A stretch of DNA of 64,000 nt, taken from Planctomycetota bacterium (lineage in GTDB: Bacteria > Planctomycetota > MHYJ01 > JACQXL01 > JACQZI01). The notes beneath the pieces were generated by a model, which had not been told where the DNA came from, did no database searches, and saw only the letters and a list, made by a program, of their open reading frames with translations. The stretch covers positions 1,122 through 65,121 of the forward strand of contig JACQZI010000005.1 in assembly GCA_016207825.1 (NCBI GenBank). The letters are read 5' to 3'. This document shows positions 1 to 64,000 of this stretch, piece after piece (position 1 is the first letter of the stretch; each line of letters opens with the position of its first letter). Position numbers and translations under genes: made by a program.

Positions 1-176
1 CCCACCGGGGAACTTTCCCCGCCTTCCGTAGCTCTTTCCCCGCCCTCCGGGAAACACTCCCCGCCTTCCGCAGAACTTTTCCCGCCCTCCGGGAAACACT
101 CCCCGCCTTCCGCAGAACTTTTCCCGCCTTCCGGGAAACAGTTCCCGCCCTCCGGGGCGGATTTCCCGGGACCGGG
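1..176. repeat. Tandem array with a 21-bp unit and 42-bp super-period, at least 8 units, running to the window edge. On the minus strand the units alternate 'gtttcccggagggcgggaaaa' and 'gttctgcggaaggcggggagt'; the first contains the perfect palindrome TTCCCG-N5-CGGGAA. It lies immediately 3' of the paralog gene at 186..2522.
   Basis: Direct reading: ccccgccttccgcagaacttttcccgccctccgggaaacact repeats three times, with further partial copies. Confidence 0.8.
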
Positions 177-185
177 AGGAAGGGA

Positions 186-2522
186 TTAAGGCGGCACGCC
201 GATAGCCGTGGCGTTTTCGAATTCTAAATAAGAGCTATCCGCTATCTTCACCCCGGCGCGGGTGCCGCCGCTGATATCGCTCGCCAGTTTATACACGATG
301 TAATAGGTCTTGGGAGTGGTTGTTACCTGCCAGCGGTTCATGTTGAGGTAACACGTGCCGTTGGTAAAATTACCTTTGCTGATAAAAGTATCACCTGCGT
401 CCCAGAAGCCGTTAGTATTCGTATCGCACCAGACCTGGACTTCTATCTTACAGGGTGTATTAACGCCGGTAACACCTTTATCTATGCGGAAACGTCTCCA
501 GCGGGTAGTGCCAGCGCCTATTTGCATATTGAACTTGACATAACAAACAGATTGCCCCATTCTTACCGGAGTATTGCCGTTGGTAAGCATCGTCCATGCG
601 GCTGTGGTGACAAGACTGGCAGGGTCCTCGTTTACAGTAATTGTAATTGCCTTGGAATCAGATAGTGTTTTAGACGTGGCGGTAAAAGTGACCATATAAT
701 TCCCGGATTGCGTACCGGAAGGCGTCCAATTAAATATGCCGCTGGCCAGGTTTAACGTTGCCCCTGTCGGAGTTGCGGTCATAGTATACGTTATCGGGTC
801 ACCATCCGGGTCATTAGCAGAAAGCGTAAAGGTTAATAATTGTTTTTCATTTATGCTCTTGTTTCCCGGCGAGGTCAGAACCGGCGGCCTGTCAACTACA
901 TATCCCACATACCAATAGGCTAATTGCGGGGCAACCGTGGTATTAGAGGTGGACAAGTTCGCCCGGAGTTTTATACCGGTGATACTGGTGAATGTCGCCG
1001 GATAAGCAGATGAAAGATTAGTCCCAGAAGAAACATTAGCAACCAATAGTGAATTATTCGACGAGCTTAAGACATCCACGGTCAAGAGTGTGTTAGCCGG
1101 CACACTGATAGTATAAGTCAAAACGCCCCAGGAAGAGACCACGGACGGCGCAATGGCTGAACCCAGGTAACTACCCGGAGTAAGAAATGGCGCCGTTCCC
1201 ACCACAGCCTTCCAGGTAGTCAAGGCGCCGATTTGGACAGGCGAATAGCGGTCGGTATTTGTCCCATCGCCCAAACTACCCAAACCATTATACCCCCAAG
1301 CCCAGAGCGTGCCGTCGGTCTTGACGGCTAAGTTGTGCTGAGTTCCGCAGGCAACTTGTTTCCAAGTGGTAGCGACGCCGACCTGGACAGGCGAGGTGCG
1401 TTGGGTTGTCGTCCCATCACCTAATTGGCCAGAGTTATTCCATCCCCACGCCCAGAGCGTGCCGTCGGCCTTGACAGCTAAGGTGTGCGCAGCCCCGCAG
1501 GCAACCTTACTCCAGGTGGTCAATGCCCCGATTTGGACAGGCGAGGTTCTTTGAGTGTATGTCCCATCGCCCAATTGGCCATTGAAATTATAACCCCATG
1601 CCCAGAGCGTGCCATCCGTCTTGATTGCCATGGTGTAAACATTCCCGCAGGCAACCTGTTTCCAGGTCGTCCCGGCTACCTGGACCGGTGAAAGCCGCTG
1701 GGTAGTCGTCCCATCGCCTAATTGACCCTGTCCATTATAACCCCAAGCCCAGAGCGTTCCGTCAGTCTTTATTGCTACGGTATGATTACCTCCGCAAGCG
1801 ACCTGTTTCCAGGTCGTTCCGGCTATTTGGACCGGGGACGATCTATTAGTCTGTGTCCCGTCGCCTAATTGGCCATTCCAATTATAACCCCAAGCCCAGA
1901 GCGTGCCGTCGGTCTTGACGGCTAAGGTGAAAGCATTCCCACCGGCGACCTGTTTCCAAGTGGTGAGCGCCCCGACCTGGACGGGCGAGTTTCTTTGAAT
2001 GGTCGTCCCATCACCCAACTGGCCATTAGAATTAAAACCCCAAGCCCAGAGCGTACCGTCGGTCTTGATTGCCATGGTGTGCTGAGCCCCGCAGGCGACC
2101 TTACTCCAGGTGGTCAATGCTCCGATTTGAGTTGGCGTGTTTTTATCAAGATTGTAGAGATAAGCCCCATCTCCGTCGTATTGGGCTGTTCCGCCATGGC
2201 CAAGCTGTCCGTATTCACCATAGCCCCAAGACCAGAGCGTGCCGTCTGTCCGCGGGCAGAGGCTGTGGTAAGCGTTTGCTGCGAGGATAAAGGCGGGCGT
2301 CTCCTGGCTGGTGTCTGATGATAGTGTGACCTCGGCAGAGCCGGCAGTGGCAACAGTATTCGTAAATGTGCCGTCGGTAAAGACGGTTTCGGACCAGCTG
2401 TCGGCAGCCAAATCCCAAGCACCAAATCCCAAACTCCAAATAATTAATAATACACAAAATCCAAAATTCCCCCGACGTGCGCCAGGACTACACTTCGCTT
2501 CGCAAACTTTCGTGTTACGCAT
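186..2522 (-). CDS. Exported paralog 1: signal peptide and 'ADSWSETVF' leader, seven or more RCC1-like beta-propeller blades (WxWGxNxxGQLGDG), then the family's conserved C-terminal module.
   Basis: 778-aa ORF. RCC1 blade motifs are visible. The C-terminal 190 aa align with the ends of ORFs 18158, 20542, 44353, 48731, 50696 and 53061 (…RWRRFRIDKG…CPDSKIEVQVWCDTNTNGFWDTGDTFI…YLEFENATAIGVP). Confidence 0.65.
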   Translation of the reverse strand: MRNTKVCEAKCSPGARRGNFGFCVLLIIWSLGFGAWDLAADSWSETVFTDGTFTNTVATAGSAEVTLSSDTSQETPAFILAANAYHSLCPRTDGTLWSWGYGEYGQLGHGGTAQYDGDGAYLYNLDKNTPTQIGALTTWSKVACGAQHTMAIKTDGTLWAWGFNSNGQLGDGTTIQRNSPVQVGALTTWKQVAGGNAFTLAVKTDGTLWAWGYNWNGQLGDGTQTNRSSPVQIAGTTWKQVACGGNHTVAIKTDGTLWAWGYNGQGQLGDGTTTQRLSPVQVAGTTWKQVACGNVYTMAIKTDGTLWAWGYNFNGQLGDGTYTQRTSPVQIGALTTWSKVACGAAHTLAVKADGTLWAWGWNNSGQLGDGTTTQRTSPVQVGVATTWKQVACGTQHNLAVKTDGTLWAWGYNGLGSLGDGTNTDRYSPVQIGALTTWKAVVGTAPFLTPGSYLGSAIAPSVVSSWGVLTYTISVPANTLLTVDVLSSSNNSLLVANVSSGTNLSSAYPATFTSITGIKLRANLSTSNTTVAPQLAYWYVGYVVDRPPVLTSPGNKSINEKQLLTFTLSANDPDGDPITYTMTATPTGATLNLASGIFNWTPSGTQSGNYMVTFTATSKTLSDSKAITITVNEDPASLVTTAAWTMLTNGNTPVRMGQSVCYVKFNMQIGAGTTRWRRFRIDKGVTGVNTPCKIEVQVWCDTNTNGFWDAGDTFISKGNFTNGTCYLNMNRWQVTTTPKTYYIVYKLASDISGGTRAGVKIADSSYLEFENATAIGVPP

Positions 2523-2537
2523 AAATCACCTCCATTT

Positions 2538-2750
2538 TCATACGGCGGTTTTCTTCCAGTTCACTAAACAGCCATTTTTAAATAAATAATGTTCTTTGGA
2601 ATTAGTTTGCGGGAAGAGATAGATCCATTCTTCTGAAACAGGTTCAGAATCTTTCTTGGGTTTAAGCCATTTAGCCACGGGCTTGCCGCGTAATGCCATA
2701 ATATCATCAGTGGTCAGGGGAAGCATTTTGTTTAATGTTGTTTTATTCAT
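2538..2750 (-). CDS. Small conserved protein of 70 aa, family member 1. It shares the motifs LRGKPxAK…EEWxY…EHYxFxNxxLVxWKKTAV with ORF 43541 and lies between a sigma-54 promoter and a paralog gene.
   Basis: The ORF has a conserved paralog at 43541..43789 and a deletion remnant at 18017..18130. Confidence 0.5.
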   Translation of the reverse strand: MNKTTLNKMLPLTTDDIMALRGKPVAKWLKPKKDSEPVSEEWIYLFPQTNSKEHYLFKNGCLVNWKKTAV

Positions 2751-2865
2751 AACAGTTCTCCTTGTAAGTATATAAGTTGATACGATAATAAGTTTATAAG
2801 GAGCATAGCCTCGTATTAACTTATCACCTTATTTCATCACCTTATTTCTTATCAACTATAATGTA

Positions 2866-2883
2866 TAGCAAATATCGTGCCAA
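2866..2883 (-). promoter_or_regulatory. Sigma-54 (-24/-12) promoter TGGCACGATATTTGCTATA, driving 2750..2538 and 2522..186.
   Basis: Reverse complement of 2866-2883 is ttggcacgatatttgcta. GG and GC are 12 nt apart, matching the TGGCAC-N5-TTGCW consensus exactly. Three EBP genes lie nearby. Confidence 0.7.
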
Positions 2884-3007
2884 TAATTCGCAATAATGGA
2901 GGAGAACTATAAATTATTTAATGCCTTGTAAATAAAGGGGTTAGAAAGCGAAAACAAGTCAAATAAGAATGTTTTTTGTATAATGAGCGTGGTAAAAATT
3001 CACGCCG

Positions 3008-5035
3008 TTACCGTTTGGTAACATTAGAGATGGTTATCTTTAATTGTTTTATCTTTTTGGAAAGAGTTGAACGGTCGCTGTTAAGTTGACAAGCCGCTTT
3101 GGTGATATTTCCATTGTTCTTTTTAAGAACTTCTATAATAATACTCTTTTCTATTTCATTACGTAATTCTTTAAGAGGACTATCCGATTTGATAGCAGAT
3201 TGGTTCATATTAATGTAACTCCGGATTGGGTTAGATAGCATTGATTCTTCAATAACATTAACATCCGGATACAATGCGCAGATGCGTTTTATCTCGTTTT
3301 CTAGTTCGCGGATATTGCCGGGCCAGGGGTAGGCGGTGAAAAGCGCTAACGCGCTGGGGGATATGTCAGCCCCGACGTTCGTCGGGACTTCGCTTCGCTC
3401 CGGAATTTCCTTACGGGAAAGAGAGCATTTTCGTAAAAAATGCTGAGCGAGGATGGGAATGTCATCCCCGCGGTCGCGAAGAGGAGGAAGATTGATTATA
3501 ATAGTATTGATACGATAAAACAGGTCTTCCCTGAATAACTTCTGCTTAACCATCTGCTCAATAGTCTGATTAGAGGCAAAGACAAAGCGGGTATCAACCG
3601 GAATAGGTTTTTGTCCACCCACTCTCCAGAGAAGTTTTTCTTCCATAACCCTAAGTAATTTTTGTTGCATAGACGGAGACATATTAGAAATCTCGTCTAT
3701 GAAAAGCGTTCCGCCTGAAGCGAGTTCAATATAACCTTTTTTATCTTCTATAGCGCCGGTAAAAGCGCCTTTGGCATGGCCGAAAAGCGTACTTTCAACA
3801 AGCGTTTCGGGAAGCACCCCGCAATTGAACGGTAAATAGGATTTGTTTATACGCAGGCTATTATTATGTATGGCATTGGCAATAAGTTCTTTTCCGGTTC
3901 CTGTTTCTCCCTGGATTAAAACCGGCATATCCGTAGGAGAAATCTTTTCTATAAGATGATAAATTTCTTGCATTGAGGGGGAATTGCCGACAATGGTATA
4001 TTTATTAACCGAATTTTCGTAACGGTCATCAAGGGTTTGAACCAATATCTGCGGGATAAACCTGGATTCATGTTTGGTTTTACCCTGTAATTGTTGATAG
4101 AGCCTGTCAAATTCCCTGGTTTTTTCATACAGCCAAATCGTATCCAGTTTAGATAAAACAGGCTTTATCCTGTTTTCTATAGAGCTGGCTTTACGCGACA
4201 GCCCTTTAAGAGAATAGCATTTGCATAAAAGGAATCCGGCTTCACAGGCAAGGTTATTTAATTTCAAGCATAATGCTTCTTTCATTATGTCCGGCAAAAT
4301 CCGAAACGCGGAATCCAACTGGTTTTCCAAAAGGTCAATGGCAGCAAGATGTATTTTCGCTTCAAGGATGCCGCGCGGGAAATCCGCTTGCTCGCATGCT
4401 TTAAGGGATATCTGAAAAGACTGGCGTGCCTGGCGATAGTCTTTTATTGACATCAGATACTCGCCTTTAATGTGCATATAATCCATGAAGTATATCTCGC
4501 CGGACGGGGACAGCAGGGAAGGTGAAAGTTTTTGTTCAATAATTTGCCCTGCTTTCCCCAAATCGTTTTTATATAAATAACAATAAGCTAAATTAATCAG
4601 GGTCGAAACATACATTTCCTTATTCATTGGAAACGTGTAACTCGTGAGTTTTTGGCAGTATTGCTCTACTTTATGGAATTGGCTTAAAGCCTGATTGATA
4701 TGCATCATAACCAGGAAATTAAGCCCCATCTTAAACGAAGCATACGCGACGCGAACTTGTTCAAGATTATGTTTTGAAGCGGTTAAGTATGCTTTATAGA
4801 AAGCATCCAGCGAGCGGGCATATTCCGCAAGGCTAAAACAAGCAAATCCCAGATGGCAATATAAAAGGTGTTCTTCAAAAGGCGAATAAGAAAGGGAAGG
4901 GAGTTTCCTTAGCGCCTTTTCGCCCAAACGCTTGGCGTTATCCCAATCCTGTTTATCCAAGGCGGACCTAATTTGTTCCAGACAATCAGATAATGGTTTA
5001 GATTCTCTTCGTTCACTACGAGTGCGTTTTGGCAT
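3008..5035 (-). CDS. Sigma-54-dependent transcriptional activator (EBP) with an N-terminal TPR-like domain, a central AAA+ domain (GETGTGKE Walker A; GAFTGA) and a C-terminal Fis-type HTH. There is no receiver or GAF domain.
   Basis: Motifs are visible in the translation. The true start is probably the ATG (MPKRTRSE) at 5035, because the TTG of the ORF-track start lies inside the -35 box. Confidence 0.85.
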   Translation of the reverse strand: MPKRTRSERRESKPLSDCLEQIRSALDKQDWDNAKRLGEKALRKLPSLSYSPFEEHLLYCHLGFACFSLAEYARSLDAFYKAYLTASKHNLEQVRVAYASFKMGLNFLVMMHINQALSQFHKVEQYCQKLTSYTFPMNKEMYVSTLINLAYCYLYKNDLGKAGQIIEQKLSPSLLSPSGEIYFMDYMHIKGEYLMSIKDYRQARQSFQISLKACEQADFPRGILEAKIHLAAIDLLENQLDSAFRILPDIMKEALCLKLNNLACEAGFLLCKCYSLKGLSRKASSIENRIKPVLSKLDTIWLYEKTREFDRLYQQLQGKTKHESRFIPQILVQTLDDRYENSVNKYTIVGNSPSMQEIYHLIEKISPTDMPVLIQGETGTGKELIANAIHNNSLRINKSYLPFNCGVLPETLVESTLFGHAKGAFTGAIEDKKGYIELASGGTLFIDEISNMSPSMQQKLLRVMEEKLLWRVGGQKPIPVDTRFVFASNQTIEQMVKQKLFREDLFYRINTIIINLPPLRDRGDDIPILAQHFLRKCSLSRKEIPERSEVPTNVGADISPSALALFTAYPWPGNIRELENEIKRICALYPDVNVIEESMLSNPIRSYINMNQSAIKSDSPLKELRNEIEKSIIIEVLKKNNGNITKAACQLNSDRSTLSKKIKQLKITISNVTKR

Positions 5036-5042
5036 GGTTCCA

Positions 5043-5071
5043 TTTATACAAAAAGAAGGGGCGACTGTCAA
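5043..5071 (-). promoter_or_regulatory. Sigma-70-type promoter TTGACA-17-TATAAA, 7 nt upstream of the EBP ATG, giving a leaderless or near-leaderless transcript.
   Basis: Minus-strand reading: cTTGACAgtcgccccttctttttgTATAAAtggaaccATG. The same architecture occurs at the other two EBP genes. Confidence 0.55.
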
Positions 5072-5244
5072 GACCCGTTAGAGATTTTATTTAACTATTG
5101 TTTCTCATCAAAACAACTTTTAATAATAATGCTTCATTTTTCTCCTAAACCAAAACTCCAGCAAATTTCTAACGGGTCAAGTTCAAATTTAACAACCATA
5201 GGATTATATTGACGAAAACATTGCTTTTCTTATAATTAAACATA

Positions 5245-6564
5245 GTGAAATCTCAAAGGCTCATGACTGTCTACCGCGAGCGCGCCATACTGGTCGGAAC
5301 TATTTCTCCCCGACACTTTGGGCGGGACTCCACTTACGTTTCGCCTAAAGACCATCAGGAAGATGATCCGCTGGCCGAACTGGAGCAACTGGCTATTACA
5401 GCCGGCGCCATCGTTGTGGAAAAGATAACTCAGAAAAAGCAAAAGCCTGATGTCGCTTATTATATCGGCCGTGGCAAGGTCTCCGAACTAAAAGAATTAG
5501 CGGATAAAAACGATATCGATACAGTGATTTTTGATAACGACCTCTCGCCCGGACAGATACGTAACCTGGAAAACGAGCTGAAGATAAAAGTGCTTGACCG
5601 GACGGAACTTATCCTGGATATCTTCGTCACGCACGCCAGGAGTTTGCAGGCAAAACTGCAGGTGGAGCTTGCACAGCTTGAATACACGCTTCCCCGCTTA
5701 ACGCACCTGTGGTCACATCTTTCCAAGATTGAAGGAGGCGTCGGCATCGGTCAGAGGGGTCCGGGCGAAAAGCAGCTGGAAATGGACCGCCGCATCGCGC
5801 GCGACCGCATCACCAAGCTGAAACGGGAAATCGAGGATATCAACCAACACCACAAGCGCACCACGGAAAACCGCTCGTCTTATTTCAATATCGCCCTCTT
5901 AGGATACACCAACGCCGGCAAATCCGCCCTGATGAACGCCTTAACCGGCACGGATTGCCTGGTGGAAAATAAATTATTCTCCACTTTGGACACCAAAACC
6001 CAACTATGGAACCCGGCGAATCATTATAAAGTCCTTTTAAGCGATACGGTCGGTTTTATCCGCAATCTTCCACACCACCTGGTCGCCTCTTTTAACGCAA
6101 CTTTACAGGAAGTCATTGATGCGGATTTGCTCCTCCATATTGTGGATGTCTTTCAGCCGGGAATCGACCAGCGTATCCAGGCAGTTGATAAAGTATTGGA
6201 AGAACTCGGTTGCAGCCAGAAACCGCGACTCTTGGTATTCAATAAGATAGATAAAATAGACCCGCTTGAGATGCAGATAGTCAGCAAGGAATTCCCGGAT
6301 TCTGTTTTCATTTCGGCTAAAAATAAACAAGGGCTTGATGCACTCGCCGGAAGAATCGTGGAATTCATCGCCAAAGACGAAACACTATCGACATTCTCCG
6401 TTTCAGCCGGAGACGGCAAGTTCCTTTCTTATCTGGAAGAAATGGGCAATATCATTTCAAAAACGTACCGTGACGGAATGGTCCGGATAAAAATACGCCT
6501 GTCTCCGCATGCTAAGGCAAAAGTGATGGGTTATCTGGAAGCCAATAAAAACAAGGCTAAATAG
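5245..6564 (+). CDS. hflX: GTPase HflX
   Basis: G1 GYTNAGKS, G3 DTVGF and the HflX N-terminal domain are present. The start may be the ATG at 5263. Confidence 0.85.
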   Translation: MKSQRLMTVYRERAILVGTISPRHFGRDSTYVSPKDHQEDDPLAELEQLAITAGAIVVEKITQKKQKPDVAYYIGRGKVSELKELADKNDIDTVIFDNDLSPGQIRNLENELKIKVLDRTELILDIFVTHARSLQAKLQVELAQLEYTLPRLTHLWSHLSKIEGGVGIGQRGPGEKQLEMDRRIARDRITKLKREIEDINQHHKRTTENRSSYFNIALLGYTNAGKSALMNALTGTDCLVENKLFSTLDTKTQLWNPANHYKVLLSDTVGFIRNLPHHLVASFNATLQEVIDADLLLHIVDVFQPGIDQRIQAVDKVLEELGCSQKPRLLVFNKIDKIDPLEMQIVSKEFPDSVFISAKNKQGLDALAGRIVEFIAKDETLSTFSVSAGDGKFLSYLEEMGNIISKTYRDGMVRIKIRLSPHAKAKVMGYLEANKNKAK

Positions 6565-6582
6565 CCTGGCTTTTGGAAATGA

Positions 6583-7239
6583 TTACCGGTCGGTGTTTTC
6601 TGCCACCTGTCCCTGTTTCAGCTTTCTTCTCATTTCATCCCATGGAAAAAGCTTGCCAGGGCAATCTGTCTTGCCTTTATCAACGCTTGAATGACCTATG
6701 ATATTTTCTAAAGGAATATGGTAATCCCTCTGCAGCCTTTTCAGTAAATCATTCAACGCGCTCATTTGCGCCTTGGTCGGCTTGTCTTTCTCAAAATCTC
6801 CCACCAGGCAGATACCGATTGATTGCTCGTTCATGTTGGCGTCAAAGCAATGCAGCCCGGGAATCTTCCTAAACCAGCGCTCGCCCACCTCAACCTCGCC
6901 GTTCCCGGATTTGGTGCCGTTGCCGATGACGTAATGATAGGCCAACCCGTCCTTCATTTTCATTTCTTCCCTGTGGTAACGGTCAAATATCCTGGCATTG
7001 CCGCTTTTGGTCGAGCTGTGATGAATCACCACGTATTTCCAGGGAGAGGAACTTATTTGAGTTGACGTTACGGCCTCCGGTATTTCTATTTTCATCTGAC
7101 CTTCCGCGGTGGATTTCTTTTTACCGGTAAGTTCTTCAAATGAATCGTTGATGTTTTTATCCGTTGTGAAAAGATATGTAGCGACCAGGAGCGATACGAC
7201 CGCACCGATGCTGAGGATAAAATCAAATATCCTGACCAT
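6583..7239 (-). CDS. N-acetylmuramoyl-L-alanine amidase of the Amidase_2 / PGRP-like family, with an N-terminal TM anchor.
   Basis: Motifs YHYVIGNG, SIGICLVGDF and GHSSVDKGKTDCPG. Confidence 0.7.
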   Translation of the reverse strand: MVRIFDFILSIGAVVSLLVATYLFTTDKNINDSFEELTGKKKSTAEGQMKIEIPEAVTSTQISSSPWKYVVIHHSSTKSGNARIFDRYHREEMKMKDGLAYHYVIGNGTKSGNGEVEVGERWFRKIPGLHCFDANMNEQSIGICLVGDFEKDKPTKAQMSALNDLLKRLQRDYHIPLENIIGHSSVDKGKTDCPGKLFPWDEMRRKLKQGQVAENTDR

Positions 7240-7293
7240 ACGAATATCATATCGTCAAGACATGGGAAACATCTTTAATGATTTAAGAAATGC

Positions 7294-7704
7294 TTATAAC
7301 CAGTTTCGTATTTTTATTAAAGCGGCTTCATGAATTGTTTCTTCGGTAAGAATATTTTGGAGAATATTCCTAAGGTTGCTGTTCGAAGCCAACTTAACGC
7401 ATTTCTTATAAATCGAAATGGCTTTCTTTTCTGAAGCAAGATGGCTCCGGACGATTTCCGCCGGGGTTTTCATGCCTTCCGTAAATCCAAAGTCCCATTC
7501 AGCCGTTCCGCCCAACCGGCTGATTTCCAGCGAAACCAAATCAGCATGCCGGCTTTCCGCCTGCCCGAAATTGTGGAAAAGCTGGACCAGCCATGGATGT
7601 TTCGCGAAAGATGTGGCGTGCCTCGGATACAGGAAAATATCGCTGTATTCCATCCGCAAAGCCTTTTGCAGGTAGGTAACAAGTTTTTCCTTATTATCCG
7701 CCAT
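7294..7704 (-). CDS. Ferritin-like / rubrerythrin-like small protein
   Basis: Weak ferritin-like helical pattern with candidate E/H ligand residues. Low certainty. Confidence 0.35.
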   Translation of the reverse strand: MADNKEKLVTYLQKALRMEYSDIFLYPRHATSFAKHPWLVQLFHNFGQAESRHADLVSLEISRLGGTAEWDFGFTEGMKTPAEIVRSHLASEKKAISIYKKCVKLASNSNLRNILQNILTEETIHEAALIKIRNWL

Positions 7705-7707
7705 TTA

Positions 7708-7902
7708 TTATTGGATCTTAATCGCTTCAGCCGGGCATGATTCAGCTGCTTCCTTGCAGCAAGCTTCTGCGCTCGCCGGGACCGGATTAACCTTGACCTT
7801 GGCAATATCATCCGTTCCCATCTCAAAAACGTCAGGGCATGTTTCCACGCAAAGCCCGCAACTGGTGCATGCTTCTTTATCTACAATTGCTTTCATGTTC
7901 AT
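7708..7902 (-). CDS. 4Fe-4S ferredoxin
   Basis: CTSCGLCVETCP motif plus a second Cys cluster, in 64 aa. Confidence 0.8.
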   Translation of the reverse strand: MNMKAIVDKEACTSCGLCVETCPDVFEMGTDDIAKVKVNPVPASAEACCKEAAESCPAEAIKIQ

Positions 7903-8024
7903 TCTTCCTTTCTAAAATCTAATCAAATGCGTTAAAATTATATATTCCCTTAAATAAAGGGTCAAGGATTTTCACCACCCTATTTTTATAAATATCACAT
8001 CTGGAAATAGCCGATAATTACAAT

Positions 8025-8534
8025 ATGATTTACCTGCGTCTTCCCGGAATGCTGTTTATCATATTGTCCGTTATCGCGCCGGTATTGTATCTCAAATTCA
8101 GCGATTTGCACTTTTTCCAGCCTAAAGATTATCTGATGGTCGCGCTTACATTTGCCGGCTCCTTGACGTCCGGTATCTGCCTCTTGGTCCTGGCACAGTG
8201 GAAAAAGATGGCCCAGCCGATTCCCCCTCCACCTCCGTCTTCATATCCGCGGGTGGAATTCAAAAAGCCCGTGGTCCACAAAAAGGCATCCAGGCACAAT
8301 ATGAAACCGGCGACCGAAGCTGATTTTGTGGTTTTCTCAGATGATAACAAACCGGATTTCAATACCCTGATGGAGGATTTCAAGAATTATATTAAATTGG
8401 AAGCATGGGGAATGGCTCTAGCCAAGGCAAATGAAATACTGCATTATTATCCCGATAAGCCGGAAACCGCCAAGGTGCGCGCGAACCTTTCCTTCCTTAC
8501 CCAGCAGATAAAAAAAGAGTCACCGCAGGGATGA
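8025..8534 (+). CDS. Hypothetical membrane protein with a Pro-rich linker
   Basis: Two TM helices followed by PIPPPPPSS. Confidence 0.4.
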   Translation: MIYLRLPGMLFIILSVIAPVLYLKFSDLHFFQPKDYLMVALTFAGSLTSGICLLVLAQWKKMAQPIPPPPPSSYPRVEFKKPVVHKKASRHNMKPATEADFVVFSDDNKPDFNTLMEDFKNYIKLEAWGMALAKANEILHYYPDKPETAKVRANLSFLTQQIKKESPQG

Positions 8535-10673
8535 TTTCCTCATTATATCCTTTATCATCTCAGGCGTCAGCTTCAGTCTCTTAAGCTTTACGCCCTCATT
8601 CAATCTCAATGCCTGTTTGTAAGCCTCAAGCGCTGCCGGGATTTCATCAATCGCCTCAAGCGCTTTGCCAAGCCTATACATATATTCCGGCTTGGTCGGG
8701 TATAAAGAAACCGCATTACTGAAACATTCCGCGCTTTCCTTTAGCCTCTCATCTCGCCGGCGCATGAAAGAAACCTTTTGCGCGATATCCGATTCTGTTT
8801 TAATCCATTCCGCTAACATCTCCGCATCCTCCTGCAGAAACGTCCCTTTCATAAAATAAAGCGAGGCGGAAAACGGGCTTAGTTCTATTGCCTTATTAAT
8901 ATATCCATAAATAACTTTCTGCCATACGTCAAACCTTACTTTTTCCGGCTTATTAACCATATGTAAAAAAGGAGCCATTACTAGATTCGGCCTGATATCC
9001 CAAGTATTACTCTCCAACGCCATGGCTAACTTTTTTCCCGCTTCCACCCTGCCGGATATCAATTCTTCCTGGCTCATATCAATCATATAATCAACCAATA
9101 TCAACCTCGGCACAAGCCACAGGTTCACCAGAAAAACTATGGCAAGTGCGACTGCCAATACCGTTGCCTTAAGCACGAAACCGGTTTTGATGATATGCTC
9201 TTTACTTTTAAATACCAGCCCCACCAGCAATCCCCCGGCCAGCCAGATGCTCATGGAAAGCCCGGCCTCGGAGAAGTTAAAATCAACCAAACTATGCAAA
9301 AGGAATCCGCAAATCCCGGCAATCAATCCCGTAATGTAATAATTAGTGATGGGTATCCTATATATTAAAAGGAAAGAAACCAGCCAGATGATAAAGAATA
9401 CAGCCAACCCTATTTCCGGGATATCCGATATGGCAAAGACTCCCTGAAATGCCTGTGCCAATAAGAATGCAACGAACGCCCCTATGATAACGCCTACCAC
9501 CACACCTTTTCCCTCTCCCCCTCTGGGAGATGCCGGGAGAGGGGTATTTTCCTCTGTTTTAAGATTGTTTATCCCCTTAAACCCGCGGATAAGGATAATA
9601 AGCCAGATAGTGCAAAAAGTTATAATGCCGATAATTCCCAATTCGGAAAACACTTCCAATAAAACATTATGCGCCGTAGTCGTTTCCCCTGCCCAGACCG
9701 GCTTATACATCGTATAGGGGTCGGCGAAGTTGGACAGCCCCACCCCGGTCCATAAATTATTCTTAATCACCCCCCAGGCGCCTTGCCAGTAGCCGAACCG
9801 GGTTTGCATAGATTCGTTCCCCCAAAGTGCCCAGAATAATACCGCCAGCCCGATAATCACAACAGGCGGCACGATAAAACGCAACGGTTTATTGAATCGA
9901 TTCCACAACGCGATTGTAAACAATAAGATAATGCTTATGAGGGCCGCCACCCAGGCGCCTTTTGCGCCCGTTGAGTAAAGAATGAAGCTCATAAGGACAA
10001 GCAATAACCAATAACCAATTACCAATTTCCAATTACGTTTAAGAAACGAATAGATGGAACACGCTAAAAAAATCGGGATAACCAAAACGAGAAATCCACC
10101 CAAAGAGTTCTGGTAGATAAAAGTCCCGAAAGGCTCGTTGGCATTGACGCGTGACATGAATTCTTCCTCTAATTCCTGCGGGACACTCGTCCCTCCTGAG
10201 GAATTCGCAATAATCGTTTGTCTCATCTCCTCCAATCCCCAGAGATACTGGTAAAGGGCGAAACAAACTATCACCGCTCCGGTCGCCAGGAAAACACCGC
10301 TTATTAGACGAACAACTGACAACTGATAACTGACAACTCCCATTACGAGTTGTATGACCAGATAAAACAGCATTATATCGCCCAGCCAGATAAAAGCCGT
10401 GCCGAATGCCGCGAATTTGTATCCTGCCCATAAAGGCGAAAGGATAATCGTTATAGCCCAGACCAAAAGCAATCCGCCCAAGCCCAAAAGATTAATCAGC
10501 CTAAGCTCACCTGAAAACGCCTGATAAACCAGACGAATAAGAAAGGCAATAATGATAAAAGAAGTGATAAAGATATTCACTCCGGTTCCGGCAGTGCTCC
10601 CGCAGACCAGGAGTTTTAGGACTATGGCGCAGCTCAAAAGCCCCAAGACCAATAGATGAAAAATACGTGCCAT
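8520..10673 (-). CDS. Polytopic membrane protein of the O-antigen ligase (Wzy_C)-like family, with a C-terminal TPR domain.
   Basis: About 12 TM helices followed by a soluble TPR-like C-terminus. This architecture is common in O-antigen ligase family proteins. Confidence 0.45.
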   Translation of the reverse strand: MARIFHLLVLGLLSCAIVLKLLVCGSTAGTGVNIFITSFIIIAFLIRLVYQAFSGELRLINLLGLGGLLLVWAITIILSPLWAGYKFAAFGTAFIWLGDIMLFYLVIQLVMGVVSYQLSVVRLISGVFLATGAVIVCFALYQYLWGLEEMRQTIIANSSGGTSVPQELEEEFMSRVNANEPFGTFIYQNSLGGFLVLVIPIFLACSIYSFLKRNWKLVIGYWLLLVLMSFILYSTGAKGAWVAALISIILLFTIALWNRFNKPLRFIVPPVVIIGLAVLFWALWGNESMQTRFGYWQGAWGVIKNNLWTGVGLSNFADPYTMYKPVWAGETTTAHNVLLEVFSELGIIGIITFCTIWLIILIRGFKGINNLKTEENTPLPASPRGGEGKGVVVGVIIGAFVAFLLAQAFQGVFAISDIPEIGLAVFFIIWLVSFLLIYRIPITNYYITGLIAGICGFLLHSLVDFNFSEAGLSMSIWLAGGLLVGLVFKSKEHIIKTGFVLKATVLAVALAIVFLVNLWLVPRLILVDYMIDMSQEELISGRVEAGKKLAMALESNTWDIRPNLVMAPFLHMVNKPEKVRFDVWQKVIYGYINKAIELSPFSASLYFMKGTFLQEDAEMLAEWIKTESDIAQKVSFMRRRDERLKESAECFSNAVSLYPTKPEYMYRLGKALEAIDEIPAALEAYKQALRLNEGVKLKRLKLTPEMIKDIMRKSSLR

Positions 10674-10846
10674 GATGGCTATAGTATAGATATTTTCCCC
10701 CTGTCTTCAAGTAAAATACTTCACCGGCTGTTAAACGGCCCCAACAGAATACTTTTTAACCCATAACTAATTTAACTTTAAACTCCGGTAAATTATTGAC
10801 ATTTCCGCTAACAATGATATCTTACCGTAAAAAGATTGGATAAACC

Positions 10847-11500
10847 ATGGAAAGAATACCAACCAGACATGTTCTGCAAAACACCGTCGTACAGTGGATA
10901 GTTTCCATAGCTATTTACCTGGCGCTCGGCGGGTTTTTCATGTGGTATTACTCTGTGCGAGGCTACTCTTACGATTTATTTACAGTCAATAAAGGCATCG
11001 CCCTGGCGGCGCTTTTTTCGATATGCATTTCCATATCCCTGGGGCCTCTTTCCAGGTTTATCATTTTCATCGGCAAACTTTTACCCTACCGGCGCACCCT
11101 GGGAATGATTGGCGCATACATGGTTGTTGCGCATATAACGCTTTCGTTTTTCTTTCTCCCTGAAATATTTCCCCTGGAATGGTTCCTGGAACACTGGCCG
11201 ACTATCATCTTCTGCATCCCGGCCGTTTTACTGCTCCTGATGATTGCCCTGCTTTCCTATCCATCGGGATTTAAATGGCTGGTTAAAAAGAAATTACAGT
11301 TCTTTCCGAAATTCGTCTGGCTTGCACTGGGTTTTGCTTTAGGGCATATCCTCTTTTTAGGGAAAATACCTGATTGGATAGAATGGATTAAAACATTTTA
11401 CACTCCTTTGCCCCATGCTACCTTACCGGCAAGTATTTTTTGTATCATAGTGCTATTTTTGAAATTGCTCGATATCATATGGGGTAAACGAAACCATTAA
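10847..11500 (+). CDS. Ferric-reductase-like (MsrQ/FRD-type) transmembrane protein, a possible haem b carrier.
   Basis: Six TM helices with conserved His in TM helices (VAHITL, LGHILF). It is adjacent to the DOMON-domain operon. Confidence 0.4.
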   Translation: MERIPTRHVLQNTVVQWIVSIAIYLALGGFFMWYYSVRGYSYDLFTVNKGIALAALFSICISISLGPLSRFIIFIGKLLPYRRTLGMIGAYMVVAHITLSFFFLPEIFPLEWFLEHWPTIIFCIPAVLLLLMIALLSYPSGFKWLVKKKLQFFPKFVWLALGFALGHILFLGKIPDWIEWIKTFYTPLPHATLPASIFCIIVLFLKLLDIIWGKRNH

Positions 11501-11792
11501 AAAACGCCCCTGTTGTGTTTCAACTGTCTCATTTATCATAAAGCCTCATTTACTTTAAAAGAAACCGATTTTTCCAAACTTCAATATATCTCACTACCTA
11601 ATACCATATAATCATTGGTGTTATGATAAGGTAGGATTTAAATATCTGTCTCAATAACAATAATTTAAGCCAGAACAGTCTCATTAATAGCGATTAAATG
11701 ATACAGTTTTATCACATAATTTAACTATCGTCTTTTATTTAATGCCTTTATTTATAATGGGTTAGATACATCTACAGCATTTATACTCTTAT

Positions 11793-11808
11793 TGGCACGA
11801 TATTTGCT
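11793..11808 (+). promoter_or_regulatory. Sigma-54 promoter TGGCACGATATTTGCTATA upstream of the DOMON operon.
   Basis: The core is identical to those of the other three sigma-54 promoters. Confidence 0.65.
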
Positions 11809-11820
11809 ATATTATAGCTT

Positions 11821-13548
11821 ATGTTGCATACTAGAATGATAACACCCCTATCAAAGATAAATCTCTTTATCAAAGGAAGGGCAAACTGGTTTACAATAGC
11901 GCTCTTTTTTTTATTATTAAGCATCATCAGTTTTGGTATTAGCGGTTTTTGCAATAAATATGAAGGAAATGAAACCGAAGTCGGAAGCAGCGGGATAAGC
12001 CAGATTACTTCGCCTGCACCGCCCGGCGGAACGGTTGATATCCCGATTACCGCCACACTCTCGTGGGAAATTGTTCCCGGTGCAACTCATTATGCGGTTT
12101 ATTTCGGTTTAACTACGGACGGCTTGAGCCCGGTTACAAATACGATGTTGACTAATTATGAGCCGGGAATTCTTGAATATAACACTACTTATTACTGGCG
12201 GGTAGATCCTAATAACATTAATCAGGTTGTCATCGGACAATTGTGGTCTTTTACTACGATGGCTCAAGCAACAAATTCTCCGCCGCAGGCAAACACTCCC
12301 AATCCGGCAAATGGCGCCACTAATATTCCAGCTGCCTGCCAGCTTTCCTGGGCTGCGGCAACCGGGACGAATTCTTATACGATTTATTGCGGAACATCCT
12401 CTCCTCCTCCCTTAGTAACAACCTCCACAGTAACAGCTTATCATCCGGGTATTCTTGCCTACAACACCACCTATTACTGGCGGATAGATTCCAATAATAA
12501 CGCTGGGACCACCCAGGGAGTAGTATGGAGTTTTAAAACCAAAGCACCGCCGGTAAATCCGCCAGCTCAGGCAACAAATCCAACGCCGGCGAATGGCGCA
12601 ACGAATATTATTGCAAATACCCAACTATCATGGGCTATGGCCACCGATGCCACTTCTTATGACGTGTATTTCGGAACAGTTAACCCGCCGCCGCTCAAAA
12701 TAACCACCCTTGACACAACCTATAACCCGGGAACGCTTAATAATAATACCGCTTATTATTGGCGGGTAAATTCCAAGAATATCGTCGGAACCACCCAGGG
12801 AGCAGTATGGAACTTTACCACACGGGCACAAGAAACCGCTCCCAATCCGCCATCCGGATTAACGGCTACGGCATTATCATCTTCCCAGGTGGTCATCTCC
12901 TGGACCGATAATTCCGGCGATGAAACCGGCTTTATCGTGGAACGCAAAACCGGTCCCGCCGGCACATATGCGGTAATTACCACTCTGCCTGCAAATACCG
13001 GTGTGTACACGGATATCAGCGCAGCGCCCTTCACCACCTACTATTACCGGCTGGCGGCATGCAATGCCTCAGGAAATAGCGCTTATTCCAATGAAGCTTC
13101 TGCCGTCACTTTCAACCGGATTGCTTCCGGCACTATGGTCCTGCAGTGGAAAGCCGAAGGCGACAATCTCAGAATCAGGGTCAGCGCACCGGCTACCGGC
13201 TGGATCTCTGTCGGGTTTGACGCGACTAATAGGCATCAGGACGCAAATATCATCATAGGTTACATCAGTAACGGCAGGCTGTTTATCCAAGACGATTACG
13301 GCACAGGCTCCACCACCCACTCCTCCGATATTTCGCTGGGCGGGACCGATAACATCACGGAGAAAACCGGCGCCGAAGCCAACGGGACCACCGAACTGGT
13401 TTTTACGATTCCGCTTAATTCAGGCGATTCACGCGATAAACCGCTCGTTGTCGGCAATAGTTATAATGTAATACTGGGTTACGGCAACACGGATAATTTT
13501 ACCGGCATGCATGCGTTCGCTAGAACTATAAATATAAAGATTCAATGA
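11821..13548 (+). CDS. Exported protein with three Fn3-like repeats of about 90 aa (…ATxYxVYFGT…YYWRV), one canonical Fn3, and a C-terminal DOMON-like domain.
   Basis: The C-terminal 170 aa are paralogous to the C-termini of 13577 and 15147. The start codon is uncertain because the sigma-54 transcription start site abuts the ATG. Confidence 0.55.
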   Translation: MLHTRMITPLSKINLFIKGRANWFTIALFFLLLSIISFGISGFCNKYEGNETEVGSSGISQITSPAPPGGTVDIPITATLSWEIVPGATHYAVYFGLTTDGLSPVTNTMLTNYEPGILEYNTTYYWRVDPNNINQVVIGQLWSFTTMAQATNSPPQANTPNPANGATNIPAACQLSWAAATGTNSYTIYCGTSSPPPLVTTSTVTAYHPGILAYNTTYYWRIDSNNNAGTTQGVVWSFKTKAPPVNPPAQATNPTPANGATNIIANTQLSWAMATDATSYDVYFGTVNPPPLKITTLDTTYNPGTLNNNTAYYWRVNSKNIVGTTQGAVWNFTTRAQETAPNPPSGLTATALSSSQVVISWTDNSGDETGFIVERKTGPAGTYAVITTLPANTGVYTDISAAPFTTYYYRLAACNASGNSAYSNEASAVTFNRIASGTMVLQWKAEGDNLRIRVSAPATGWISVGFDATNRHQDANIIIGYISNGRLFIQDDYGTGSTTHSSDISLGGTDNITEKTGAEANGTTELVFTIPLNSGDSRDKPLVVGNSYNVILGYGNTDNFTGMHAFARTINIKIQ

Positions 13549-13576
13549 GCTTTTTTAAGCAGAAAGGATTCTCGGC

Positions 13577-14353
13577 ATGAAAAAGATATTAGTGGTTTTA
13601 GGCTTGCTGGCATTACTCGCCCAGTCCGTATCGGCAGATGAAGCAGAAAACGCGCCATCCGAATTAACGGCAACTTCCTTATCTTCTTCCGAGGTCGTTA
13701 TCTCTTGGTCGGATAATTCCTCTGATGAAACCGGCTTTGTCATCGAACGCAAAACTGCTGTCACCGGCACTTATGCGGCGATTGTCACAACGACCGCCAA
13801 TACGACCGTTTATACCGATACCGCGCTGTCATCATTCACCACGTATTATTACCGCCTCTCGGCAGTTAATGACACGGAAACGAGCGCCTATTCCAATGAG
13901 GTTCCTGCCGTTACATTCAACCGGACGACTGCCGGTGATATGGTTCTGCAGTGGAAAGCCGAAGGCAATAATCTCAGAATCAGGGTCAGCGCACCGACTG
14001 CCGGCTGGGTTGCAGTCGGTTTTAAAACTGCCGCGGGCAAAAAGGACGCTAATATCATCATGGGATACGTTAAAAAGAACGGGGTATTTATCGAGGATAA
14101 TTACGGCATAGGCGCCACGAACCACGCCGCCGATACTGCCGGGGGAGGAACCGATAACGTCACGGAGAAAACCGGCACCGAAGCCAAAGGGACCACCGAA
14201 CTGGTTTTCACTATCCCGCTCGATTCCGGCGATGACCGGGATAAAAAACTCGTCGTCGGCAATACCTACAATACGATGCTGGCTTACGGCAAAACGGATA
14301 ATTTTACCGGCATGCATACGTTTTTCAGGGTCATAAAGATAAAAATCCAATGA
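13577..14353 (+). CDS. Exported Fn3 plus DOMON-like domain protein
   Basis: Signal peptide; paralog of the C-terminal half of 11821. Confidence 0.6.
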   Translation: MKKILVVLGLLALLAQSVSADEAENAPSELTATSLSSSEVVISWSDNSSDETGFVIERKTAVTGTYAAIVTTTANTTVYTDTALSSFTTYYYRLSAVNDTETSAYSNEVPAVTFNRTTAGDMVLQWKAEGNNLRIRVSAPTAGWVAVGFKTAAGKKDANIIMGYVKKNGVFIEDNYGIGATNHAADTAGGGTDNVTEKTGTEAKGTTELVFTIPLDSGDDRDKKLVVGNTYNTMLAYGKTDNFTGMHTFFRVIKIKIQ

Positions 14354-15132
14354 TAAAAAAAATATTGCCTATCTTGCTCCTGGTTGGATTAATTATCCTG
14401 CCGGTCTTGGCGGATGAACCGGAAGAGGAGACGGAAGAAGAATCCCTGGAATATGTTTATTTTCCTTCAGAAATGATTAACCTGAAAATGCCCAACCAGC
14501 AGGAGCCGCATTCGCTGATTTTCATCATCACGCACCGCTTCTACGGTGAGTTAAACCATAACCCCATGGAAACCGCCAACCTCTTATTCGGCATTAAATA
14601 TATCGCTTCTCCCAAGGTGGAACTGGAAGCGCTCTACGGAATGAACCAGAATGAATACAGCATCGGCGCCGGTTATTATTTCCTGAACTCAGGGATTATA
14701 CACGGCCAATTCAATGCCACCCTTTTTGATTATAAGGACATTGCCTTTGAAGAAAGAAGCATCAATGCTTTTTACCAGCTCTCTATGGATACCAAGCCGC
14801 TTTTCAAGCATGTTACGCCGGTGGTTAATGCCGGTTATGACGGCTACTATGAAAGGTTCGGCTACGGCTTCGGCTTAAAAATAGCTTTCAATATCGCGAA
14901 CTCAACGGTAAAAAAAGTAAACATCATCAGCGAATATTATCCTATTACGGATCCCGAAGCAGGAATCACCCAGCCCAAGCCGGTCTCCTGTTTCGGCATC
15001 GGCATAGATACCTTCCGGCACAATTTTGTCCTCCAGGTGACTAACGGCAACGAAGCGGGTGTCAGGCGGCTTATGCTGGGCGCGCCTGACGACGAGCTTC
15101 ACTTCGGTTTTAATATACTCGTGAAATTCTGA
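14350..15132 (+). CDS. Putative outer-membrane beta-barrel protein
   Basis: Signal peptide, alternating amphipathic strands and a C-terminal …ILVKF. Confidence 0.45.
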   Translation: MIKKILPILLLVGLIILPVLADEPEEETEEESLEYVYFPSEMINLKMPNQQEPHSLIFIITHRFYGELNHNPMETANLLFGIKYIASPKVELEALYGMNQNEYSIGAGYYFLNSGIIHGQFNATLFDYKDIAFEERSINAFYQLSMDTKPLFKHVTPVVNAGYDGYYERFGYGFGLKIAFNIANSTVKKVNIISEYYPITDPEAGITQPKPVSCFGIGIDTFRHNFVLQVTNGNEAGVRRLMLGAPDDELHFGFNILVKF

Positions 15133-15146
15133 AAGGATGGCGTGGC

Positions 15147-15683
15147 ATGAAAAAAATAGTATTGGCTCTTTTCTGTCTGGCAATAATGGCAATCAATAAT
15201 GGTTTCAGTTGCAATACCCACGACGAACAGGTGTCATCCGGCTCTTCCGGCGCCGCCGTAGGACAGGTGACGGCCGCGGGTGTTACCATGAAGTGGTCTG
15301 TGGTGGGAACCGATTTATCCGTAACACTCAGCGCCCAGACTGCCGGCTGGGTCGCGGTCGGGTTTAACCCTACCAACAGGCACCAGGGCGCCAATATTAT
15401 CATCGGCTATGTCAGCGGAGGCGTGGCATTTATCGAGGACAACTTCGGCAACGGCCCTACCACCCATGTTACCGATGGAATCCAAAACGTTACGGAAAAA
15501 ACCGGGACCGAGGCCGGCGGCATTACCGAAATAAGTTTTAAAATACCGCTTAATTCCGGCGACGCCCAGGACCAGCCGCTGGTTGTTGGGACCAACTGCA
15601 CGATAATATTGGCTTACGGTCCGGCGGATAATTTCACCACCCAACACACCAGTATGGGGACTGCGCTTATCAGAATCCAATAA
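15147..15683 (+). CDS. Lipoprotein with a DOMON-like domain
   Basis: Lipobox GFSC; paralog of the 13577 C-terminus. Confidence 0.55.
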   Translation: MKKIVLALFCLAIMAINNGFSCNTHDEQVSSGSSGAAVGQVTAAGVTMKWSVVGTDLSVTLSAQTAGWVAVGFNPTNRHQGANIIIGYVSGGVAFIEDNFGNGPTTHVTDGIQNVTEKTGTEAGGITEISFKIPLNSGDAQDQPLVVGTNCTIILAYGPADNFTTQHTSMGTALIRIQ

Positions 15684-15710
15684 TCCAGGCGATGATTTCC
15701 CGTTTACTAC

Positions 15711-15738
15711 TTGACAATCACCCATTTTTTCTATATAA
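15711..15738 (+). promoter_or_regulatory. Sigma-70-type promoter (TTGACA…TATATAA) for the EBP gene, with a short leader.
   Basis: ttgacaatcacccattttttctatataaccaatatcATG. Confidence 0.5.
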
Positions 15739-15746
15739 CCAATATC

Positions 15747-17771
15747 ATGAAAACCGGAAAGCCTCTATCCGACCAGCCCGACAGCCTGCCTGCCGGAAAG
15801 GCAGGTCTGGCGGGTTACCTGGAACAAATCAAATCCGCCAATACCAAACAAAACTGGATTCAAGTAAAGCGCCTGGGGAAAATCGTTTTAAAAAACCTGC
15901 CTAATCTGGCTTATTCTCCATCCGAAGAATATCTTTTGTTTCGCCGGCTGGGTGTCGCCCATTATCATTTGGCGGAATATTCAAACTCCCTGGACTTTTT
16001 CTACAAAGCATTCCTGGCCGCCTTCAGGCATAAACTCAACCAAGCCGATATCGCCTGCGCGATTTTTATGATGGGAAGCAATTTTATCGCTATCAGGAAT
16101 ATACCGCAAGCCCTGGCTCATTTCCAGAAAGTGGAAGAATACTATAAAAAATACGGGGATAATAATCCTCCGATGGATAAAGATATCTATATTGATACGC
16201 TTTTAAGCCTGGCGTATTGTTATCTATATAAAAATGATACGGAAAAAGCACGTGAGATTATAGAAGAAAAACTTTCTGTTTACCGGCCGGACGCGTTTGA
16301 CGGAATCAGCTTTATAGATTACACCCACCTTAAAGGGGAATATCTGGCGGCAGCCGAAAAATACGCCGATGCCCGTAAATGTTTTGACGAATGTATCACG
16401 ATGGGAAAACAAATTAACTTCCCGGTAAGCATCCTCGAAGCAAAAATACACCTGGCCCTAATTGATATCATGGAAAGCGAAACAGATAGCGGCATCCAAA
16501 CCTTGCGCGCCGTAATGAAAGAAAGCCGGAAGTTAAAGCTAAACGACCTCTTCTGTGAATCAGGGCTCCTTTTAAGCAAATGTTACATCATTCAAGGTCT
16601 TCCCGATAAAGCCGTGCTTATCGAAAACAGGATTAAGCTTAATTTGTCCAAACTTGACACGGTTTGGCTCTATGAAAAAATGCGCGAGTTCGAAAAACTC
16701 TACCGCCAATTAACCACCGTATCGAAAGTCAAATCGCAAATCGCTCCCGAAATACTCGTTCGCACCCTTAATTCACGTTATGAAAAATCACCCCATAAAG
16801 AAATTGTCATAGGCGTCACTCCCTTAATGCAGGAAATCTGGCAACTGTTAGAAAAAATTGCTCCGACCGATTTGCCCGTTTTAATCCAGGGGGAAACCGG
16901 CACGGGAAAAGAACTCATCGCCCGCGCTATCCACCAAAACAGCCTGCGGGCATCCCGTTCCTGCCTCGGATTTAATTCCGGAGCGGTTGCCGAAACTCTT
17001 TTGGAAAGCACGCTTTTCGGCCATGCCAAAGGCGCTTTTACCGGCGCTATTGAAGAGAAAAAAGGCTATATTGAACTCGCCTCCGGCGGAACGCTTTTCG
17101 TGGATGAGATTGCCAATATGTCGCTTGGTATGCAGCAAAAACTTCTAAGGGTCATGGAAGAAAAACTTCTCTGGCGTGTCGGTGACTCAAAACCAATTCA
17201 GATAGATACCCGTTTTATCTTTGCCAGCAATCAGGATATTGAGCAGATGGTCAAGAACAAAACCTTCCGTGAAGACCTGTTCTATCGTATCAACGCCATT
17301 GTAATTAACCTTCCGCCTCTGCGCGAACGCGGGGATGACATTCCCTTGCTGATAAACCACTTCCTCTCCAAATATAAAACGCATGACGCCCAACGCATGA
17401 CGCAAGACTCACAACGCATAACGCCCGACGCACAACGCCTCCTCTCCTCCTACCCCTGGCCCGGCAATATCCGCGAACTGGAAAACGAGATAAAACGTAT
17501 CTGCGTATTATACCCAAATGCAAAAACCATCGAAGAACCAATACTCTCAGATTCAATCAGAAATTATAAAAAAACGCCCGAACCGTTTAAACAAATCTTG
17601 AACATGAAAGAAGCAACTGATGCCTTCCAAAGGAGCCTTATCATCGAAACGATTAGCCAATGCCAGGGCAATATGACCCAAGCCGCCCGCCAGCTCGGCT
17701 ATGCGCGCCAAAGCCTTTACGATAAAATGAAACAGCTTAAGATAACTCCGGAAACTGTCGTGAAAAAGTAA
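15747..17771 (+). CDS. Sigma-54-dependent activator (TPR-AAA+-HTH), paralog 2
   Basis: GETGTGKELIARAIH, GAFTGA and a C-terminal HTH. An (AQRxT)n low-complexity linker lies between the AAA+ and HTH domains. Confidence 0.85.
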   Translation: MKTGKPLSDQPDSLPAGKAGLAGYLEQIKSANTKQNWIQVKRLGKIVLKNLPNLAYSPSEEYLLFRRLGVAHYHLAEYSNSLDFFYKAFLAAFRHKLNQADIACAIFMMGSNFIAIRNIPQALAHFQKVEEYYKKYGDNNPPMDKDIYIDTLLSLAYCYLYKNDTEKAREIIEEKLSVYRPDAFDGISFIDYTHLKGEYLAAAEKYADARKCFDECITMGKQINFPVSILEAKIHLALIDIMESETDSGIQTLRAVMKESRKLKLNDLFCESGLLLSKCYIIQGLPDKAVLIENRIKLNLSKLDTVWLYEKMREFEKLYRQLTTVSKVKSQIAPEILVRTLNSRYEKSPHKEIVIGVTPLMQEIWQLLEKIAPTDLPVLIQGETGTGKELIARAIHQNSLRASRSCLGFNSGAVAETLLESTLFGHAKGAFTGAIEEKKGYIELASGGTLFVDEIANMSLGMQQKLLRVMEEKLLWRVGDSKPIQIDTRFIFASNQDIEQMVKNKTFREDLFYRINAIVINLPPLRERGDDIPLLINHFLSKYKTHDAQRMTQDSQRITPDAQRLLSSYPWPGNIRELENEIKRICVLYPNAKTIEEPILSDSIRNYKKTPEPFKQILNMKEATDAFQRSLIIETISQCQGNMTQAARQLGYARQSLYDKMKQLKITPETVVKK

Positions 17772-17896
17772 CACCTGTCAGATTTCCCTGACACCACCCG
17801 TCAAAACTAATTCATACTATATTTGCTCTTTCAGCCTAACTCCTTTATTCATATCAAATTAGGGCTTGTCGGTATTTCTCTGTTTTTAGGCATTTC

Positions 17897-17912
17897 TGGC
17901 ACGATATTTGCT
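17897..17912 (+). promoter_or_regulatory. Sigma-54 promoter TGGCACGATATTTGCTATA
   Basis: Identical to the promoter at 2866..2883 and marks the start of a roughly 400-bp inverted duplicate. Confidence 0.7.
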
Positions 17913-18016
17913 ATACATTATAGTTGATAAGAAATAAGGTGATAAGTTAATACGAGGCTATGCTCCTTATAAACTTATTATCGTATCAACTTATATACTT
18001 ACAAGGAGAACTGTTA

Positions 18017-18130
18017 TGAATAAAACAACATTAAACACCTGTCTCGGAAGAATGGATTTATCTCTTCCCGCAAACTAATTCTGAAGAGCATTATTTCTTT
18101 AAAAATGGCTGTTTAGTGAGCTGGAAGAAA
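18017..18130 (+). pseudogene. Deletion remnant of the small conserved protein gene. MNKTTLN joins out of frame to …EWIYLFPQTNSEEHYFFKNGCLVSWKKTAV.
   Basis: The DNA is nearly identical to 2750..2538 except for an internal deletion of about 100 bp. Confidence 0.6.
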
Positions 18131-18157
18131 ACCGCCGTATGAAAATGGAGGTGATTT

Positions 18158-20485
18158 ATGCGTAACACGAAAGTTTGCGAAGCGAAGTGCGAAACGACAG
18201 TGGAGTCCCGACCTAATCGGGGTAGTCCCGACGCACGTCGGGGGAATTTTGGATTTTGTGTATTATTAATTATTTGGAGCTTGGGTTTTGGTGCTTGGGA
18301 TTTGTGTGCGGACTCCTGGTCCCAGACCACCTTTACCGATGGGACATTTAATAGCACGATGAGCGCTACCAGTGGCAGCGATGTAAGTCTTTTTGTATCC
18401 ATTGATGCTGGTAATGGCACGGATGGTGCAATAACCGTTGCCGCGGCAAAAAATATTAATACGGATACCATTGCCGCCGGCAGGACTGTCGCCGATGGCT
18501 GGAACTCACGCGTTTCCGCCCTTACGGCAAATACAGCTACATTAGTAACCACACCTCCTGTTAATACTTTTGCAGTCGGTGACGAAGTTATTTTAATCAG
18601 TCTCAAAGGCATCTCTGCGGCTTATGGTAATGTTGGATTATATGAATTCCTTCGTGTCCAGTCAGTTGCTGGTAATATAATTACCTTTACCGCCAATAAA
18701 ATTAACTGGTACGGTGATGGCGCTAATGATACCAATGTCGGAACAAATCAAGTCGTGATGCTCCAGCGGGTGCCTAATTATACTGATGTAACGATTAATA
18801 TCGGCGGCTCACTTGCCTGTTCGGCTTTTGATGGGACAAAGGGAGGGATTCTTATCGTTAAAGCTACCGGAACAGTTACGGTAAATGCGCTGAATGGTAT
18901 AAATGCGAGTGACCGCGGATTTAGGGGCGGCGTTGGAGGCGGTTACTCCAGTCGTTCGGGTGGTGGTGAGTCATATAATGGCACGGGTGGTGCCGGTGGT
19001 GTAAATGGAGATGGATATAGTCCTCGTAGCGTTGGTTTAGCGGGTCAATCCGGCCAAGGTGGCGGTGGCGGCGCTGGTGCGTATGATAGTACTCTTGGTA
19101 CTGCAGCCGCTGGCGCGCTTGGTTCAGGTGGTGGTGCTGGCGGCGGCAGTGGTTACTACTCCAGTAACGATATTGGTGGTGGTGGCGGCGGCGGCGGTAA
19201 TGGAGGAACAGGCGGTGGCGGCGTGGGTGGCGGAGGTACGGCCGGGGCTGGTTCAGGAACTAACGGTGGTAATGGTAGTGCGGGGGTGGGTACCCGCTCT
19301 GCCGGTGGCGGCGGCGGCGGTGGGAACGATGGTCGGGCAGATTCTTCCGGGCTGGGTAATCGGGCATATATGGGTGGCGGTGGTGGTGCCGGTGGCGGCG
19401 GTTTTGAAGGTACGACATCTACCGCCGGACAACCCGGAGGCAATGGCGGAGGTATAATATTTATCTGTGCTAATAATATTAACGTTGCCTCAGGTGCATC
19501 TATTGCCGCAAATGGAGCAAACGGAGGAGCTGTCGGCACCTATGTAGGTGGTGGTGGCGGTGGGGCTGGTGGTTCTATAATTCTGAACTCAATCAGCGTG
19601 TCTAATTCAGGTTCCGTCACTGCTATTGGCGGTTCAGGAGGTTCCAATGCTCTTTCCGGCGGCGCGGGTGGTGGTGGTCGAACATATGCTCGGTATGTGG
19701 CTTTCAGCGGCACTGCACCAACCCCAAATTACTCAAGTGGAAATCCATCATCATATACTACTGCCGGCACCTATGTTTCATCGCTGATTAATTTGACTGG
19801 TCTTTCCTCTTGGGGTATTTTAACCTATACACGAACCGCTCCGGCAAATACCACCTTTACAGTTGACGTCTTAAAGGCCATAGATAATTCCATCCTGGTT
19901 TCTAACGTTGCTTCCGGCGTTAATCTTTCATCGGTTCTTCCATCGCCGTTATGCTATGCCATCAGGCTCCGGGCTAACTTTTCTACTTCAGATAATACCC
20001 AAACCCCGACCCTTTCTGACTGGGGAATAAACTACACAAGCGGCGGGACGACCATCACCACCACCAACTGGACGGATTTGGTTAACGGGCAATCCGTCCG
20101 GATGGGACAATCTATCGCCCACGTTAAATTTGAAATGAAAACATTTGATGGCACTGCCCGCTGGAGACGTTTCCGTATCGATAAAGGATTAAAAACATAC
20201 ACAAACCTTGCCTGCCCGGATTCTAAAATAGAAGTTCAGGTCTGGTGCGATACAAATGCCAATGGTTTCTGGGATACCGGCGATACGTTCATCGCTAAAG
20301 GCAATTTTACCAACGGCACGTGTTATCTCAATATGAAACAATGGCAGGTAACGACTACCACCAAGACTTATTATATCGTGTATAAATTAGCCAGTGATAT
20401 CAGCGGCGGCACCCGCGCCGGGGTGAAGATAGCGGATAGCAGCTATCTTGAATTTGAAAATGCCACTTGTATCGGAGTGCCATAA
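18158..20485 (+). CDS. Exported paralog 2: a leader identical to paralog 1 plus an 11-codon hairpin-element insertion, a Gly-rich central region (GGGxGG runs, probably beta-helix) and the conserved C-terminal module.
   Basis: The N-terminus MRNTKVCEAKC…RRGNFGFCVLLIIWSLGFGAWDL matches ORF 186..2522. The C-terminal 300 aa align with 48731, 50696 and 53061. Confidence 0.65.
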   Translation: MRNTKVCEAKCETTVESRPNRGSPDARRGNFGFCVLLIIWSLGFGAWDLCADSWSQTTFTDGTFNSTMSATSGSDVSLFVSIDAGNGTDGAITVAAAKNINTDTIAAGRTVADGWNSRVSALTANTATLVTTPPVNTFAVGDEVILISLKGISAAYGNVGLYEFLRVQSVAGNIITFTANKINWYGDGANDTNVGTNQVVMLQRVPNYTDVTINIGGSLACSAFDGTKGGILIVKATGTVTVNALNGINASDRGFRGGVGGGYSSRSGGGESYNGTGGAGGVNGDGYSPRSVGLAGQSGQGGGGGAGAYDSTLGTAAAGALGSGGGAGGGSGYYSSNDIGGGGGGGGNGGTGGGGVGGGGTAGAGSGTNGGNGSAGVGTRSAGGGGGGGNDGRADSSGLGNRAYMGGGGGAGGGGFEGTTSTAGQPGGNGGGIIFICANNINVASGASIAANGANGGAVGTYVGGGGGGAGGSIILNSISVSNSGSVTAIGGSGGSNALSGGAGGGGRTYARYVAFSGTAPTPNYSSGNPSSYTTAGTYVSSLINLTGLSSWGILTYTRTAPANTTFTVDVLKAIDNSILVSNVASGVNLSSVLPSPLCYAIRLRANFSTSDNTQTPTLSDWGINYTSGGTTITTTNWTDLVNGQSVRMGQSIAHVKFEMKTFDGTARWRRFRIDKGLKTYTNLACPDSKIEVQVWCDTNANGFWDTGDTFIAKGNFTNGTCYLNMKQWQVTTTTKTYYIVYKLASDISGGTRAGVKIADSSYLEFENATCIGVP

Positions 20486-20541
20486 GTTCTCCGCCAGAGG
20501 CAGGGCGCAGGATGTTACAAGGGATTATAGGAGGTTACAAG

Positions 20542-23004
20542 ATGTTACCGAAAACATGTATCTCATTAAATCCCCTCTTGAGAGGGGTCAGGGGTGTGTT
20601 ATCTTCTGTCTTTCTTCTCTCATCTCTCATCTTTCCCCTCTCTGTTTCTGCCGGTTCTTTCCCTAACTTTGACAACTCCGGCGGCGGCTCCTGGACTACC
20701 GGCTACTACCGTCCCATCTCCATCACCAATACCGCCGGCGCCCAGACCGATTATCAAGTTGCGGTAACTCCATTTGGCCCGGAATATGAAGAAAACAATG
20801 GGAATGTCACGTATAATGGGACATGGAATGTTTACAATAATGTAAATTGCAGCCGCGGTTCCCAAAAATGGTCAACCACAACGAACAACACCGCAACTTT
20901 TTCCTTTAATGGCACCGGTGTTACATGGGTTTCAACAAAGAACGCAGATTATGGTATTGCTAAAGTCTACATCGACGATGTCTATCAGCAAAACGTAGAC
21001 CTTTATAATTCAACGAATATATTCCAGCAAGCTGTTTATACTAAAGATGGGCTGGCAAATGGGTTTCACACAATTAAAGTGGAAGTAACCGGCACAAAAA
21101 ACGCTTCGTCTACTAATTATTATGTTACCATAGACGCGTTTGATACCGGCAACTTTATCAATAACTCCGGACTGGTCGGCTCGTGGCACTTCTCCGAAAA
21201 CTCCGGCACCGCCGCCGCCGATATGTCAGGCAATGGCAATAACGGAACGTTAACTAACAGTCCAATATGGGTAGACGGCAAGTTCGGAAATGCATTATCC
21301 TTTGATGGAGCGAATGATTATGTAAGCGTGTCGGATAATAATGCGTTAACATTTGGCAACGGGACAACCGATTCGCCTTTTTCAATAGAATTATGGGTAT
21401 ACCCTAATTCTGCGAGTGGTGCTGTTATAGCAAAAGCAACTGCTTCTAATGCCGGTGAATATTATATCACAACTGCCGGAGGAAATTTATATTTCAGGCT
21501 GGTAGATAATAGCGCCAGTGGTTATATAGGAATATATGCCGTGATTTCCCAAAATCGATGGACTCATATCACAGCAGCTTATGATGGCAACGGTATTTCC
21601 GGAATGAGATTATATTTTAATGGCGTCTTGCAGGCAACAACTGCGTCAAGTTCAGGCAGTTATACCGCAATGGAAAATCTTGCTACCAATCTTAAAATAG
21701 GCGAAAGAGAGAGTGGCAGTAACTATTTTAACGGTCTCATTGACGAAGTCCGCATCTATAACCGGGCGCTCACCGCCGCCGAAATCACCACCCGCTATAA
21801 CTACTACACCAACAAACTCACAGGCGATTATTCTGATATCCGCTTCGCCCTTAGTCCTCCCCCAAATTCCGGCAATGAACTTTCTTACTGGCAGGAGACT
21901 GATAACAAGTTCTGGCTGAAGATTCCCAACCTGCCCGCTGGCGATTCTTATATCTATATGTATTACGGCAACCTAAGCGCGGAAAATTCAAGCGACGAAA
22001 ACAATGTCTTCGGGTCGGCAACTTCTAACCTCGCCCTGGGTAAAACATATACTAAATCAGAAGCCCCCTCCGGCTCTTATCCGGATACAGGCAATGCTGA
22101 ATTTACCGACGGCCAGCCTGATGAAACATGGGCGGATTCTTTTGGTTATGGTAAACCAAGCACCAATTATTGGCTGGAAATCACCGTTGATTTAACTTAT
22201 TCCAAGCTGATAAAGAATCCGATTTTGTATACCGGCGGCGGAACTGGATATCGGGCGCATTATGTGGAAATCTACGGCAGTCCTGATAACACCGCTTTTT
22301 ACCTGATTGGTTCCGCAGGAAATTTGAATTTAGGCACCGCGGATATAGGAATTTCCCCACTGGACATAACGACCACTCCCCGTGTTTTCAGGTATGTTAA
22401 ATTTAAAATTAATAAAGAGTGCGGGACTTCAGTGCAGGCAACCGATTGGCTTTTTGTCGGAGAGGGAATTGTTAACGGCAAAAGCCGCCAGTATGTTTCC
22501 CCAGAACCGACAGTTTCCGCACCGGGTGCGGAAAGTTTTGCACTCGACAAATACATCCAGACCGCCAACTGGCAAAGCCTTGTTTCATCCGGAAAAAGCA
22601 TCGTCATGGGGCAATCTATTGCCCAAGTTTCCTTTACCGCCGTCTTTACCGGCACTGACTCGGCAGGCAAAACAGCTAAATGGAAAAAGCTCCGCATTGA
22701 TAAAGGCGTCGGCGCCTATGCCGGTAGCGCCTGCCCTGATTCCAAAATAGAAGTCCAAATCTGGATGGAGAATAATGGCAACGGCTTCTGGGATACCGGC
22801 GATACCTTTATCGCTAAAGGCAACTTCACCAACGGCACGTGCTATTTGAATATGAACCGGTTTCAGATAACAACTACTCAGAGAACATTTTATATTGTAT
22901 ACAAATTAGCCAATGATATAGGAGGGGGGCAAAGAGCGGGCGTTAAGATAGTTGATAGCAGTTACCTTGAATTTGAAAACGCTACGGCAATTGGAGTCCC
23001 GTAA
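20542..23004 (+). CDS. Exported paralog 3: 'PLLRGVRGVL' leader, a DUF2341-like N-terminal domain, a LamG/concanavalin-like domain and the conserved C-terminal module.
   Basis: GGAGG-7-ATG at 20542. LamG signature …FGNALSFDGANDYVSV…LYFNG…. The C-terminal 170 aa belong to the family. Confidence 0.6.
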   Translation: MLPKTCISLNPLLRGVRGVLSSVFLLSSLIFPLSVSAGSFPNFDNSGGGSWTTGYYRPISITNTAGAQTDYQVAVTPFGPEYEENNGNVTYNGTWNVYNNVNCSRGSQKWSTTTNNTATFSFNGTGVTWVSTKNADYGIAKVYIDDVYQQNVDLYNSTNIFQQAVYTKDGLANGFHTIKVEVTGTKNASSTNYYVTIDAFDTGNFINNSGLVGSWHFSENSGTAAADMSGNGNNGTLTNSPIWVDGKFGNALSFDGANDYVSVSDNNALTFGNGTTDSPFSIELWVYPNSASGAVIAKATASNAGEYYITTAGGNLYFRLVDNSASGYIGIYAVISQNRWTHITAAYDGNGISGMRLYFNGVLQATTASSSGSYTAMENLATNLKIGERESGSNYFNGLIDEVRIYNRALTAAEITTRYNYYTNKLTGDYSDIRFALSPPPNSGNELSYWQETDNKFWLKIPNLPAGDSYIYMYYGNLSAENSSDENNVFGSATSNLALGKTYTKSEAPSGSYPDTGNAEFTDGQPDETWADSFGYGKPSTNYWLEITVDLTYSKLIKNPILYTGGGTGYRAHYVEIYGSPDNTAFYLIGSAGNLNLGTADIGISPLDITTTPRVFRYVKFKINKECGTSVQATDWLFVGEGIVNGKSRQYVSPEPTVSAPGAESFALDKYIQTANWQSLVSSGKSIVMGQSIAQVSFTAVFTGTDSAGKTAKWKKLRIDKGVGAYAGSACPDSKIEVQIWMENNGNGFWDTGDTFIAKGNFTNGTCYLNMNRFQITTTQRTFYIVYKLANDIGGGQRAGVKIVDSSYLEFENATAIGVP

Positions 23005-23104
23005 CACGAAATCAGTGCGAAGCCTCCCCGACAGGGGGCGAAACTGAAATGCGGAAACACGAAAGATTAATATTCCGTGTTTTCGTGTAACAGAAAGGAG
23101 GTGC
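23005..23104 (+). promoter_or_regulatory. Conserved 100-bp leader, identical at 45703..45834. It contains three CACGAAA / TTTTCGTG complementary segments and the CCCCGACAGGGGG hairpin, and ends in AAAGGAGGTGCGTG.
   Basis: Identical copy after paralog 5. Alternative pairings suggest an attenuator- or riboswitch-like leader. Confidence 0.4.
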
Positions 23105-23421
23105 GTGTTCCCGCAAGGGTATAACCTGTGCCCTCAAGGGCAAAACTTGTGCTCTCAAGAGCAGAACTCGTACCCTCAAGAGCAGGACTTGTGCCCACAA
23201 GGGCAGAACCTGTGCCCGCAAGGGCAAAACCTGTGCTCTCAAGGGCAGAACTTGTGCCCGCAAAGGCAAAACCTGTGCCCGCAAGGGCAAAACCTGTGCT
23301 CTCAAGGGCAGAACTTGTGCCCGCAAAGGCAAAACCTGTGCCCGCAATGGCAAAACCTGTGCTCTCAAGGGCAGAACTTGTGCCCGCAAAGGCAAAACCT
23401 GTGCCCGCAAGGGCAGAACTC
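23105..23421 (+). repeat. Tandem array of about 15 copies of a 21-bp unit with 63-bp super-period: gtgcccgcaagggcaaaacct, gtgctctcaagggcagaactt and gtgcccgcaaaggcaaaacct. It contains the palindrome TGCCCGCAAGGGCA and is followed by the hairpin ccccgaaattcttcgggg.
   Basis: Direct reading. All three frames are open. Frame 1 would encode a Cys-containing heptad (NLCPQGQ)n from a GTG that follows the SD. Confidence 0.85.
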
Positions 23422-23480
23422 GTGCCCCGAAATTCTTCGGGGTACCCCCGATTATATCGGGGAGAAAAGGAGAATTGTTT

Positions 23481-24173
23481 ATGGCAATAATAAAAGGGAC
23501 TAACTATCTCCCGCAAAAGGACGATGATTTCTTCAATTTCCAGGGCAATTTGGTCAACGAGGTCGTAACCAACACGGCTTGGGGCATTATGCCTGCGGCG
23601 GTAACGGCGCTGGTCGCCCGCCGGGCTTCGTATGAGCCGCTCTATACCAAAAGCCAGAATAAAGGCAACCGGACTCAGGCAGACGTCTTAGCCCATCGCC
23701 AGATGCGCGAACTCTATGAAAAGGAAATCAGGGCATTCGTCAAGACCTGGTTGATGTTTAATCCAATGGTTATGGACCAGGACCGCCGCCGGATGCGACT
23801 GACCGTGCGCGATGTTGAACCGACCCCCAGGGGAAAAATCACTTCCTTCCCGATTATCGGGTTAATCGCCGTGGGCGGCGGTTCTATTGAAGTCCGTGCC
23901 CGCGTCACGACCGACCAGACCAGATCCAGTATGCATTCTTTAGCCGATGCCGTGGAAGTGAGATATACCCTTGTGCCAAAAGGCGAGATGCCGCCGGACG
24001 ACCCGGAATCCTGCCCTAAAAATCAGGTATCAAAAAAGGCGCGGTTTTCCATTGCTTGCGGGGTGAAAAATGCCGGAGACACTTTTTACGGGTTTTTCCG
24101 CTGGGTGAACCTGACCAACCCGCAAAACAACAGCGACTGGACGACCAAACCCGAAGGCGTGGTCATTGCGTAG
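23481..24173 (+). CDS. Hypothetical protein
   Basis: AAAGGAG-8-ATG. Preceded by a CCCGATTATATCGGGG hairpin. Confidence 0.5.
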   Translation: MAIIKGTNYLPQKDDDFFNFQGNLVNEVVTNTAWGIMPAAVTALVARRASYEPLYTKSQNKGNRTQADVLAHRQMRELYEKEIRAFVKTWLMFNPMVMDQDRRRMRLTVRDVEPTPRGKITSFPIIGLIAVGGGSIEVRARVTTDQTRSSMHSLADAVEVRYTLVPKGEMPPDDPESCPKNQVSKKARFSIACGVKNAGDTFYGFFRWVNLTNPQNNSDWTTKPEGVVIA

Positions 24174-24264
24174 CGAAGCGGAGTCCCGATTATTTCGGGG
24201 CGTGAGAAAAGATTTAACCACCCCGACGCTAAGTCGGGGTGGTGAGACGGAAAGGACAGGAAAA

Positions 24265-24492
24265 ATGTCCAAACCAAGCATAATCGGAATAAAATATGCG
24301 GCAATCGGGATTCTGGGCGCCTGCATTATTTTTGCCATAACAACGCTCCTCCTGAAAATCATCCCTTCTGCCTCTGTAGGTTTGGCATCTCTAACAGGGG
24401 GAGGAATAATATCAGCTATGGCGATAGCAATATCCCATAAAGATTATAAACGCGGGGGAAAAACAAATAAAGATAATGTGCATCAAGTTTAA
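24265..24492 (+). CDS. Small membrane protein (MSKPSIIGIKYAAIGILGA…), paralog of 25333.
   Basis: Two paralogous copies; hairpin elements lie in the 5' leader. Confidence 0.5.
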   Translation: MSKPSIIGIKYAAIGILGACIIFAITTLLLKIIPSASVGLASLTGGGIISAMAIAISHKDYKRGGKTNKDNVHQV

Positions 24493-25321
24493 TTTTGTTT
24501 TGATTTTAATACTATTCGCTGTAATTCTTTGCGCCGGCTGCTCCCCTGCGATTTTTTATGAAACCTCCAGCCTAATCAATTCAGAGTGGCTTATCAAAGA
24601 AACAGAGCACTTAACCATACATTATAAGCCTGATTCATACGCGCAAACCGATATCAAAAACGCTGTGGAATCCTATGAAAATAGCTACCAGGCGGCTAAA
24701 GATAAATTCCGTGAAATCGGATTCAGTGATGTAAAAAATAAAATCAACCTGTATTTGGTGGAAAAATTCAACTCGAAAGGAGCTGATAAGAATGGCAATA
24801 ACCCGATAAGCGGATGCGCCCTTATGGGGAAAAGAACCGTTTTCTACCAGTATTCTCAGGCGGTGCGAGATGACTCCGCTCATGAAATAATCCATCTGTT
24901 TCTCTATGATATTAACCCTAAAGCGCCGTATGGTTTCCAGGAAGGAATCTGCCGCTTTTATGAAACCAGGGCAATTCCCGATAAAAACGGCGAGCCGTAT
25001 TCTTGCAAGCCTTTTCGCCTTGCCAAGCTTGAACCGCCGGATGATTGGAAAGCGGCAAATATTTTTGTTAATAATTACACGTATGCTTCAGGGAACATCG
25101 CGGCCGCTTTTGTTTCATTTCTGATGGAGCGTTTAGGAGAAAGGGAGCTTTACGAGTTCTATCGTGCGCTTAACGGCAAAAAAAACTATAAGCAGCTTAT
25201 ACAGGCAAAGTTAAATATTGCCCCGGATGATATCAATAAATTGTTTGTTGAATACGGGGAAACGCTTGAAAACCCGCCTCAGATTTTCGGAGCCATCCAT
25301 GAAGAATGGAAAAATAAATGA
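24476..25321 (+). CDS. Lipoprotein with an HExxH (HEIIH) motif, a putative zinc metallopeptidase.
   Basis: Signal peptide with Cys lipobox (LCAGCS) and HEIIHLF. Confidence 0.45.
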   Translation: MCIKFNFVLILILFAVILCAGCSPAIFYETSSLINSEWLIKETEHLTIHYKPDSYAQTDIKNAVESYENSYQAAKDKFREIGFSDVKNKINLYLVEKFNSKGADKNGNNPISGCALMGKRTVFYQYSQAVRDDSAHEIIHLFLYDINPKAPYGFQEGICRFYETRAIPDKNGEPYSCKPFRLAKLEPPDDWKAANIFVNNYTYASGNIAAAFVSFLMERLGERELYEFYRALNGKKNYKQLIQAKLNIAPDDINKLFVEYGETLENPPQIFGAIHEEWKNK

Positions 25322-25332
25322 AAGGAGCGAAA

Positions 25333-25542
25333 ATGTCACCACCAAGCATAATCGGGATAAAATATGCGGCAATCGGGATTCTGGCCGCCTGCGTTGTTTT
25401 TATTATAGCGGCAAACCTCTTTAAAATCACCCCTTCCGTCGGCTTGGCGGCCGGAACGATGGGAGGAATGATGGCCGCGATGATGATACTAACCGCCCAT
25501 GAAGCGTATAAACGCGGAAAAAAAGAGGATAGCAAGAATTAA
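25333..25542 (+). CDS. Small membrane protein, paralog of 24265.
   Basis: MSPPSIIGIKYAAIGILAA…. Confidence 0.5.
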   Translation: MSPPSIIGIKYAAIGILAACVVFIIAANLFKITPSVGLAAGTMGGMMAAMMILTAHEAYKRGKKEDSKN

Positions 25543-25570
25543 ACTCTTATAATCATCGAAAGGAAGTATT

Positions 25571-25909
25571 ATGAAAAAACTGATTAAGATAAAATATCTC
25601 GGTATTTTATTAGGGATAGTCGTTATCACAGTGACGTTTATTGAAGCCGGGAATAATTCCTACAATCAATCCGTTGGGCAGGAGCTTAGAACCGCTATCA
25701 ACTCGCTGGGACCGCGTTTTGACGGAGTAAAAATCATTTATTCTAAAAGCGGCGGAATAATTGTTTCTCAAAATTGGCCGTCTGTTGTGACAGGCAAGGT
25801 TCCTGGTAAATCGGATATTGACGCTATTACGAATGCAGTAAGCCAGGTGTGTGCTAAGACAAAATATGAACGAAAAATAACAATCAACGTTGATATTGAA
25901 AATAAATGA
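25571..25909 (+). CDS. Hypothetical exported protein
   Basis: Signal peptide. Confidence 0.4.
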   Translation: MKKLIKIKYLGILLGIVVITVTFIEAGNNSYNQSVGQELRTAINSLGPRFDGVKIIYSKSGGIIVSQNWPSVVTGKVPGKSDIDAITNAVSQVCAKTKYERKITINVDIENK

Positions 25910-25996
25910 AAGGAAAGTATATGCGAAGTAAAACGCCTGCCCGTCCGTCAGGCGGGGAGTCCCGATTGAATGTATCGGGGAAAAACTGATAAAAAC

Positions 25997-27124
25997 ATGG
26001 TAAACGATTCATTCTCTGTTCAGGTGTATCCTTCCGGCCAAATCTACACGGCAAAAGAAAATCGTATCATTGGCGGCGACACTTTTTATTTGCGCACGGT
26101 TGTGATTAGAAACGACAGCGGTGAGGCGATTTCTATTATAGATGTAAAAATCTATTTATTATCAAGCGGAGTGGCGCGTGTTACAAACGAAATCAGCGGT
26201 AAAGTCCTTGAAACGATGTTGCAGGAAAGTTTTGATGGCATAAAACAATATTCCGGTTTCTGCCGGGGGTTTACTGACGTCAATACGGCATTATCAGTGA
26301 TAAAATTAGAGTATGGGGTTTTATTCAAAGAGCAGGATATCCAAACCCTTTCTAATACCGCAAACCTGCCGCCGGGGAAAATAGCCGTGTTGCATGGAAT
26401 CAGGGGGGATATCCCGTCAGAATTTAACATAGATTACCTGGATGTGGAAATTACGGCTAAAGACTCTAAAGGTAAACTAATTATTAAGAGAATTGGGTTG
26501 CCTCTTGTAAAATACCGGTGTAAAACAAAATTAACGTTTCCCTTTAAGGGGGTCTGGCAAGCCCAAACCCCTCACCGGTTCGGGCCGGTGCCGACAGAAT
26601 GCGCGGTTGATTTTGTCCAGATTGATAAGGAAGGGAACCTGTCTCCTAACCAAAGCAGTGAATTAAACAATTATTATGCCTTCGGAAAACCAATTCTTGC
26701 CCCAGCCGATGGAGTAATTGGAGATTGTTTTGACGATATGGCGGATAATCCGATTTATACCGACAGAATGCCTACTCCTGAAGAGTTGGATTATGCGGCA
26801 TTATTCAAAAAATATGGCTTAAAAACAGTTGGGGGAAATTACATAATAATCGACCACAACAACGGGGAATATTCATGCATCGGGCACTTAAAACATAAAT
26901 CATTGAAGGTAAAAAAGGGTGATTGTGTGCGTCAAGGGCAAACGGTAGCGGAATGCGGGAACAGCGGTGAATCGCCGATGCCTCATATACATTACCAACT
27001 GATGGATAAAGGTGATTTTTCAAATGCCCGCGGTTTGCCTGCGATATTCGAAGGAAGGATTCTTTTCCGTCCGGACAAAGGAGCCGTTTTGCCCAGAGAC
27101 GGGCAATATTGTATTAATGATTGA
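25997..27124 (+). CDS. M23 (LytM) family peptidase
   Basis: C-terminal motif GGNYIIIDHNNGEYSCIGHL…GNSGESPMPHIHYQL. Start taken at MVNDSF, immediately after a GTCCCGATT…ATCGGGG hairpin. Confidence 0.65.
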   Translation: MVNDSFSVQVYPSGQIYTAKENRIIGGDTFYLRTVVIRNDSGEAISIIDVKIYLLSSGVARVTNEISGKVLETMLQESFDGIKQYSGFCRGFTDVNTALSVIKLEYGVLFKEQDIQTLSNTANLPPGKIAVLHGIRGDIPSEFNIDYLDVEITAKDSKGKLIIKRIGLPLVKYRCKTKLTFPFKGVWQAQTPHRFGPVPTECAVDFVQIDKEGNLSPNQSSELNNYYAFGKPILAPADGVIGDCFDDMADNPIYTDRMPTPEELDYAALFKKYGLKTVGGNYIIIDHNNGEYSCIGHLKHKSLKVKKGDCVRQGQTVAECGNSGESPMPHIHYQLMDKGDFSNARGLPAIFEGRILFRPDKGAVLPRDGQYCIND

Positions 27125-27158
27125 GTATAAATTTTTTAATAAAAAGAAAGGAAAGTAT

Positions 27159-28427
27159 ATGAGAAAACTGATAATGGCTTGTTTAATGATTGGAATAATA
27201 GCGATTCCGTATTGGATTGCGGGAGAAGAAGAAAAAGAATCGCTGTTTGACGAACAGGCTGAACGGTTTAACGGATTGATTAGCCAGCTCGGCTCGGATG
27301 ACTTCGATACACGCCAAAAGGCGCAAGATGAATTAATCCAAATCGGCGAAAAGTTGATTGAAGAATATAAAAAAGTTAAGACTAAGAATGATAATGAAAA
27401 ACTAAAAGCTGAAAAATCTAAAATAAATGATTTTGCTGTCAGCATAAAAAAAACCTGCCAGAATAACGATCCGGAGATAAAAACCAGGGCGAATCAAATC
27501 AGGCGTCATTTTTATTATCAAAATATGCCGGAAATCGCTTTCATTTCCAATGAATCACGTAATTGTGTGATTAATTTGATAAAAATTGATGGGACGAACT
27601 GCCGGCAATTAAAAACAGAATACGGCAATAGCTATTGGCCGGACTGGAGCCCGGACGGCAAGAAGATTGTTTTTACCGCAGAGGTGCAGGGAAACTTTGA
27701 AATCAGGGTGATGGATGCTGACGGGAGAAACGAACGCAGATTAACACGTGATGAAAACAATTCATTATATCCTGTATGGAGCCCTGATGGGAAAAAGATT
27801 GCTTTCCGCAAGGATTCCAAGCAGGGCCGTATAATTTATATCATGGATGCCGACGGTAAAAGCCAGAAGCCTTTGACAGACGATGAAGATATTTTAAAAA
27901 CAATAAAACATATCGCAATAAACAGTGAAGAGATTAGCTGGTCTCCTGACGGCAAAAAAATCGCCTTTGTTTCGGGAATTGATGGTAATCCTGAAATTTA
28001 CACAATAACCACTGATGGAAAAACCCTACAGCGCCTGACTGAAAACCCGGCAGAGGATGTTAGTCCGGCCTGGAGTGCCGACGGCAAAAAGATAGTTTTT
28101 ACATCTAATCGGGATGGTGAAAATAAGATTTGTGTAATGCCTGCCTCGCCGCCCGCCTCGCCGAGCGAGAGCGAGGTTGGGGTAGGCGGGGATGTTAACG
28201 GTAAAGACCAAAGAATATTAACCCAAGGCTGTTCACCTGCTTGTTCTCCGGATGGCAAAAAAATAGCTTTTGTCCGCTCCCATACGATAGACTGTTCTGA
28301 TATCTATATAATGGATCTTGATGGTTCTAATGAGCATAGATTAACCAGCGGGCATGGGGGGCGAGGTTCGCCCTCTTGGAAACCGGGAGGGGTTTATGAA
28401 ATTTCTGAGCTGTTTAAAGAAAGGTAA
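27159..28427 (+). CDS. TolB-like PD40 beta-propeller protein with an N-terminal helical domain
   Basis: Repeated motif WSPDGKKI(A/V)F…DG…EIY(V/I)MDADG. SD aaaggaaag followed by ATG. Confidence 0.7.
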   Translation: MRKLIMACLMIGIIAIPYWIAGEEEKESLFDEQAERFNGLISQLGSDDFDTRQKAQDELIQIGEKLIEEYKKVKTKNDNEKLKAEKSKINDFAVSIKKTCQNNDPEIKTRANQIRRHFYYQNMPEIAFISNESRNCVINLIKIDGTNCRQLKTEYGNSYWPDWSPDGKKIVFTAEVQGNFEIRVMDADGRNERRLTRDENNSLYPVWSPDGKKIAFRKDSKQGRIIYIMDADGKSQKPLTDDEDILKTIKHIAINSEEISWSPDGKKIAFVSGIDGNPEIYTITTDGKTLQRLTENPAEDVSPAWSADGKKIVFTSNRDGENKICVMPASPPASPSESEVGVGGDVNGKDQRILTQGCSPACSPDGKKIAFVRSHTIDCSDIYIMDLDGSNEHRLTSGHGGRGSPSWKPGGVYEISELFKER

Positions 28428-28476
28428 CGAAGGAATTAAATGCCTGTTAAACAGTATTTTTAACAAAGGTATAAAT

Positions 28477-28683
28477 ATGGCCAATTTAGAAAATTGTCCC
28501 ATATGTGGGAATAAGATGGAAAAAGGATATCTAAATAGTCATTGGTGGCGGATTCGCTGGTCAATCAAAAAGATCTTTTGGATGTGGTCCGGAGAACCAT
28601 TAGGGAAAAGAGCTCTTTGGAGAGCGCCTACATTGGAAGCTGTTAGATGTAAAAATTGTAGAATAGGAATTTTTAATTATTAG
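28477..28683 (+). CDS. Small zinc-ribbon protein (CPICGN…CKNC)
   Basis: Two CxxC pairs. Confidence 0.4.
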   Translation: MANLENCPICGNKMEKGYLNSHWWRIRWSIKKIFWMWSGEPLGKRALWRAPTLEAVRCKNCRIGIFNY

Positions 28684-28913
28684 TACGAGTTACGCACACC
28701 CCGTCATTGCGAGGAGCGTAGCGACGAAGCAATCTCATATGCCCCTCATAAAACCGAGAGATTGCCACGGCGGACGGGCCGACGGGCAGGCTCGCTTCCT
28801 TCAGGACATCTATAATTACCTGCTTTTCCCAAGCCCCAACGCTTTACACACCGGGCATCCTGCGAGCGGAGCGTAGCAGGGTAAAAATATTTTACCAAAT
28901 TATCGGTTTTCCT

Positions 28914-28941
28914 TTGACAGTAAGTTTGGTAATGGTATAAT
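28914..28941 (+). promoter_or_regulatory. Near-consensus sigma-70 promoter TTGACA-16-TATAAT
   Basis: tTTGACAgtaagtttggtaatggTATAATact, 60 bp upstream of 29002. Confidence 0.6.
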
Positions 28942-29001
28942 ACTACAAAATAAAAATAACTATAACTATATTTTAAAAGGAGCCGGAATATAAAAAGACT
29001 G

Positions 29002-32000
29002 TTGAAACTAAGCGTAATAGGGTTGTTGTCAATGGTTATCTGCCTGGCTGGAAACGGTAAAATAGGGTTTGCTGAAGATGCCATCACCGGGTCTTCAGCC
29101 AGCAACGAAACCACTTCTCCCTCAAACGAGCTTGCCGGATTTTCCCAAGCCGTGCTTAAAGAGGAAATTACAAAGTCATCGGATAACCTGGAATCATCCA
29201 ATATCCAGCCTCCGTCATCAGGGCATAATACATTATATGTGACGGTTGGCTCAACAGGGACTGAAAGTTTCCAGGCAGGTGAGACTAAAAACATCTCACA
29301 TGTGATTACGTGGGACGAAGGCGACTTGTTCGGGTATTTTTGTATGGGTTATCTCAAGATAGTATTTGACCCGAATGTCGTGGAAATAGACCATGTCACA
29401 TCCGGGGTATTTTCTACTGGCTCATCGAGGAGAGGTCCCGGCTGGGTGATAGTTGACCCGTGGTTATGGTTTTCCGAGGATGATATTCCGCCCAGCGACC
29501 CGAACCGCTTGGCTTTCAGCATTACCTGGAAAGGCAAGCAGGCAGGCACGACCACATTTGCTTATAGTATTACAAATAGCAGTGGGACGATAATCAGGAA
29601 TTATTTCCTGACAGGGACAGTCCATAATATGCAGGCGGTTCCGGCGGTAGTCCAGTTCGCCCCGCAAATACAGCCGCCCGCCGCACCTGGTAATTTAGTA
29701 GCCACCGCTGTTTCTCCCCATCAAATAAACATTAGCTGGCAGGATAATTCGGATAATGAGCAAGGGTTTTATGTCGAACGTAAAATAGGTGAATCCGGTA
29801 CTTATACACAAATTATTGGGGTTAATTCTGATATAACTACTTACTCTGATACCGGTTTATCGGACGGCACGCTTTATTATTATCGGGTCAGGGCATACAA
29901 TCAGGCGGGTAACAGTGATTATTCTAATGAAGCCTCTGCGACCACTTTGCCGGAACTTCCCGCTGCTCCAACAAATTTAGCCGCCATTCCGTTTTCTCCT
30001 TCTGAGATTGACCTTACATGGTTAGATAATTCTAATAATGAAGATGGGTTTATAGTCGAGACAAAAACTAATCCCCAAGCGCCTTTTGAAATCTTTGCGG
30101 CAATCGGGCCAAACAACGGTTTCGGCACCACAATTACCTTTTTACACCTTCCTATTTCAGCAGAAACGACATATTATTACCGTGTCAGTGCATATAATCT
30201 AACTGGTCAAAGTAATTATTCCAATGAAGCCAATGCAATGACTTTCTTAAAATCGCCTTCGGATTTAGTCGCCGCCTCGGTTTCTTTCTCCCAGATAAAC
30301 CTTACCTGGCAGGACACTTCCAATTGCGAAGAAGGCGTAATTATTGAACGGAAAACGGGTATCTATGGTTCATTTGAACAGGTTGCCACGGTTACTTCAA
30401 ATGTTACTAATTACTCAAGCACAAACCTTCTCGATGGGACTCTTTATTTTTACCGCCTCAAGGCTTATAATAATCAGGGAGAAAGTTATTATTCTCAAGA
30501 AGCCAGCGCAATTACCAAGGCTATTAATATTGATAACTTAAGCGGTTTACTTAACCAATACTTTCAAGACGGGTCGATCAAGAATCAGGGTATCTATAAT
30601 TCTCTTCTGTCTAAACTCGATTCAGCGCAGGACTCTTTTAAAAACGGCAATCTTATTTCAATGGTCAACAAACTAAGTGCCTTTTGTAATGAAGTCAATG
30701 CACAAAAGGGAAAGCAGATTGGCAATGAAGCCGGACAGGTTTTAGAGGATGCCGCTAAAAAATTGTCGCAACCTATTGCATCCATTAAAGCAGGCGATGG
30801 GGTATCGCCTTTGCCACAATATTTTCAAGTCGGCAAGATTATAACATTTACCGGCATACCACCGGCAGGAGAAGGCACTTATGAATGGGAGATTATTCCT
30901 CCCAGCCAGGATGACGTTGAGATTCACGGTAATCGTACGGGCAAAATTGCTGGAGGTGTTAATCCAACCATTGGCGTCCACTTCAAAAAGCCAAGTACGG
31001 ACAAAGATGATACCGCCACGATAAAATTCAAATTCATACCAACCAAAGGTGAGACTAGCACCGTATATCAAATCGCCCCAGTAGTAGCTATAGATTTGGA
31101 CATACATAATGGATTATATGATTGGGTTACTACCGACCCAGATAAAAAAGATTGGACTGGGGGACAACTTCTTTCAGAAGATGAGGAAGATGATCTTAAA
31201 GGTGCCGTTACTGTGGCGAATAAGAACGATACGAATGGCGATGGAACAATGGATAGATGGCAGGATTCGGTTAAATATAAGGATGCTAAAGGCAGAAATG
31301 AAATAGATTTGATGCGGCTTGAACTACGTAAACCCGTGCCTGATTTAGGGGGAACCGTTAGCCTTAACGAAACTAACCGTAGCATCGCTGTGATTTGGAA
31401 ACAGTCCACTAAAGAAGAAAAGGAGAGACGACGTGTATTTAACACCTCTGACTTACCAATAACATTGTGGGTTGAGACAGTTGAACCAAGTACGAAATTA
31501 AGGGATATTAGTTTTACACTGGAATATCAAGGAGCAAATGATACTGTCAAAGCCACTGCCGTTTGGGTGATTCTGAATAGGGCTTATTATACCAGAGCTA
31601 CAAGTGGTGATGAGAACAAGATACCTGATTATCTTAATGATATTGACGAAAATTATCTTCGCAAGACAGACATTCAAAACAATCAAGCATCTGACAGTTC
31701 ATACTATGGTCTTGGCTCCTACACGGACGAAGACGGAAATACGCAGCTTGGCGGTAGAATTTTATTTGAATGGAATATTATTCCAAACGGGGAAGAATTG
31801 CGAAAATTAGGGGTGGTATTTGATGTTACTAGACAAGCTATGTGGCGTGCGTATGGAATCCAAAGCGGTAAGAGAATCTTAGAGCCTGTCGCTCCTCCAG
31901 ACAAATGGAAATTTCCCGAAAACCGAACTCCTGCAATGGATAATGAAACCCCAAATGATAATGGTCATCCAGAGGATGAAGACAATGAGCCAGAAAATTC

Positions 32001-32583
32001 AATGATATATTCTTCTGACAGACCAGGATATCCCAGTAGCTTGACGGGGATTGCTTTTGTTACATACCGCAGTTGGTTTAAGGAATTGGTTCGGATTCAG
32101 TTAAATAACACTCCTTTCAAACATGATAATGAAAAAATCCTTCAGGATGTTCAAGGGAGTCGAGCTTCAGCTAAAAAAGATTGGCATATAGTATTTTATA
32201 CTGTTAGAAATAGTGATGGTGAAATGGAGAGGGATACCGCACCTACAACTTGTTCTGTCCCAATAAAAACCGGAACCGGTAATGGAACATTTTCTACTGC
32301 GCTATCAACAAATGCCGTAACCGAAGGGTTTGCCGCAACTTATGATGCAACTAATCAGAAATGGACATTAACAGGCACGAACAGCCAGCCAGTTAGTGCT
32401 TCCCTTGCCAATGGAATCTGGACGCTTACTGTGCAAAATAAAATAACCGTAACCATAACTCAAGGGACCACTGCTTTTGCTAATGGAGATAGATTTACGT
32501 TTAGTGTCTTTAAAACATCTGCGCCAGATGGGAAAGGATATGACCTCGGTTTTGGTCCAATTGATGTTTTAGACATCCCATAA
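29002..32583 (+). CDS. Large exported cell-surface protein with four Fn3 domains
   Basis: Signal peptide (TTG start). Fn3 signature WxDNSxNExGFxVERK…YYYRVxAYN repeats four times. Confidence 0.65.
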   Translation: MKLSVIGLLSMVICLAGNGKIGFAEDAITGSSASNETTSPSNELAGFSQAVLKEEITKSSDNLESSNIQPPSSGHNTLYVTVGSTGTESFQAGETKNISHVITWDEGDLFGYFCMGYLKIVFDPNVVEIDHVTSGVFSTGSSRRGPGWVIVDPWLWFSEDDIPPSDPNRLAFSITWKGKQAGTTTFAYSITNSSGTIIRNYFLTGTVHNMQAVPAVVQFAPQIQPPAAPGNLVATAVSPHQINISWQDNSDNEQGFYVERKIGESGTYTQIIGVNSDITTYSDTGLSDGTLYYYRVRAYNQAGNSDYSNEASATTLPELPAAPTNLAAIPFSPSEIDLTWLDNSNNEDGFIVETKTNPQAPFEIFAAIGPNNGFGTTITFLHLPISAETTYYYRVSAYNLTGQSNYSNEANAMTFLKSPSDLVAASVSFSQINLTWQDTSNCEEGVIIERKTGIYGSFEQVATVTSNVTNYSSTNLLDGTLYFYRLKAYNNQGESYYSQEASAITKAINIDNLSGLLNQYFQDGSIKNQGIYNSLLSKLDSAQDSFKNGNLISMVNKLSAFCNEVNAQKGKQIGNEAGQVLEDAAKKLSQPIASIKAGDGVSPLPQYFQVGKIITFTGIPPAGEGTYEWEIIPPSQDDVEIHGNRTGKIAGGVNPTIGVHFKKPSTDKDDTATIKFKFIPTKGETSTVYQIAPVVAIDLDIHNGLYDWVTTDPDKKDWTGGQLLSEDEEDDLKGAVTVANKNDTNGDGTMDRWQDSVKYKDAKGRNEIDLMRLELRKPVPDLGGTVSLNETNRSIAVIWKQSTKEEKERRRVFNTSDLPITLWVETVEPSTKLRDISFTLEYQGANDTVKATAVWVILNRAYYTRATSGDENKIPDYLNDIDENYLRKTDIQNNQASDSSYYGLGSYTDEDGNTQLGGRILFEWNIIPNGEELRKLGVVFDVTRQAMWRAYGIQSGKRILEPVAPPDKWKFPENRTPAMDNETPNDNGHPEDEDNEPENSMIYSSDRPGYPSSLTGIAFVTYRSWFKELVRIQLNNTPFKHDNEKILQDVQGSRASAKKDWHIVFYTVRNSDGEMERDTAPTTCSVPIKTGTGNGTFSTALSTNAVTEGFAATYDATNQKWTLTGTNSQPVSASLANGIWTLTVQNKITVTITQGTTAFANGDRFTFSVFKTSAPDGKGYDLGFGPIDVLDIP

Positions 32584-32602
32584 TCAAAGGAGATGTTTCG
32601 TT

Positions 32603-33250
32603 ATGAGAATAACTTGCAATTTAATACTAATAGGTATGCTAAGTTTTTTATGTGGTTGTATGCAACGTGAAAATGAAATCGATATAAACGAAAAAGGCAA
32701 AAGGGAAAATATATACATTACTGATAGGACGGAATGGGAAATCAGTGCGGAAAAACACTTAGCGGAATCCGACAAATTAACTGATATTTTTATCGCCATT
32801 GCGGAAGCAAAAGATAAACCTAAACCCACAGAAATAAGCGGAGACTTGCGCGCCCGTATCGGGCTTGAGAACAGGAGATTATTGGCAATAATATTATTAG
32901 GTGAGTTAGAGACAAAAAAGGCAATCCAATTCCTTGTAGATAGTATTACATTGAATCTTGAACCAGCCTTTAATGGCGAGGAAGGAATGATTAAACGACA
33001 CCCTTGTTCTTATGTATTAAGAAAGTCAGGCTGGAAAGTTATTCCTTTTATTCTAAAGGCATTGGAACAAGCCAAAACCGATAAAGAGATGAATTATTTA
33101 TATGGGGTTTTAAAAAGTATTCTCGGTATAAGACTATCACGAGCTGTCATCCAAAGTGAAATAGAAACGTTTAAGGATGATAAGGATAAAGCGACTTATA
33201 TCAATAACCTCAACCAGATAAAACAGTATTTAGAAAAGCCGGATAAATAA
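32603..33250 (+). CDS. Lipoprotein
   Basis: Lipobox LSFLCGC. Confidence 0.5.
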   Translation: MRITCNLILIGMLSFLCGCMQRENEIDINEKGKRENIYITDRTEWEISAEKHLAESDKLTDIFIAIAEAKDKPKPTEISGDLRARIGLENRRLLAIILLGELETKKAIQFLVDSITLNLEPAFNGEEGMIKRHPCSYVLRKSGWKVIPFILKALEQAKTDKEMNYLYGVLKSILGIRLSRAVIQSEIETFKDDKDKATYINNLNQIKQYLEKPDK

Positions 33251-33360
33251 AAATCAGCGTTATAATCCCCTTGCAATAAAGGAGTTGTATCGGTGGGAAG
33301 TGATAGTATGCAAGAGGCATCTCTAAATGCTATAATAGCAGCAAAAAAAGGAGGTGCTTT

Positions 33361-36300
33361 ATGGGTATATCACAAGCGGGAATAAATTGCTTTGTTGGAA
33401 TTGACCAACATAAACATTACTCACAGGTGGCGGTTAAAGATAAGGAAGGAACTGTCCCGAAATTACCGCCGAAATTACCGATCACTGAACTGCAAATGAA
33501 AGCCGAAGCCGGTGACGCAAAGGCACAATATAGATTAGGACGGCTCTATTATGACGGCAAGGGCGTTGACAAGGATGAAAAGAAGGCAATAACATTTTTT
33601 AAGTTAGCAGCTAAACAGGGACATAAAAAATCTATATCTATGCTTAAAGCATTAGGCGAGTCCATTCCGGCGGTAGTCCAGTTCGCCCCGCAAATACAGC
33701 CGCCCGCCGCACCTGGTAATTTAGTAGCCACCGCTGTTTCTCCCCATCAAATAGACCTTAGCTGGACGGATAATTCTGATAATGAACAAGGGTTTATAGT
33801 TGAAAGCAAAACCAGTTGTTATGATCCGTTTGTGCAAATCGCTACGGTAGGCCCGAATAATATCAATTATTCGCATACAGGGCTTTTGCCGGGAACGGTT
33901 CATTATTATCGCGTTTGTGCCTATAACCAAGCTGGTAACAGTAATTATTCTAATAAAGCCGCTGCCGTTACCTTTGCTGATATCCCTGTTGTAGGACAAA
34001 CGATAGATTTACTGAACAATTACAATACTCAAGGTGCTTTTAAAAATCCTGGAATCTACAATTCATTGCTTACCAAGCTAAACACAGCACAGAGTTATAT
34101 CAGTCAGGGAAATTATCAAGCCGCTCTGGAACAACTCAATGCTTTATTAAACGCAATCAAAGCACAAACCGGTAAAGGAGTTACTGTAGAGGTGGCTGAA
34201 GGTTTAGCCCAATCCGTTAATACCTTAGCGGATTATCTCTCATTACGCTCTGGTCTGCCGGTAAGTTTTAAGTTATATCTCTATGGATACCCCTGTGAAA
34301 ACGAAACTGTTATTGACCTGCCTGACGGCAATACGGTTCGGACGAAAATGTCCGGTGACCTTACTGTAGGACTTGCCCCAACTGGGAATCCCGATATTCT
34401 TTCAATAACTATTAATGAAGCGAGTTATACAGGGACGGCATTTACTGTAAATGGCGTAGATTTCGGCGAATCTTATATTTCGCATGACCCGAATAATCTT
34501 TCACAGGGGACTCTTAATTGCCGAACCGGAGAAATTGTTATAACAGAGAAAGTATTAATAAAAAGCGCGTATCTTGAATCTATAGGTAGGTCGCCCCTGC
34601 CGTTTCAATCTGTAGCAAAAGGCACTTTTTATCCGTTTGGTTTAAGAAACGGTGTTATTCAGACGGTAAGTCAGGGTGTTTTTTCGCAGACAGGCACTCC
34701 TTTAGACGGTGCGCAATACAGCACTACTTCCCGCAAACAGGCTAAGAAACCGAAAACCAAAATAGTAGTCGTACCCTTTCAATATGTTGAAACAGAGACC
34801 CCAAGACAAGTATTGGTTAAACTTGTAACAGACGAACCGGTTGAGGAAGAGGTTACTGAAACCCCTTCAATAACCATAATGAGAGATGATGTAAAATCAG
34901 GTAATGCTATTGTTACGAGTCCACCGCTAACTTTTATAATACCAGTTGGTCAAACAGAAAGCGACACTAAAGCAGTAATACTTGACGGCACAAAAGTTAG
35001 CAAGCAAGAAGACGATGTTACTTTGATAGTAGGTTTTGCCGAGGAACGATTTAGCGTGATTGACTTACAGGCAACTTTTAATACACCCATTAAACCGGAT
35101 TTTGTATGTGTAGATGGTTTAGGAAGCTATACTATAAATTTATTGGGACCACAAGGGACAAAAGGGGAACTTATTAACGAGATAAAAATAACACCTGATA
35201 CTAATGCCAAAGTCCTTCCTATGAAATTTTATACTTTTGCCGTAAATGATTCTCTAACACTACGGATTTACGGAAAAAATCCAAGTACAGACTTAAACAA
35301 AACAAATTTTACGGCTACTGCTCAGATAAGCGATGTTACTATTAATCTGGAAATGACGTTTACGGTTATTAAATTAGAAAAAATAGAGTTGGTGAGCGGT
35401 GCAACTATGGTTGCTGATGGAACAGCTACCCCTGCCGATACTGATATTTGCGCGGCAATAAAAGAAACAGGAGATGTTTTATTAAAAGCAGTTATTAAGC
35501 CAGCCTCTGTCGAACCTTTGCTTCCTCCTGATGCTATAATCTGGAAAGGCGGCGAAGGTGTATCAGGAAATCAATTACAAAGAAAGGTTTCCAAATCAAC
35601 TTGGGTAAAAAATACAGTAACCGCCACGCTATATGGAACTAATCGCACTGTTACGATGCTTGCTTATATCATCGGGGCGGAACCAACAGATTTCAGCCCG
35701 AGGAATGGTACCGGCGGAACGCATTTTAGTGATAATAATGCAGCTTGGTTTGTAAGTACAGGAGTCTTTGGTCCTAACTCAACAACTGGAAGTTATGCAA
35801 GTCGTTGTGAGATAGAATTTACTGTCAAACCTGATATTTTAATTACAGACGGCAATGCAAATCTTTTTGATAAAACTCAAATTCAATGGGATGTTAGCCG
35901 AAATAAAAGGGTTAAGGTTTGGCGAAAGACGGCCGGAACATGGTCGGTGATAGATGACCGTTCTTCCAGTTGGCCAACAAATGATACGGTAGATACCGAT
36001 GAGGATAACAATCCGTGGGATGGAAACGGTCATTTATATGGTAATGACGAACCATCTTGGGCAGGTAGCGGACAAGGTATTGTTGATAAGATGAATATGC
36101 GCGAATGGGTGCGGGTTGGTCTTGGTGGTGTCTCTGGCAGAGATGGAGTACGCTGTTCAGATTATTACCTCTGGCATGTCTTCCGTTCAATAAAATTGAA
36201 TGGGATTTGGTCTGCAGATAATACTTACGGAAACGAGATTGCTCTGGGTAATATCTTCTGGGGAGCAATTCCTATTGCAGGAGTGGAAATTACAACTGCT

Positions 36301-36579
36301 TCATTGCCAGATGGAAAAGTAGGGCAAGTATATAGTCAAACGCTGTCAAGTAGTGGCGGCACGGCTCCGATTATCTGGAGTCTGGATATAGGAACACTTC
36401 CGCCAGGTTTAATCCTGAATGCTTCCGGTGGAATAAGCGGGACACCAACCTTGGCAGGGACATTTACCTTTGATGTAGAAGCACAGGATTCTTCACCAGC
36501 ATTGCCGTCACCACCTGCCCTATCAGGGCAAGGACCGTCAGCAGATATTCAAACTCTTACTATAAAAATAAAGAAATAG
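33361..36579 (+). CDS. Large surface protein with a Sel1 repeat, an Fn3 domain and a C-terminal dystroglycan/cadherin-like 'putative Ig' domain
   Basis: KAQYRLGRLYYDGKGV (Sel1); an Fn3 block identical to part of ORF 29002; a C-terminal …GGTAPIIWSL…LPPGL.LNASGGISGTPT… domain. Confidence 0.6.
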   Translation: MGISQAGINCFVGIDQHKHYSQVAVKDKEGTVPKLPPKLPITELQMKAEAGDAKAQYRLGRLYYDGKGVDKDEKKAITFFKLAAKQGHKKSISMLKALGESIPAVVQFAPQIQPPAAPGNLVATAVSPHQIDLSWTDNSDNEQGFIVESKTSCYDPFVQIATVGPNNINYSHTGLLPGTVHYYRVCAYNQAGNSNYSNKAAAVTFADIPVVGQTIDLLNNYNTQGAFKNPGIYNSLLTKLNTAQSYISQGNYQAALEQLNALLNAIKAQTGKGVTVEVAEGLAQSVNTLADYLSLRSGLPVSFKLYLYGYPCENETVIDLPDGNTVRTKMSGDLTVGLAPTGNPDILSITINEASYTGTAFTVNGVDFGESYISHDPNNLSQGTLNCRTGEIVITEKVLIKSAYLESIGRSPLPFQSVAKGTFYPFGLRNGVIQTVSQGVFSQTGTPLDGAQYSTTSRKQAKKPKTKIVVVPFQYVETETPRQVLVKLVTDEPVEEEVTETPSITIMRDDVKSGNAIVTSPPLTFIIPVGQTESDTKAVILDGTKVSKQEDDVTLIVGFAEERFSVIDLQATFNTPIKPDFVCVDGLGSYTINLLGPQGTKGELINEIKITPDTNAKVLPMKFYTFAVNDSLTLRIYGKNPSTDLNKTNFTATAQISDVTINLEMTFTVIKLEKIELVSGATMVADGTATPADTDICAAIKETGDVLLKAVIKPASVEPLLPPDAIIWKGGEGVSGNQLQRKVSKSTWVKNTVTATLYGTNRTVTMLAYIIGAEPTDFSPRNGTGGTHFSDNNAAWFVSTGVFGPNSTTGSYASRCEIEFTVKPDILITDGNANLFDKTQIQWDVSRNKRVKVWRKTAGTWSVIDDRSSSWPTNDTVDTDEDNNPWDGNGHLYGNDEPSWAGSGQGIVDKMNMREWVRVGLGGVSGRDGVRCSDYYLWHVFRSIKLNGIWSADNTYGNEIALGNIFWGAIPIAGVEITTASLPDGKVGQVYSQTLSSSGGTAPIIWSLDIGTLPPGLILNASGGISGTPTLAGTFTFDVEAQDSSPALPSPPALSGQGPSADIQTLTIKIKK

Positions 36580-36590
36580 GGGGTTTTATT

Positions 36591-37202
36591 ATGATTAAGA
36601 AATTGTTGTTAATCGGTTTATTGATGAGTTCGTTGTTGATAATAGCATTATATGCTGAAGAGATGAAACTAACCATTGTAGCTGGTTTATTAAGCGAGGA
36701 TGTATTAGAACGAGGAACAACTTATAATAAGATACTTGACCAAAGGAAGAATACTATTAATGAACTCGTTTCTATCATTAATCAACCTAATATTGATAAA
36801 TCTTCTGAATCGAATTCATTCTATTATGCTATTGAATTATTAAAGATATCAAGAGCAAAAGAAGCAGTGAACGCCCTCTCTAACCATTTGATGTATGTAT
36901 ATGACTATCTAAGAACAGACGAGACACTTCCATCTGAATATTATTATGTGGTCGCGGTTGCGCTGGTGGAAATAGGCAACCAATCTATTGAATCAATGCT
37001 TGCCAAAATCCAGAAGGGCGACTCGGAAGAAGAACGAAACTTAGCCGCATGGGTAATAATGCAGATTGATGGTAAAGAACAGGCTTTAAATAGAATGGAT
37101 ATAATGATAAATAAAGGTGGCGAAAGCAAAGAAAGATTTGAATCAGCCAAGAAATACATAGAAAATTATAAACCGACCTCTGGACGTCCAAAAAAGAAAT
37201 AA
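36591..37202 (+). CDS. Hypothetical exported protein
   Basis: Signal peptide. Confidence 0.4.
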   Translation: MIKKLLLIGLLMSSLLIIALYAEEMKLTIVAGLLSEDVLERGTTYNKILDQRKNTINELVSIINQPNIDKSSESNSFYYAIELLKISRAKEAVNALSNHLMYVYDYLRTDETLPSEYYYVVAVALVEIGNQSIESMLAKIQKGDSEEERNLAAWVIMQIDGKEQALNRMDIMINKGGESKERFESAKKYIENYKPTSGRPKKK

Positions 37203-37466
37203 TAGACGAAATAAAAGCATACTGGGAGCAAACCGAAGGTGAAACTCCTGAAAAGTAAAAATCGGCGTTCTAATCCGCTCGTGATTAAGGAGTTATATCG
37301 GCAGGAAGTGGCCTGCGAGTAAAGAGTGATGGGAAATAAATCCTCAAAATACAGAGAAGCTGATTAAGCCATTAGGCTCAGACGATTTTGAAACACGGGA
37401 AAATGCGTTACATCATCCAGGTTAATATGTATACGCTCTTTGCCGTTATCCTTAATCAGGGCTAAA

Positions 37467-37745
37467 TCACCTGCTTTTCCCAAGCCCCAACGCTTTAAGG
37501 GTTTTCAGGTTAATGCCCCGTCCCTTACAGCAATCCGCCAGCTTGCCGTTAATCGCAACCGCGGGCACGGATTTGACGCCGTATTTTTTTGCCTTGGTGC
37601 GGCAGATATTGGTCTTGCAACCTTTATTAAGGTCGTAAACCTTGACCTCGCAGGAATCGCAGGCAATCGCTTTTACCTGCTTTACCGCTTCTTTACACAC
37701 CGGGCATCCGGCTGTAAAAACCTCTATCAATCTTTTCTCCGCCAT
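37467..37745 (-). CDS. Thioredoxin-fold protein (Thioredoxin_3 / redox-active disulfide protein 2-like) with CPVC and additional Cys pairs
   Basis: FTAGCPVCK…KYGVKSVPAVAINGK pattern. Last gene of the merR operon. Confidence 0.55.
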   Translation of the reverse strand: MAEKRLIEVFTAGCPVCKEAVKQVKAIACDSCEVKVYDLNKGCKTNICRTKAKKYGVKSVPAVAINGKLADCCKGRGINLKTLKALGLGKSR

Positions 37746-37748
37746 ACG

Positions 37749-38198
37749 TCACTTCCTTTCTTCAGGGGTGTTATTTAGCGTAATCCGGCAGCAGTCCCCT
37801 TCGACTGCCGGCAGATTTTCCGGTTGTCTGATAATGCGCTTTGGCATAATATTCCAGATGCTGGCGATAATCAACACTGCCGCGCCGGCATACAATATTA
37901 CGCCCGATATAAATAAGAACTTGCCGCCCAACATTACGAGCGATGCGGCTAACCCCAGCCAGAACGGCCCGTATCCGCGGCGCTGTCTTGCCCTGAATAA
38001 AAACGAGAGCAAAGTAATCCCGATTAATAAGCCAACCGCCGCCAACAAATAATTATCGTTTAGCAAGAAGCTCAGACCGAGCGACGATAACAGCCCCGCG
38101 TAAAGGGGCCAGCAGCACGGTCAGGTCACCTTGGGAAGAAAGACTGCGATAACCGCCGGGATTGACCATAAGGCGCGAATCCATTTATTTTGTTTCAT
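37749..38198 (-). CDS. MerT-like membrane protein interrupted by an in-frame TGA: MKQNKWIRALWSIPAVIAVFLPKVT-[TGA]-PCCWPLYAGLLSSLGLSFLL…GDCC…. It is either a selenocysteine/readthrough gene or a pseudogene.
   Basis: The ATG at 38198 overlaps the merR stop (ATGA) and has a GGAGA RBS. The vicinal CC pair lies in TM1, as in MerT, directly after the TGA. The ORF track shows only the post-TGA part (37749..38066). Confidence 0.45.
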
Positions 38199-38626
38199 AT
38201 CCGATTCTCCTTTGATAATGTTTTTATCACCGAACATCCGGCGAGAATTCCTTTGCGCGGACAGGTCTTGATTAAACCCTTTAACGACTTGCGCAACTTA
38301 CGCAGGCTGGTAATTTTCTCTTCAATCTCCGTGATTTTAAGAGCCACTGATTTATAGACGTCACGGCAGGTTCCCTTTTTGCCGTCTATCAAGTCGAGCA
38401 ATTGTTTGATTTCCCTGAGGGCAAAGCCGAATTGCTGGGCGTGCTTAATAAAATCGATTCGCTGGATTATTTCCGGAGAAAACAGCCGGTAGCCCTTGCT
38501 GAAAAGCTGGTAAGCGGATAGCTTCCTGGGCGGCGCGGGGATAAAGCCGATGCGTTCGTAATAGCGGATGGTGGAAACTTTCACTCCGGATTTTTTAGCC
38601 GCCTGCCCGATGGTTAATTCTTTCAT
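38195..38626 (-). CDS. MerR-family metal-responsive regulator
   Basis: N-terminal HTH IGQAAKKSGVKVSTIRYYE. Three Cys (GTC…TCP…AGC) at MerR-like spacing. Confidence 0.75.
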   Translation of the reverse strand: MKELTIGQAAKKSGVKVSTIRYYERIGFIPAPPRKLSAYQLFSKGYRLFSPEIIQRIDFIKHAQQFGFALREIKQLLDLIDGKKGTCRDVYKSVALKITEIEEKITSLRKLRKSLKGLIKTCPRKGILAGCSVIKTLSKENRI

Positions 38627-38632
38627 GGTAAT

Positions 38633-38664
38633 ATTATACTCCCTGCACTTGGGTATAGAGTCAA
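38633..38664 (-). promoter_or_regulatory. TTGACT-20-TATAAT promoter with a dyad (TATAC…GTATA) in the over-long spacer, the MerR-type architecture. The merR mRNA is leaderless.
   Basis: Minus strand: cTTGACTctatacccaagtgcagggagTATAATattaccATG. Confidence 0.55.
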
Positions 38665-38839
38665 GTTTTTTACGGTTAAATTTTAGTTAAATACTTGAGT
38701 TTGGCAAATTTTGAGTAGAAGGCGGAAAAACCACATAAATAAGAGTTAAATGCCCCTATGTCTCCCTAGACCCTCCCCGACCCCGAAAACATTCGGGGTT
38801 GGGGTCGGACACTCAGGGCATCGGGACGGGGTGGAGCCT

Positions 38840-39640
38840 TTACTTTTTCTCTTTGAGTTCCTGGGCTTGTTTTTTGACCAGTCTCATTTCTTCGGGGTCA
38901 AAAGATTCCCAGGCGGTTCCCAGAATCGCCGGATACTCCTTCTCGATTGCCTTGGCCACATAATTTAATAAAACGGCATAATAGGGAGCCACGTTGCCTT
39001 TGATTGAATCTTCGTCCCGAAGAATTACGTTATAAGGCACTTCGGTGTTAGGAATCTCCAGGCTCTTAGACCACATCAGCTCGCGGGTCAGGGGTTCCCG
39101 CAATTCCAGATTGATTTTCCCGCTCAGCACGAACTTTCCGGTCATGTCTGAACCCTTGCCGCCGCCCAACTTGGATTCGATTTTGACCGATTTGGATTCA
39201 TAGTCCTGCGCGTCGAGGGAAAGTTCTGTCGTGGAGATAAGAATCAGGTCACTGCCTTTTTTATCCGGAAAGGGAATCTTGTCATAAGAAGCAAATGGGC
39301 CGCGGACGCTAAAGCCTTTGGCCGTCAGGAGGCTCAGAAAGCCCGGTTCCAGCTCATCGCCTAAGGATTTAAATTGTTGATGGGGAAACCAAGTCTCGAT
39401 GTCTTTAGAGAGAAGCCAGGTAATGCCGGGAAGGGCTTTGACTTTAACATCAGCACTGCCTAACAGCAACGTTACGCCCGCGGAATCCGGCTCGGCCTGG
39501 GCAGGCGGGGTATAGCTAAAAGCCGGGGTATAGGCCTCGACCTTTGGTTCTTGCTGTTTTTCCGACGGACTCATGTTACAGCCCAGAAACATGCCGGATA
39601 AAAGAGCCGCGGCCAAAACTACCAGGCATATTCTTGTCAT
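38840..39640 (-). CDS. Lipoprotein, hypothetical
   Basis: MTRICLVVLAAALLSGMFLGC lipobox. Confidence 0.5.
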   Translation of the reverse strand: MTRICLVVLAAALLSGMFLGCNMSPSEKQQEPKVEAYTPAFSYTPPAQAEPDSAGVTLLLGSADVKVKALPGITWLLSKDIETWFPHQQFKSLGDELEPGFLSLLTAKGFSVRGPFASYDKIPFPDKKGSDLILISTTELSLDAQDYESKSVKIESKLGGGKGSDMTGKFVLSGKINLELREPLTRELMWSKSLEIPNTEVPYNVILRDEDSIKGNVAPYYAVLLNYVAKAIEKEYPAILGTAWESFDPEEMRLVKKQAQELKEKK

Positions 39641-39946
39641 CTTATTCTCCTTATTTTCTACGGTGGCACAAACCTTTATTCCCACAGTAGAATATCAGAA
39701 TTATCAGGAATGTCAATCTATTTATTCTGCCTCGTTTTTTTTTGTTATCCAGTTTGACTTTAGCCGTGTTTTATGATATAAATAATATTTTGTAAGCTGA
39801 TTAAGCGGATTGAACCGGTTTGGTTTGTGTATCAGAAAAATCAGATAAATTGGCTTAATCTGCCTCTACCTATTTATTAAATCAGGCGTCCCCGAATCAC
39901 GCAAAGCGGGATGAAAGGGACTTACTTTATTAATCTCTTATGGAAA

Positions 39947-40111
39947 ACGAGAACTGTTTCGCCATTCCAAAGTTAAGTATTAAATCAAAGGCGAACGTGC
40001 TCATTATACCATTGATAGCAGTATGTTAAACGAGCGCTGCTTCGCCATTCCAAAGTTAAGTATTAAATCAAAGGCGAACGTGCTCGTTATACCAATTATA
40101 GCAGTATGTTA
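39947..40111 (+). repeat. Tandem duplication, 2 copies and the start of a third, of an 82-83-bp unit that includes the dinB start codon. It creates two 28-29-codon upstream ORFs whose TAA stop overlaps the next ATG (ATGTTAA).
   Basis: aacgag…ttcgccattccaaagttaagtattaaatcaaaggcgaacgtgctc…agcagtatgtta repeated. Confidence 0.8.
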
Positions 40112-41299
40112 AACGAGCGCTATATCGTCCACGTTGATATGGATGCGTTTTTCGCCGCTATCGAACAGCGGGATAATCCGTCCTTGCGCGGGAAACCGGT
40201 TATTGTAGGTTCCGATCCTAAAGGGGGCAAAGGCCGTGGCGTAGTCTCCACATGCTCATACGAGGCGCGCAAGTTCGGAATCCATTCCGCCATGCCTATC
40301 TCGGAAGCCTATCGCAGGTGCCCCACCGCCATCTTTCTCCCCGTTGATATGGAAAAATACTCGCGCGTCTCAGGCGAGATATTCAAACTGCTCTATGAAT
40401 TCACTCCGGTCATCGAACCCGTCAGCATTGACGAGGCGTTTCTGGATATCACGGAAAGCTATAAAATCTTTGGAACGCCGCTCAAGACCTGTGCATTAAT
40501 CAAGGAACGCATCAAAAAGGAAACGGGATTGACTGCATCGCTCGGGATGGCGCCGGTCAAGATGGTTGCCAAGATTGCCTCCGACCTAAAAAAGCCCGAT
40601 GGCTTTGTCGAAGTGAAAGCGGGCAAGGTGCGCGAGTTCCTGAACCCACTGCCTATCAGAAAACTCTGGGGATTGGGGGAAAAGAGTGAAATCATTTTTA
40701 ACCGAATGGGGATTAAAACCATCGGCCAACTCGCCCGGATGGATGAAGAGAAATTAGTTGAGATACTCGGAGAAAACGGGCGGCATCTGCTCTCCCTCTC
40801 TAAAGGAATCGACCCGCGGGAAGTCGTGACCGAATATGAAACCAAATCCGTCAGCAAGGAATTCACCTTTGATGTTGATACGCTGGATAAGAAAAAGATA
40901 GAAGCGACCCTGATGCTCTTGTGCGAGGGGGTCTCGGCTAATCTGCGCGCGGAGGGATTAAAAGGCCGGACCATCACCCTGAAAATCCGGCTGGAAGGCT
41001 TTGAAACTTACACGCGGGCGGCAACTATAACTGAGCCGACGAACTTCGAGGACGTGATTTACCAGGAAATAAAAACGCTCTATAATAAGTTTGAGACACG
41101 AGGGAAAAGGATTCGGCTTTTGGGGGTGAAGGTTTCGCACTTCGGCGAGGTGGGAATACAAACGAACCTCTTCGAAAAGCCCGACCGGAAAAAGGAAGAA
41201 CTCCACAAGGCGCTTGACGCCATCAAGAAGAAGTTCGGCGATGACGCCATCCACCGCGCCACGGTAATAAAAAATAAAGACGAGTCACAAACCAGTTGA
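40106..41299 (+). CDS. dinB: DNA polymerase IV
   Basis: MLNERYIVHVDMDAFFAAIEQRDNPSLRGKPVIVG and later Y-family motifs. Confidence 0.9.
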   Translation: MLNERYIVHVDMDAFFAAIEQRDNPSLRGKPVIVGSDPKGGKGRGVVSTCSYEARKFGIHSAMPISEAYRRCPTAIFLPVDMEKYSRVSGEIFKLLYEFTPVIEPVSIDEAFLDITESYKIFGTPLKTCALIKERIKKETGLTASLGMAPVKMVAKIASDLKKPDGFVEVKAGKVREFLNPLPIRKLWGLGEKSEIIFNRMGIKTIGQLARMDEEKLVEILGENGRHLLSLSKGIDPREVVTEYETKSVSKEFTFDVDTLDKKKIEATLMLLCEGVSANLRAEGLKGRTITLKIRLEGFETYTRAATITEPTNFEDVIYQEIKTLYNKFETRGKRIRLLGVKVSHFGEVGIQTNLFEKPDRKKEELHKALDAIKKKFGDDAIHRATVIKNKDESQTS

Positions 41300-41332
41300 C
41301 AGGCAAAGGTATATTTATTATATTATACCAGT

Positions 41333-43360
41333 ATGAAAGATAAGCAATTATCAGAATACCTCGAAAAGATTAGTTCATTCGGGGGAAAAAGCAACTGGCA
41401 AAAAGTAAGGCATCTCGGGGAGACGGCCGTAAAAAAGCTGGCGACACTCCATTACACACCCCAAGAAGAATTTACGCTCTACCGCCAGATGGGACTGGCT
41501 TATTATAATCTGGTGGAATATCCCCGTTCGGTTGATATTTTCTACAAGGCCTATCTGGTAGCCTCGCGCAATTCATTCCCGCCAATACAAGTAGCTTATG
41601 CCCATTACAGCTTAGGGCTTGGTTTTCTTGTAATGCACCACATCAAGCAATCTTTAGCGCAATTACTGAAGGTGGAACAATATTACCAAAAATATGGCGA
41701 TGCGACCCCGCCGATGAACCGGAATAAGTATTATTTCTCACTTATCTATATCGCTCTTTGCCATCTCTATAATAATGAAATAGACAAAGCACGGGAGGTA
41801 ATCGAACAGAAACTTGCCGGCCCGATGGAAACAGAATCGAACGGCATTATTTTAAATAGTTATCATCACCTGAAAGGCGAATATGCCTACGCCATAAAAG
41901 ATTATGTCGCATCCCGCAAGGCTTTCAACGAATGCGTTAAAATCAGCGAGGAGTTCAAATTCCCGCGCGGCATCCTGGAAGCAAAGGTGCATATAGTCAC
42001 CCTTGATATCCTGGAAGGACATTTGGATTCTGCCGTCCGGCTGGCAACCAGTATCTTTCAAGACGCCCGCCGGATAAAATATAACGAACTCGTTTGCGAA
42101 GCCGGATTGCTTTTAAGTAAATGTTATTCCCTCTTCCGCCAGCCGAACAAGGCGCAGGCAATCGAAAAACGTATCAAACCGCTTTTACGGAAACTGGACA
42201 TCATCTGGTTTTATGAAAAAACCCGGGAGTTTGAACTGCTCTATCAACAAATGGAAACAAGCGTCAATTTACCGCAGGCAATGCATCCCGATACTGCGAG
42301 CCGGGAGACGTGGCTGACCCGGACAAAACCACTGCCGGAAGTGCTTGCCCAGGCGATTAACCACTGTTCCGCGCAAATGCCTTATAAAAGTGTGATTATC
42401 GGTAATGCACCGCCGATGCGGGAGGTTTGCCAGTTGATTAATCGGATTGGCCCGACCGACCTGCCCGTTTTAATCCAGGGGGAAACCGGGACGGGCAAGG
42501 AACTTGTGGCCCACGCGGTTCACCACCTCCATAATCTGCGTTCATCCAAACCGTTATTAGCTTTTAATTGCGGGGCTTTCCCGGAGACCCTGATTGAAAG
42601 CGAACTCTTCGGGCATACCAAAGGCGCCTTTACGGGGGCAAGCGAGAAAAAGAAAGGCTATATTGAACTGGCGTCCGGGGGATCGCTTTTTATGGATGAG
42701 GTCGCCAATATGTCTTCATCAATGCAACAGAAACTATTGCGGGTCCTGGAAGAAAAACAAGTTTGGCCGCTGGGGGCGGAAAAAGCGATTCCTATCAATA
42801 CCCGCTTTATTTTTGCTTCCAACCGAAACCTTGACAACTTAGTCCGCCAGAAACTTTTCCGGGAAGACTTGTTCTACCGGATTAATACAATTGTCATTAC
42901 TCTTCCATCCCTGCGTGACCGCAAGGACGATATCCCTTTGCTAATCCAGCACTTCCTTGCTAAATATTCTCCTAAAGACGCACGACACAGTGCGCAGCCT
43001 CCCGTAGGGATAACGCAGGACGCACAACGCCTCCTCACCACCTATTCCTGGCCAGGAAATGTAAGAGAACTGGAAAATGAGGCCAAAAAGATTTGCGTGC
43101 TGTATCCTGATGCCAAATTAATCAAAGACGATATGCTTTCCGATGCTATCCGGGCTTGCAAACCAACCAGTGAATATTTATCAAACAACAGATTAACCTT
43201 AAAAGAACAGAGGGCAGACTGGGAACGGAATACCATCAAAGAAACCATAAAAAAATGCTCCGGCAATATCACCAAAACCGCCTCCCGGTTAGGATTAGAC
43301 CGTTCCGGCTTATACAAAAAAATGCGGGAATTAAACATCCCGTTCAAAGATGTAGACTAA
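41333..43360 (+). CDS. Sigma-54-dependent activator (TPR-AAA+-HTH), paralog 3
   Basis: GETGTGKELVAHAVH, GAFTGA, HTH. A TTGACA promoter lies about 35 bp upstream. Confidence 0.85.
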   Translation: MKDKQLSEYLEKISSFGGKSNWQKVRHLGETAVKKLATLHYTPQEEFTLYRQMGLAYYNLVEYPRSVDIFYKAYLVASRNSFPPIQVAYAHYSLGLGFLVMHHIKQSLAQLLKVEQYYQKYGDATPPMNRNKYYFSLIYIALCHLYNNEIDKAREVIEQKLAGPMETESNGIILNSYHHLKGEYAYAIKDYVASRKAFNECVKISEEFKFPRGILEAKVHIVTLDILEGHLDSAVRLATSIFQDARRIKYNELVCEAGLLLSKCYSLFRQPNKAQAIEKRIKPLLRKLDIIWFYEKTREFELLYQQMETSVNLPQAMHPDTASRETWLTRTKPLPEVLAQAINHCSAQMPYKSVIIGNAPPMREVCQLINRIGPTDLPVLIQGETGTGKELVAHAVHHLHNLRSSKPLLAFNCGAFPETLIESELFGHTKGAFTGASEKKKGYIELASGGSLFMDEVANMSSSMQQKLLRVLEEKQVWPLGAEKAIPINTRFIFASNRNLDNLVRQKLFREDLFYRINTIVITLPSLRDRKDDIPLLIQHFLAKYSPKDARHSAQPPVGITQDAQRLLTTYSWPGNVRELENEAKKICVLYPDAKLIKDDMLSDAIRACKPTSEYLSNNRLTLKEQRADWERNTIKETIKKCSGNITKTASRLGLDRSGLYKKMRELNIPFKDVD

Positions 43361-43487
43361 ACCCCTCTGGTGTAGACTTTTTTCCACACTTTAATCAAAT
43401 CCATTTTATCGCAGGCGGCTATCCATCCACAACCTCTTTATTTTAAGCAGTTAGAAACTCGGTGCTTTTAGCTAAAACAGCCTTCTT

Positions 43488-43503
43488 TGGCACGTTATTT
43501 GCT
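43488..43503 (+). promoter_or_regulatory. Sigma-54 promoter TGGCACGTTATTTGCTATA
   Basis: Same core as the other three. Confidence 0.65.
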
Positions 43504-43540
43504 ATATATAATGTATATATCAATAACGAAAGGATAGCAT

Positions 43541-43789
43541 ATGAATAACAACAAAGCGAATAAATCGGGATTAGCTTGCCCCCCGCTCAGCACGGATGAT
43601 CTCGTTGTGTTGCGCGGCAAACCAATGGCAAAAATAATCCAACCTATTAATAACCATCCTCATCCTGCAAAGGACTCGTTCCCGTCTACAACAGAAGAAT
43701 GGGTTTACATATCTATCAGGGATAATTCTAATGAACATTATTTCTTTGAAAATCAACAGCTTGTTGGATGGAAGAAAACAGCGGTATGA
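43541..43789 (+). CDS. Small conserved protein of 82 aa, family member 2
   Basis: LRGKPMAK…EEWVY…EHYFFENQQLVGWKKTAV. Confidence 0.5.
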   Translation: MNNNKANKSGLACPPLSTDDLVVLRGKPMAKIIQPINNHPHPAKDSFPSTTEEWVYISIRDNSNEHYFFENQQLVGWKKTAV

Positions 43790-43857
43790 AAGTATGCATT
43801 AATATGCCAGGGAGACGAAAGCCCGCCGAAGGCGGGTCCGTCTCTGGCGGAAAAGGA

Positions 43858-44337
43858 ATGAATATGAAGGCAAAAACAAAATTAGGGCTAAGCATCCTTG
43901 GGGTTTTGGGATTGGTGTCAGCGGCGCTTATTGGTTTTACTAACCACACCGCTAAATATGAAATAAAACCGCAGGCTGGCGACAAAATAGAATATAGATG
44001 CCGTCCCTTGGCCGTAGGGCAAGGGGCTGAAGCTAAATTAAGCCGCGTAATCGTTTATCAATGCGGGCTTCCGCTTAGCCGGGCTTGTGAAGTTTCTAAC
44101 GGCGTTATCACCCTGCCGGTTGGCGATGAACGGATACTTTCCATTAACGGATATGATGCCCTTGGAAATCCGGTTGAGACCGAAGGTTCTACCTGGGATA
44201 TTAACCGGGTTGAATGTCTGTCATGTTGTTCGCAATGTAATAAGCAATTAAGCATAAAAGGCATAAACCCCGGGACAGCAAATATCACGTTAAGATGCGG
44301 AGGAATAACCGTTCCGGTAAAAGTCGTGGTGCAGTAA
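43858..44337 (+). CDS. Exported Cys-rich protein with a bacterial Ig-like fold
   Basis: Signal peptide; C-terminal ITLRCGGITVPVKVVV. Confidence 0.45.
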   Translation: MNMKAKTKLGLSILGVLGLVSAALIGFTNHTAKYEIKPQAGDKIEYRCRPLAVGQGAEAKLSRVIVYQCGLPLSRACEVSNGVITLPVGDERILSINGYDALGNPVETEGSTWDINRVECLSCCSQCNKQLSIKGINPGTANITLRCGGITVPVKVVVQ

Positions 44338-44352
44338 CAAAAGGAGCTGTTT

Positions 44353-45702
44353 ATGGGTAAATTAACCATTGGTGTTCTTGTCATCGTCTTTATCATCTCT
44401 GGCTCTCTCCACGCCGAAACGTTTATTGAAAACTTTTCGACCACCACCAACAAAGACGCCGGCAACACTACGGCTAACTGGGATACCGCAACCGGTCTTT
44501 TAAAACTTCCGGGAAGCGGTGCGACATCCGAAAAACCTTTAAGCACGAATACATTCCCTACTTCATCCCTTGCCGCTGTTTATGAAATAGGTTGGCGATT
44601 TATCCCTCAAGTCAATGGTCAAATCACCGCCTTAGGCAGATATGATGATGCGTCTCATAATAATACTATTATTACGTTGTGGAACGATTCGGGCGGACAA
44701 CTGGCCCAGGTAACGGTGGTAAACAGCGCCGGATGGTCATGGGCGGCCTTAGGTACACCGGTCAATGTAACGGCCGGCACTGCTTACCGGGTAAGCCTTT
44801 GGTGTTCGACTGGCTATAAATACGGCGCATGGGCTCAACCACAAATCAGAGGAAATATCCAAATAACCTCATATTGTTATCTTGTGAATACCCATGCGTA
44901 TCCTAACCTTACGGGGACAGGCTATATGTACGGAGTCCCTGATATAGAATTCACTGTTGGTGGCGGTTACCAAACACCTAAAACCGGACAATCTACAAAA
45001 ATCAATACAACCTTCGATACCATTCAGGCGGTTAACCTGTCCGTTTCAGGTACTCTGCCGGCGAATACCGCCATTACTTATGAAATCACCGCCAACGCCG
45101 GGACAAACTGGTATCAAATCACGCCGACCGCGCAAGGGAATGAATTTATTATTCCTCAAGTCGGCAGGGGAAACGACCTTAGGTGGCGCGCGAATTTATC
45201 TACTGCTAATACCAACGTTACGCCGTCCTTGGACCAATTAATAATCACTTATTATACAGGCAGCGCTTTAGTCACCACCACCAACTGGACGGGTTTGGTT
45301 AATACGAATCCGATTAAAATGGGTCAATCAATTGCTTATATCAAGTTTGATGCCAAAACCGATTCAGGAACCGCATGTTGGAAGCGTTTTCGTGTTGATA
45401 AAGGGCTGAAAACATACACAAACTCTGCCTGCCCGGATAATAAGATTGAAGTCCAGGTTTGGTGTGATACAAATACCAACGGCTTCTGGGATACCGGCGA
45501 TACGTTTATCGCCAAAGGTAATTTTACTAACGGCACTTGTTACCTCAATATGAACCGCTGGCAGGTAACGACCACCTCTAAAACATATTACATCGTGTAT
45601 AAGCTTGCTAATGATATTGGAGGTGGTCAACGTGCCGGGGTAAGCGTGAAAGATAGTAGTTATCTTGAGTTCGAGAATGCTACATGTGTAGGTGTTCCGT
45701 AA
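44353..45702 (+). CDS. Exported paralog 4: signal peptide, a DUF4082-like domain (GWRFIPQVNGQITALGRYDD…) and the conserved C-terminal module
   Basis: The C-terminal 190 aa belong to the family (…YLEFENATCVGVP*). Confidence 0.6.
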   Translation: MGKLTIGVLVIVFIISGSLHAETFIENFSTTTNKDAGNTTANWDTATGLLKLPGSGATSEKPLSTNTFPTSSLAAVYEIGWRFIPQVNGQITALGRYDDASHNNTIITLWNDSGGQLAQVTVVNSAGWSWAALGTPVNVTAGTAYRVSLWCSTGYKYGAWAQPQIRGNIQITSYCYLVNTHAYPNLTGTGYMYGVPDIEFTVGGGYQTPKTGQSTKINTTFDTIQAVNLSVSGTLPANTAITYEITANAGTNWYQITPTAQGNEFIIPQVGRGNDLRWRANLSTANTNVTPSLDQLIITYYTGSALVTTTNWTGLVNTNPIKMGQSIAYIKFDAKTDSGTACWKRFRVDKGLKTYTNSACPDNKIEVQVWCDTNTNGFWDTGDTFIAKGNFTNGTCYLNMNRWQVTTTSKTYYIVYKLANDIGGGQRAGVSVKDSSYLEFENATCVGVP

Positions 45703-45823
45703 CACGAAATCAGTGCGAAGCCTCCCCGACAGGGGGCGAAACTGAAATGCGGAAACACGAAAGATTAATATTCCGTGTTTTCGTGAATTCTTTTCGTGTT
45801 TTCGTGTAACAGAAAGGAGGTGC

Positions 45824-47086
45824 GTGTTCTCGCAAGGGTATAACCTGTGCCCTCAAGGGCAAAACTTGTGCTCTCAAGAGCAGAACTCGTACCCTCAAGA
45901 GCAGGACTTGTGCCCACAAGGGCAGAACCTGTGCCCGCAATGGCAAAACCTGTGCTCTCAAGGGCAGAACTTGTGCCCGCAAAGGCAAAACCTGTGCCCG
46001 CAAGGGCAGAACTCGTGCCCCGAAATTCTTCGGGGTACCCCCGACCGTAAAAAACTGCTGGAAAACAAAGATTCTAACCAACCCGCATGCTGTCTCTTGG
46101 CTCCGATAATCAAGCCGTTTAGCGATACTTTGAAGGAAGCGTGCAAAAATAAAAACCAGGTGATTAAAGACCGGGCCAATCAAGTTCGCTTGAGCCTTTT
46201 GGCTTCGGTTAAATCAAAAATCATTTACATTTCCGGCAGTGCCTTACATATAAAGGATATAATAGGCAACGATTCCCCGATAATCAATTTTAACGATATA
46301 ACAGATTTGCCATCTATCTGTTCGAAATGCAATATCGCGGTCAATCAGGCTGGAGATAAAATCCTGTTTGTCGGCTATGACCGGGAAAAGAACAGGGATA
46401 TTTATAAGCTGGATATAACAGAGAAAAAATGTTATCGGCTTACAGAAGATACGGCAGATGATTTTGCCCCTTCTTGGAGTCCGGACGGAACTAAAATCAC
46501 ATTTACTTCAACTCGGGATGGCAATGATGAAATATATGTAATGGATGCGGACGGAAAAAATCAAAAGCGTCTTACGGAAAATAAAACTAATGATAGCATG
46601 CCTGTCTGGAGGCCGGATGGCACATTCATTGCTTTTATTTCCGACCGTGATGGAACAAACACCATTTACACGATGAATCCTGACGGGACAAACCAGCAGA
46701 AAGTTCTTAGCCTTAAAGCGGATAATATTTCCGCTCTCGGAATGCATCCGGATGGGACTAAAATCGCATTTGCCTCCAACCGGAGCGGAAAATATGAAAT
46801 ATACACAGCCGGAGGAATGGGCGATGAAATAACACAGATAACCAAATGTCCGGAAGAGTTTGAATTCGTCGGCAGTCCAATCTGGAGTCCGGACGTCACG
46901 CAAATCGCGTTTGCCGCAAAGGTAAAAGGGCAACATGAGATTTATATAATGCCTGCCCGTCCGTCAGGCGGGAATGTGGACGGCTCAAATATGCGCAATA
47001 TAAGCAATAATCCAGAAGCTGACGATCTTTCGCCCGCTTGGATTCCATCCGATTTAAAAAAGCTTTCTATCTTATTTTCAGAATGA
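45824..47086 (+). CDS. TolB-like PD40 beta-propeller protein whose only available N-terminus is the in-frame translation of the 21-bp array, a Cys heptad (NLCPQGQ)n.
   Basis: No ATG, GTG or TTG with an RBS lies between the array and the first PD40 blade. The paralog 27159 has a normal signal peptide instead. Confidence 0.45.
   Translation: MFSQGYNLCPQGQNLCSQEQNSYPQEQDLCPQGQNLCPQWQNLCSQGQNLCPQRQNLCPQGQNSCPEILRGTPDRKKLLENKDSNQPACCLLAPIIKPFSDTLKEACKNKNQVIKDRANQVRLSLLASVKSKIIYISGSALHIKDIIGNDSPIINFNDITDLPSICSKCNIAVNQAGDKILFVGYDREKNRDIYKLDITEKKCYRLTEDTADDFAPSWSPDGTKITFTSTRDGNDEIYVMDADGKNQKRLTENKTNDSMPVWRPDGTFIAFISDRDGTNTIYTMNPDGTNQQKVLSLKADNISALGMHPDGTKIAFASNRSGKYEIYTAGGMGDEITQITKCPEEFEFVGSPIWSPDVTQIAFAAKVKGQHEIYIMPARPSGGNVDGSNMRNISNNPEADDLSPAWIPSDLKKLSILFSE
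45835..46014 (+). repeat. Second copy of the 21-bp tandem array, about 8.5 units, preceded by the same 100-bp leader (45703..45834, with an extra 21-bp duplication) and followed by the same ccccgaaattcttcgggg hairpin.
   Basis: Identical to units of the 23105..23421 array. The copy number differs between the two arrays (15 versus 8.5). Confidence 0.85.
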
Positions 47087-48714
47087 TTAATAAACTAAAA
47101 CGTTTTATTGACTCTATCGAAAACACCAAGCTTGGTTTCGGCTGGTGGATAATTACTTTTTCATGCATCATTCTGGTCCGAAATTTCCTCGAAGGGATTT
47201 TGGAGATTGATAAAACCATCGGGTTTATAGATGACCCCTATGCATCTATAATGAGGTTTTTTAGCCACTATCCCCTTTTCTATCTTAGCCAGTTTTTCAT
47301 CCTGGTAATCCTGCTCCGGTTGCTTACAAAGGAGCGGATAGAAAAGATATCCAAAACAGTCATAGTATTCTGGATTATCACCTGGTTTCCGCCTGTTTTC
47401 GACTTCTTTTTCTCCGGAGGCAAGGGGGAAAACGCCGTATACTTTTTCACGGTCAATGAAGTCTGGAATTTCTTTATTAACTGCGCCAATCCGCTGGTAA
47501 GTTTTCCCAAAAACGCACCCCCGGGCATCCGGATAGAGTTTGTGTTGGTTAGTTTATTAGCCATTATCTATGTTTTTACCAAGACTAAAAAACTGATTAA
47601 ATCAATTGCCGGTGCGATTCTATTCTATTTGTCTTTTACCGTTTACGCCGCTGGTTTCCTGGCTATATTGGCGCATATATGGAATGCAATTTTTCCGCAA
47701 CTTCCTCCGCTTAATACCGGAACGCCTTTTGAGAAAATATATAACGACAGCCCCAGTTTGATAATCAGGTCAGACCAAAGGGTCTCTTTAATTTTCCTGC
47801 TCGTTATAATGGTTGCGATATTTATCTGGTATTTCTTGTATGACCGCAATAAGTGCCTGGCGCTTTTAAAGAATATAAGGCTAACCAGATGCATTCACTT
47901 CTGCGGGTTAGTCCTTGGAGGAATACTATTAGGCTATCTTGCGGAAAGAAATAATTTACTTGGAGTATTTAGCAACCCGATAGACTATCTTGCCTGCATA
48001 GGGCTATGCCTGGCAATCTTTTTTGCCATCCAGTCTTTGATAGTCGTGAATGATATCTTTGACATTGAAAGCGACCGTATCTCCAATCCAAACCGGCCGT
48101 TAACACAGGGAATTATTCCATTGGATGAATATAAAACTATTGGATTGGTTTATTTCCTGTTAATGGGTTATTTTGCGGCTAATATTTCATATCTTTCTCT
48201 GGTAATCACCCTTTTCTTTAGCGCTTTATACCTGATTTATTCTATTCCGCCTTTCAGGTTAAAACGTATTTTCCCGTTTAATATGATGGTGATAGGAATA
48301 AACTCTTTGGTGGCGATGCTATTGGGTTATGCTTTGTTGGGAGGCTCAAAAACGGTAGAGAAATTTCCTAAGGAGCTTATGATACTGGTCCCGCTAAGTT
48401 TTTCCCTCGCGGCTAATATTATTACCATTAAAGATGTTAAAGCTGATAAGCAAGCAGGAGTAATCACCCTGCCGGTTTTGTTAGGGGAAAAGATAGGGAG
48501 GATAATTATTGCTTTTTTGGTTTTAGCGGCTTATCTGGCTGTTCCGTTAATTTTAGGCATACCTCAATTATGGCTGGCTTCTATCCTGTTTGGAATACTG
48601 GCTGGCTTCTGGATTTTAAGAAAGAAATGGCAGGAAACGCCGTTTTTTATCAGTTATTTTATTTATTTAGCAATCGTATTCTATGCGATTGGCATGAGCA
48701 GTAAATATATTTAA
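47084..48714 (+). CDS. Membrane protein with a C-terminal UbiA-family prenyltransferase domain
   Basis: VVNDIFDIESDRISNPNRPLTQG (NDxxDxxxD) and a second Asp-rich region. At least 12 TM helices. Confidence 0.6.
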
Positions 48715-48730
48715 GTAAAAGGAGGAAATT

Positions 48731-50596
48731 ATGGGAAAGAAATGGATAATAGGAAATTCCCCTCTATCAAGAGGGGTTAGGGGTGTGTTATTTCTCTGTG
48801 TTCTTTGTGCCTTTGTGGTGCCGTCTTTGGCGAGCCTCGCCCCGATGGGCGGGAATCTCTACGCCGATAGCTGGTCACAAACCACCTTCCCGGCCGGGAC
48901 GGGTGTTTTTACCAGCACCCAACCGGCTAACGGAAATGCCGATGCTACACTATCCAATGCTTTTAACGTGGATTCCGGAACAGGTGCGGATGGCGCGTTT
49001 GATTCTTCCACATATAACGGAAGTTCTATTGCCGGTATTTCCGGAACCGCTCCTAATATAACTATAAATACCAGCAATGCAACTAAACTGGGCACGTATA
49101 ACTTCACCACATTTACCATTGCCGCAGGGCATACGGTTACAGCTAATGGAACTAACTTTTTAATTATTAAAGCAACCGGAAATGTAACGATTAGCGGGAC
49201 TTTAAATGGCAGCGGCAGTAATGGACAAGATGGTTCCACTACCGGACAAGCGGCAGGCGGTGGCGGCGGCGGCGCAGTGAAAATATTGTCCGCCGGAAAT
49301 ATTACCATAAATGCCGGTGGATTTATTCTGGCTAATGGGGGAAACGGAGGAAATGTTGATAATAACTACCCCAATACTCCAGGCGGGCCTGGTGGTCCGG
49401 GTGGTGGCACCGGCGGCGCGGGATGTGGCTACGGCGGAGTATCAGGCGGCAGACCAGGAACTGGATCCGGTCCCGGTGGCGGTGGCTGGACTGCTGGCGG
49501 TGGCGGCGGCGGTTATGGTGGCGCTGGAGGAGTTGGTGGCGGCTCGGCAGGAGTTACTTATGGAGCGGCTGATTTAGCCACCTTATACGGAGGCAGCGGC
49601 GGCGGCGGCGGATGCACAGGTAACGGAGGCGGAGGCGGCGGCAGTGGCGGAAGCATCTTCTTAACCTCTGGTAATGTAACTATTTCAGGTTTTGTCAGGG
49701 CAAATGGCGGTAATGGCGTGGCTTCTACTAACGGAGGAGGAGGCGGCGGAAGAATCAGAGTGGAATCGCCCACGATTACCGGTTTAGCCAATTGCACTGC
49801 CAACGGCGGTACCGGGGTCCCTAACAACGGCGCGGCTGGCACCATTTCATCTTCTACAGGAGGAGGCGGTTATGCGGCTTCAGGAACTTATCTTTCCCCG
49901 CTAATTAATCCTTCCGGACTTGTTTCCTGGGGTGCATTGACATATACTAAAAACACACCTGCCAATACAACGCTTACTATCGATGTTCTGAAAGCTGATG
50001 ATAATTCTGTTTTATCTAGTAACGTTACTTCCGGCACCAATTTATCATCCCTTATTCCAGCGTATACATTTATTAAACTTAGAGCTAATTTTTCATCTAC
50101 AAATCCTTCCAACACTTCAACACTTTCAGATTGGGGAATAAATTATACGGGTGGAGGCACAACTGTAACCACCTCAAACTGGACGGATTTGACTCAAGGG
50201 AAAGCCGTTCAAATGGGACAATCAACCGCTTATGTGAAATTTACCATGAAAACCGAATCCGGGACGACCCGCTGGAAACGTTTTCGCATTGATAAAGGAT
50301 TAAAAACATATACAAATATCGCCGCGCCGGACAGTAAAATAGAAATCCAGGTTTGGTGTGAAACTAGTGGCAATGGATTCTGGGATTCCGGAGATACGCT
50401 TATCAGTAAAGGCAACTTTGTTAACGGCACGTGCTGGCTTAATATGAAACGCTGGGAGATAACAACAACGCCTAAAACTTATTATATTGTATATAAACTC
50501 AAAGACGATATCGGTGGCGGACAACGTGCTGGAGTAAAAATAACTAATTCAAGTTATTTAGAGTTTGAAAATGCTACTTGCGTCGGCGTTCCTTAG
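48731..50596 (+). CDS. Exported paralog 5: 'PLSRGVRGVL' plus 'ADSWSQTTFP' leader, a Gly-rich centre and the conserved C-terminal module
   Basis: Family alignment. Confidence 0.65.
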   Translation: MGKKWIIGNSPLSRGVRGVLFLCVLCAFVVPSLASLAPMGGNLYADSWSQTTFPAGTGVFTSTQPANGNADATLSNAFNVDSGTGADGAFDSSTYNGSSIAGISGTAPNITINTSNATKLGTYNFTTFTIAAGHTVTANGTNFLIIKATGNVTISGTLNGSGSNGQDGSTTGQAAGGGGGGAVKILSAGNITINAGGFILANGGNGGNVDNNYPNTPGGPGGPGGGTGGAGCGYGGVSGGRPGTGSGPGGGGWTAGGGGGGYGGAGGVGGGSAGVTYGAADLATLYGGSGGGGGCTGNGGGGGGSGGSIFLTSGNVTISGFVRANGGNGVASTNGGGGGGRIRVESPTITGLANCTANGGTGVPNNGAAGTISSSTGGGGYAASGTYLSPLINPSGLVSWGALTYTKNTPANTTLTIDVLKADDNSVLSSNVTSGTNLSSLIPAYTFIKLRANFSSTNPSNTSTLSDWGINYTGGGTTVTTSNWTDLTQGKAVQMGQSTAYVKFTMKTESGTTRWKRFRIDKGLKTYTNIAAPDSKIEIQVWCETSGNGFWDSGDTLISKGNFVNGTCWLNMKRWEITTTPKTYYIVYKLKDDIGGGQRAGVKITNSSYLEFENATCVGVP

Positions 50597-50695
50597 AAAC
50601 GGCTACAACAAATATTATTTCTTTAAGAATGAATACTTAGTAATGCGAAAAAAAAACGCTTATGAAATTATACACCTATAAAAATGGAGATTTTT

Positions 50696-52984
50696 ATGCG
50701 CCACATGAAAGTTTGTAACTTTGGATTTTGGGGATTGATAATTATTTGGAGTTTAGCAATTGTAAATTGTGATTTGGGTGCCGATACCTGGCTGCAAACG
50801 ACTTTTCCGCCCGAGACAGGAACGTTCAATAACACCTCGCCGGCTAACTCTGATAATGATATAATTCTTACCAGTTCAGTTGCGATTAATGTTGGTACCG
50901 GTTCTGATGGTGCAATAACCGTTGCCGCGGCAAAAAATATTAATACGGATACCATTGCCGCCGGCAGGACTGTCGCCGATGGCTGGAACTCACGCGTTTC
51001 CGCCCTTACGGCAAATACAGCGACTCTTGTAGATGCACCACCGGCTAATACTTTTAACGTGGGGGATGAGGTTATTCTAATATCACTTAAAGGGATATCC
51101 ACTGCTTCTTCTAATGTCGGACTCTATGAATTTCTCCGCGTTCAATCGGTCGCAGGGAATATCCTAACTTTTACGACCAATAAGGTCAATTGGTATGGGG
51201 ATGGAGCTAACGATACCAATGTTGGAACGAATCAAAAAGTAATGGTCCAGCGTGTTCCGAATTATACAGATGTAACGATTAATTCAGGCGGATCGCTCAC
51301 TTGTAATGCTTTTAATGGAACGAAAGGCGGAATTCTGGCATTTCGCGCTAAAGGAACCGTGACAGTTAATGTTTCCAATGGAATTAGTGCTACTGGAAAA
51401 GGATTTGTAGGAGGCACCGGCGTCGCTTATACCGCAAATGCCGGAGGCGGCGAATCCTATAACGGAACCGGCGGAATAGGCGGCCCTTATAACGGCGGAG
51501 GAAGCCCCGGCCAGGGCGGCGGCGGCGGCGGCGGCGATAATAACGGCTCTGTTTTTGCTGGAGGCGGTGGAGCGCTTGGTTCCGGTGGCGGTGGCGGCGG
51601 CGGGGCAGGAGCAGGCGGCGGTTATATTGCCAGAGGAGGAGGCGGCGGAGGCGGCGGACACGGGAATAACAGTTTCGGAATGGGCGGCGCTGGCATTAAC
51701 TCGGGAGGAAACGGGACAACAACATCAGGAGGCGCCGGCGCAATCGCGGCAAGGTCAGGCTCCAGCGATAACGGCGGCGGAGCGGGCGGCGGCGGTTATG
51801 ACGGCAGGGCGGATTCTTCCGGACTCAATACACGGGCGTATATGGGCGGCGGCGGCGGCGCAGGCGGCGGCGCGACTAACTTAAATAATTTAGGCGACGC
51901 CAAAACAGGCGCTAACGGAGGAATCGGAGGCGGCATCATTATTATTTATGCATCCTTCATTAATATTACAACGGGAGCTTCTATGACCGCCAATGGCAAC
52001 AACGGCGCGAATGGTGCAAGCGGCACATATGGACGAGGAGGAGGCGGCGGGGGCGGTGCCGGAGGTTCTATTATAATATTAGCAACTCAAATAATCAACT
52101 CAGGCAACATTACTGCTGATAAAGGGAACGGAGGAACAACGACGGATGGATACACCGGCGGTGCCGGCGGCAATGGCAGAATCTACGCACGCTATGTTTC
52201 TTTCAGCGGTAATAATCCTACCCCGAATTACTATAGCCTTGCAATACCTTATATTACGCCTGGTAGTTATATTTCCCCGGCGCTTATTCCAACTGGCGTT
52301 TCTTATTGGGGTGTCTTAAAATATTCGGTAACATCACCCACTAATACCGCCTTAACCGTGGATGTAATCAGCTCATCTAACAATTCATTATTAGTTGCAA
52401 ATGTGCCTTTTGGAACAGACCTTAAAGCCGCTTACCCTGCGACATTTGTAAATATTACGGGAATAAAACTTAGGGCGAATTTCTCTGCCGCAGATACAAC
52501 CAAAACCCCGTCTTTGTCTTACTGGCAGCTGGAATACGCCACGGGCACTGCAGTCACCACCACTAACTGGACGGATTTGCTTAATGGGAAATCAATTCAA
52601 ATGGGGCAATCAATCGCTCATGTTAAATTCAATATGAAAACCGAGGCAGGAATAACCAAATGGCGCCGTTTTCGGGTTGATAAAGGAGTAAAAACATATA
52701 CCAATATCGCCTGCCCGGATAGCAAAATAGAAGTCCAGATCTGGTGTGAAAATACCGGTAACGGATTCTGGGACATTGGCGATACGTTTATCTCTAAAGG
52801 CATCTTCGGCAATGGAATATGCTATCTTAATATGAAAGGCTGGGAGGTAACAACGACATCAAAAACATATTATATTGTCTATAAGCTATCAGGGGATGTC
52901 GGCGGAGGACAGCGTGCCGGCGTTAAAATAACAGATAGCAGTTATCTAGAATTCGAAAACGCAACTTGCGTCGGCGTTCCTTAG
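50696..52984 (+). CDS. Exported paralog 6: Gly-rich centre; contains a 116-bp tract identical to paralog 2
   Basis: GGAG-6-ATG (MRHMKVC) aligns with MRNTKVC of paralogs 1 and 2. Confidence 0.65.
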   Translation: MRHMKVCNFGFWGLIIIWSLAIVNCDLGADTWLQTTFPPETGTFNNTSPANSDNDIILTSSVAINVGTGSDGAITVAAAKNINTDTIAAGRTVADGWNSRVSALTANTATLVDAPPANTFNVGDEVILISLKGISTASSNVGLYEFLRVQSVAGNILTFTTNKVNWYGDGANDTNVGTNQKVMVQRVPNYTDVTINSGGSLTCNAFNGTKGGILAFRAKGTVTVNVSNGISATGKGFVGGTGVAYTANAGGGESYNGTGGIGGPYNGGGSPGQGGGGGGGDNNGSVFAGGGGALGSGGGGGGGAGAGGGYIARGGGGGGGGHGNNSFGMGGAGINSGGNGTTTSGGAGAIAARSGSSDNGGGAGGGGYDGRADSSGLNTRAYMGGGGGAGGGATNLNNLGDAKTGANGGIGGGIIIIYASFINITTGASMTANGNNGANGASGTYGRGGGGGGGAGGSIIILATQIINSGNITADKGNGGTTTDGYTGGAGGNGRIYARYVSFSGNNPTPNYYSLAIPYITPGSYISPALIPTGVSYWGVLKYSVTSPTNTALTVDVISSSNNSLLVANVPFGTDLKAAYPATFVNITGIKLRANFSAADTTKTPSLSYWQLEYATGTAVTTTNWTDLLNGKSIQMGQSIAHVKFNMKTEAGITKWRRFRVDKGVKTYTNIACPDSKIEVQIWCENTGNGFWDIGDTFISKGIFGNGICYLNMKGWEVTTTSKTYYIVYKLSGDVGGGQRAGVKITDSSYLEFENATCVGVP

Positions 52985-53060
52985 TGTAATAATTATCGCC
53001 GAAGTCCCGCCCCATGGCGTCGGGGTATAGGGGTGCCGTAATAACACATAAGAATTAATC

Positions 53061-55343
53061 ATGAGAATAAGTAATTGGAAATTGATTGTGGGCACGTTCT
53101 TTTTCCTTTGTGTTTTTGTAATTAATCATCTTCATGCCGATACCTGGTCGCAAACAACTTTCCCGATAGGGACAGGAGTATTTAGCGATACCTCTCCGGC
53201 TGATTTTGACAATGATGTAAAACTAATCGGCACTCTTGTAATTGATGCCGGTAACGGTGCAGATGGACCTTGGACTATTTCCACATCTGTTAATATTAAT
53301 GTGAATACCAATGGAAATGGTGGACGGACCGCACCTGATGGTATTAACTGGCAGGTCAATCAGAATGTTGTTTCAGGACAGGCTGTTATATCATCAGGAA
53401 TAGCCGTTCCTACCGGATTTGCCGTCGGTGATGAGATTATTATAATTAACCTCAAAGGCGCTTCCGGAAATTATGCTAATGTCGGCTTATATGAATTCAA
53501 ACGAATTTCTGTAGTTGCCGCTAATTCAATTACTGTCACTTCTAACTTGACTAATTCTTATGATGGAACAACCCAAAAAATAATGGTCCAGCGAATTCCT
53601 AACTACACTAATGTAACAATTGATACAGGAGGTTCTTTGACCTGCAATGCATGGAATGGAACTCTTGGTGGCGTCCTCGCTTTTAGGGCAAACGGGACAG
53701 TAACAGTTAATGTGGCTAATGGAATTAATGCTAATGGTAAAGGGTTTACCGGGGGCACAGGCACAACATATGATGCTAATGCCGGTGGAGGAGAATCTTA
53801 TAACGGTGCAGCCGGCAGCGGAGGAAAAGGCAATCCCGTATCTGTAGGAAATAGCGGACAGGGTGGTGGTGGTGGCGCAGGTGATACTAACTCTGATGCG
53901 ACCCAGCGTGCCGGAGGAACCGGTACAATCGGTTCCGGAGGCGGCGGGGCCGGCGCTTGCTGGACTAACAGTAACTTCAGCAGCTTTGCTGGAGGAGGAG
54001 GTGGTGGTGGACATGGTTCTGCTGGAGGAGGAGGCAGCAGCGGCTCTGCTAACGGACAAACACCAACCGGTTCTCAGGGAGGTAGTGGCTTAAACAATGG
54101 TGGCGCATCAGGTAGCACCAGTGGCGGGGCCGCACAATATGGCGGCGGCGGTGGTGGTGGCGGTTATGACGGCAGAGCAGATTCTTCCGGCCTTAATACA
54201 CGGGCGTATATGGGCGGAGGCGGCGGTGCCGGCGGCGCGGTATGTAATACGAATTACGGTACTTCAAGAAATGGAGCTTCGGGCGGTTCAGGCGCAGGTA
54301 TTATTTTTATCAGCGCTAATACGCTTAACACCGCTTCAGGGGCATCTATTACCGCCAACGGAGCTAATGGGTCTTCTGCGTCTACTGCAACAGGTTCATT
54401 TCCGGGTGCCGGAGGTGGCGGCGCCGGAGGCTCTATTATCTTATATGCAATGACGGTAAACAATAGTGGTAATATCATAGCTAATGGAGGCACTGGAGGA
54501 ACGGTACAATATGCCGGCGGCAATGGCGGCGGAGGAAGAACATTTGCTGCGTATAATTCTTTTAATGGGGCTGCGCCTACGCCTAATTATTCAAGCGGGA
54601 CACTGCTAATGGGATACTCTTCATCCGGCACATACATTTCTCCTTTAATTAATCCAACCGGACTTGTTTCTTGGGGGGTCTTAACTTATACTAAAAATAC
54701 ACCTGCCGATACAACTTTTACCGTTGATGTCTTAAAAGCAGAAGATAATTCTGTATTAGTTGCCAATGTCGCTTCGGGGACTAATTTGGCATCTGTTATT
54801 CTTAACTATACTCTTATTAAACTCCGGGCAAATTTAGCTACTTCGAATCCGATAGCAACTTCCACGCTTTCAGATTGGGGAATAATTTATACAGGAGGAG
54901 GCACAACTGTTACAACTACAAACTGGTCAGATTTGCTTAACGGAAAATCAGTTCAAATGGGCCAATCAATAGCTCACGTAAAATTTGAGATGAAAACTCT
55001 GTCAGGAACAGCGCGCTGGAAAAGATTTAGAATTGACAAGGGATTGAAAACATATACAAATATTGCTTGTTCTGATTCTAAAATAGAGACACAGGTGTGG
55101 TGCGAAAATAATAATAATGGTTTTTGGGATATCGGCGATACGTTTATCAGTAAAGGTAATTTTACCAATGGTACCGTGTATCTCAATATGAACCGCTGGG
55201 AGGTAACGACAATACCTAAAACGTATTATATTGTATATAAACTCAAAAATGATATCGGCGGCGGACAACGTGCCGGCGTTAAAATAACCGATAGCAGTTA
55301 TCTTGAGTTCGAGAACGCCATGTGTGTTGGAGTACCACCATAA
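53061..55343 (+). CDS. Exported paralog 7: Gly-rich centre and the conserved C-terminal module
   Basis: Family alignment. Confidence 0.65.
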   Translation: MRISNWKLIVGTFFFLCVFVINHLHADTWSQTTFPIGTGVFSDTSPADFDNDVKLIGTLVIDAGNGADGPWTISTSVNINVNTNGNGGRTAPDGINWQVNQNVVSGQAVISSGIAVPTGFAVGDEIIIINLKGASGNYANVGLYEFKRISVVAANSITVTSNLTNSYDGTTQKIMVQRIPNYTNVTIDTGGSLTCNAWNGTLGGVLAFRANGTVTVNVANGINANGKGFTGGTGTTYDANAGGGESYNGAAGSGGKGNPVSVGNSGQGGGGGAGDTNSDATQRAGGTGTIGSGGGGAGACWTNSNFSSFAGGGGGGGHGSAGGGGSSGSANGQTPTGSQGGSGLNNGGASGSTSGGAAQYGGGGGGGGYDGRADSSGLNTRAYMGGGGGAGGAVCNTNYGTSRNGASGGSGAGIIFISANTLNTASGASITANGANGSSASTATGSFPGAGGGGAGGSIILYAMTVNNSGNIIANGGTGGTVQYAGGNGGGGRTFAAYNSFNGAAPTPNYSSGTLLMGYSSSGTYISPLINPTGLVSWGVLTYTKNTPADTTFTVDVLKAEDNSVLVANVASGTNLASVILNYTLIKLRANLATSNPIATSTLSDWGIIYTGGGTTVTTTNWSDLLNGKSVQMGQSIAHVKFEMKTLSGTARWKRFRIDKGLKTYTNIACSDSKIETQVWCENNNNGFWDIGDTFISKGNFTNGTVYLNMNRWEVTTIPKTYYIVYKLKNDIGGGQRAGVKITDSSYLEFENAMCVGVPP

Positions 55344-55395
55344 GGATGTTAGAATTTTCCGCCAGAGGCGGACTCGCCTTCGGCGGGGAGAATGC

Positions 55396-55428
55396 TACGT
55401 GCATAGGAGTTCCTTAATAATCTAAAAA
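55396..55428 (+). pseudogene. 33-bp orphan 3' fragment of a paralog gene (…ENATCIGVP*)
   Basis: gag aat gct acg tgc ata gga gtt cct taa matches the family's terminal codons. Confidence 0.55.
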
Positions 55429-55544
55429 GTTAGCTATTAATACCTGCCCCCGCAATGAAGCAAGGCATCCTCTACCCCTTCGGTCAAGGGAAGCTGTGCA
55501 CAGGGAAAAAGTAATCCTTCAAATCCGCGTAGCAAAGCTCTGCG

Positions 55545-55585
55545 TCCAAAATAAAAAAGGGCGTCCCGATTTCTCAGAACGCCCC
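55545..55585 (-). terminator. Rho-independent terminator of pnp (GGGCGTTCTGAGAAATCGGGACGCCC followed by TTTTTTATTTT on the minus strand)
   Basis: GC stem plus a U-tract directly 3' of the pnp stop. Confidence 0.8.
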
Positions 55586-55630
55586 TTCATAACATACTAA
55601 CAACTAATAACTGTCCTCTGACAACTTCCT

Positions 55631-57811
55631 CTACCTGCGCCTATCGCCACTAAACCGATTATTTTGCCTGGGAGGACGGGGCCTTTCCTGCTGCATCCCT
55701 TCCGGAACCGGTGGCTCGCTCGCCGGGTCAACAGCTTGCTTGCGGCTGAGCTTAATCTTGCCCTGGTCGTCTATACCGATGCACTTGACCGGGATAATAT
55801 CGCCCATCTTGACGACATCGGTGACGCTCCCGACATAGCGGTTGGAAAGCTCGGAGATATGGACCAACCCTTCCTGGCCGACCAGTATCTCGACAAACGC
55901 ACCGAAGTCCTTGATGGAAACGACTTTGCCCTGGTAGATTTTGCCGATTTCGGCTTCTTCCACGATACCTTCCACCTGTTTCTTGGCGGCATCAAGAGAG
56001 GCGGCGTCCTTACCGTAAATGATAACCTCTCCGGTATCTTCTATTTCAATCTTGACGCCTGTTTCTTCCTGGATTCTGCGGATGGTCTTGCCGCCGCCGC
56101 CGATAACCGCGCCGATTTTATCCGGCTTAATCATCAAGCGGACAACGCGCGGTGCATAAGCAGAAATATCCGTCCTGGGCGCGGCAAGCGCCTGCGCCAT
56201 CTTTCCCAAAATATGGAGACGGCCTTCTTTTGCCTGCGCCAGTGCTTTCTTCATGATGTCCATAGAAAGGCCGCCCACCTTTATATCCATCTGGAAACCG
56301 GTAATCCCGTTGGCGGTGCCGGCGACTTTGAAATCCATATCGCCGTATTTATCTTCGCTTCCGAGAATATCGGAAAGTATGCTGATATCGTTCCCTTCCT
56401 TAACGAGTCCCATGGCGATTCCGGCAACCGGGGACTTAATCGGCACACCCGCGTCCATCAGGGAAAGCGTCGCGCCGCAAACCGTTGCCATGGATGAGGA
56501 GCCGTTTGATTCCAGGATATCGGAAACCACCCGGATGGTATACGGGAATTTCTCAAAGTCCGGCAGCATCGGTTCCACCGCCCTTTCGGCTAAGTGGCCG
56601 TGCCCTATTTCACGCCTGCCGGGCCCGCGCAGAGGTTTCACCTCTCCCACCGAAAACGGCGGGAAATTATAGTGGAGCATAAAACGCTTGACGTATTCAT
56701 CGGCCAGCCCGTCTATAATCTGCTCGTCATCGGCTGTACCGAGCGTTGCCACGACCAATGCCTGCGTCTCGCCGCGGGTAAAGAGCGCCGAGCCGTGCGT
56801 CCGGGGCAGTATCCCCAAATCGCAGGTAATCGGGCGTATTTCCGTCAGGCTTCTGCCGTCCATCCGTTTGCCGCTGGTAATCAGCTCGCGGACTATTTCC
56901 TCTTCAATCTTGGTGAATGCCGCCTTGATGAGCTTGGTCTGCTTTTGGGCATCGGCTTCGGGAAGACTCGCGCAATAAGTTTCAATCTGCTTCTTTTTTA
57001 TCTCGGAAACGGCGTCATGCCGCTCGTGCTTGCCTTTTATCTGGATTTTGGTTTTTAATTCGTCATGGATTTCCTTCTTCATCTTTTCATAAAGCGCCTT
57101 ATCGAATTCCGGCGGAGTCACTTCCATCTTCTTCTTATCGGTCTTCAACTGTTTCTGGAGAGCGACCAGTTCCTTAACGGCTTTATGGCCGAACTCGATT
57201 GCTTCCAGCAAGGCTTCCTCGGATTCCTCCTTGGCGCCGCCTTCGACCATGAGGACCGCGTCCGCCGTGCCGGCGATGACGATATCCATCGTGCTTTCTT
57301 TCATTTCCGATATTTCCGGGTTGAGGGTGAGCGTCCCGTTGAGCTTGCCGACTTTTACCGCGCCGATAGGCCCGTTAAAAGGAATGCCGGAAAGCACCAG
57401 ACACGCCGAGGCGCCGTTGATTGCCAGGATATCCGGGTCGAAATTGCCTTCTGCGGAAAGAACCATGGACATCAGCTGTATTTCGTTCTGGAATCCTTCC
57501 GGGAAAAGCGGCCTTAAGGGGCGGTCAATCAACCGCATGGTTAAGATTTCCTCCGTGGTCGGCCTGCCTTCGCGCTTAAAGAAGCCGCCCGGAATCTTTC
57601 CGGCGGCGGAGGTCTTTTCGCGGTAGTCCACGGTCAAGGGGACCATAGCATCGTCCCACTGGGATTCTCTGGCTTCACCGGCAACCACGGTCGTTAAGAC
57701 GACCGAATCGCCGTAGGAGACGAGAGCCGCTCCGTCTGCCTGTTTTGCCATCACACCTGTCTGGATGGTGAACTGGCGCCTGCCTAATTGCAGTGTCACT
57801 TCCTGTTTCAT
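55631..57811 (-). CDS. pnp: Polynucleotide phosphorylase
   Basis: Two RNase PH domains, KH and S1 domains, 726 aa. Confidence 0.95.
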   Translation of the reverse strand: MKQEVTLQLGRRQFTIQTGVMAKQADGAALVSYGDSVVLTTVVAGEARESQWDDAMVPLTVDYREKTSAAGKIPGGFFKREGRPTTEEILTMRLIDRPLRPLFPEGFQNEIQLMSMVLSAEGNFDPDILAINGASACLVLSGIPFNGPIGAVKVGKLNGTLTLNPEISEMKESTMDIVIAGTADAVLMVEGGAKEESEEALLEAIEFGHKAVKELVALQKQLKTDKKKMEVTPPEFDKALYEKMKKEIHDELKTKIQIKGKHERHDAVSEIKKKQIETYCASLPEADAQKQTKLIKAAFTKIEEEIVRELITSGKRMDGRSLTEIRPITCDLGILPRTHGSALFTRGETQALVVATLGTADDEQIIDGLADEYVKRFMLHYNFPPFSVGEVKPLRGPGRREIGHGHLAERAVEPMLPDFEKFPYTIRVVSDILESNGSSSMATVCGATLSLMDAGVPIKSPVAGIAMGLVKEGNDISILSDILGSEDKYGDMDFKVAGTANGITGFQMDIKVGGLSMDIMKKALAQAKEGRLHILGKMAQALAAPRTDISAYAPRVVRLMIKPDKIGAVIGGGGKTIRRIQEETGVKIEIEDTGEVIIYGKDAASLDAAKKQVEGIVEEAEIGKIYQGKVVSIKDFGAFVEILVGQEGLVHISELSNRYVGSVTDVVKMGDIIPVKCIGIDDQGKIKLSRKQAVDPASEPPVPEGMQQERPRPPRQNNRFSGDRRR

Positions 57812-58152
57812 GATTAAACTCCTTTAGCGGGAGTGTCGTGAACCTGATTTTCCGGACGGGAAAGTATGAAGGTTAAGGAAAAGGTAGGTACTACATTAAT
57901 TTTTTATTAATCACCATCCCCGAATCCCGCAGGGGTGAGTGGGATAGGCGCCACACTTCCGCCATCCTCTCAACCCGCAGGGCTGAACGGCATAGGCACA
58001 TCAATATTGTACCTACCTCGCCCTAATAACCTTCTTCATTACTTCCCGCTTCCGCGGTTCTGTTTAAACTCCCTACTTTATTATTATCCCGATACACAGT
58101 ATTCGGGAATATTATTGTTTATGTATAAACGGACTTCTTAAAACGAGCCGTG

Positions 58153-58422
58153 TTATTTACGAATGCCGAGCTTCTTGATAATTTCCTGGTATTTGGATGG
58201 CTGGTGTTTGGCAAGATATTTAAGAAGGGCTGAACGGTGTCCGACCATCATAAGCAAGCCCCTACGGGAATTGGTATCCTTGGGGTGGCGCTTAAAATGT
58301 TCGGTTAATTCGGCTATCCGCTCGGTTAAGAGCGCGATTTGGACCTGTGACGAACCGGTATCTTTCTTATGCACCTGGTGCGCCTTAATAACCCCTGTCT
58401 TTTTTTCTGCTACTAATGCCAT
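58153..58422 (-). CDS. rpsO: 30S ribosomal protein S15
   Basis: 89 aa; …[18 protein letters not shown]…. Confidence 0.95.
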
Positions 58423-58744
58423 ATCATTTATTATTAATTTATTAACTCTTATAGGATAACATTTAATAGGAAATTGTCAAGAAATAATCACACCTCTACA
58501 ATATAATCAATCAGGTGTCCCCGAATCCCGCAAGGCGGGAGAAGTGGGATGTTTACCTTAATAACTTTTTAGTATCAATGACGTCCCCGCCTCCGGAACG
58601 CAACCGAAGGTCCCCGACAGGGGGTGATGTCCCGACCGGCTGTGTCGGGATACAATCCATAATAAAGCATAATCAAGCGTTCCCGAAATGTAACGAAGTG
58701 GTAGTGAAACGTGACGCCATTTTCCGCCCTGATTTTTGGATAGG

Positions 58745-59036
58745 AAGAGCCTACTATCTTTATAATGGAGGGGTACCTTACTATGATGCCATATTTAGCT
58801 TAATTATAATAGATAGCTACCTTACTATGTTGCCATACTTAGCTCTATTATAATGGATAGACACCTTACTATGATACCACGCCTATTTTAATTATAGTGG
58901 AATGGGGCCTTACTTTGATGCCATACTTATTTTAATTATAATGGATGGCTACCTTACTATATTGCCACACTTAGCTTAATTATAATGGATAGGTACCTTA
59001 CTGTGATGCCATACTTGCAATATTTATAATGAAGGG
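58745..59036. repeat. Tandem repeat of about 6.5 units with a period of about 44 bp (taccttactatgatgccatacttagcttaattataatggatagc). Each unit carries a TATAAT-like box.
   Basis: CCTTACT recurs at 58777, 58821, 58864, 58910, 58953 and 58996. The units are contiguous and degenerate with no spacers, so this is not a CRISPR array. Confidence 0.8.
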
Positions 59037-59230
59037 AGAGTTAGGTAGGAGGGGGGTAGGGGTATGGGGGTAGGCTGAAACACGCTTATATTGAGATGCA
59101 AACGCATATATTCGTTTTCAGGAAAATTGGGGATGAGGCGTATTACCGCAAAAGAAGCCAAGGCGAAATCGCCCAGCTAACCATAGACATCTTCCTGAAC
59201 GGGTTGAGGCCGAGGAAATAGCTTTTACTA

Positions 59231-59470
59231 TCAGAAAACTACCCACATCACGCCGAGGCATATTACAAACCATATTAAGATAGCATGCTTAAAATATTTC
59301 CTTGGGGACCGATCCTGTTTATATAAAAGACGTTTAGTCGGGTCATTACTCCCCCATCTCCACATCCAATCAGGAAGAGCCCTTTCCTTTTTCATATCGA
59401 TAAAACAAACAGCTATCCCTATCAGAAAGATAAATCCGGTAACTATTAATTTGATTTCTATAGGCATCAT
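59231..59470 (-). CDS. Small membrane protein
   Basis: Two TM helices. Confidence 0.35.
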   Translation of the reverse strand: MMPIEIKLIVTGFIFLIGIAVCFIDMKKERALPDWMWRWGSNDPTKRLLYKQDRSPRKYFKHAILIWFVICLGVMWVVF

Positions 59471-59507
59471 ATCAATTATTTCAGGGACAATTCAGAGGAC
59501 GTTTTGT

Positions 59508-60347
59508 TTACAGACCCAGTTCCATCCCCTCAGCCGTGGCGAAGCAGTCCAATGATGATTTCTTGTTTTTGATGATACGACGGCAATCCGAGACAAAGCC
59601 GTCAATCGCTTCGTCTTCCCTTTCCTGGTTATGGTGGAATAAGCCGAACTTTTTCACCTTAGCTTCCAACGCCAGCCGTAAAGCGTCCGTATAAACGCTA
59701 TGCCCCCAGGTCTTGGTCCGGGCGTATTCCTCTGCCGTGAATTCGGCATCGTGGATAAGCAAATCCACACCCGCACACGCCTTGACGTAATCCGCGTATT
59801 CTAATCCCCCCGGATGCTTATATGTAAGCTCGTTATCCGTTATGAAGATAAAGCTTTTCCCATCTTCGGTAAACTTATAACCCATGCCCTGGTCAGGATG
59901 GCTCAATAAAATCGGTGAAACAGAGATAGAATCAATCTTAAATGTTTCAGTACAAATGCCGTGATAGGTAATATCCGCCTTGACTTCGCTGTAATTCACC
60001 GGGAAGTTCGGATGCACCATGGTGCCGGAAATTATATTCTTGACGGAATCCTGGGCAAATGGGCAGCCGAACATATCTATTTTAGTCTGCTTCATGTGAA
60101 TGGGCTTAAAGAAAGGGAATCCGAGGATATGGTCCCAGTGCGCGTGGGTGAAGACCAGCGAATATTCAAACCGCTTTTCGCTAATAAGTTTGTTGCCGAG
60201 CTTCCGGATGCCCGAACCGGCGTCAACAATGATTATGTAATCGTTTTTCGTCCGTATTTCCAGGCAGGTGGTGCTCCCGCCGTATTTCAGGTATTCTTTG
60301 CCCGAAACCGGAATCGAGCCGCGGCTTCCCCAACAGCGAATTAACAT
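59508..60347 (-). CDS. MBL-fold metallo-hydrolase
   Basis: THAHWDHILGFP motif. Confidence 0.7.
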   Translation of the reverse strand: MLIRCWGSRGSIPVSGKEYLKYGGSTTCLEIRTKNDYIIIVDAGSGIRKLGNKLISEKRFEYSLVFTHAHWDHILGFPFFKPIHMKQTKIDMFGCPFAQDSVKNIISGTMVHPNFPVNYSEVKADITYHGICTETFKIDSISVSPILLSHPDQGMGYKFTEDGKSFIFITDNELTYKHPGGLEYADYVKACAGVDLLIHDAEFTAEEYARTKTWGHSVYTDALRLALEAKVKKFGLFHHNQEREDEAIDGFVSDCRRIIKNKKSSLDCFATAEGMELGL

Positions 60348-60518
60348 TTAAGCGAGTATAATAAAAATATTGGCGTATTTCAAATAAATGCGGTTATTAT
60401 TGGCGAGCGCTGTCCTCGTCCTTATAATAGATGTATGGGATTAAAGGCGGGCACTGTCTCGCACTTCTATTATAAATATTAGATTAGTAGCGAGCGTGCC
60501 TGACTTACCGATTAAGAT

Positions 60519-61085
60519 TTATGTCAGTCTGGCATACTGCTTCACGCCGATTTCGTAGAGGTCGTTGCCTTTGGTATCGTTGATGACGATAAGCGGGAAA
60601 TCTTCCACTTCGAGCCTGCGGACTGCTTCCGGTCCCAAATCATCGTAGGCGATGAGGTCGGCTTTCTTGATATGCTGGCTTAAAAGAGCGGCCGCGCCGC
60701 CGACCGCCGCGAAGTATATTGCCTTGTATTTCTTAATCGCCTCTATCACTTCAGGAGAGCGCTTGCCTTTACCTATCATGCCTTTCAATCCGTCCTCCAT
60801 AAGGAGCGGGGAATAGGCGTCCATCCGGTAGGAAGTGGTCGGGCCGGCCGAGCCGATAACCTGTCCTGGCTTGGCGGGAGTGGGACCGACGTAGTATACA
60901 ACGCTTCCTTTCAGGTCGAAAGGCAGTTTCGGGACGCGCTTTTCCTTGCCGGCGAGGATGATTTCGTCGTAGATGCGCTTGTGGGCGGCATCGCGCGAGG
61001 TATAGATTACGCCGGAAAGGGTGATTTTATCTCCGGCGGATAAGCTATTAACCACGGCATCGGTAAGCGGTGTGGTTATTTTCAT
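60519..61085 (-). CDS. Fe-S hydro-lyase (class I fumarate/tartrate dehydratase) beta subunit
   Basis: 188 aa typical of the FumA C-terminal / TtdB family. No alpha subunit is adjacent. Confidence 0.65.
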   Translation of the reverse strand: MKITTPLTDAVVNSLSAGDKITLSGVIYTSRDAAHKRIYDEIILAGKEKRVPKLPFDLKGSVVYYVGPTPAKPGQVIGSAGPTTSYRMDAYSPLLMEDGLKGMIGKGKRSPEVIEAIKKYKAIYFAAVGGAAALLSQHIKKADLIAYDDLGPEAVRRLEVEDFPLIVINDTKGNDLYEIGVKQYARLT

Positions 61086-61356
61086 ATATCAATATGGATT
61101 TTACTCCCCCGCTGATTTGCCGTCAAGAAAAATATATTGCCATCCCCTACCTGAAGGTTGGGATTCCCTATTAATCGGGTATCCCCGAAACATAGTGGAG
61201 CGGGACAAAGGCACTAAGGCACAAAAAAAAGAATCTAATTCTTAATTATATTTTTAGTGTCTTGGTGTCTTAGTGGCAAGAATTCTATAAGAAAAATAAA
61301 TTGACATACGCAAATAAACAATATATTCTATCACTTTAATTGATGCAAATTAGAAT

Positions 61357-61432
61357 GGGGGTGTAGCTCAGCTGGGAGAGCGTGTGAATGGCATTCACAA
61401 GGCCAGGGGTTCAATTCCCCTCACCTCCACCA
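61357..61432 (+). tRNA. tRNA-Ala (anticodon GGC) with encoded CCA
   Basis: Cloverleaf can be folded by eye. G3:U70 in the acceptor stem, anticodon loop ATGGCAT, TΨC arm GGTTCAATTCC. Confidence 0.9.
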
Positions 61433-61508
61433 AATACTGTTAAAGGTTACAGGTTACGAGTTATAAGTTAATTCAACCTGCAACTTAAAACCTATAACTT
61501 GTAACGCC

Positions 61509-62879
61509 ATGTTAATAGACACACACGCCCATCTTGATTTTCCGGACTTCGATAAAGACCGCGATGACGTCATCCAGCACGCCAAGGAAGCCAATATCGG
61601 CTATATTATAAATATCGGAACCTCCATCGAATCCAGCCGTAAGGTAATAGCGCTTGCCGAACAATACGAAAACCTTTACGCGGCGGTGGGAATCCATCCG
61701 CACGAGGCACAAACCGTTAAAGAGGCTGATTATATCGAACTGGAAAAATTAGCCGCCAATCCCAAAGTGGTTGCCATAGGCGAAATCGGGCTCGATTTCT
61801 ACAAGGATAAAAGCCCACGCGATAAGCAGAAAGAGATTTTTACAAGGCAACTCCGAATTGCTAAGAAGGTTGCCAAACCCGTGGTCATCCATTCGAGGGA
61901 AGCTCACAATGAGACTTTAGAAATAATCAGAGCCGAGTTGGGGGAAAAGGCCAAAGGCGTAGCGCACTGCTTTTCCGGCTCCACGGAAACGGCAAGGGAA
62001 TTCCTTGATTTAGGATTTTACATCTCGATTGCCGGGCCGGTGACATACCCGAACGCGGAGAAACTGCGCGCCGTGACCAAGACCATACCGGTCGAAAAGC
62101 TGCTTCTGGAAACGGATTGCCCGTTCCTCGCCCCGCAGTCCAGGCGCGGATTGCGCAACGAACCGGCTTATATCGTCCACGCCCTTGAGGAATTCTCCAG
62201 AATCTACGGACTCTCCAAGGACGATATCGGGAGAATCACCACCCTTAACGCCATGGAATTATTCAAGCTCGCACCTTTGAGCGAAAAGAGCAAGATTGCT
62301 TATAATATCAGGAACTCGCTTTACCTTAATATTACCAACCGGTGCACCTCCAGCTGTATCTTCTGCGTGACCAAATTCACCAACTATGTAAAGGGACATA
62401 ATTTGCGGCTGGAAACGGAGCCAAGCGTAAAGGAAATAATCGACGCCATCGGCGATTCATCCAAATACAAGGAAGTGGTCTTCTGCGGATATGGCGAACC
62501 GACCATGCGGCTTGATGTGATAAAAGAAATCGCCAAGTACCTTAAGAAGAAAAACACCTATATACGCCTGAATACCAATGGGCACGGCAACCTGATTAAT
62601 AACCGCTCGATTGGGTCGGAGCTAAAAGGTCTGATTGACGCCATGTCCATAAGCCTCAATGCGGTTACTCCGGAGCAGTATGTAAAAATCTGCCATCCCA
62701 AATTCGGTGCGGAAACTTTCTATAAGGTGCTGGAATTCATCAGGGAAGCCAAGCAATACATCCCAAGGATTGAAGTCACCTGCGTATCCCACCCGGATGT
62801 GGATGTCCAGAAATGCCGCCAGATTGCCGGAGAGCTGGGAGTGGATTTCCGCGGAAGGATTTATAACGAAGTCGGATAG
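61509..62879 (+). CDS. TatD-family hydrolase fused to a radical SAM domain (CxxxCxxC = CTSSCIFC)
   Basis: N-terminal IDTHAHLDF…GEIGLD… (TatD) and a C-terminal radical SAM domain. The two are usually separate adjacent genes (TatD-associated radical SAM). Confidence 0.7.
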   Translation: MLIDTHAHLDFPDFDKDRDDVIQHAKEANIGYIINIGTSIESSRKVIALAEQYENLYAAVGIHPHEAQTVKEADYIELEKLAANPKVVAIGEIGLDFYKDKSPRDKQKEIFTRQLRIAKKVAKPVVIHSREAHNETLEIIRAELGEKAKGVAHCFSGSTETAREFLDLGFYISIAGPVTYPNAEKLRAVTKTIPVEKLLLETDCPFLAPQSRRGLRNEPAYIVHALEEFSRIYGLSKDDIGRITTLNAMELFKLAPLSEKSKIAYNIRNSLYLNITNRCTSSCIFCVTKFTNYVKGHNLRLETEPSVKEIIDAIGDSSKYKEVVFCGYGEPTMRLDVIKEIAKYLKKKNTYIRLNTNGHGNLINNRSIGSELKGLIDAMSISLNAVTPEQYVKICHPKFGAETFYKVLEFIREAKQYIPRIEVTCVSHPDVDVQKCRQIAGELGVDFRGRIYNEVG

Positions 62880-63075
62880 AAGATAGTTGTCAGCATATAG
62901 TTATTAGTCTCAATTCTTTTATACCCTGTTTTTAATTGACCCTCTGCTTTAATTTATGCATTATTAAGTGTAATCTGTACACGGATTAAGCAGATTTTAC
63001 GGATTATTTCTTTTCCCTTAAGAGATAAAACCCATCTGCTTAATCCGCTAAATCGGTGTACTAAATTTACAGTCA

Positions 63076-63645
63076 ATGGCTGGAGATGCACACATAGAAC
63101 TGATGATGCGCGTGAAGAACGGCGACAAATCCGCCTTCGAAGAGTTGTATCATCTATACAGCCAGCCTTTGGGCAATTTCTTCTACCGGATGAGTGGAAG
63201 CAAATCCATTGCCGAGGATTGCTTGCAGGAAGTCTTCTACAGGATATGGCTCTACCGGGAAAATTACCAGCCACAGGCCAAGGTCATAACCTACCTCTTC
63301 CACATAGCCAAAAACTACTGGATTAACGAGGGCAAAAAGCTCAGGCGCGTCATCCCTTTCACCACATTTGCGGGAAGCAGGGATGAAAACTCCGCGCCGG
63401 ATTTCCCCGGAGACAAGACAGCGCCGGATGAGGAGGCAATGTCCAACGAAGTAAAAGATTCCATAAAGGAGGCGCTCAGGAAGCTCTCCGAAAAAGAGCG
63501 GATAGTCGTGGTGATGAGCATGTACCAGAAACTCCCATATTCCGAAATCGCGGAAATACTCGGCATCGCCGAGATAACGGTGAAAACCCGCATGACCAAG
63601 GCTCTGGAGAGATTGAAGAAACCACTCGGCAAATATTTACAATAA
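63076..63645 (+). CDS. ECF-type RNA polymerase sigma factor
   Basis: Regions 2 and 4 (…IAEILGIAEITVKTRMTKALERLKK). Confidence 0.8.
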   Translation: MAGDAHIELMMRVKNGDKSAFEELYHLYSQPLGNFFYRMSGSKSIAEDCLQEVFYRIWLYRENYQPQAKVITYLFHIAKNYWINEGKKLRRVIPFTTFAGSRDENSAPDFPGDKTAPDEEAMSNEVKDSIKEALRKLSEKERIVVVMSMYQKLPYSEIAEILGIAEITVKTRMTKALERLKKPLGKYLQ

Positions 63646-63689
63646 TATATTTGATTCTGTCAGATAATTCCGATATATATAAATAACTT

Positions 63690-64000
63690 ATGAAATGGTC
63701 ACAGGCGTTTATTCCAACCCTTAAAGAAGACCCCTCGGATGCGGAAACCATAAGCCACAAGCTGATGGTCCGCGCGGGGCTCGTCCGTAAGCTGGCCGCT
63801 GGGACATACACCTACCTGCCTTTAGGGCAGAAGGTTTTAAACAAGGTCATAAATATTGTCCGCGAGGAAATAGACCGGGCAGGCGCGCAGGAGCTCCTTA
63901 TGCCGGCGATTCATCCCGTTGAACTCTGGGAGAAAACAGGACGACTGGCGCTTTTCGGCGATATCATCTATAAGGTAAAAGACCGGACGGATAAGATAAG
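63690..64000 (+). CDS. proS: Prolyl-tRNA synthetase, N-terminal part, truncated by the window end
   Basis: [53 protein letters not shown]…. Confidence 0.85.

Follow-up and report, generated by a model that had tools for sequence, protein, structure and literature searches.

In enterobacteria, transcribed intercistronic gaps such as that of malE-malF contain clusters of short GC-rich stem-loops, reportedly described as REP/BIME elements by Newbury, Higgins and co-workers in 1987, which shield the upstream mRNA against 3′ exonucleases. The REP/BIME units are ~35–40 nt long, are dispersed in hundreds of copies with alternating orientation and linker motifs, and are associated with RAYT transposases. 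The MIRU of Mycobacterium, intercistronic VNTRs that Supply et al. are said to have reported in 1997, are tandem repeats of 46–101 bp situated in operons and oriented with transcription, with a frame-preserving unit length, a variable copy number and proposed small coupling ORFs, and plasmid iterons and centromere-like repeats are direct repeats of ~20 bp in phase with the DNA helix. Operons are also reshaped by differential decay (PMC5927463). The STAB-SD of Bacillus thuringiensis cry3A is a 5′ mRNA stabiliser (Agaisse and Lereclus 1996, in PMC12970973) which binds 30S subunits without a start codon and shields the downstream mRNA (PMC12970973); it is a perfect Shine-Dalgarno sequence, GAAAGGAGG, located far upstream of the real start and unused for initiation, and it is a single element of Firmicutes with RNase J, with no array behind it. 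BrickBuilt of Porphyromonas gingivalis is a 23-nt spacer-less minisatellite/MITE with a leader and a tail (PMC4596501), having inverted-repeat ends, ~19 occurrences per genome, near-identical units and a species-specific distribution.

The stretch of DNA analysed here (hereafter the window; 64,000 nucleotides) is a fragment of a bacterial chromosome, carrying genes for PNPase, HflX, tRNA-Ala and three sigma-54 activators. The tandem arrays it contains appear to belong to a family that, in uncultured Planctomycetota (Brocadiia-related MAGs), is nearly always located directly ahead of a gene for a protein of 228–230 aa. Like the REP/BIME clusters, they are short GC-rich stem-loops in apparently transcribed cistron gaps, for which a block to 3′-to-5′ exonucleases can be proposed; however, they run head-to-tail, keep strictly to a 21-nt period, are limited to a single array per locus and accompany one gene family. 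They share with MIRU the tandem repetition within operons, the orientation with transcription, the frame-preserving unit length and an apparently variable copy number, but three of the arrays are closed in their sense frames. A start-less Shine-Dalgarno sequence of the STAB-SD type was also found in the leaders of arrays B and C and of six other loci, its role here being deduced from sequence. Similar to BrickBuilt, the arrays are intergenic, have a period in the ~21–23-nt range, can form hairpins, seem to vary in copy number and have been copied as a cassette, but they have no terminal inverted repeats, are syntenic across deeply diverged lineages and consist of lineage-specific units. Iterons and centromere-like repeats are matched in repeat length and helical phase, whereas the present arrays are chromosomal, have no rep or partition gene or origin, and vary in their arms while the centre is conserved. 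By analogy, the array would work most like the intercistronic or UTR stabilisers, from which it differs in its periodicity, in a turnover of sequence that keeps the geometry and in its fidelity to one gene family.

The first array (array A, 1–176, tentatively on the minus strand) is cut by the window edge. Reading by hand gives ~8 units, each 21 bp long and forming a super-period of 42 bp, over bases 1–176, and Tandem Repeats Finder (TRF) returned a period of 42 over 1–154 (3.7 copies, 89% matches, score 224) with further period-21 rows at 10–133 and 39–156, so that the array described in the earlier note was recovered as such, including its position directly 3′ of a paralog gene: it starts 10 nt past the stop codon of P1 (186–188, minus strand). 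On the minus strand, two unit types alternate, TTCCCG-GAGGG-CGGGAA-AAGT and TCTGC-GGAAG-GCGGG-GAGTGT, whose complementary arms give geometries of 6+5+6+4 and 5+5+5+6, respectively. One of them had been called a perfect palindrome; the inverted repeat TTCCCG-N5-CGGGAA is indeed present (TCCCGCCCTCCGGGA at 80–94, with a variant at 122–136), but its 5-nt centre is non-palindromic. This hairpin pattern has 4 matches in the 64-kb window against 0.54 expected, three of the four inside array A, and the palindromy of the array exceeded that of column-permuted controls, only 2/200 permutations reaching it. The second unit pairs on the minus strand only, two G.U pairs there being A.C on the plus strand, and the wobble pairs of the array favour the minus strand as well (G.U 4 vs 1). 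The minus strand is also similar to the unit of a Brocadiia MAG locus (L001) and has GGCGGGGAG in common with two hairpins located after P7; contrary to this assignment, the plus strand shares GCAGAACTT-TTCCCGC with array B. The orientation of array A is thus ambiguous by similarity, and its minus-strand assignment is tentative.

Array B (23105–23427, plus strand) follows P3 and, by TRF and unit listing, comprises 15 units of 21 nt (TRF: 23106–23427, 15.3 copies), with units of TGCCC-GCAA-GGGCA-AAACCTG and variants in a super-period of 63 nt. Its leader (23002–23104, plus strand), which spans the stretch between the P3 stop codon and the array, is predicted by RNA folding to form a compact structure beginning at that stop codon (z = −3.2), and the inverted-repeat search located a long-range helix of 23001–23014 with 23078–23091 plus inner hairpins. 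GC-rich tail hairpins, GTGCCCCGAA/TTCGGGGTAC, lie at 23422–23462 (plus strand) and also mark the end of the segment that is duplicated after P4. That second copy, the C cassette (45703–46045, plus strand), consists of a leader with a Shine-Dalgarno-like sequence at 45812–45822, array C (45824–46020, plus strand, 9 units; TRF 45833–46020, 9 copies) and a terminal hairpin. Array C equals array B less six units, and leader plus array are 98–100% identical between both loci, as against 66–76% for the coding DNA just upstream of the two cassettes; the block of identity starts sharply at the stop codon and excludes coding DNA. The two further 21-bp arrays reported earlier therefore both exist, but they are not mutually independent: C was copied from B, for which reason the two count as one observation. 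Since the window holds a single copy of the 230-aa gene, which is not the one that would follow array C, this second cassette stands as a solo copy. Terminal inverted repeats were not found between the ends of the B and C cassettes.

The genes preceding these arrays are members of one paralog family. P1 (186–2522, minus strand), characterised by ORF, Pfam, translation and C-terminal-domain alignment, encodes an RCC1-repeat propeller and an Ig-like domain, followed by a C-terminal domain of ~140 aa that ends in YLEFENATAIGVPP at the stop codon (YLEFENAT..GVP). The same C-terminal domain ends P2 (18158–20485, plus strand) and P3 (20467–23004, plus strand) and was recognised by alignment of the ORF in P4 (44353–45702, plus strand); in total it is common to seven paralogs in the window, a number that replaces the four counted previously. 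The family is rare, the domain being found at only three loci elsewhere and in five database proteins by protein search. A sigma-54 promoter motif, TGGCACGATATTTGCT, which matches 12/12 specified positions, is located at 2867–2882 (minus strand) in the gap between P1 and an enhancer-binding-protein gene (3008–5071, minus strand, likely start 5035) that lies upstream of P1 and encodes, according to Pfam, a TPR-like N-terminus, an AAA+ domain and a Fis-type HTH. An identical motif at 17897–17912 (plus strand) precedes the series of P2-P3, array B and 230-aa gene, and a third, TGGCACGTTATTTGCT, at 43488–43503 (plus strand) stands ahead of the gene at 43768, P4 and array C, so that each motif of the window lies between an activator gene and P1, P2 or the gene preceding P4. 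A consensus scan detected a perfect motif ahead of the peptidase gene of another locus (L004) as well. Because of these upstream motifs, the arrays would be placed within sigma-54 transcription units or at their end.

In other genomes and metagenomes, the partner that stays constant was found on the downstream side. The 230-aa gene of the window (23481–24173, plus strand) has homologues of 228–230 aa, and in 11/11 independent loci an array with a 21-nt period and 3–11 copies ends 14–97 nt before the homologue's ATG; these loci include the contigs of eight further homologues, all of which were positive. One array was present per sampled locus, and several of the contigs end inside it. The upstream gene varies, encoding a peptidase C1/PEGA/dockerin protein, an alpha/beta hydrolase, PEGA/OMP proteins or small ORFs, and because the upstream genes differ among loci, the constant partner is the downstream 230-aa gene and not the paralog family. 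The association of gene family and array proposed earlier thus stands for the window and for the two distant genomes L001 and L002, both of which have the order paralog-type gene, 21-nt array (of a different unit) and 230-aa homologue, but it gives way to the downstream gene as the general partner. Taken together, the array site appears to be the gap between a secreted-protein gene, often sigma-54-driven, and the 228–230-aa gene.

More than 200 homologues of the 230-aa gene were detected in metagenomes. The protein of the window is 45% identical to its homologues in L001 and L002, and partner proteins across the array-bearing lineages are 54–77% identical. Its structural model, which is confident (pLDDT 88.7), consists of an N-terminal helical bundle and a C-terminal FN3-like sandwich; fold searches returned generic FN3 matches only, sequence searches of Pfam, PHROG, NCBIfam and the PDB returned no match, and no relatives were obtained from IMG/VR. 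In seven loci, a gene for a tail-fibre-like repeat protein follows the 230-aa homologue. On the hairpin-RNA reading set out below, the array would single out these two neighbours, the 230-aa protein and the fibre-like one, as a conserved module that is probably expressed at a high level.

The position of the arrays relative to starts and promoters indicates that they are transcribed. In L011 and L014, the array ends 14–15 nt before the ATG, and it must be transcribed there because a promoter has no room before the ATG; the −24/−12 motifs lie 2–5 kb upstream of the arrays, with no such motif in the gap from an array to the ATG that follows. The interval separating P3 from the 230-aa gene contained no site resembling a terminator. 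In 8/10 arrays, AGAAAGGAGGTGATTT or a close variant occurs 2–76 nt upstream of the array, where it resembles the ribosome-binding site of the 230-aa gene itself without a start codon at the corresponding spacing, and we take this sequence to be complementary to ~14 nt of the conserved 3′ tail of 16S rRNA. In leader B the Shine-Dalgarno-like sequence is GAAAGGAGGTG at 23093–23103, which has no usable start codon and lies 377 nt before the ATG of the 230-aa gene; exact copies of this 11-mer in the window are confined to leader B and position 45812 in leader C. Such a decoy was not seen between the P1 stop codon and array A.

The period equals exactly 21 in 13/13 arrays which, with the TRF results, bears out the view that the arrays are non-random and have an exact period in common. 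The unit consensus differs per lineage, and most are no closer to one another than shuffled controls. Nine arrays nevertheless fit one register of a 5-nt arm, a 4-nt loop, a 5-nt arm and a 7-nt spacer, adding up to 21, and because the arms are complementary, each can pair over either the 4-nt or the 7-nt segment. With the register picked with the hairpin in view and the units of one array related by descent, 86.8% of 265 stem cells in 53 distinct units were paired in the common register, against 47.3% for shuffled partners (0/500 reaching the observed value) and 42–56% for slid partners, and all five stem positions displayed 4–5 pair types with a covariation score of 0.97 vs 0.24. Between lineages, arm identity is at chance level (0.29–0.30), whereas spacer identity is 0.39–0.47 with an A at the second spacer base at 0.71–0.78; the spacer reads YAAVYYG in seven arrays, and a YCAA loop is common to three arrays with unrelated stems. 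A compensatory double change was found within the L004 array (TAGGT/ACCTA vs TAGCG/CGCTA). Hence, although the arrays had been described as unrelated in sequence, a unit geometry and a spacer motif are held in common, and comparison of the aligned units demonstrates that the arms vary freely provided that they stay complementary, with the 7-nt spacer and the period held.

When palindromy was compared with column-permuted units array by array, it was significant in A, L004, L006, L009, L011 and L012, marginal in B, L002 and L007, and not above the permuted controls in L001 and L010. Wobble pairs in the best-scoring stem of each array comprise 63 G.U vs 30 A.C, with seven arrays favouring the sense strand (including A minus), and in the common register the strand signal is weak (21 vs 15). 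The strand calls by folding energy are mixed, the minimum free energy favouring the antisense strand in L011, L012 and L002. Searches of Rfam at gathering thresholds yielded a tRNA match only and no array family, and E-value searches with arrays A and B yielded only sub-threshold chance matches.

We tentatively favour, at what we would put a little below an even chance, the reading that the array is a transcribed intercistronic hairpin RNA acting in cis through mRNA stabilisation, processing or protein binding. This reading is preferred because the arms vary yet stay complementary, the loop and spacer are conserved and the position is necessarily transcribed; among the roles suggested in the earlier note, a string of RNA hairpins is the one that fits best. 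Under this hairpin-RNA reading, the hairpin block would halt or steer ribonucleases, whereby the upstream message would gain a protected 3′ end, and the decoy Shine-Dalgarno sequence with the array might bind a 30S subunit in the manner of STAB-SD, giving the downstream message a protected 5′ end. The expression of both cistrons would then be uncoupled and raised, their relative levels being set by the cassette. The conserved spacer and loop hint at a protein that may read each unit, which could also account for the fixed period. Array A would represent the 3′-UTR hairpin block of the P1 mRNA, since it begins 10 nt past the P1 stop codon. No second homologue of the 230-aa gene from the source contig (201,771 bp) appeared among the best 120 matches, because of which array A may, like array C, be a solo copy that serves as the P1 3′ UTR only; its period and complementary arms fit the family, and it is visible up to base 1 of the window only.

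A fixed period of exactly 21 is not explained by the RNA model alone; an exact two-turn period is what a model of DNA phasing predicts. The arrays might be a double-stranded DNA platform in which a protein sits on every unit at a two-turn spacing on one face and builds a cooperative filament that regulates transcription entering the downstream gene or keeps it out, by analogy with iterons, centromere-like repeats or omega-type heptad arrays. Helical phasing would directly explain an exact 21-bp period in 13 arrays despite sequence turnover, the units are inverted repeats, the wobble strand bias is unclear in the common register (21 vs 15), and enhancer-binding proteins with a Fis-type HTH are encoded near several loci. 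The pattern of conservation is, however, the reverse of that of a dimer-bound operator, as the half-site arms are unconserved (0.29–0.30) and the centre and spacer are conserved, and the compensatory changes in L004 fit base pairing and not arms that a single protein recognises. Among the neighbours, a conserved DNA-binding protein is lacking, the sole constant one being a helical bundle with an FN3-like fold; a promoter cannot fit downstream of the L011 and L014 arrays, with the sigma-54 promoters 2–5 kb upstream; and a rep gene, an origin and a partition context are all absent. We therefore regard the DNA platform as unlikely, and the iteron-like role that had been suggested is weakened by arms that vary while staying complementary, by the conserved centre and spacer and by the lack of a rep or origin context.

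A more specific form of the RNA reading, which we consider quite unlikely, is a multivalent RNA platform read unit by unit by a dedicated protein, the candidate being the co-located 228–230-aa protein. The N-domain of this protein, which is helical, basic and conserved, would make the contact, a periodic ribonucleoprotein would form from the mRNA leader and the protein that the mRNA encodes, and the outcome might be autogenous control, co-assembly or localisation of the message for a surface-fibre module. If true, the arrays would be the first members of a class of bacterial repeat RNAs that are measured out by a 21-nt protein ruler.

The complete turnover of the units and their homogenisation within each array are what would be expected of a functionless or selfish minisatellite, or of a mobile leader-array-tail cassette, that changes by slippage and unequal exchange and owes its position to descent or insertion preference. 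L004 and L005, one locus in two samples, have the same flanks over 6.4 kb, and their arrays are exactly one unit apart in length; we infer that the unit count shifts in whole units, and the difference suggests copy-number variation without establishing it, because short-read assembly of repeats could yield the same result. The copying of the B cassette to C as a sharp-edged block without the 230-aa gene and the precedent of BrickBuilt, with its 23-nt units, leader and tail (PMC4596501), also speak for such an origin. On the other hand, the array has been kept at the same spot in 11/11 lineages whose partners are only 54–77% identical, the period is unchanged in every lineage though most unit positions are substituted, and the complementarity of the arms survives these substitutions. 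The cassette has no terminal inverted repeats, and the arrays occur once per sampled locus and are not dispersed. We regard a functionless or selfish repeat as quite unlikely.

The earlier suggestion of a recombination hot spot that promotes exchange among paralogs draws on the three window arrays abutting paralog 3′ ends, on the recent exchange or copying of the B/C cassette and on the relic paralog 3′ end after P7. In most genomes, however, no paralog adjoins the array, and the identity block begins at the stop codon with the coding DNA outside it, the opposite of what a hot spot would be expected to produce; we hold this suggestion to be highly unlikely.

Still less probable, to the point of being nearly dismissed, is a translated heptad-repeat peptide, whether as a small gene of its own, a MIRU-like coupling ORF or the tail of a convergent gene from outside the window. 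A unit of 21 nt equals seven codons, a good number of the unit variants would seem, when read in one frame, to differ by synonymous changes, and the candidate heptads would be LCPQGQN in array B and CFPEGGK/SSAEGGE, or PPSGKHS/PPSAELF on the plus strand, in array A. In B and L002, a strong Shine-Dalgarno sequence is followed by GTG/TTG and the ORFs cross the array and overlap the next start, and gene callers placed ORFs over the L010 and L012 arrays. The L004, L006 and L009 arrays, however, are closed by stops whichever of the three sense frames is read, a start codon at a usable spacing is missing from most leaders, and the ends of the array ORFs are unconserved, lying before, inside or past the start of the next gene. 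Open frames are expected by chance, several being open on both strands in B, and the seemingly synonymous positions coincide with the loop and spacer positions. With three arrays closed in the sense frames and with starts and stops unconserved, the arrays are taken as not translated. Frame 1 of the plus strand is open across array A from base 1 to a TAA at 187–189, but a convergent ORF entering from outside the window is unlikely because the homologous arrays are non-coding.

Several other candidates were rejected. An array of sigma-54 promoters was dismissed as GG-N10-GC occurs at the unit junctions of array B and is absent from the other arrays, and a sigma-54 enhancer (UAS) array because the −24/−12 promoters lie kilobases (2–5 kb) upstream, as opposed to the ~100–200 bp needed; sigma-70 promoters within the units would have the wrong spacing, and the GC-rich arrays have no −10 element. 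A CsrA-type GGA sponge or an array of Shine-Dalgarno-like sites is contradicted by GGA/GGAG being present in some arrays only, at the level of 4-mer chance matches. An iteron set has neither a replication or partition gene near it nor conserved arms, the neighbours being surface-protein paralogs, sigma-54 activators, HflX, PNPase and tRNA-Ala, and a CRISPR array does not agree with head-to-tail units without spacers and with Pfam scans devoid of cas domains. A MITE is opposed by the terminal inverted repeats not being found, with two cassette copies (B and C) in 64 kb and arrays that are syntenic across lineages, and a phage origin by the lack of IMG/VR relatives and PHROG matches and by the generic FN3 folds.

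If the hairpin-RNA reading holds, the arrays would constitute an undescribed conserved non-coding element with no Rfam entry, found here at more than 10 loci and likely to occur at over 200, in which a decoy ribosome-binding site and a strictly periodic hairpin array are combined inside sigma-54 operons. They would offer a natural case for studying how the balance of output between adjacent cistrons is set by tandem hairpins, and they raise the question of how a period can stay fixed at 21 nt despite complete sequence turnover. For annotation, such an element would account for spurious repeat-peptide ORFs and for contig breaks at array sites.

Two adjacent hairpins were located at 55356–55392 (plus strand), directly after P7. 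They carry the GGCGGGGAG sequence seen on the minus strand of array A, and the pair may be a relative with two units. Downstream of P7, the relic of a paralog 3′ end was also observed.

Seven paralogs were detected in the window (186-2522, 18158-20485, 20467-23004, 44353-45702, 48731-50596, 50684-52984 and 53061-55343), all of which share a C-terminal domain of ~140 aa that has no match in Pfam or NCBIfam. The N-terminal parts are highly divergent among the seven and include an RCC1 propeller, glycine-rich repeats, LamG/DUF2341 and DUF4082. None of the seven turned up in a database of 5.8 billion proteins, although genes near them did. Past the stop codon of the seventh paralog, the region 55343-55420 contains two hairpins followed by GAGAATGCTACGTGCATAGGAGTTCCTTAA, which codes for ENATCIGVP*; this stretch is a relic, an older paralog 3′ end remaining after replacement of the C-terminal domain.

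The leader-array cassettes at loci B and C, each comprising a leader after the paralog stop codon, a 21-nt-period array and a terminal hairpin, are 98-100% identical (23002-23452 vs 45700-46045), with the identity beginning exactly at the stop codon. The final 130 nt of coding DNA before them are just 66-76% identical, giving an abrupt identity boundary, and no inverted repeats flank it.

In seven other loci carrying a 21-nt array, the gene that follows the conserved 230-aa gene (L001 5670-6587, L006 5780-6571, L007 1259-2401, L009 5788-6614, L010 5779-6750, L011 5781-6929 and L012 5854-6411) encodes a product that begins with MxLxPxEVKTEHI, is made of short (I/V)T..KI.DGAVT repeats and matches phage tail-fibre PHROGs. 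The window has no such gene. In L009 (2902-3513) and L010 (3038-3637), a small tyrosine recombinase (~200 aa) is encoded two genes ahead of the array, and a DDE transposase also occurs close by in L009. Upstream of the array, three loci harbor a conserved motif of ~30 nt, GGCGATGTTTCGCATATCGAAAATCACCTCC (L007 60-100, L011 4525-4560 and L012 4650-4685), which in reverse complement can be read as a ribosome-binding site and a 5-codon ORF, ATG CGA AAC ATC GCC TAA.

Perfect, near-identical sigma-54 promoter 16-mers (TGGCACGATATTTGCT) were observed in the window at 2867-2882 on the minus strand and at 11793-11808, 17897-17912 and 43488-43503 on the plus strand, and the same 16-mer is present on an unrelated metagenome contig (L004 2771-2786). 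Most of them lie between a gene for a sigma-54 activator of the TPR or PocR type, upstream, and secreted-protein genes, downstream. Three neighbouring fn3/DOMON paralogs (11821-15683), with a spacing of 805 bp and 76-80% DNA identity, sit downstream of one of these motifs.

Two other tandem repeats were also obtained from the window. An AT-rich array (58760-59031; 44-bp unit, 6.2 copies, 132-bp super-period; TTATAATGGATAGGTACCTTACTATGATGCCATACTTAGCTTAA) is located within the gap between the rpsO-like region/pnp on one side and the next gene on the other, and shows no sequence kinship with the 21-nt arrays. The second is an 83-bp unit duplicated in tandem (39939-40104; the copies are 90% identical), with a DinB/ImpB-type polymerase gene (40106-41299) directly downstream.

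Follow-up and report, generated by a model that had tools for sequence, protein, structure and literature searches.

The seven genes and their products

The stretch of DNA considered here (hereafter the window) is 64 kb long and forms part of the groundwater MAG 'Planctomycetes bacterium' HY811; this MAG lies close to one assigned to Ca. Brocadiia. A first-pass annotation had singled out seven of its open reading frames as a family of exported proteins with a common C-terminus, and all seven are present, with uninterrupted translations. Gene A (186..2522, minus strand) encodes 778 aa, comprising a signal peptide, an N1 motif (here ADSWSETVF), an RCC1 propeller, a module referred to below as X (nt 888-1196), a He_PIG Ig domain and the common C-terminal module, or C-module (nt 189-620). 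The others are all on the plus strand. B (18158..20485; 775 aa, HY811_00715) consists of a signal peptide, N1, a Gly-rich region, X (19742-20050) and the C-module (20042-20482); in GenBank its start has been placed at an internal Met, giving a product of 708 aa. C (20542..23004; 820 aa, identical to MBI4833330, our P0016) has a signal peptide, a DUF2341-type N-terminus, Laminin_G_3, DUF2341, an unassigned region and the C-module (22546-23001). D (44353..45702; 449 aa, identical to MBI4833350, our P0011) has a signal peptide, an N2 motif, DUF4082, a variant of X (44953-45267) and the C-module (45262-45699). The last three lie close together: E (48731..50596; 621 aa, HY811_00835), with a signal peptide, N1, a short Gly-rich region, X (49856-50161) and the C-module (50153-50593); F (50696..52984; 762 aa, HY811_00840), with a signal peptide, N1, a Gly-rich region, X (52235-52549) and the C-module (52544-52981); and G (53061..55343; 760 aa, HY811_00845), of the same composition, with X at 54600-54905 and the C-module at 54897-55340.

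The common C-terminus is real, in that the last ~145 aa of all seven proteins align with 63 invariant columns, the modules being 68-80% identical to that of B. The original estimate of about 190 aa for the constant part was wrong, as the terminal domain ('TTNWTDL...GVP') covers only these ~145 aa. A longer, 300-aa version had also been proposed, and there is indeed additional sequence common to six of the seven proteins, but this is the separate ~100-aa module X (consensus 'GTYxSxLINPTGLxSWGVLTYT..PANT..IKLRAN.ST..TP.LS.W') rather than an extension of the C-module: A, B, D, E, F and G carry it, C is without it, and in A the Ig-like He_PIG domain stands between the two. A six-frame HMM scan of the window found exactly seven copies of the C-module and six of X, and no remnants of either.

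As to the central parts, or heads, a domain scan recovered the expected RCC1 (A, together with He_PIG), LamG with DUF2341 (C, as Laminin_G_3 and DUF2341), DUF4082 (D) and Gly-rich types, the last being represented by four members (B, E, F and G) and not three. B, F and G are paralogous along most of their length, and across long stretches E too is a plain paralogue of them. The leaders were likewise only partly as described: the 'ADSWSQTTF' type of motif is found in A, B, E, F and G, while 'PLxRGVRGVL' is confined to C and E (the DNA encoding it is a CCCCTC..GAGGGG palindrome). The N-terminal hydrophobic segments are compatible with Sec signal peptides, having Kyte-Doolittle maxima over 19 residues of 1.8-2.6.

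Promoters, activators and neighbouring elements

Three clusters in the window each follow a gene for a TPR-type sigma-54 activator and a near-identical sigma-54 promoter. The three enhancer-binding proteins are paralogues. The first (3008..5071, minus strand), with a TPR-like N-domain, a Sigma54_activat AAA+ domain and HTH_8, is encoded directly upstream of the promoter and A; the second (15711..17771, plus strand), 56% identical to the first, directly upstream of the promoter and B-C; and the third (41333..43360, plus strand), ~50% identical to the other two, directly upstream of the promoter, some small ORFs and D. The -24/-12 promoter ahead of A, TGGCACGATATTTGC (2868..2882, minus strand), lies 126 nt past the stop codon of activator 1, and the ATG of A follows 346 nt further on. 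The same sequence, TGGCACGATATTTGC, recurs at 17897..17911 on the plus strand, 126 nt past activator 2; the distance to the ATG of B is 247 nt, and the region from promoter to start codon is 97% identical to that upstream of A. The third promoter, TGGCACGTTATTTGC (43488..43502, plus strand), is 128 nt past activator 3 and precedes the small ORFs and D. An exact TGGCAC-N5-TTGC (-24 GG/-12 GC) occurs in the same orientation upstream of A, of B, of the D cluster and of a DOMON operon, and the extended core reads TTGGCACG(A/T)TATTTGCTATA. Allowing at most one mismatch, the window contains 14 promoter matches against 3.65 expected, a number that none of 100 shuffles reached. From this layout of genes and promoters we infer that transcription of the three clusters is probably sigma-54-dependent. 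The arrangement of activator, sigma-54 promoter and 21-bp array was considered as a general feature of the family and then dropped, as the cassette is absent at two other HY811 loci (L006 and L007).

Several smaller elements accompany the clusters. A conserved 70-aa ORF ending in WKKTAV (2538..2750, minus strand) lies between the promoter and A; it has an 82-aa paralogue in the D cluster (43541-43789, plus strand), and the leader of B contains a further copy that has lost an internal segment. Immediately 3' of C is a 340-450-bp element that contains a tandem array of 15 copies of a 21-bp unit (23106..23427, plus strand), and a near-identical element, with its 21-bp array at 45833-46020, is found 3' of D, while a different 21-bp array occupies positions 1-156, 3' of A.

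The family within one genome, and the exchange of heads

The first-pass annotation had proposed a genome-wide count of proteins ending in the module; they number at least 21 in the HY811 MAG, namely the seven in the window and at least 14 on seven other contigs, all of the latter also having the C-module as their end. The seven genes are thus part of a paralogous family of predicted exported proteins with at least 21 members in a single MAG. Their heads (RCC1 or Kelch propellers, LamG/DUF2341, DUF4082 and Gly-rich regions) are non-enzymatic. Scans of genome and metagenome contigs for the family yielded only four loci, and what the P0008 locus contains is just a chimeric fragment. Looking up D and P0001 as exact proteins gave no match.

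Pairwise comparison of the seven C-modules gives dS values from 0.9 to more than 4 (i.e. saturated), dN of 0.13-0.34 and dN/dS of 0.03-0.18, and the C-module is under strong purifying selection. Because dS is saturated while dN is low, the similarity of the tails must be maintained by selection and is not due to chance; recent gene conversion as the source of the common tail is ruled out by the same saturation of synonymous sites. An artefact of low complexity is similarly ruled out by the lack of Gly-richness in the conserved tail and by its 63 invariant columns mentioned above, and the family holds when examined instead of dissolving into unrelated proteins, the outcome that had been named in advance as its refutation. 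Among 18 paralogues the identity of the C-module is 57-84%, and no other region of these proteins is more strongly conserved.

The heads behave differently. A and B, for instance, are 97% identical over promoter and leader and 85% identical over the 5' part of the coding sequence, and carry different heads. On a tree of C-modules the head classes are interspersed, with the DUF2341-type members grouping together. To judge from these sequence comparisons, heads have evidently been exchanged while the C-module was kept.

The wider domain family

An exhaustive search of 1.84 billion proteins, with an HMM derived from the seven C-modules of the window, returned 226 cluster representatives at E<=1e-3, 107 of them at E<=1e-10. 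(A word-indexed homologue search had under-reported the family badly, with eight matches and none longer than about 400 aa.) In some 100 of the 150 matches listed the domain occurs as tandem internal copies, 2-15 per protein and spanning profile positions ~18-140, in proteins that are mostly of 1,000-7,000 aa. In ~35 proteins among the matches listed there is just one copy, located at the very C-terminus; here the ~25 close relatives listed end in GVP, with the module always 0-1 residues from the stop, and ~10 more distant ones listed end in NF, with the module 3-6 residues from it. The heads of the single-copy proteins include DUF2341 (11 proteins), Kelch, LamG, RCC1, DUF4082 and ALK_LTK_GRD, and the domain scan found no recognisable enzyme domain in the heads of family members. 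There is in addition a third group, in which the module is followed by HEAT repeats.

Among 30 sampled tandem-repeat proteins, FlgD_ig was found in 11, Por_Secre_tail in six and CHU_C in four. A sorting domain of T9SS type, different from the C-module, closes about a third or more of these 30. The five giant proteins that bear an organism name are all from Elusimicrobia. The ~140-aa repeat of the Elusimicrobia proteins (PJA12304.1, OGR42482.1, MBI4395893.1) is homologous to the C-module (HMM E-values from 1e-45 to 1e-10), the common consensus being GQ...W..R.DK...V..W.D.N.NG..D.GDT.I..G.F..G...L....TT..TYYIV. There the repeats number 2-15 per protein, lie internally, share ~20-28% identity with the window modules and precede fn3 and FlgD_ig/Por_Secre_tail domains, whereas the window C-module is single, highly conserved and terminal. 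The match between profile and repeat is significant over the whole domain, and the C-module accordingly belongs to an unnamed family of tandem repeats of giant surface proteins. The GVP that ends the window proteins is the end of the last strand, and is the counterpart of the 'FP/NF' that closes each tandem copy. The motifs RFRIDKG, KIEVQVW and SSYLEFENA, invariant in the window family, exceed the conservation seen across the wider repeat family.

Fold of the C-module

The first-pass annotation had recognised no named domain in the C-module, and this held good, since searches with it matched no named family in Pfam-A (E<=0.1), NCBIfam (E<=1) or the PDB sequences; searches of the PDB sequences with either a single sequence or a 59-sequence profile gave nothing meaningful, and no description of the family was found in literature searches. 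AlphaFold2 run with a 59-sequence alignment gave a model with an overall pLDDT of 86.8, rising to 94-98 across most of the C-module (superseding an earlier run, with the seven paralogues only, at pLDDT 63), and from this model the fold can confidently be predicted to be a jelly-roll beta-sandwich.

In a Foldseek search of the PDB with this model the nine best matches were all sialidases of the Bacteroidetes type, a likeness that is weak (best E 5.8e-5, probability 1.0); the part of these enzymes that aligns to the model is taken to be their N-terminal CBM93 domain. Other near structures were CBM6, CBM32 and DOC-type domains. As modelled, the C-module would resemble CBM93 (PF14873, BNR_assoc_N; e.g. 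that of Tannerella forsythia NanH) in being an antiparallel beta-sandwich of ~150 aa, but the sequences are only ~8-10% identical, and while CBM93 is N-terminal on a GH33 sialidase the C-module is C-terminal on non-catalytic heads. CBM93 binds sialoglycans, and PF14873 also occurs together with Laminin_G_3 domains (PMC9472817). The PF14873 HMM matches the tandem copies weakly (two of 59 isolated copies, best E 0.0054) and is matched by four of the 30 giant proteins (best whole-protein E 6.4e-8), while the Pfam scan of the window proteins at E<=0.1 gave no match to it.

The most conserved feature of the domain is an EF-hand-like loop, D/E-x-N-x-N-G-x-[W/F]-D-x-x-D, the final Asp of which is invariant in 59 of 59 sequences. 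Identity with the GEVED domain was considered and rejected, its weak matches (11 of 59 sequences, best E 0.013) being judged to reflect only the D-x-N-x-N-G loop that both have.

Comparison with known sorting and attachment systems

The seven proteins end ...ENATC(V/I)GVP. As had been noted, their termini are unlike LPXTG or PEP-CTERM signals, having neither a transmembrane helix nor a basic tail (the Kyte-Doolittle 19-residue maximum over the last 150 aa is 0.28-1.12), and the NCBIfam sorting-signal models found no match in them. It was also correct that the module is not a T9SS CTD, there being no match to Por_Secre_tail (PF18962/TIGR04183) or CHU_C (PF13585/TIGR04131) at Pfam E<=0.1 and NCBIfam E<=1. 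The T9SS is found mainly in the Bacteroidota/FCB group. Its CTDs do resemble the C-module in being beta-sandwiches at the extreme C-terminus of many otherwise unrelated exported proteins per genome, but they are Ig-like and of ~70-100 aa, in contrast to a predicted jelly roll of ~145 aa, and homologues of the C-module sit internally in proteins that close with genuine T9SS-type domains. None of the T9SS machinery (PorK/L/M/N, Sov/SprA, PorU/V) was seen among the genes of the 64-kb window, nor is the dedicated sorting locus that had been envisaged visible within it.

A second comparison is with dockerins and cohesins. Dockerins are helical, ~70 aa long, and contain two EF-hand-like loops. In common with the window family, dockerin-bearing proteins have a constant C-terminal module containing an EF-hand-like calcium loop, on paralogues with different functional domains; the C-module differs in being a beta-sandwich with one loop, and identity with either dockerin (PF00404) or cohesin (PF00963) is ruled out, as neither HMM matches. 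Arrays of cohesins have a parallel, conceptual only, in the arrays of related ~140-aa beta-sandwiches on giant surface proteins; the single-copy and tandem forms of the present domain cannot be partners, because they are found in different phyla.

Possible roles of the C-module

The genomes of planctomycetes, and of uncultured groundwater bacteria in general, are rich in large exported proteins classed as 'hypothetical', the retention of which at the surface is poorly understood. Here a domain family unnamed in current libraries is delimited, with 226 cluster representatives, a structural model and a diagnostic calcium-type loop, and in one genome the domain is seen to recur at least 21 times, each time as the constant end behind exchangeable heads. 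Taking sequence and model together, the reading that we tentatively favour, at somewhat under an even chance, is that the tail is a common calcium-stabilised, lectin-like module for attachment or assembly. Each protein would first be exported by Sec (an exterior location being suggested by the signal peptides and domain types), after which the constant domain would hold different heads on one envelope component, glycan or partner protein, and the cell could thereby display alternative surface proteins. An attachment or lectin role is favoured over a secretion signal or effector because the predicted jelly roll is remotely like carbohydrate-binding modules. Of the earlier proposal of cargo plus a common sorting or anchoring part, the architecture of signal peptide, swappable centre and constant C-module survives, while being a C-terminal sorting tag is no intrinsic property of the module, given its internal tandem copies and those followed by HEAT repeats. 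It must be remembered that the homologous domain in the tandem giants resembles a stalk or spacer repeat, so that a terminal copy could be merely structural. Should the domain prove to be a handle for attachment or sorting, the surface proteome of this lineage could be predicted by a simple rule, and the domain might also be put to use as a handle for surface display. A bolder version, which we consider rather improbable, would make the jelly roll a new Planctomycetota class of C-terminal surface display (in the role that T9SS CTDs, dockerins and SLH domains have elsewhere), docking at least 21 interchangeable heads on one envelope receptor; the N1 strand (ADSWSQTTF...) and X would be the split halves of a scaffold around inserted head cassettes, and the paralogous sigma-54 activators would choose which heads are displayed.

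The C-module might instead bind an external substrate as a lectin or CBM, be it a polysaccharide, the surface of another cell or a mineral-associated polymer, and not the cell's own envelope. The nearest structures are indeed carbohydrate-binding modules (the sialidases with N-terminal CBM93, CBM6 and CBM32), CBM93 does bind glycans (PMC9472817), and the heads (LamG, DUF4082, propellers) likewise resemble adhesins or lectins. We nevertheless think this rather unlikely, as CBMs normally accompany catalytic domains and the family is without any recognisable enzyme domain, while a protein made of substrate-binding parts alone has no evident link to the cell. Also unlikely, in our estimation, is a domain for C-terminal secretion or sorting, analogous to the T9SS CTD, that would be handled by a dedicated outer-membrane machine and perhaps then removed or covalently attached. 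Such a domain would account for the extreme C-terminal position in the ~25 GVP-ending close relatives and ~10 NF-ending distant ones, for its recurrence in at least 21 exported proteins of one genome that otherwise differ, and for the invariant motifs (RFRIDKG, KIEVQVW, SSYLEFENA) specific to the family. However, the models for Por_Secre_tail, CHU_C and the NCBIfam sorting signals are all unmatched, a ~145-aa jelly roll is not a ~70-100-aa Ig-like CTD, homologues occur internally and in tandem in proteins with a separate T9SS-type CTD, or before HEAT repeats, and no candidate gene for a translocon or sortase-like enzyme is present in the window.

Finally, the C-module could be an ordinary calcium-rigidified spacer, which would come last only through duplication of one ancestral gene and later replacement of N-terminal parts. 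This would fit the tandem arrays of the giant proteins, which point to a stalk, the plain paralogy of B, E, F and G along much of their length, and the grouping of the DUF2341-type members on the C-module tree. Against this, conservation elsewhere in the proteins does not exceed that of the module (57-84% identity across 18 paralogues, at saturated dS), the module has been kept through repeated exchanges of heads while the adjacent X is dispensable, and a spacer standing alone at the end, with no domain after it, would have no evident structural use, so that we regard this explanation as unlikely; if the domain is nonetheless only a structural repeat, its definition still provides an annotation for ~200 protein clusters.

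Architecture of the seven exported proteins

The seven open reading frames grouped as a family by the first-pass annotation are all present as unbroken translations of 449–820 aa, at 186..2522(-) (A), 18158..20485 (B), 20542..23004 (C), 44353..45702 (D), 48731..50596 (E), 50696..52984 (F) and 53061..55343 (G), and they do have a common C-terminus; on multiple alignment, however, similarity across all seven is confined to the final ~145 residues ('TTNWTDL' through 'GVP(P)'), fewer than the ~190 aa originally given for the constant module. When isolated, these terminal modules have 63 invariant columns, the other six being 68–80% identical to that of B. A 300-aa extended module had also been proposed, and a second shared block does indeed exist, but it is a separate module of ~100 aa (here called X; signature 'GTYxSxLINPTGLxSWGVLTYT..PANT..TVDVL...IKLRANxST..TP.LS.W'), which six of the seven proteins (all except C) carry ahead of the terminal domain, with an Ig-like He_PIG domain intervening between the two in A. 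Scanned in six frames with an HMM of each block, the window yields exactly seven copies of the terminal module and six of X, and no fragments of either.

The central regions are as first described for A (an RCC1 propeller and He_PIG), C (Laminin_G_3 and DUF2341) and D (DUF4082), while Gly-rich members number four (B, E, F and G) instead of three. These Gly-rich regions match a model of the AgmC N-terminal domain weakly; against NCBIfam gliding_AgmC_N the heads of B, F and G are sub-threshold (E 1e-13 to 1e-15, 50–55 bits, with a cut-off of 275), and the Gly-rich heads of two relatives (P0018, P0019) hit Pfam ALK_LTK_GRD, the model for a glycine-rich domain in ALK/LTK receptors. Together these matches mean that the Gly-rich heads may be ordered polyglycine-type folds and not disordered linkers.

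The N-terminal hydrophobic segments of all seven are compatible with Sec signal peptides, as had been proposed, and the reported absence of a C-terminal transmembrane helix also stands, there being no hydrophobic segment near their C-termini. Of the two motifs assigned to the leaders, 'ADSWSQTTF' (N1) is found after the predicted cleavage site in A, B, E, F and G, whereas 'PLxRGVRGVL' is present only in C and E, where a CCCCTC..GAGGGG palindrome encodes it. N1 or a second motif, N2 ('F.E.FSTT.YKD...T.A.W.T..G'), co-occurs with X in every complete family member examined, and members of DUF2341 type lack both N1/N2 and X, which suggests a scaffold with the order signal peptide, N1/N2, head, X, terminal module.

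Short palindromes partly encode signal-peptide n-regions at 18200-18250, ~2440-2475(-), 20568-20601 and 48757-48790, and the palindrome TCCCGAC...GTCGGG encodes 'SPDARRG'; similar TCCCGC..GCGGGA hairpins fill the intergenic DNA of L002, a related metagenome contig (Ga0315282_10025968), and it seems that REP-like hairpins have become part of the coding leaders. Two more large exported proteins, at 29002-32583 (1193 aa) and 33361-36579 (1072 aa), contain fn3 and FIMAH domains, the second of them also Sel1 and He_PIG; they are partly paralogous to one another and, through fn3, to DOMON proteins, and lack the terminal module.

Occurrence and fold of the terminal module

The module has no match in Pfam-A (E ≤ 0.1) or NCBIfam (E ≤ 1), nor, in single-sequence and profile searches, among PDB sequences, which agrees with the earlier view that it has no name and is none of the known sorting signals. 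Searched exhaustively with HMMER, 1.84 billion cluster representatives yield 226 proteins at E ≤ 1e-3 (107 at E ≤ 1e-10), and among the 150 listed hits on which architectures were mapped there are three classes. In the first (~35 proteins), which takes in metagenome relatives and all the members from HY811, the MAG to which the window belongs, a single copy lies 0–6 residues from the C-terminus; the heads match DUF2341 (11 proteins), Kelch propellers, LamG, RCC1, DUF4082, the ALK/LTK glycine-rich domain, CarboxypepD_reg and BNR, and no catalytic domain is recognisable in these proteins. The second class consists of a few proteins in which LamG, DUF2341 and the module are followed by ~170 aa of HEAT repeats. 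In the third (~100 proteins, mostly of 1,000–7,000 aa) there are 2–15 internal tandem copies, those sampled being ~20–28% identical to the window modules; all five such proteins bearing an organism name come from Elusimicrobia MAGs, and scanning of 30 found FlgD_ig in 11, Por_Secre_tail in six and CHU_C in four, these being Pfam families of T9SS-type C-terminal sorting domains.

Since it occurs in terminal, pre-HEAT and internal tandem positions, the module is an ordinary globular domain that can occupy any position in a protein. In the window proteins the closing 'GVP' is equivalent to the '(N/G)FP' at the end of every tandem copy and to the '..NF' with which a sister clade terminates; the window proteins simply stop at a domain boundary. 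A chimeric ORF of 128 aa at another locus (P0008; L005 10001-10387), with an N-terminal part resembling a 232-aa ORF family ('EPTPRGKIELVPYIFLKAL') and the end of the module as its last 36 aa ('GGGQRAGVKVADSSYLEFENATAIGVPP'), is a remnant of recombination or else an assembly chimera.

From an alignment of just the seven paralogues AlphaFold2 gave a mediocre model (pLDDT 63); with an alignment of 59 module copies, single-copy and tandem combined, the last 250 aa of B reached 86.8 overall, with block means of 94–98 over most of the terminal domain, which is modelled as an all-beta sandwich. The best nine Foldseek hits are all Bacteroidetes-type sialidases, e.g. T. forsythia NanH and B. thetaiotaomicron BTSA (best E 5.8e-5, probability 1.0), the aligned part of which we take to be their N-terminal non-catalytic domain. 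That domain of the sialidases (Pfam PF14873) is classed as CBM93, binds sialoglycans and is also found together with Laminin_G_3 domains (PMC9472817). With the PF14873 HMM, some of the tandem copies give weak matches (residues 1172-1237 of P0031; 4 of 30 giant proteins, best E 6.4e-8), as do 2 of the 59 isolated copies, and the window proteins give none; given so weak a likeness, the module is regarded here as a new family whose link to CBM93 is remote and unproven. The best-conserved feature across the superfamily is a loop, D/E-x-N/D-x-N/D-G-x-[W/F]-D-x-x-D, of which the last Asp is invariant (59/59 sequences) and which is a putative EF-hand-like (DxDxDG) calcium site.

Selection and mosaicism

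In pairwise comparisons of the seven terminal modules dS is saturated (0.9 to >4, and incalculable for several pairs), while dN is 0.13–0.34 and dN/dS 0.03–0.18. The saturated synonymous divergence rules out gene conversion or assembly duplication as the source of the shared tail; combined with the low dN, it shows that conservation of the module reflects long-standing purifying selection on the protein. A and B are 97% identical from promoter to start codon, a 99-bp deletion aside, and 85% identical over the first 210 coding bases, yet their centres are unrelated, so that the genes are mosaics.

For C, D, E, F and G, GenBank has identical proteins from HY811, a MAG entered as 'Planctomycetes bacterium', and B includes the annotated product HY811_00715, the start of which is an internal Met. 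The module also closes fourteen more proteins of HY811, encoded on seven other contigs (HY811_03760, 03765, 03845, 04000, 04045, the neighbouring MBI4833977, 04550, 06660 (module truncated), 06670, 08635, 11220 (partial), 11515 (partial), 11540 and MBI4835194), giving a family of at least 21 members in this genome, with terminal modules 57–84% identical (median 72%; 18 paralogues compared). In a neighbour-joining tree of these modules, which is short and carries no support values, head classes are interspersed: D, a DUF4082 protein, groups with the Gly-rich B, and HY811_06670, a Kelch protein, with P0174 (HY811_03765), while the two DUF2341 members fall together. Such interspersion fits several head exchanges in the history of the family.

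Genomic setting and regulation

The window's PNPase and DinB are 94% and 82% identical to those of Ca. Brocadiia bacterium DeMMO3_52 (a GTDB representative), which makes the organism a close relative within that class. In DeMMO3_52 the two genes are adjacent, ~240 bp apart (L001 7873-11286), whereas in the window (41333-55343) 14.3 kb separates them, containing the third sigma-54 activator gene, D, genes for a PD40 and a UbiA-family protein, E, F and G; judged by this comparison, the cluster from activator to G behaves as an insertion or variable island.

Sigma-54 enhancer-binding proteins are encoded at three places in the window (3008-5071(-), 15711-17771(+) and 41333-43360(+)); they are paralogues, 50–56% identical, each with a TPR-like N-domain, AAA+ and HTH_8. 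An exact -24/-12 element lies 126–128 nt after each activator gene, as TGGCACGATATTTGC at 2868-2882(-) and 17897-17911(+) and as TGGCACGTTATTTGC at 43488-43502(+), and a fourth, at 11793-11807(+), precedes a DOMON/fn3 operon. The common core is TTGGCACG(A/T)TATTTGCTATA; at ≤1 mismatch there are 14 matches against 3.65 expected, a number reached by none of 100 shuffles. Unit 1 consists of activator, promoter, a 70-aa ORF and A; unit 2 of activator, promoter, a decayed small ORF, B and C; and unit 3 of activator, promoter, ORFs of 82 and 189 aa, and D. The PD40 and UbiA-family genes and then E, F and G follow, with short gaps between genes. At two other family loci of the same organism (L006, L007) there is no activator, no such promoter and no 21-bp array, so the cassette belongs to the window clusters, not to the family as a whole. 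The window has no recognisable genes for secretion or sorting.

The small conserved ORF between promoter and first family gene (2538-2750(-), 70 aa; 43541-43789(+), 82 aa) has the consensus '..L(T/S)TDD...LRGKP.AK....EEW.Y....EHY.F.N..LV.WKKTAV', with no signal peptide and no Pfam match; the copy ahead of B (~18017-18150(+)) is decayed, being broken by the 99-bp deletion. The DOMON operon (11793-15683) encodes three DOMON-domain proteins, of which two also have fn3, together with a DUF5777 beta-barrel protein, and since it has the same promoter core it is probably co-regulated with the family genes.

Possible roles of the terminal module

The family is a large paralogous set of exported, non-enzymatic multidomain proteins with exchangeable heads and a constant terminal jelly-roll, itself a previously unnamed family under purifying selection, and sigma-54-type promoters and activator genes are present at three clusters. 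The first-pass observation therefore holds once its details are corrected; its interpretation holds in part, because the module belongs, as a single branch, to a wider family of repeat domains with a CBM-like fold, which makes the finding less surprising. Modular surface proteins with a shared constant domain are of a kind already known.

The heads appear to be binding-type modules with no enzyme attached, the tail is the sole part kept by every member, and its probable nearest structural relatives bind glycans. On these grounds the most economical reading, to which we incline without quite giving it an even chance, is of the tail as a calcium-stabilised, lectin-like domain for attachment or assembly, common to all members, which would fix different heads onto the same envelope component. 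A CBM aimed at an external substrate is unlikely, the absence of enzymes weakening the case for it; that the module is a mere structural repeat, terminal by descent, is a slightly more doubtful proposition; and the least probable of these readings, by a small margin, is a true secretion or sorting domain, as the internal and tandem homologues carry CTDs of their own.

Repeat arrays and other neighbouring features

A near-identical element of 340–450 bp lies directly 3' of the stop codons of C (23005-23450) and D (45703-46045), and comprises, in order, hairpins, an RBS (AAAGGAGGTG) with GTG, a 21-bp tandem array (15 copies after C, 9 after D) that reads as (QGQNLCP)n heptads, and a final hairpin CCCCGAAATTCTTCGGGG. 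In the copy behind D, the heptad ORF runs on in frame into the PD40 gene, to which it is fused (45824-47086). The array 3' of A (1-156) is a different one, of 21/42 bp. The layout around 23475-24173 is repeated at L002 4856-6175, where a 21-bp array, its unit again different (GGGGGAACTCCCTCCAACTCA, ~10 copies; RBS and TTG, giving (GGTPSNS)n), comes after a fragment of a module gene that ends ...ENATVIGVPP and is followed by a 230-aa protein 46% identical to the window ORF at 23475-24173, which has no Pfam match. Module gene, 21-bp array and 230-aa-type protein look like a conserved gene neighbourhood.

Just upstream of the L002 module gene is a diversity-generating retroelement (L002 212-3797), with a reverse transcriptase carrying an IGNLTSQ motif (2718-3797), a four-helix-bundle (Avd-like) ORF (1601-1987), a 453-aa target protein ending ...GLRGGYWGSTATNLQVSYRYVAGWTGAGRDNVVGFRPA and an Asn-rich template copy at ~2476-2751. 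Elsewhere in the window there are an intergenic, AT-rich 44-bp tandem repeat in 6 copies (58760-59031) and an 83-bp direct duplication (39945-40121) just upstream of, and overlapping, the dinB start.

Follow-up and report, generated by a model that had tools for sequence, protein, structure and literature searches.

Putative sigma-54 cassettes with TPR-type enhancer-binding proteins and an associated small protein family in an uncultured planctomycete

Gene content of the three modules and of the DOMON operon

The window, by which we mean the whole 64-kb stretch of planctomycete DNA analyzed here, carries three genes of 675 aa each for sigma-54 enhancer-binding proteins (EBPs), designated A (3008..5035, minus strand), B (15747..17771, plus strand) and C (41333..43360, plus strand). 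All three have a Sigma54_activat domain (PF00158; E-values of 3e-65, 2e-64 and 7e-64), an AAA_lid_14 domain and a C-terminal HTH_8 domain of the Fis type (PF02954; E ~1e-10 in each), and their alignment contains the Walker A motif GETGTGKE, the motif LF[IVM]DE[IV] and an invariant KGAFTGA. EBPs A and B are 58% identical, and none of the three reaches an NCBIfam equivalog cut-off. Pfam yields only weak TPR matches in the N-terminal domain (approximately 320 aa), for which the AF2 model (pLDDT 88) predicts 16 helices arranged as an eight-repeat TPR superhelix. The best Foldseek match of this domain is the TPR domain of LGN/Pins (E 8e-8, TM 0.69), followed by a consensus TPR8 protein (5e-6) and then by NprR and Rap. 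According to the model, a TPR superhelix replaces the receiver, GAF or PAS sensor usual in such activators, and its input is most likely the binding of a protein or peptide. Domain matches, the alignment and a TPR-domain HMM assign EBPs B and C to the same type as A, as had been proposed in a preliminary description of this DNA.

Each EBP gene is preceded by a sigma-70-like promoter, read by eye from the sequence: TTGACA-N17-TATAAA-N7-ATG for A (5043..5071, minus strand), which lacks a Shine-Dalgarno sequence, TTGACA-N17-TATAAC-N7-ATG for B (15711..15739, plus strand) and TTGACA-N17-TATATT-N8-ATG for C (41296..41324, plus strand). The three EBP mRNAs are predicted to be leaderless, since only 7, 7 and 8 nt separate the -10 hexamer from the ATG, and the individual TTGACA/-10 promoters that had been ascribed to the EBP genes are retained. 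Promoters of this leaderless type were found in seven loci, namely the three of the window and the related contigs L002, L004, L008 and L009. A consensus scan of the window for sigma-70 promoters and terminators showed no enrichment (37 versus 31.8); it did not pick up those of the EBP genes, owing to the A or C at the end of their -10 hexamers.

Downstream of each EBP gene lie a small gene and one or more genes for mostly exported proteins, which we call the cargo. Module A encodes a small protein of 70 aa (2538..2750, minus strand), then an exported RCC1-repeat/He_PIG protein (186..2522, minus strand). In module C, a small protein of 82 aa (P0006; 43541..43789, plus strand) is the first cistron after the sigma-54 promoter, and the cargo (43858..45702, plus strand) consists of a small membrane-anchored protein and a DUF4082 protein. 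The small gene of module B (18016..18138, plus strand) is decayed, with an internal deletion of ~86 nt, a frameshift and a stop after 20 codons; the decay itself had been recognized earlier, with a start placed at 18017 that we correct to 18016. It is followed by two exported paralogs (18158..23004, plus strand), one Gly-rich and AgmC-like, the other with LamG and DUF2341 domains. The RCC1-repeat protein, both paralogs of module B and the DUF4082 protein share a C-terminal domain for which no sequence relative was found in the PDB; cargo C-termini end in ...YLEFENATCVGVP, without a transmembrane/Arg tail. Five further window paralogs with this domain (20467, 44353, 48731, 50684 and 53061) are not accompanied by a separate small gene. 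A fourth operon (11821..15683, plus strand) encodes FN3-DOMON proteins (two genes), a DUF5777 beta-barrel and a DOMON protein. A stable hairpin of -28.5 kcal/mol (z -3.1) is predicted in the intercistronic stretch that follows small gene C (43805..43848, plus strand), while those found 3' of small genes A, B and that of L017 are no better than in shuffled sequences. Rfam gave no match in the leaders, the sole match being a tRNA at 61357.

Sigma-54 promoters and candidate enhancers

The sequence TGGCACG[A/T]TATTTGCT occurs exactly four times in the 64-kb window, against 0.08 occurrences expected. The exact matches to TGGCACGWTATTTGCT define promoters A (2867..2882, minus strand), B (17897..17912, plus strand) and C (43488..43503, plus strand), and promoter D of the DOMON operon (11793..11808, plus strand); no further match was found in a window-wide search allowing up to two mismatches. 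All four copies conform to TGGCAC-N5-TTGCW, with GG at -24 and GC at -12 at fixed spacing, so that the four near-identical promoters initially described are confirmed. At 46618, a fifth exact TGGCAC-N5-TTGCT lies inside a PD40 repeat, where it encodes DGTFIAF, and has probably arisen by chance from the coding sequence. Domain searches found no rpoN or ihf gene within the window; the use of sigma-54 has been reported for Planctomycetota (PMC12316311).

Promoters A and B are not independent, since a recent inverted duplication (2363-2901 versus 17878-18350, 85-100% identical) includes both, B belonging to the duplicate of the A module. One could hence regard the repeated motif as a by-product of segmental duplication devoid of promoter function. 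However, promoters C and D have only the core motif and an IHF-like block in common with A and B, three intact GAFTGA-bearing EBPs are encoded alongside, and in 15 contigs from other samples and MAGs the motif keeps its position while the remaining intergenic DNA has diverged. This cross-locus conservation effectively refutes the duplication reading, which we consider highly improbable. For the most part, the 16-mer is just the sigma-54 consensus combined with a spacer that is usual in this lineage, and the identical 16-mer is found also in contigs from other samples; the near-identity within the window reflects this consensus together with the recent A/B duplication. Among the contigs retrieved through the small protein, and therefore biased toward containing its gene, 14 of 14 have TGGCA[CT]-N5-TTGC (at most one mismatch) 28-135 nt 5' of the small ORF; 12 of these contigs are distinct, as L009/L010 and L013/L014 encode the same protein. 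The promoter is also present in L017, L020 and L022.

Two kinds of dyads precede the promoters, at positions counted from the T of TGGCAC. The distal one, GTTACCAAACGGTAAC in module A (3007..3022, minus strand), overlaps the stop codon of EBP A and is centred at approximately -132; the same GTTAC-N6-GTAAC dyad is found at -132 to -138 in L001, L003, L004, L005 and L007. The other is specific to each copy: GCGTGAATTTTTACCACGC in A (2987..3005, minus strand; centre -114), TGTCAGATTTCCCTGACA in B (17776..17793, plus strand; centre -112.5) and GTGTAGACTTTTTTCCACAC in C (43370..43389, plus strand; centre -108.5), each occurring a single time in the window. A dyad centred between -108 and -117 was detected in 12 of 19 promoters, versus 2.3 in shuffled sequences (maximum 7 of 300). 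This positional conservation agrees with the earlier proposal that the inverted repeat of module B, placed here at 17776-17793, is a candidate enhancer. As intrinsic terminators the dyads were ruled out, their stems being short and AT-rich without a U tract. The TGTCTCA repeats upstream of promoter D, also put forward as a candidate enhancer, are not supported: GTCTCAWT (11526, 11648, 11678) is found seven times window-wide, versus 3.5 expected, a difference that is not significant.

Between dyads and promoters lies an IHF-like element. It is present in modules A (2931..2943, minus strand; reverse complement AATAAAGGGGTTA, one mismatch to WATCAANNNNTTR), B (17837..17849, plus strand) and C (43430..43442, plus strand), and in front of the DOMON operon (11740..11752, plus strand). 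With at most one mismatch, WATCAANNNNTTR is present in the same orientation and starting at -53 to -63 in 10 of 19 promoters, versus 0.27 expected (maximum 2). As this -60 element also has a TAAC...GTTA symmetry, it could represent a second EBP site instead of an IHF site.

The preliminary description had grouped these genes into one dedicated regulon, a view that we abandon: each EBP has its own unique dyad, and the arrangement is therefore most likely one of three autonomous, cis-linked cassettes, accompanied by an orphan promoter. The latter, promoter D, has neither an EBP gene directly upstream nor a small gene, and it carries none of the three dyads found in the window.

The small protein family and its genomic linkage

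Small proteins A and C are 57% identical, and the small genes A and B are near-identical. The 70- and 82-aa ORFs are genuine genes and belong to a family of about 60 cluster representatives, nearly all of them stand-alone proteins of 66-95 aa. An exhaustive profile search was needed to find this family, as a word-based homolog search gave just two relatives; a profile search of the genome contigs with the small-protein alignment gave no match. In the representative library, 62 proteins were retrieved at E<=1e-3, all of ~47-109 aa except P0048 (2851 aa, 10 matches), a retrotransposon-like protein rejected as a spurious repeat match. No Pfam or NCBIfam family was assigned to the small proteins. 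Among 56 members, weak DUF2845 matches appeared in four at E<=5, and none matched PF04355 (SmpA_OmlA) even at that threshold. Structure comparison indicates a BLIP/BamE-like alpha-beta fold. Their N-termini (MNKTTLNK...), which are short and hydrophilic, lack a hydrophobic h-region, and neither a signal peptide nor a lipobox is present.

Related contigs from metagenomes and MAGs of Planctomycetota repeat the layout of the window, in the order leaderless EBP gene, dyads, IHF-like element, -24/-12 promoter, small protein and signal-peptide cargo. In L001, L002, L004, L005, L007, L008, L009, L011, L012 and L013, the small gene is directly preceded, on its own strand, by one with Sigma54_activat and HTH_8 domains. 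All EBP genes that adjoin a small gene and include the N-terminal region match the TPR-domain HMM of the window proteins (E 1e-50 to 1e-167); the L001 fragment lacks this region. In the reverse direction, a search of GTDB genomes with the EBP N-terminal domain found the small gene in L017 and L020, and none in L022; two further homologs (P0003 and P0004) are at contig ends, with no downstream sequence to assess. With the single exception of L006, all loci that include enough upstream DNA have a TPR-type EBP next to the small gene, and no other context of the family was seen among the representative-library matches. The absence of the small protein from other genomes with this EBP family had been named beforehand as an argument against a partnership; the small protein in fact recurs beside these EBPs in independent contigs and MAGs. 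Its placement between promoter and cargo, also claimed initially, stands for modules A and C and for the related contigs, and fails in module B, where it is decayed, and in L022 and at the DOMON operon, where it is absent.

The genes downstream vary much more. Across loci they encode RCC1/FN3 and LamG proteins, a TonB-dependent receptor, HEAT, transglutaminase-TPR and STAS proteins, the last with a pilin-like protein, nearly all with signal peptides. The small protein is tied, by genomic position, to the EBP and its promoter and not to any cargo type. An alternative is that it serves the exported cargo, as a chaperone in the cytoplasm, an export pilot or an assembly factor, and is co-transcribed for stoichiometry and without effect on the EBP. 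Such a role would fit a gene that is always the first cistron, that precedes products with signal peptides, often by a gap of only 9-22 nt to the cargo start, and that encodes a fold known as a protein-binding module. It would also fit the mirror-tree analysis, which gave no sign of TPR-specific co-evolution: small-protein distances correlate with those of the AAA+ domain (r 0.73) and of the TPR domain (r 0.61), with a partial correlation of 0.10 for the latter (p 0.32). Yet the small protein is conserved across mutually unrelated cargo families, its constant neighbors are the EBP and the promoter, the cargo of module B and that of L022 do without a functional small gene, and so do the five further window paralogs. 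We regard a chaperone function as unlikely on balance.

Dispensability speaks for a different alternative. The small gene is decayed in module B, where EBP B is intact, and missing in L022 and at promoter D, and can therefore be dispensed with. The signal read by the TPR domain might come from elsewhere, for example from a peptide imported into the cell, like those of RRNPP receptors, or from a protein of a host or a partner, and the small protein would then be an unrelated passenger with its own envelope or stress role. The structural resemblance of the N-terminal domain to the peptide receptors NprR and Rap is in line with this idea, which is nevertheless hard to reconcile with the very tight linkage: save for L006, a TPR-type EBP adjoins the small gene wherever the upstream DNA is long enough, the sigma-54 promoter is present in all loci, and the representative library holds the family in no other setting. 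We thus find the passenger explanation rather improbable. Strict pairing of each small protein with its EBP is likewise disfavored, as small genes A and B are near-identical while EBPs A and B share only 58% identity. Most probably, the small protein modulates the EBP in feedback, as an anti-activator or co-activator that would bind it.

Proposed mechanism and relation to known systems

Taken as a whole, we propose three autonomous sigma-54 cassettes of a kind that characterizes a clade of uncultured Planctomycetota, together with the orphan DOMON promoter, and with the small protein as feedback modulator of the EBP; we put the probability of this complete model at about one half. In each cassette, the EBP gene would be transcribed from its sigma-70-type promoter as a leaderless mRNA, and the Fis-type HTH of its product would bind candidate enhancer dyads located directly after the stop codon of the EBP gene, i.e., the conserved GTTAC-N6-GTAAC (around -135) and the copy-specific, T-centred dyad (around -113 from TGGCAC). 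A putative IHF-like bend site (around -60) would bring the EBP to the sigma-54 holoenzyme at TGGCACGATATTTGCT, where ATP hydrolysis by the AAA+ ring would open the promoter. The transcript would encode first the small cytoplasmic protein with the BLIP/BamE fold, then the exported, outer-membrane or surface proteins. The sequence features, the folds, the synteny and the conserved positions are what the analysis shows, whereas DNA binding and bending and the part played by the small protein are inferred.

Sigma-54 activators serve as a paradigm of AAA+ transcription gated by a signal, and the input domains known from them belong mostly to the receiver, GAF, PAS or V4R types, or are lacking altogether. 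NtrC at glnAp2, NifA at nifH and XylR at Pu are classical systems with an upstream activator sequence and an IHF site. The planctomycete cassettes resemble them in the AAA+ domain with GAFTGA, the C-terminal Fis-type HTH, the dyads more than 100 bp upstream of the -24/-12 promoter and the IHF-consensus element in between. They differ in that the sensor is an eight-repeat TPR superhelix instead of a REC, GAF, PAS or V4R domain, that the EBP is encoded directly upstream of its own target, with a candidate enhancer overlapping its stop codon, and that its mRNA is predicted to be leaderless. As this general mechanism is standard, the advance is incremental unless the link between small protein and TPR domain is proven. 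The wiring is classical; it is the TPR sensor type and the small partner family that appear to be new. Literature searches found no TPR-type EBP with a small partner, and both components appear undescribed in the literature searched.

For the modulator role, the closest precedents are PspF-PspA and HrpS-HrpV, in which the operon activated by the EBP itself encodes a protein that modulates this EBP. By analogy, a small non-DNA-binding protein that is the first product of a sigma-54 operon beside a dedicated EBP would fit a feedback loop. The parallel does not extend to the proteins themselves: the BLIP/BamE-like fold is neither the coiled coil of PspA, to which the small protein shows no similarity in sequence or fold, nor the HrpV fold, and the planctomycete EBPs have a TPR domain whereas PspF and HrpS lack a sensor domain. 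From the proteins of related fold, i.e., BLIP, BamE and OsmE (SmpA_OmlA) and the T6SS immunity protein BtiO, the small protein is set apart by the lack of a signal peptide or lipobox and by its cytoplasmic, regulatory context.

The TPR superhelix has its structural neighbors in the RRNPP proteins NprR and Rap and in LGN/Pins, which clamp extended peptides or proteins, with a sequence identity to the EBP domain of just 14-17%. Unlike the RRNPP proteins of Firmicutes, whose output is an HTH or a phosphatase, these planctomycete proteins would act through an AAA+ sigma-54 activator. More speculatively, TPR-type EBP and small protein could form an undescribed two-part switch, in which the small protein is the TPR ligand and reports the export or assembly status of the envelope cargo to sigma-54 transcription. 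The logic would be like that of the T3SS chaperone/co-activator circuits exemplified by IpgC-MxiE, though built into an AAA+ activator. We hold this extension to be doubtful. If true, a TPR input combined with a small protein made from the activated promoter would constitute a protein-ligand-gated class of EBPs. A compact, self-contained cassette of one activator, a private enhancer and one promoter could also suit orthogonal circuit design.

With respect to the cargo, the nearest parallel is the PEP-CTERM/PrsK-PrsR-PrsT system, in which exported paralogs with a shared C-terminal domain have sigma-54 promoters with a further motif upstream and are associated with a dedicated sigma-54 activator and a component that contains TPRs (PMC1569441). 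Paralogous exported proteins with a shared C-terminal domain, sigma-54 promoters, an activator and TPRs are found here as well. The cargo nonetheless lacks a PEP-CTERM motif, the score to TIGR02915 is 300.5 and thus below the cut-off of 502.6, the TPR is fused to the EBP and is not part of a separate lipoprotein, and neither a histidine kinase nor a receiver is involved. The cassettes offer a first regulatory handle on the control of large families of exported surface proteins in uncultured groundwater Planctomycetota, in agreement with the notion that sigma-54 governs the cell exterior (PMC3162934).

Sigma-54 promoters and their probable TPR-type activators

The sigma-54 promoter 16-mer TGGCACGWTATTTGCT has four exact matches in the window (0.08 expected), one on the minus strand at 2867-2882 in cassette A and three on the plus strand at 11793 (promoter D, ahead of the DOMON operon), 17897 (cassette B) and 43488 (cassette C), confirming the four near-identical -24/-12 promoters of the preliminary description; no further copy with up to two mismatches exists in the window. 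The shared 16-mer is mostly the plain sigma-54 consensus. An inverted duplication of 85-100% identity, running from ∼20-35 nt 5' of the promoter to the signal-peptide region of the cargo (the exported-protein genes downstream), links modules A and B. This module duplication is recent, unlike the enhancer-binding proteins (EBPs) A and B, which are old paralogs. A fifth exact TGGCAC-N5-TTGCT (46618-46633) lies in a PD40-repeat coding region, where it encodes DGTFIAF, and shows neither an upstream dyad nor an IHF-like block; it is probably a chance or coding coincidence.

Each of the three large flanking genes, EBP A (3008-5035, minus strand), B (15747-17771, plus) and C (41333-43360, plus), encodes Sigma54_activat, AAA_lid_14 and HTH_8 domains, with invariant Walker A, Walker B and GAFTGA loop and a pairwise identity of 52-58%. 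All bEBP features that can be read from a sequence are present, indicating putative members of this family; none of the three reaches an NCBIfam equivalog cut-off, and rpoN is not present within the 64-kb window. Pfam matches of the N-terminal domain to TPR are weak. An AF2 model of EBP A residues 1-345, built from a six-sequence alignment, has 16 helices (pLDDT 88), and Foldseek places it closest to the TPR domains of LGN/Pins (E 8e-8, TM 0.69), followed by designed eight-repeat TPRs and, further down, by NprR and Rap, both peptide receptors. The earlier proposal of a TPR domain in place of a REC, GAF or PAS sensor is therefore correct.

As also described previously, each EBP gene has a sigma-70-like promoter of its own, TTGACA-N17-TA(T/A)A(A/T)N (5043-5071, minus; 15711-15739 and 41296-41324, plus), ending 7-8 nt before the ATG, and no Shine-Dalgarno sequence precedes the three genes. 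The same TTGACA-N17 arrangement is found before at least four orthologs (L002, L004, L008, L009). Based on this spacing, the EBP mRNAs of the window (n = 3) and of these orthologs are predicted to be leaderless.

Conservation and enhancer-like layout of the cassette

Fourteen contigs carrying small-protein family members were retrieved, with the same proteins in L009 as in L010 and in L013 as in L014. TGGCA[CT]-N5-TTGC, allowing no more than one mismatch, lies 28-135 nt 5' of the small ORF in 14/14. A Sigma54_activat+HTH_8 gene is found directly upstream on the same strand in ten (L001, L002, L004, L005, L007, L008, L009, L011, L012, L013), L006 being the sole exception among contigs with enough upstream DNA, and all neighbouring EBP genes whose N-terminal part is present are matched by an HMM of the window TPR domain (E 1e-50 to 1e-167). 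The preliminary description named absence of the small protein from other genomes with this EBP family as an argument against a functional partnership; the two are paired in these ten contigs. This cross-locus conservation effectively excludes that the arrangement is purely an artefact of duplication. The regulatory cassette is real, conserved and well organised. In L002 (4132-4847 and 5054-5510), a HEPN/nucleotidyltransferase pair is inserted between EBP gene and enhancer, and two small-protein paralogs stand in tandem 3' of the sigma-54 promoter.

Three upstream elements emerged when 19 promoters were aligned, anchored on TGGCAC. The first, present at -108 to -117 in 12/19 promoters, versus a mean of 2.3 and a maximum of 7 in 300 shuffles, is a dyad whose arms vary and whose centre is rich in T; the window dyads GCGTGAATTTTTACCACGC, TGTCAGATTTCCCTGACA and GTGTAGACTTTTTTCCACAC are each single-copy there. 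The second, a conserved GTTAC-N6-GTAAC dyad at about -132 to -138, spans the EBP stop codon. The third is a block TAAC-N-CTT[TG]ATTTATAAG-N-GTTA starting at -53 to -63. Read on the opposite strand, it differs from the IHF consensus WATCAANNNNTTR at no more than one position in 10/19 promoters (0.27 expected), and matches it perfectly in L008 and L009. Candidate dyads, IHF-like block and promoter thus seem to form a textbook enhancer-bend-promoter layout. Promoter D has the IHF-like block and none of the three dyads, and the GTCTCAWT repeats previously put forward as candidate upstream activator sites are not enriched; we therefore assign no activator to promoter D.

We consider, with a probability of about 0.9, that these loci are autonomous, cis-linked sigma-54 cassettes. 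The TPR-EBP would be made constitutively and would activate the adjoining sigma-54 promoter from its private enhancer dyads, assisted by the bend site, and a small cytoplasmic BLIP-fold protein might then feed back on the EBP. The closest functional analogies would be PspF/PspA-type feedback, alike in gene position only, and the PEP-CTERM PrsK/R/T system, in which a sigma-54 motif precedes paralogous exported proteins and a TPR component occurs (PMC1569441); the window shares these traits, but its cassettes lack a PEP-CTERM signal, receiver and kinase. The literature searched did not describe any TPR-type EBP accompanied by a small partner, which is not proof of novelty.

The small protein and its possible roles

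The small ORFs A (2538-2750, minus; 70 aa) and C (43541-43789, plus; 82 aa) are 57% identical; the third copy, B, starts at 18016, is shortened by ∼86 nt and runs for 20 codons before a stop, in line with the decay noted before. A MAG labelled 'Planctomycetes bacterium' (HY811 locus tags) includes the small protein among its annotated proteins, and no Pfam or NCBIfam family was found for it. A word-based search returned one relative besides itself. An exhaustive profile search, run against 1.84 billion representatives, yielded 62 proteins, of which 44 score E<1e-10; nearly all are stand-alone and of 66-95 aa. Their alignment follows PPLTxDDIxxLRGKP...EEWxY...ExYxFxNGxLxxW, with P24, W42, Y44 and F57 invariant and no hydrophobic N-terminus. 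The AF2 model (one helix, four strands, pLDDT 79) resembles SmpA_OmlA lipoproteins at fold level only, lacking both their lipoprotein signal and their sequence signature.

An unbiased reverse test, with the TPR domain as query against GTDB species genomes, yielded six loci from three groundwater Planctomycetota MAGs. DNA downstream of a complete EBP was available in 3/6: L017 and L020 have the small gene, and in L022 the promoter is followed directly by a signal-peptide protein. With the window's own copies counted as well (A and C intact, B decayed), the small gene is common yet dispensable. L022, the only cassette without it, carries a frameshift near the HTH (4491-4841) that splits the EBP, and could represent either a cassette in decay or a misassembly.

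In a mirror-tree comparison, small-protein distances track the whole EBP (r 0.61 with TPR, 0.73 with AAA+), and nothing specific to the TPR domain remains (partial r 0.10, p 0.32). Together with dispensability, this argues against feedback on the EBP, a role that we hold only tentatively and somewhat doubt. One rival is that the small protein is an unrelated passenger, the TPR domain sensing another ligand. Another is that it acts as a cargo chaperone or export pilot. Cargo in other loci is varied (RCC1/FN3, LamG, TonB-dependent receptor, HEAT repeats, transglutaminase-TPR, STAS plus a pilin-like protein), with signal peptides in nearly all; it is therefore the EBP and the promoter, rather than the cargo, that consistently accompany the small protein.

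Cargo genes and further features of the window

Seven exported paralogs (186-2522, minus; 18158-20485, 20467-23004, 44353-45702, 48731-50596, 50684-52984 and 53061-55343) share a C-terminal domain of ∼110 aa with 72-86% identity, ending in YLEFENATCVGVP. Pfam, NCBIfam and PDB sequences gave no match to this domain, which is also missing from cargo at the other loci and is perhaps a lineage-specific device for anchoring or sorting. Directly 3' of three of these genes lie arrays of 21-nt tandem units (1-172, 23031-23467, 45750-46060; for example TGTGCCCGCAAGGGCAAAACC) with up to ∼15 copies, each unit able to form a small hairpin; ORF 45824-47086 reads through the third as a heptad repeat. The DNA coding for the signal-peptide n-region of cargo B (18190-18235) contains an extra palindromic GTCCCGAC...GTCGGGG, absent from the paralogs compared (2470-2500, minus, and 50684-50760), and several cargo paralogs begin with PL(S/L)RGVRGV-type stretches, which suggests that small palindromic elements were inserted in the 5' coding regions. 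A stable GC-rich hairpin (43805-43848; -28.5 kcal/mol, z -3.1) without a U tract separates small gene C from the gene that follows; it may act in processing or stability, setting how much small protein is made relative to cargo.

The other genes of the window are housekeeping genes, including an HflX-like GTPase, PNPase, DinB, TatD/radical SAM and an ECF sigma factor. A 44-nt tandem repeat of ∼6 copies occupies 58749-59056, and two copies of an 83-nt direct repeat, 90-93% identical (39939-40104), lie just 5' of the DinB-like gene 40106-41299.

Follow-up and report, generated by a model that had tools for sequence, protein, structure and literature searches.

The window, i.e., the whole 64-kb stretch of DNA analyzed here, comes from one assembly of one genome, a Planctomycetes bacterium bin (MAG; locus tags HY811_) built from short metagenomic reads of groundwater, in which it lies on a contig of 201,771 bp. 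The window contains two gene modules that lie back to back and are transcribed outward across 15 kb, each with the same order: first the gene for a TPR-type sigma-54 activator, then a conserved upstream motif and a core promoter (TTGGCACGATATTTGCTATA), followed by a gene for a protein of about 70 aa and by one or more secreted paralogs. The left module, on the minus strand, encodes the activator EBP-L (3008-5071; 675 aa in NCBI, P0064), with a TPR-like N-terminus, an AAA+ Sigma54_activat domain with GAFTGA and a Fis-type HTH, an intact small protein of 70 aa (2538-2750) that belongs to a conserved unannotated family, and a secreted paralog of 778 aa (186-2522) made of a signal peptide, RCC1 repeats, a He_PIG Ig domain, and a C-terminal domain of about 150 aa (Pfam RCC1/WD40_RLD/He_PIG). 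The right module, on the plus strand, encodes the activator EBP-R (15711-17771; 674 aa in NCBI, P0068), a remnant of the small gene (18016-18142), a secreted Gly-rich, AgmC_N-like paralog of 775 aa (18158-20485) with the same C-terminal domain as the left paralog, and a further paralog with Laminin_G_3 and DUF2341 (20467-23004).

The segment between the two modules (5245-15683) holds 12 unrelated genes, as judged by their ORFs and Pfam matches. The first part comprises hflX, genes for an Amidase_2 protein, a ferritin-like protein, a ferredoxin, a 169-aa protein of unknown function, a Wzy_C/TPR protein, and a 217-aa membrane protein, and it ends with an operon of the type DOMON/fn3 - DOMON/fn3 - DUF5777 - DOMON. 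A third module, in direct orientation (41333-45702, plus strand), served as internal outgroup. It begins with EBP-3 (41333-43360), followed by a sigma-54 core (43488-43503), a small gene that encodes 82 aa (43541-43789), and genes for secreted proteins.

A scan with the pattern TGGCAY-N5-TTGCW gave five matches in the window, versus 0.17 expected, and the -24 GG and -12 GC elements are present at the promoters with the canonical spacing (TGGCAC-N5-TTGC). The same core, TGGCACGATATTTGCT, precedes the small gene on the left (2867-2882, minus strand) and on the right (17897-17912, plus strand), in agreement with the promoters that a previous reading of this DNA, made from the sequence only, had assigned to both sides. 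The DOMON operon inside the segment is preceded by a core with the identical 16-mer TGGCACGATATTTGCT (11793-11808, plus strand), which has TTGGCACGATATTTGCTATA in common with the arms, and has no small gene; the core of the third module is TGGCACGTTATTTGCT. All three activators of the window match Sigma54_activat with Pfam E values of 1e-63 to 1e-65, and GAFTGA is visible in their translations. This arrangement, i.e., a TGGCAC-N5-TTGC core adjacent to a Sigma54_activat AAA+ protein with GAFTGA and a Fis-type HTH, is that of the sigma-54 promoters activated by the NtrC family. However, the activators here form an expanded family whose N-terminal sensor is TPR-like instead of a receiver, PAS, or GAF domain, and a gene for an unannotated protein of about 70 aa follows each promoter. 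No rpoN gene was found in the 64-kb window, no palindromic activator sites were found upstream of the promoters with 6-nt seeds, and the scan for sigma-70 promoters and terminators gave counts near chance.

The secreted paralogs resemble the PEP-CTERM/exosortase families in having variable cargo, a shared terminal region, and sigma-54 regulation together with TPR proteins; such PEP-CTERM/exosortase paralog families are reportedly regulated by a sigma-54 activator. Nevertheless, the shared end is here a domain of about 150 aa and not a PEP-CTERM domain. We discarded a PEP-CTERM assignment of these paralogs, which have neither the motif nor an NCBIfam PEP-CTERM match and end in ...SSYLEFENATxIGVP without a terminal transmembrane helix or basic tail. 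The model of the C-terminal domain (pLDDT 59 only) would be a beta-sandwich, and its matches to the beta-sandwiches of C-CPE and of a collagen-binding domain (TM 0.3-0.4) are suggestive at best.

A near-identical inverted match between the two modules was found in three ways, i.e., by repeat search, self-BLAST, and MAFFT alignment, as the sequence-only reading had claimed. The left arm (2363-2882, minus strand; 520 nt) covers the -24/-12 core, the 5' leader, the small gene, and codons 1 to about 53 of the secreted paralog, and it is matched by a right arm of 454 nt (17897-18350, plus strand). The far end had previously been placed too short, since the match reaches about 100 nt deeper into the paralog gene (2363/18350, 88%). 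The arms differ at 23 of 421 aligned columns (94.5% identity). Identity begins at the T of TGGCACGATATTTGCT, that is, at the -24 TGGCAC (2882 on the left, 17897 on the right), and this start is as sharp as had been noticed: downstream of it the arms are 94-100% identical, versus 54-58% in the last 100-200 nt upstream. Along the modules, identity goes from 55-88% in the activator genes to 94-100% from 2882/17897, falls to 83-88% by 2363/18350, and is random in the cargo. Exactly two copies of the 47-mer that begins at -24 are present in the window, while none would be expected by chance.

The differences between the arms are not evenly distributed. Mismatches are absent from the first 146 aligned columns (P about 0.001 if the 23 mismatches were uniformly spread), and a perfect run of 146 nt has a position-corrected probability of about 4e-5 when the highest background identity, 0.88, is assumed. 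A 78-nt island with 8 differences (2560-2637) follows, containing 8 of the 10 mismatches up to position 2434 (P ~0.004), and then more identical blocks. The longest identical stretch free of indels is 107 nt (2729-2835/17931-18037).

Three indels also separate the arms. The left 5' leader has a 13-bp tandem duplication (GAAATAAGGTGAT x2; 2823-2848, minus strand), of which the right copy has one unit in the alignment, and the right arm has a 33-bp insertion (18189-18221, plus strand) that adds ETTVESRPNRG in frame to the n-region of the signal peptide; both indels are as first described. The insertion repeats, in diverged form, a small hairpin unit (..AGTCCCGAC-loop-TCGGGG), of which it is the second copy. 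We considered a stable hairpin in this insert, but the hairpins that form have energies no better than those of shuffled sequences. The third indel, a deletion in the right small gene, had also been noticed, although its size is 86 bp rather than about 100 bp, and it is frameshifting. Consequently, the small gene measures 213 nt on the left and 127 nt on the right, where the frame that opens at the ATG ends after 20 codons (18016-18078), leaving the 3' half (18038-18142) out of frame. Between this half and its left counterpart there are 8 differences, of which 5 are synonymous and 3 non-synonymous. The segment absent from the right copy (2644-2728, minus strand; 86 bp, one base of which has an ambiguous position) encodes the LPLTTDDIMALRGKPVAK half, which the family alignment shows to be the conserved N-terminal half of the small protein, confirming that the right gene is decaying. 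Since the small gene belongs to a real family, the loss in the right copy is derived. The small ORF of another locus, L003, is decayed as well.

Such similarity might arise in the assembly itself, if one locus had been copied into the other or a misjoin had occurred at the shared repeat, so that the near-identity or the inverted arrangement would be unreal. The source is a short-read metagenome bin, and another paralog of this MAG stops at a contig edge (P0153, "partial"), so that such repeats do break the assembly. Independent sequence came from an exact-protein look-up, in which only the O-antigen-ligase-like gene gave a contig (Logan L001), whereas the small protein, HflX, and both flanking paralogs were not on record. 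This contig ends short of both arms, and neither the small gene nor EBP-L, EBP-R, or a flanking paralog is on record in complete form in that independent assembly, but the contig is 100% identical over 5157-13727, reproducing the inner 8.6 kb base for base. The public run SRR12113406 and sister runs of its project contain this population at 100% identity. In addition, three indels and 23 substitutions are interleaved with the identical blocks, so that the two copies were resolved separately, and the identical blocks do not exceed 107 nt, below a typical read of 150 nt, so that these markers can be phased. Taking this into account, an assembly artefact is very unlikely. Protein look-ups and scans of the genome collection and of metagenomes retrieved no strain- or species-level relatives. 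The scan of the species representatives of the genome collection gave no relatives with the small-protein alignment and only relatives at <=47-48% identity with EBP-L, the metagenome scans with a 33-nt patch sequence and with alignment A1 gave no matches, and the best foreign match of EBP-L has 62% identity (P0065).

The symmetry between the two sides is not restricted to the arms, because it spans the entire modules (186-5071 versus 15711-20485), and thus the mirror image of activator, promoter, small gene, and paralog that had been proposed is real. However, outside the near-identical patch this symmetry is old: nucleotide identity is 55-88% in the activator genes and 82-87% in the C-terminal domain of the paralogs, and there is none in the cargo. 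EBP-L and EBP-R share 57% amino acid identity, with a dS of about 1.5 overall and 0.9 in the AAA+ core, and the dS of the C-terminal domain of the paralogs is 1.4. These values do not fit with the idea that the arms are a recent duplication in decay, but rather with old paralogs that contain a young conversion tract. Nor did we find support for the suggested exchange of cargo domains between the paralogs, whose flanking cargo is unrelated (RCC1/He_PIG versus Gly-rich AgmC_N-like).

The patch might also have been preserved by purifying selection, if both operons had needed an identical promoter, leader RNA, small protein, and signal peptide since the old duplication. In fact, all modules, including those of other genomes, retain the sigma-54 core and the upstream motif, and the leader can fold into a long imperfect hairpin. 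Nevertheless, this fold is unremarkable (z = -1.6), the leader matched no Rfam family, and one of the small genes is broken and therefore not under selection. The leader of the patch (105-118 nt, AT-rich) and the synonymous sites are 100% identical between left and right, yet the adjacent activator genes are synonymously saturated. We have compared the arms with the third module, the DOMON promoter, and the loci L002, L003, L007, L008, and L009. What the third module and the modules of other Planctomycetes metagenomes have in common with the arms is the 16-20-nt promoter core and the upstream motif; their leaders are unrelated and only 48-54 nt long. Because the other modules share only these two elements, constraint does not account for the complete identity of the leader and of the synonymous sites, and selection for identity is extremely unlikely as the explanation of the patch.

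Taking all these data together, the arms are probably a young, mosaic patch of ectopic gene conversion, about 450 bp in each copy, within two old paralogous sigma-54 modules. The tract stands well above its homologous flanks (94.5-100% versus 54-58% upstream and 55-88% in the activator genes, with dS of 1.5 and 1.4), and its leftover differences are clustered, with the 146-column run on one side and the 78-nt island on the other. Homologous recombination, presumably of the RecA type, would have transferred about 350-420 nt from one module onto the other, by conversion or by a double reciprocal exchange, which are indistinguishable here. The tract would start at the -24/-12 core, the only upstream stretch that was already identical, and would end in the conserved region encoding the signal peptide and N-terminus; identity would begin exactly at -24 because the DNA further upstream is non-homologous and would have stopped the heteroduplex. 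The mosaic is the pattern that would be expected of patchy mismatch repair or of several events, and the three indels would be later than the conversion or missed by it, one of them having inactivated the right small gene.

A similar situation is that of the inverted tufA and tufB genes of Salmonella enterica. According to two papers that cite Hughes 2000 (PMC5485169, PMC6735719), RecA-dependent gene conversion keeps these genes evolving in concert, with inversion as a by-product: as many as about half of the recombination events turn around the DNA between the two genes. In both cases, inverted paralogous stretches on one chromosome are far more similar than their surroundings, the conversion tracts are mosaic (in tuf because of mismatch repair), and the same recombination could invert the DNA in between, re-pairing promoters with downstream genes. 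However, the tuf genes, of about 1.2 kb, are essential and identical over nearly their whole length, and the tract there is a whole conserved gene, while here only about 0.35-0.42 kb has been homogenized, consisting of the promoter core, the leader, a dispensable small gene, and the signal peptide.

By analogy with tufA/tufB, inversion of the 15 kb through the arms is mechanistically possible, and the repeats would be capable of a reciprocal exchange that inverts the stretch from 2.9 to 17.9 kb. The sequence-only reading had proposed such a potential invertible region. A working switch would go further, this stretch flipping often enough to create two subpopulations, and a flip would swap the activator gene and the upstream region between the RCC1 operon and the Gly-rich/LamG operon. 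The arms, with 146 mismatch-free columns and 107 nt of uninterrupted identity, are long enough for RecA-type recombination, a recent conversion implies that the two loci have interacted physically, and conversion and inversion are coupled in the tuf system (PMC5485169, PMC6735719). Moreover, with identity starting at -24, a crossover would cleanly exchange everything upstream of the core promoter. Against a switch, the segment holds housekeeping genes (hflX, amidase, ferredoxin), the accumulation of indels and a pseudogene in the arms speaks against the repeat itself being selected, none of five other module loci (L002, L007, L008, L009/L010, and the third module of the window) has an inverted pair, and a single orientation is on record, in one assembly.

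Programmed invertons and shufflons, such as fimS, Hin, and the capsule promoters of Bacteroides, rely on a dedicated site-specific recombinase encoded nearby, and their repeats are short (about 10-30 bp) and their segments small. The locus resembles them in having inverted repeats around DNA whose flip would change the genes served by a promoter or regulator. Nevertheless, its arms (454-520 bp) are far longer and its segment (15 kb with 12 unrelated genes) far larger, and a Pfam search of all ORFs with 110 aa or more across the 64 kb revealed no serine or tyrosine recombinase, integrase, or transposase. Ordinary recombination between paralogs could flip the segment, but nothing shows a switch, and we regard a working one as unlikely. 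GC skew was considered as a trace of inversion and discarded: its values are negative between 5 and 18 kb, but GC3 skew varies from gene to gene (for example, -0.3 on the coding strand in all paralogs), and therefore the signal is uninformative.

If gene conversion is the correct reading, the repeat illustrates cleanly how a short conversion tract looks in nature, and its upstream end at a conserved promoter core would mean that regulatory as well as coding DNA is homogenized between paralogous operons. The arms would also mark the spot of a mechanistically easy 15-kb inversion. The more novel part, however, is the module rather than the repeat, since it combines a near-invariant promoter and a TPR-type sigma-54 activator with an unannotated family of small proteins and with large secreted proteins whose cargo appears to be interchangeable, lying between a signal peptide and a C-terminal domain that they share.

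The small-protein family comprises 62 representative clusters, and the left protein has no Pfam or NCBIfam match and no signal peptide. Its AF2 model (pLDDT 84) consists of a helix and a four-stranded sheet, and Foldseek retrieved BLIP, a BLIP-like protein, and OsmE (TM 0.55-0.68, with E values of only 0.08-0.3), suggesting a predicted fold of the BLIP/OsmE (BamE) type. A quite unlikely but more far-reaching proposal is that the inverted pair is a recombination-driven regulatory swap, in which each crossover within the arms would trade activator gene and upstream DNA between two different surface-protein operons, with both wirings present in the population, within an expanded and previously undescribed module in which the BLIP/BamE-like first-gene product of about 70 aa may feed back on the activator; a small protein acting as feedback partner of its activator would, if true, be a new regulatory motif. 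The locus has a wider value in that it belongs to an uncultured Planctomycetes lineage with many copies of the module: three copies of the activator are found in the window and four on another contig (319,762 bp).

The left module lies on the minus strand and comprises the sigma-54 activator EBP-L (3008-5071; 687 aa, with a TPR-like N-terminus, a Sigma54_activat domain (E = 4e-65), GAFTGA and HTH_8), a 125-nt spacer from activator to core, a sigma-54 core promoter (2867-2882), a leader of ~105-118 nt, a small gene of 70 aa (2538-2750), and a gene with a strong GGAGGTGA ribosome-binding site encoding a 778-aa secreted protein with RCC1 repeats and He_PIG (186-2522). This order is repeated on the plus strand by the activator EBP-R (15711-17771; ORF and Pfam), the right core promoter (17897-17912), a broken small gene, a Gly-rich, AgmC_N-like secreted protein of 775 aa (18158-20485) and a further paralog carrying Laminin_G_3 and DUF2341 (20467-23004). 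The modules are therefore mirror images, as the sequence-only reading had proposed. Between them lie hflX, an Amidase_2 gene, a ferritin-like gene, a ferredoxin, an unknown gene, a Wzy_C/TPR membrane protein, a 217-aa membrane protein and a DOMON/fn3-DOMON/fn3-DUF5777-DOMON operon.

An inverted-repeat search over positions 1-22000, followed by base-level alignment and mismatch counts, yielded a collinear series of inverted pairs: 2729-2835/17931-18037 (107 nt, 100%, uninterrupted), 2491-2643/18037-18189 (153 nt, 95%), 2363-2491/18222-18350 (129 nt, 88%) and 2829-2901/17878-17950, with weaker pairs reaching 193-450/20224-20481. The inverted repeat is real and statistically clear. The left arm (2363-2882, 520 nt) and the right arm (17897-18350, 454 nt) differ at 23 of 421 aligned columns (94.5% identity), in agreement with the near-identical duplication originally described, and the 47-mer starting at the -24 box has exactly two copies in 64 kb, where chance predicts none. 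Identity was said to start at the -24 box, and it does begin at the T of TGGCACGATATTTGCT, the preceding 100 nt being 54-58% identical; at the other end, homology goes ~100 nt deeper into the paralog genes than claimed. The 13-bp tandem duplication on the left (GAAATAAGGTGAT twice, 2823-2848) and the 33-bp insertion on the right (18189-18221) are present as described, and the deletion in the right small gene exists too, but measures 86 bp (left 2644-2728 missing) and not ~100 bp.

Judged by sequence divergence, the modules are old and only the near-identical patch is young. EBP-L and EBP-R share 57% amino-acid identity, with a dS of 1.5 overall (~3 in the TPR part, 0.9 in the AAA+ core), and the common C-terminal domain of the flanking paralogs has a dS of 1.4. 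Sliding identity is 55-88% along the activator genes and ~55% in the spacer, rises abruptly to 94-100% at -24, falls to 83-88% over the signal peptide and the start of the mature protein, is random along the cargo and stands at 82-87% over the final 300 nt. Differences are unevenly spread inside the patch: columns 1-146 contain none (permutation P ~0.001), and the 3' half of the small gene bunches 8 differences in 78 nt (P ~0.004; 5 synonymous, 3 non-synonymous). Next come two identical blocks (68 and 48 nt) with 2 changes in a hairpin between them, and divergence is 18% beyond 2434. At a background identity of 0.88, the highest seen elsewhere in the modules, the perfect 146-column run has a position-corrected probability of ~4e-5.

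The best explanation of the arms is that gene conversion recently copied a mosaic tract between two paralogous sigma-54 modules of ancient origin, a new example of an already known process. The ~20-nt core is the sole sequence 5' of the small gene already common to all modules, and the DNA directly upstream of it is unrelated between left and right; because of this, heteroduplex between the two loci would extend to the core anchor and not past it, placing the onset of identity at -24. The other end of the tract fades inside the signal-peptide/N-terminal region, ~75-82% conserved among paralogs (e.g. 50717-50809 versus 2375-2468). Such a heteroduplex would account for both tract boundaries without any special site.

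Selection on the promoter region could be invoked instead of copying, and the remaining modules bear on this point. The third module, in direct orientation on the plus strand, consists of an activator (41333-43360), a core (TGGCACGTTATTTGCT, 43488) and a small gene of 82 aa (43541-43789), followed by downstream secreted genes; a fourth promoter with an identical 16-mer core (TTGGCACGATATTTGCTATA, 11793-11808, plus strand) precedes the DOMON/fn3-DUF5777 operon. We also compared module loci from other samples: L002 (JGI 3300038466), L007 (Logan SRR12113406), whose activator, P0075, is placed by NCBI on a 319,762-bp Planctomycetes contig, L008, and L009/L010, where the small gene occurs twice in tandem and a HEPN/nucleotidyltransferase pair is inserted. 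In all of these the activator is followed by the upstream motif (CCTTxxTTxxCAAGGCrTTA, ~45 nt before -24), then TTGGCACGATATTTGCTATA, a 48-54-nt leader and the small gene. Across all modules, conservation is confined to the upstream motif and the core, and among the aligned promoters the two arms alone have the long leader; the perfect identity of leader and synonymous sites therefore points to recent copying and not to selection.

The upstream motif, also written (C)CTTxxTTTAyAAGGCrTTA and partly palindromic (CCTT..AAGG), occurs in all modules, including those of other genomes (2917-2937(-), 17834-17855(+), 43435-43460(+) and 11745-11765(+) in the window; ~7392-7415 in L007, ~12152-12175 in L008, ~7215-7240 in L009). 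It is degenerate in the right module, and is a candidate activator-binding or IHF-type bending site. The DOMON operon promoter lies inside the putatively invertible segment, and EBP-R comes directly after its operon. This promoter lacks a small gene, and translation from the annotated ATG (11821) would leave almost no leader. The HEPN/nucleotidyltransferase toxin-antitoxin pair (L009 6421-7136, L010 4132-4847) sits between an activator gene and its sigma-54 promoter.

The source contig comes from one short-read MAG assembly, and an independent Logan contig (L001) spans 5157-13727 only. That the near-identity or arrangement of the arms arose in assembly is nevertheless unlikely: the copies differ by 3 indels and 23 substitutions scattered among identical blocks, none of which is as long as a typical read, so an assembler could separate them, and the inner 8.6 kb is reproduced exactly in another assembly. 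Because this independent confirmation covers the inner 8.6 kb, an artefact in the arms keeps a small probability.

The segment between the arms had been considered potentially invertible. Inversion is physically possible in principle, since the arms are inverted, match over 107 nt without interruption, and recombination between them has demonstrably taken place. The best-studied analogue is the inverted tufA/tufB pair of Salmonella, where up to about half of the events combine conversion with inversion of the DNA in between, and inversion re-pairs promoters with downstream genes, according to the passages citing Hughes 2000 in PMC5485169 and PMC6735719. Here, a crossover would make the RCC1 and Gly-rich/LamG operons trade activator genes, each with its upstream region. 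There is no sign, however, of a switch that is programmed or operates often: Pfam scans of the ORFs of at least 110 aa in the 64-kb window found no recombinase, integrase or transposase, the segment contains housekeeping genes, the arms are in decay, and no inverted pair is seen at any of the other loci carrying the module. Exact look-ups of the junction genes gave no match, the closest foreign activator is 62% identical, two genome and two metagenome scans provided no usable relatives, and GC skew was uninformative as an inversion trace. An invertible segment would be a legitimate corollary of conversion, with detectable inversion heterogeneity rather improbable.

More unusual than the repeat is the expanded module, together with its unannotated small protein. 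These uncultured Planctomycetes have a strongly enlarged family of TPR-sigma-54 activators: 89 matches reach E < 1e-100, most of them at 45-62% identity, and single contigs carry several (P0075, P0078, P0084 and P0110 on the 319,762-bp contig; P0064, P0068 and P0092 on the source contig). The small protein, too, represents a genuine family. Searching with a three-member profile retrieved 62 representative clusters at E <= 1e-3, of which 44 reach E <= 1e-10; apart from one 2,851-aa multi-repeat protein, they measure 47-109 aa, and the conserved motifs are PPLTxxDIxxLRGKPxAK and EEWIYY...KExYxFKNGxLxGW. The protein lacks a signal peptide, and neither Pfam nor NCBIfam gave a match. Its confident AlphaFold model (pLDDT 84) shows one helix and a four-stranded sheet, resembling BLIP, a BLIP-like protein and OsmE, a BamE-family lipoprotein (TM 0.55-0.68, weak E 0.08-0.3). 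In every carrying locus examined (2538-2750(-) and 43541-43789(+) in the window; L002 720-929; L007 7514-7741; L008 12276-12533; L009 7343-7564 and 7591-7803) it is the first gene past the sigma-54 promoter beside a TPR-type activator, for which it may serve as a feedback partner. The decay suspected in the right copy is evident, as the 86 bp lost encode the conserved N-terminal half and cause a frameshift, so that the ORF stops after 20 codons and the right module is left without its small gene; the downstream paralog retains its own ribosome-binding site.

Other repeats were observed in the window. A ~30-nt hairpin element, GCGAAGCGAAGT(GTA)GTCCCGACGnACGTCGGGG, is found at 3362-3401(-), in the variable linker of the EBP-L coding region, and in both flanking paralogs within the n-region of the signal peptide, at 2470-2501(-) and 18178-18243(+), the latter with two tandem units; the paralog at 50684-52984 has none. 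It is read in different frames at its sites, and its core 20-mer gives 4 matches against 0.01 expected, counting the two strands of the palindromic EBP-L site as two. This distribution suggests a very small palindromic element whose insertions keep the reading frame of coding regions that tolerate them.

Seven secreted paralogs, with RCC1, Gly-rich AgmC_N-like, LamG+DUF2341 or DUF4082 cargo, have in common a C-terminal domain of ~150 aa (alignment: 186-677(-), 19994-20482, 22513-23001, 45211-45699, 50105-50593, 52493-52981 and 54849-55340), 59-75% identical to the copy of the left paralog (mean column identity 74%). Neither Pfam nor NCBIfam recognises the domain, a database search gave only 7 matches, and its AF2 model is a low-confidence beta-sandwich. 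Tandem arrays of 63-bp units (23106-23427 and 45825-46044; 82-90% identity among copies and across both sites) lie just 3' of paralogs 20467-23004 and 44353-45702, and translate as QNLCPQGQ-like repeats at the start of ORF 45824-47086. Finally, a 33-bp element forms a direct pair at 28814-28846/37465-37497 (97%), and another, a GC-rich hairpin, an inverted pair at 43822-43854/55355-55387 (94%), with one copy 3' of the small gene of the third module and the other 3' of the last paralog.
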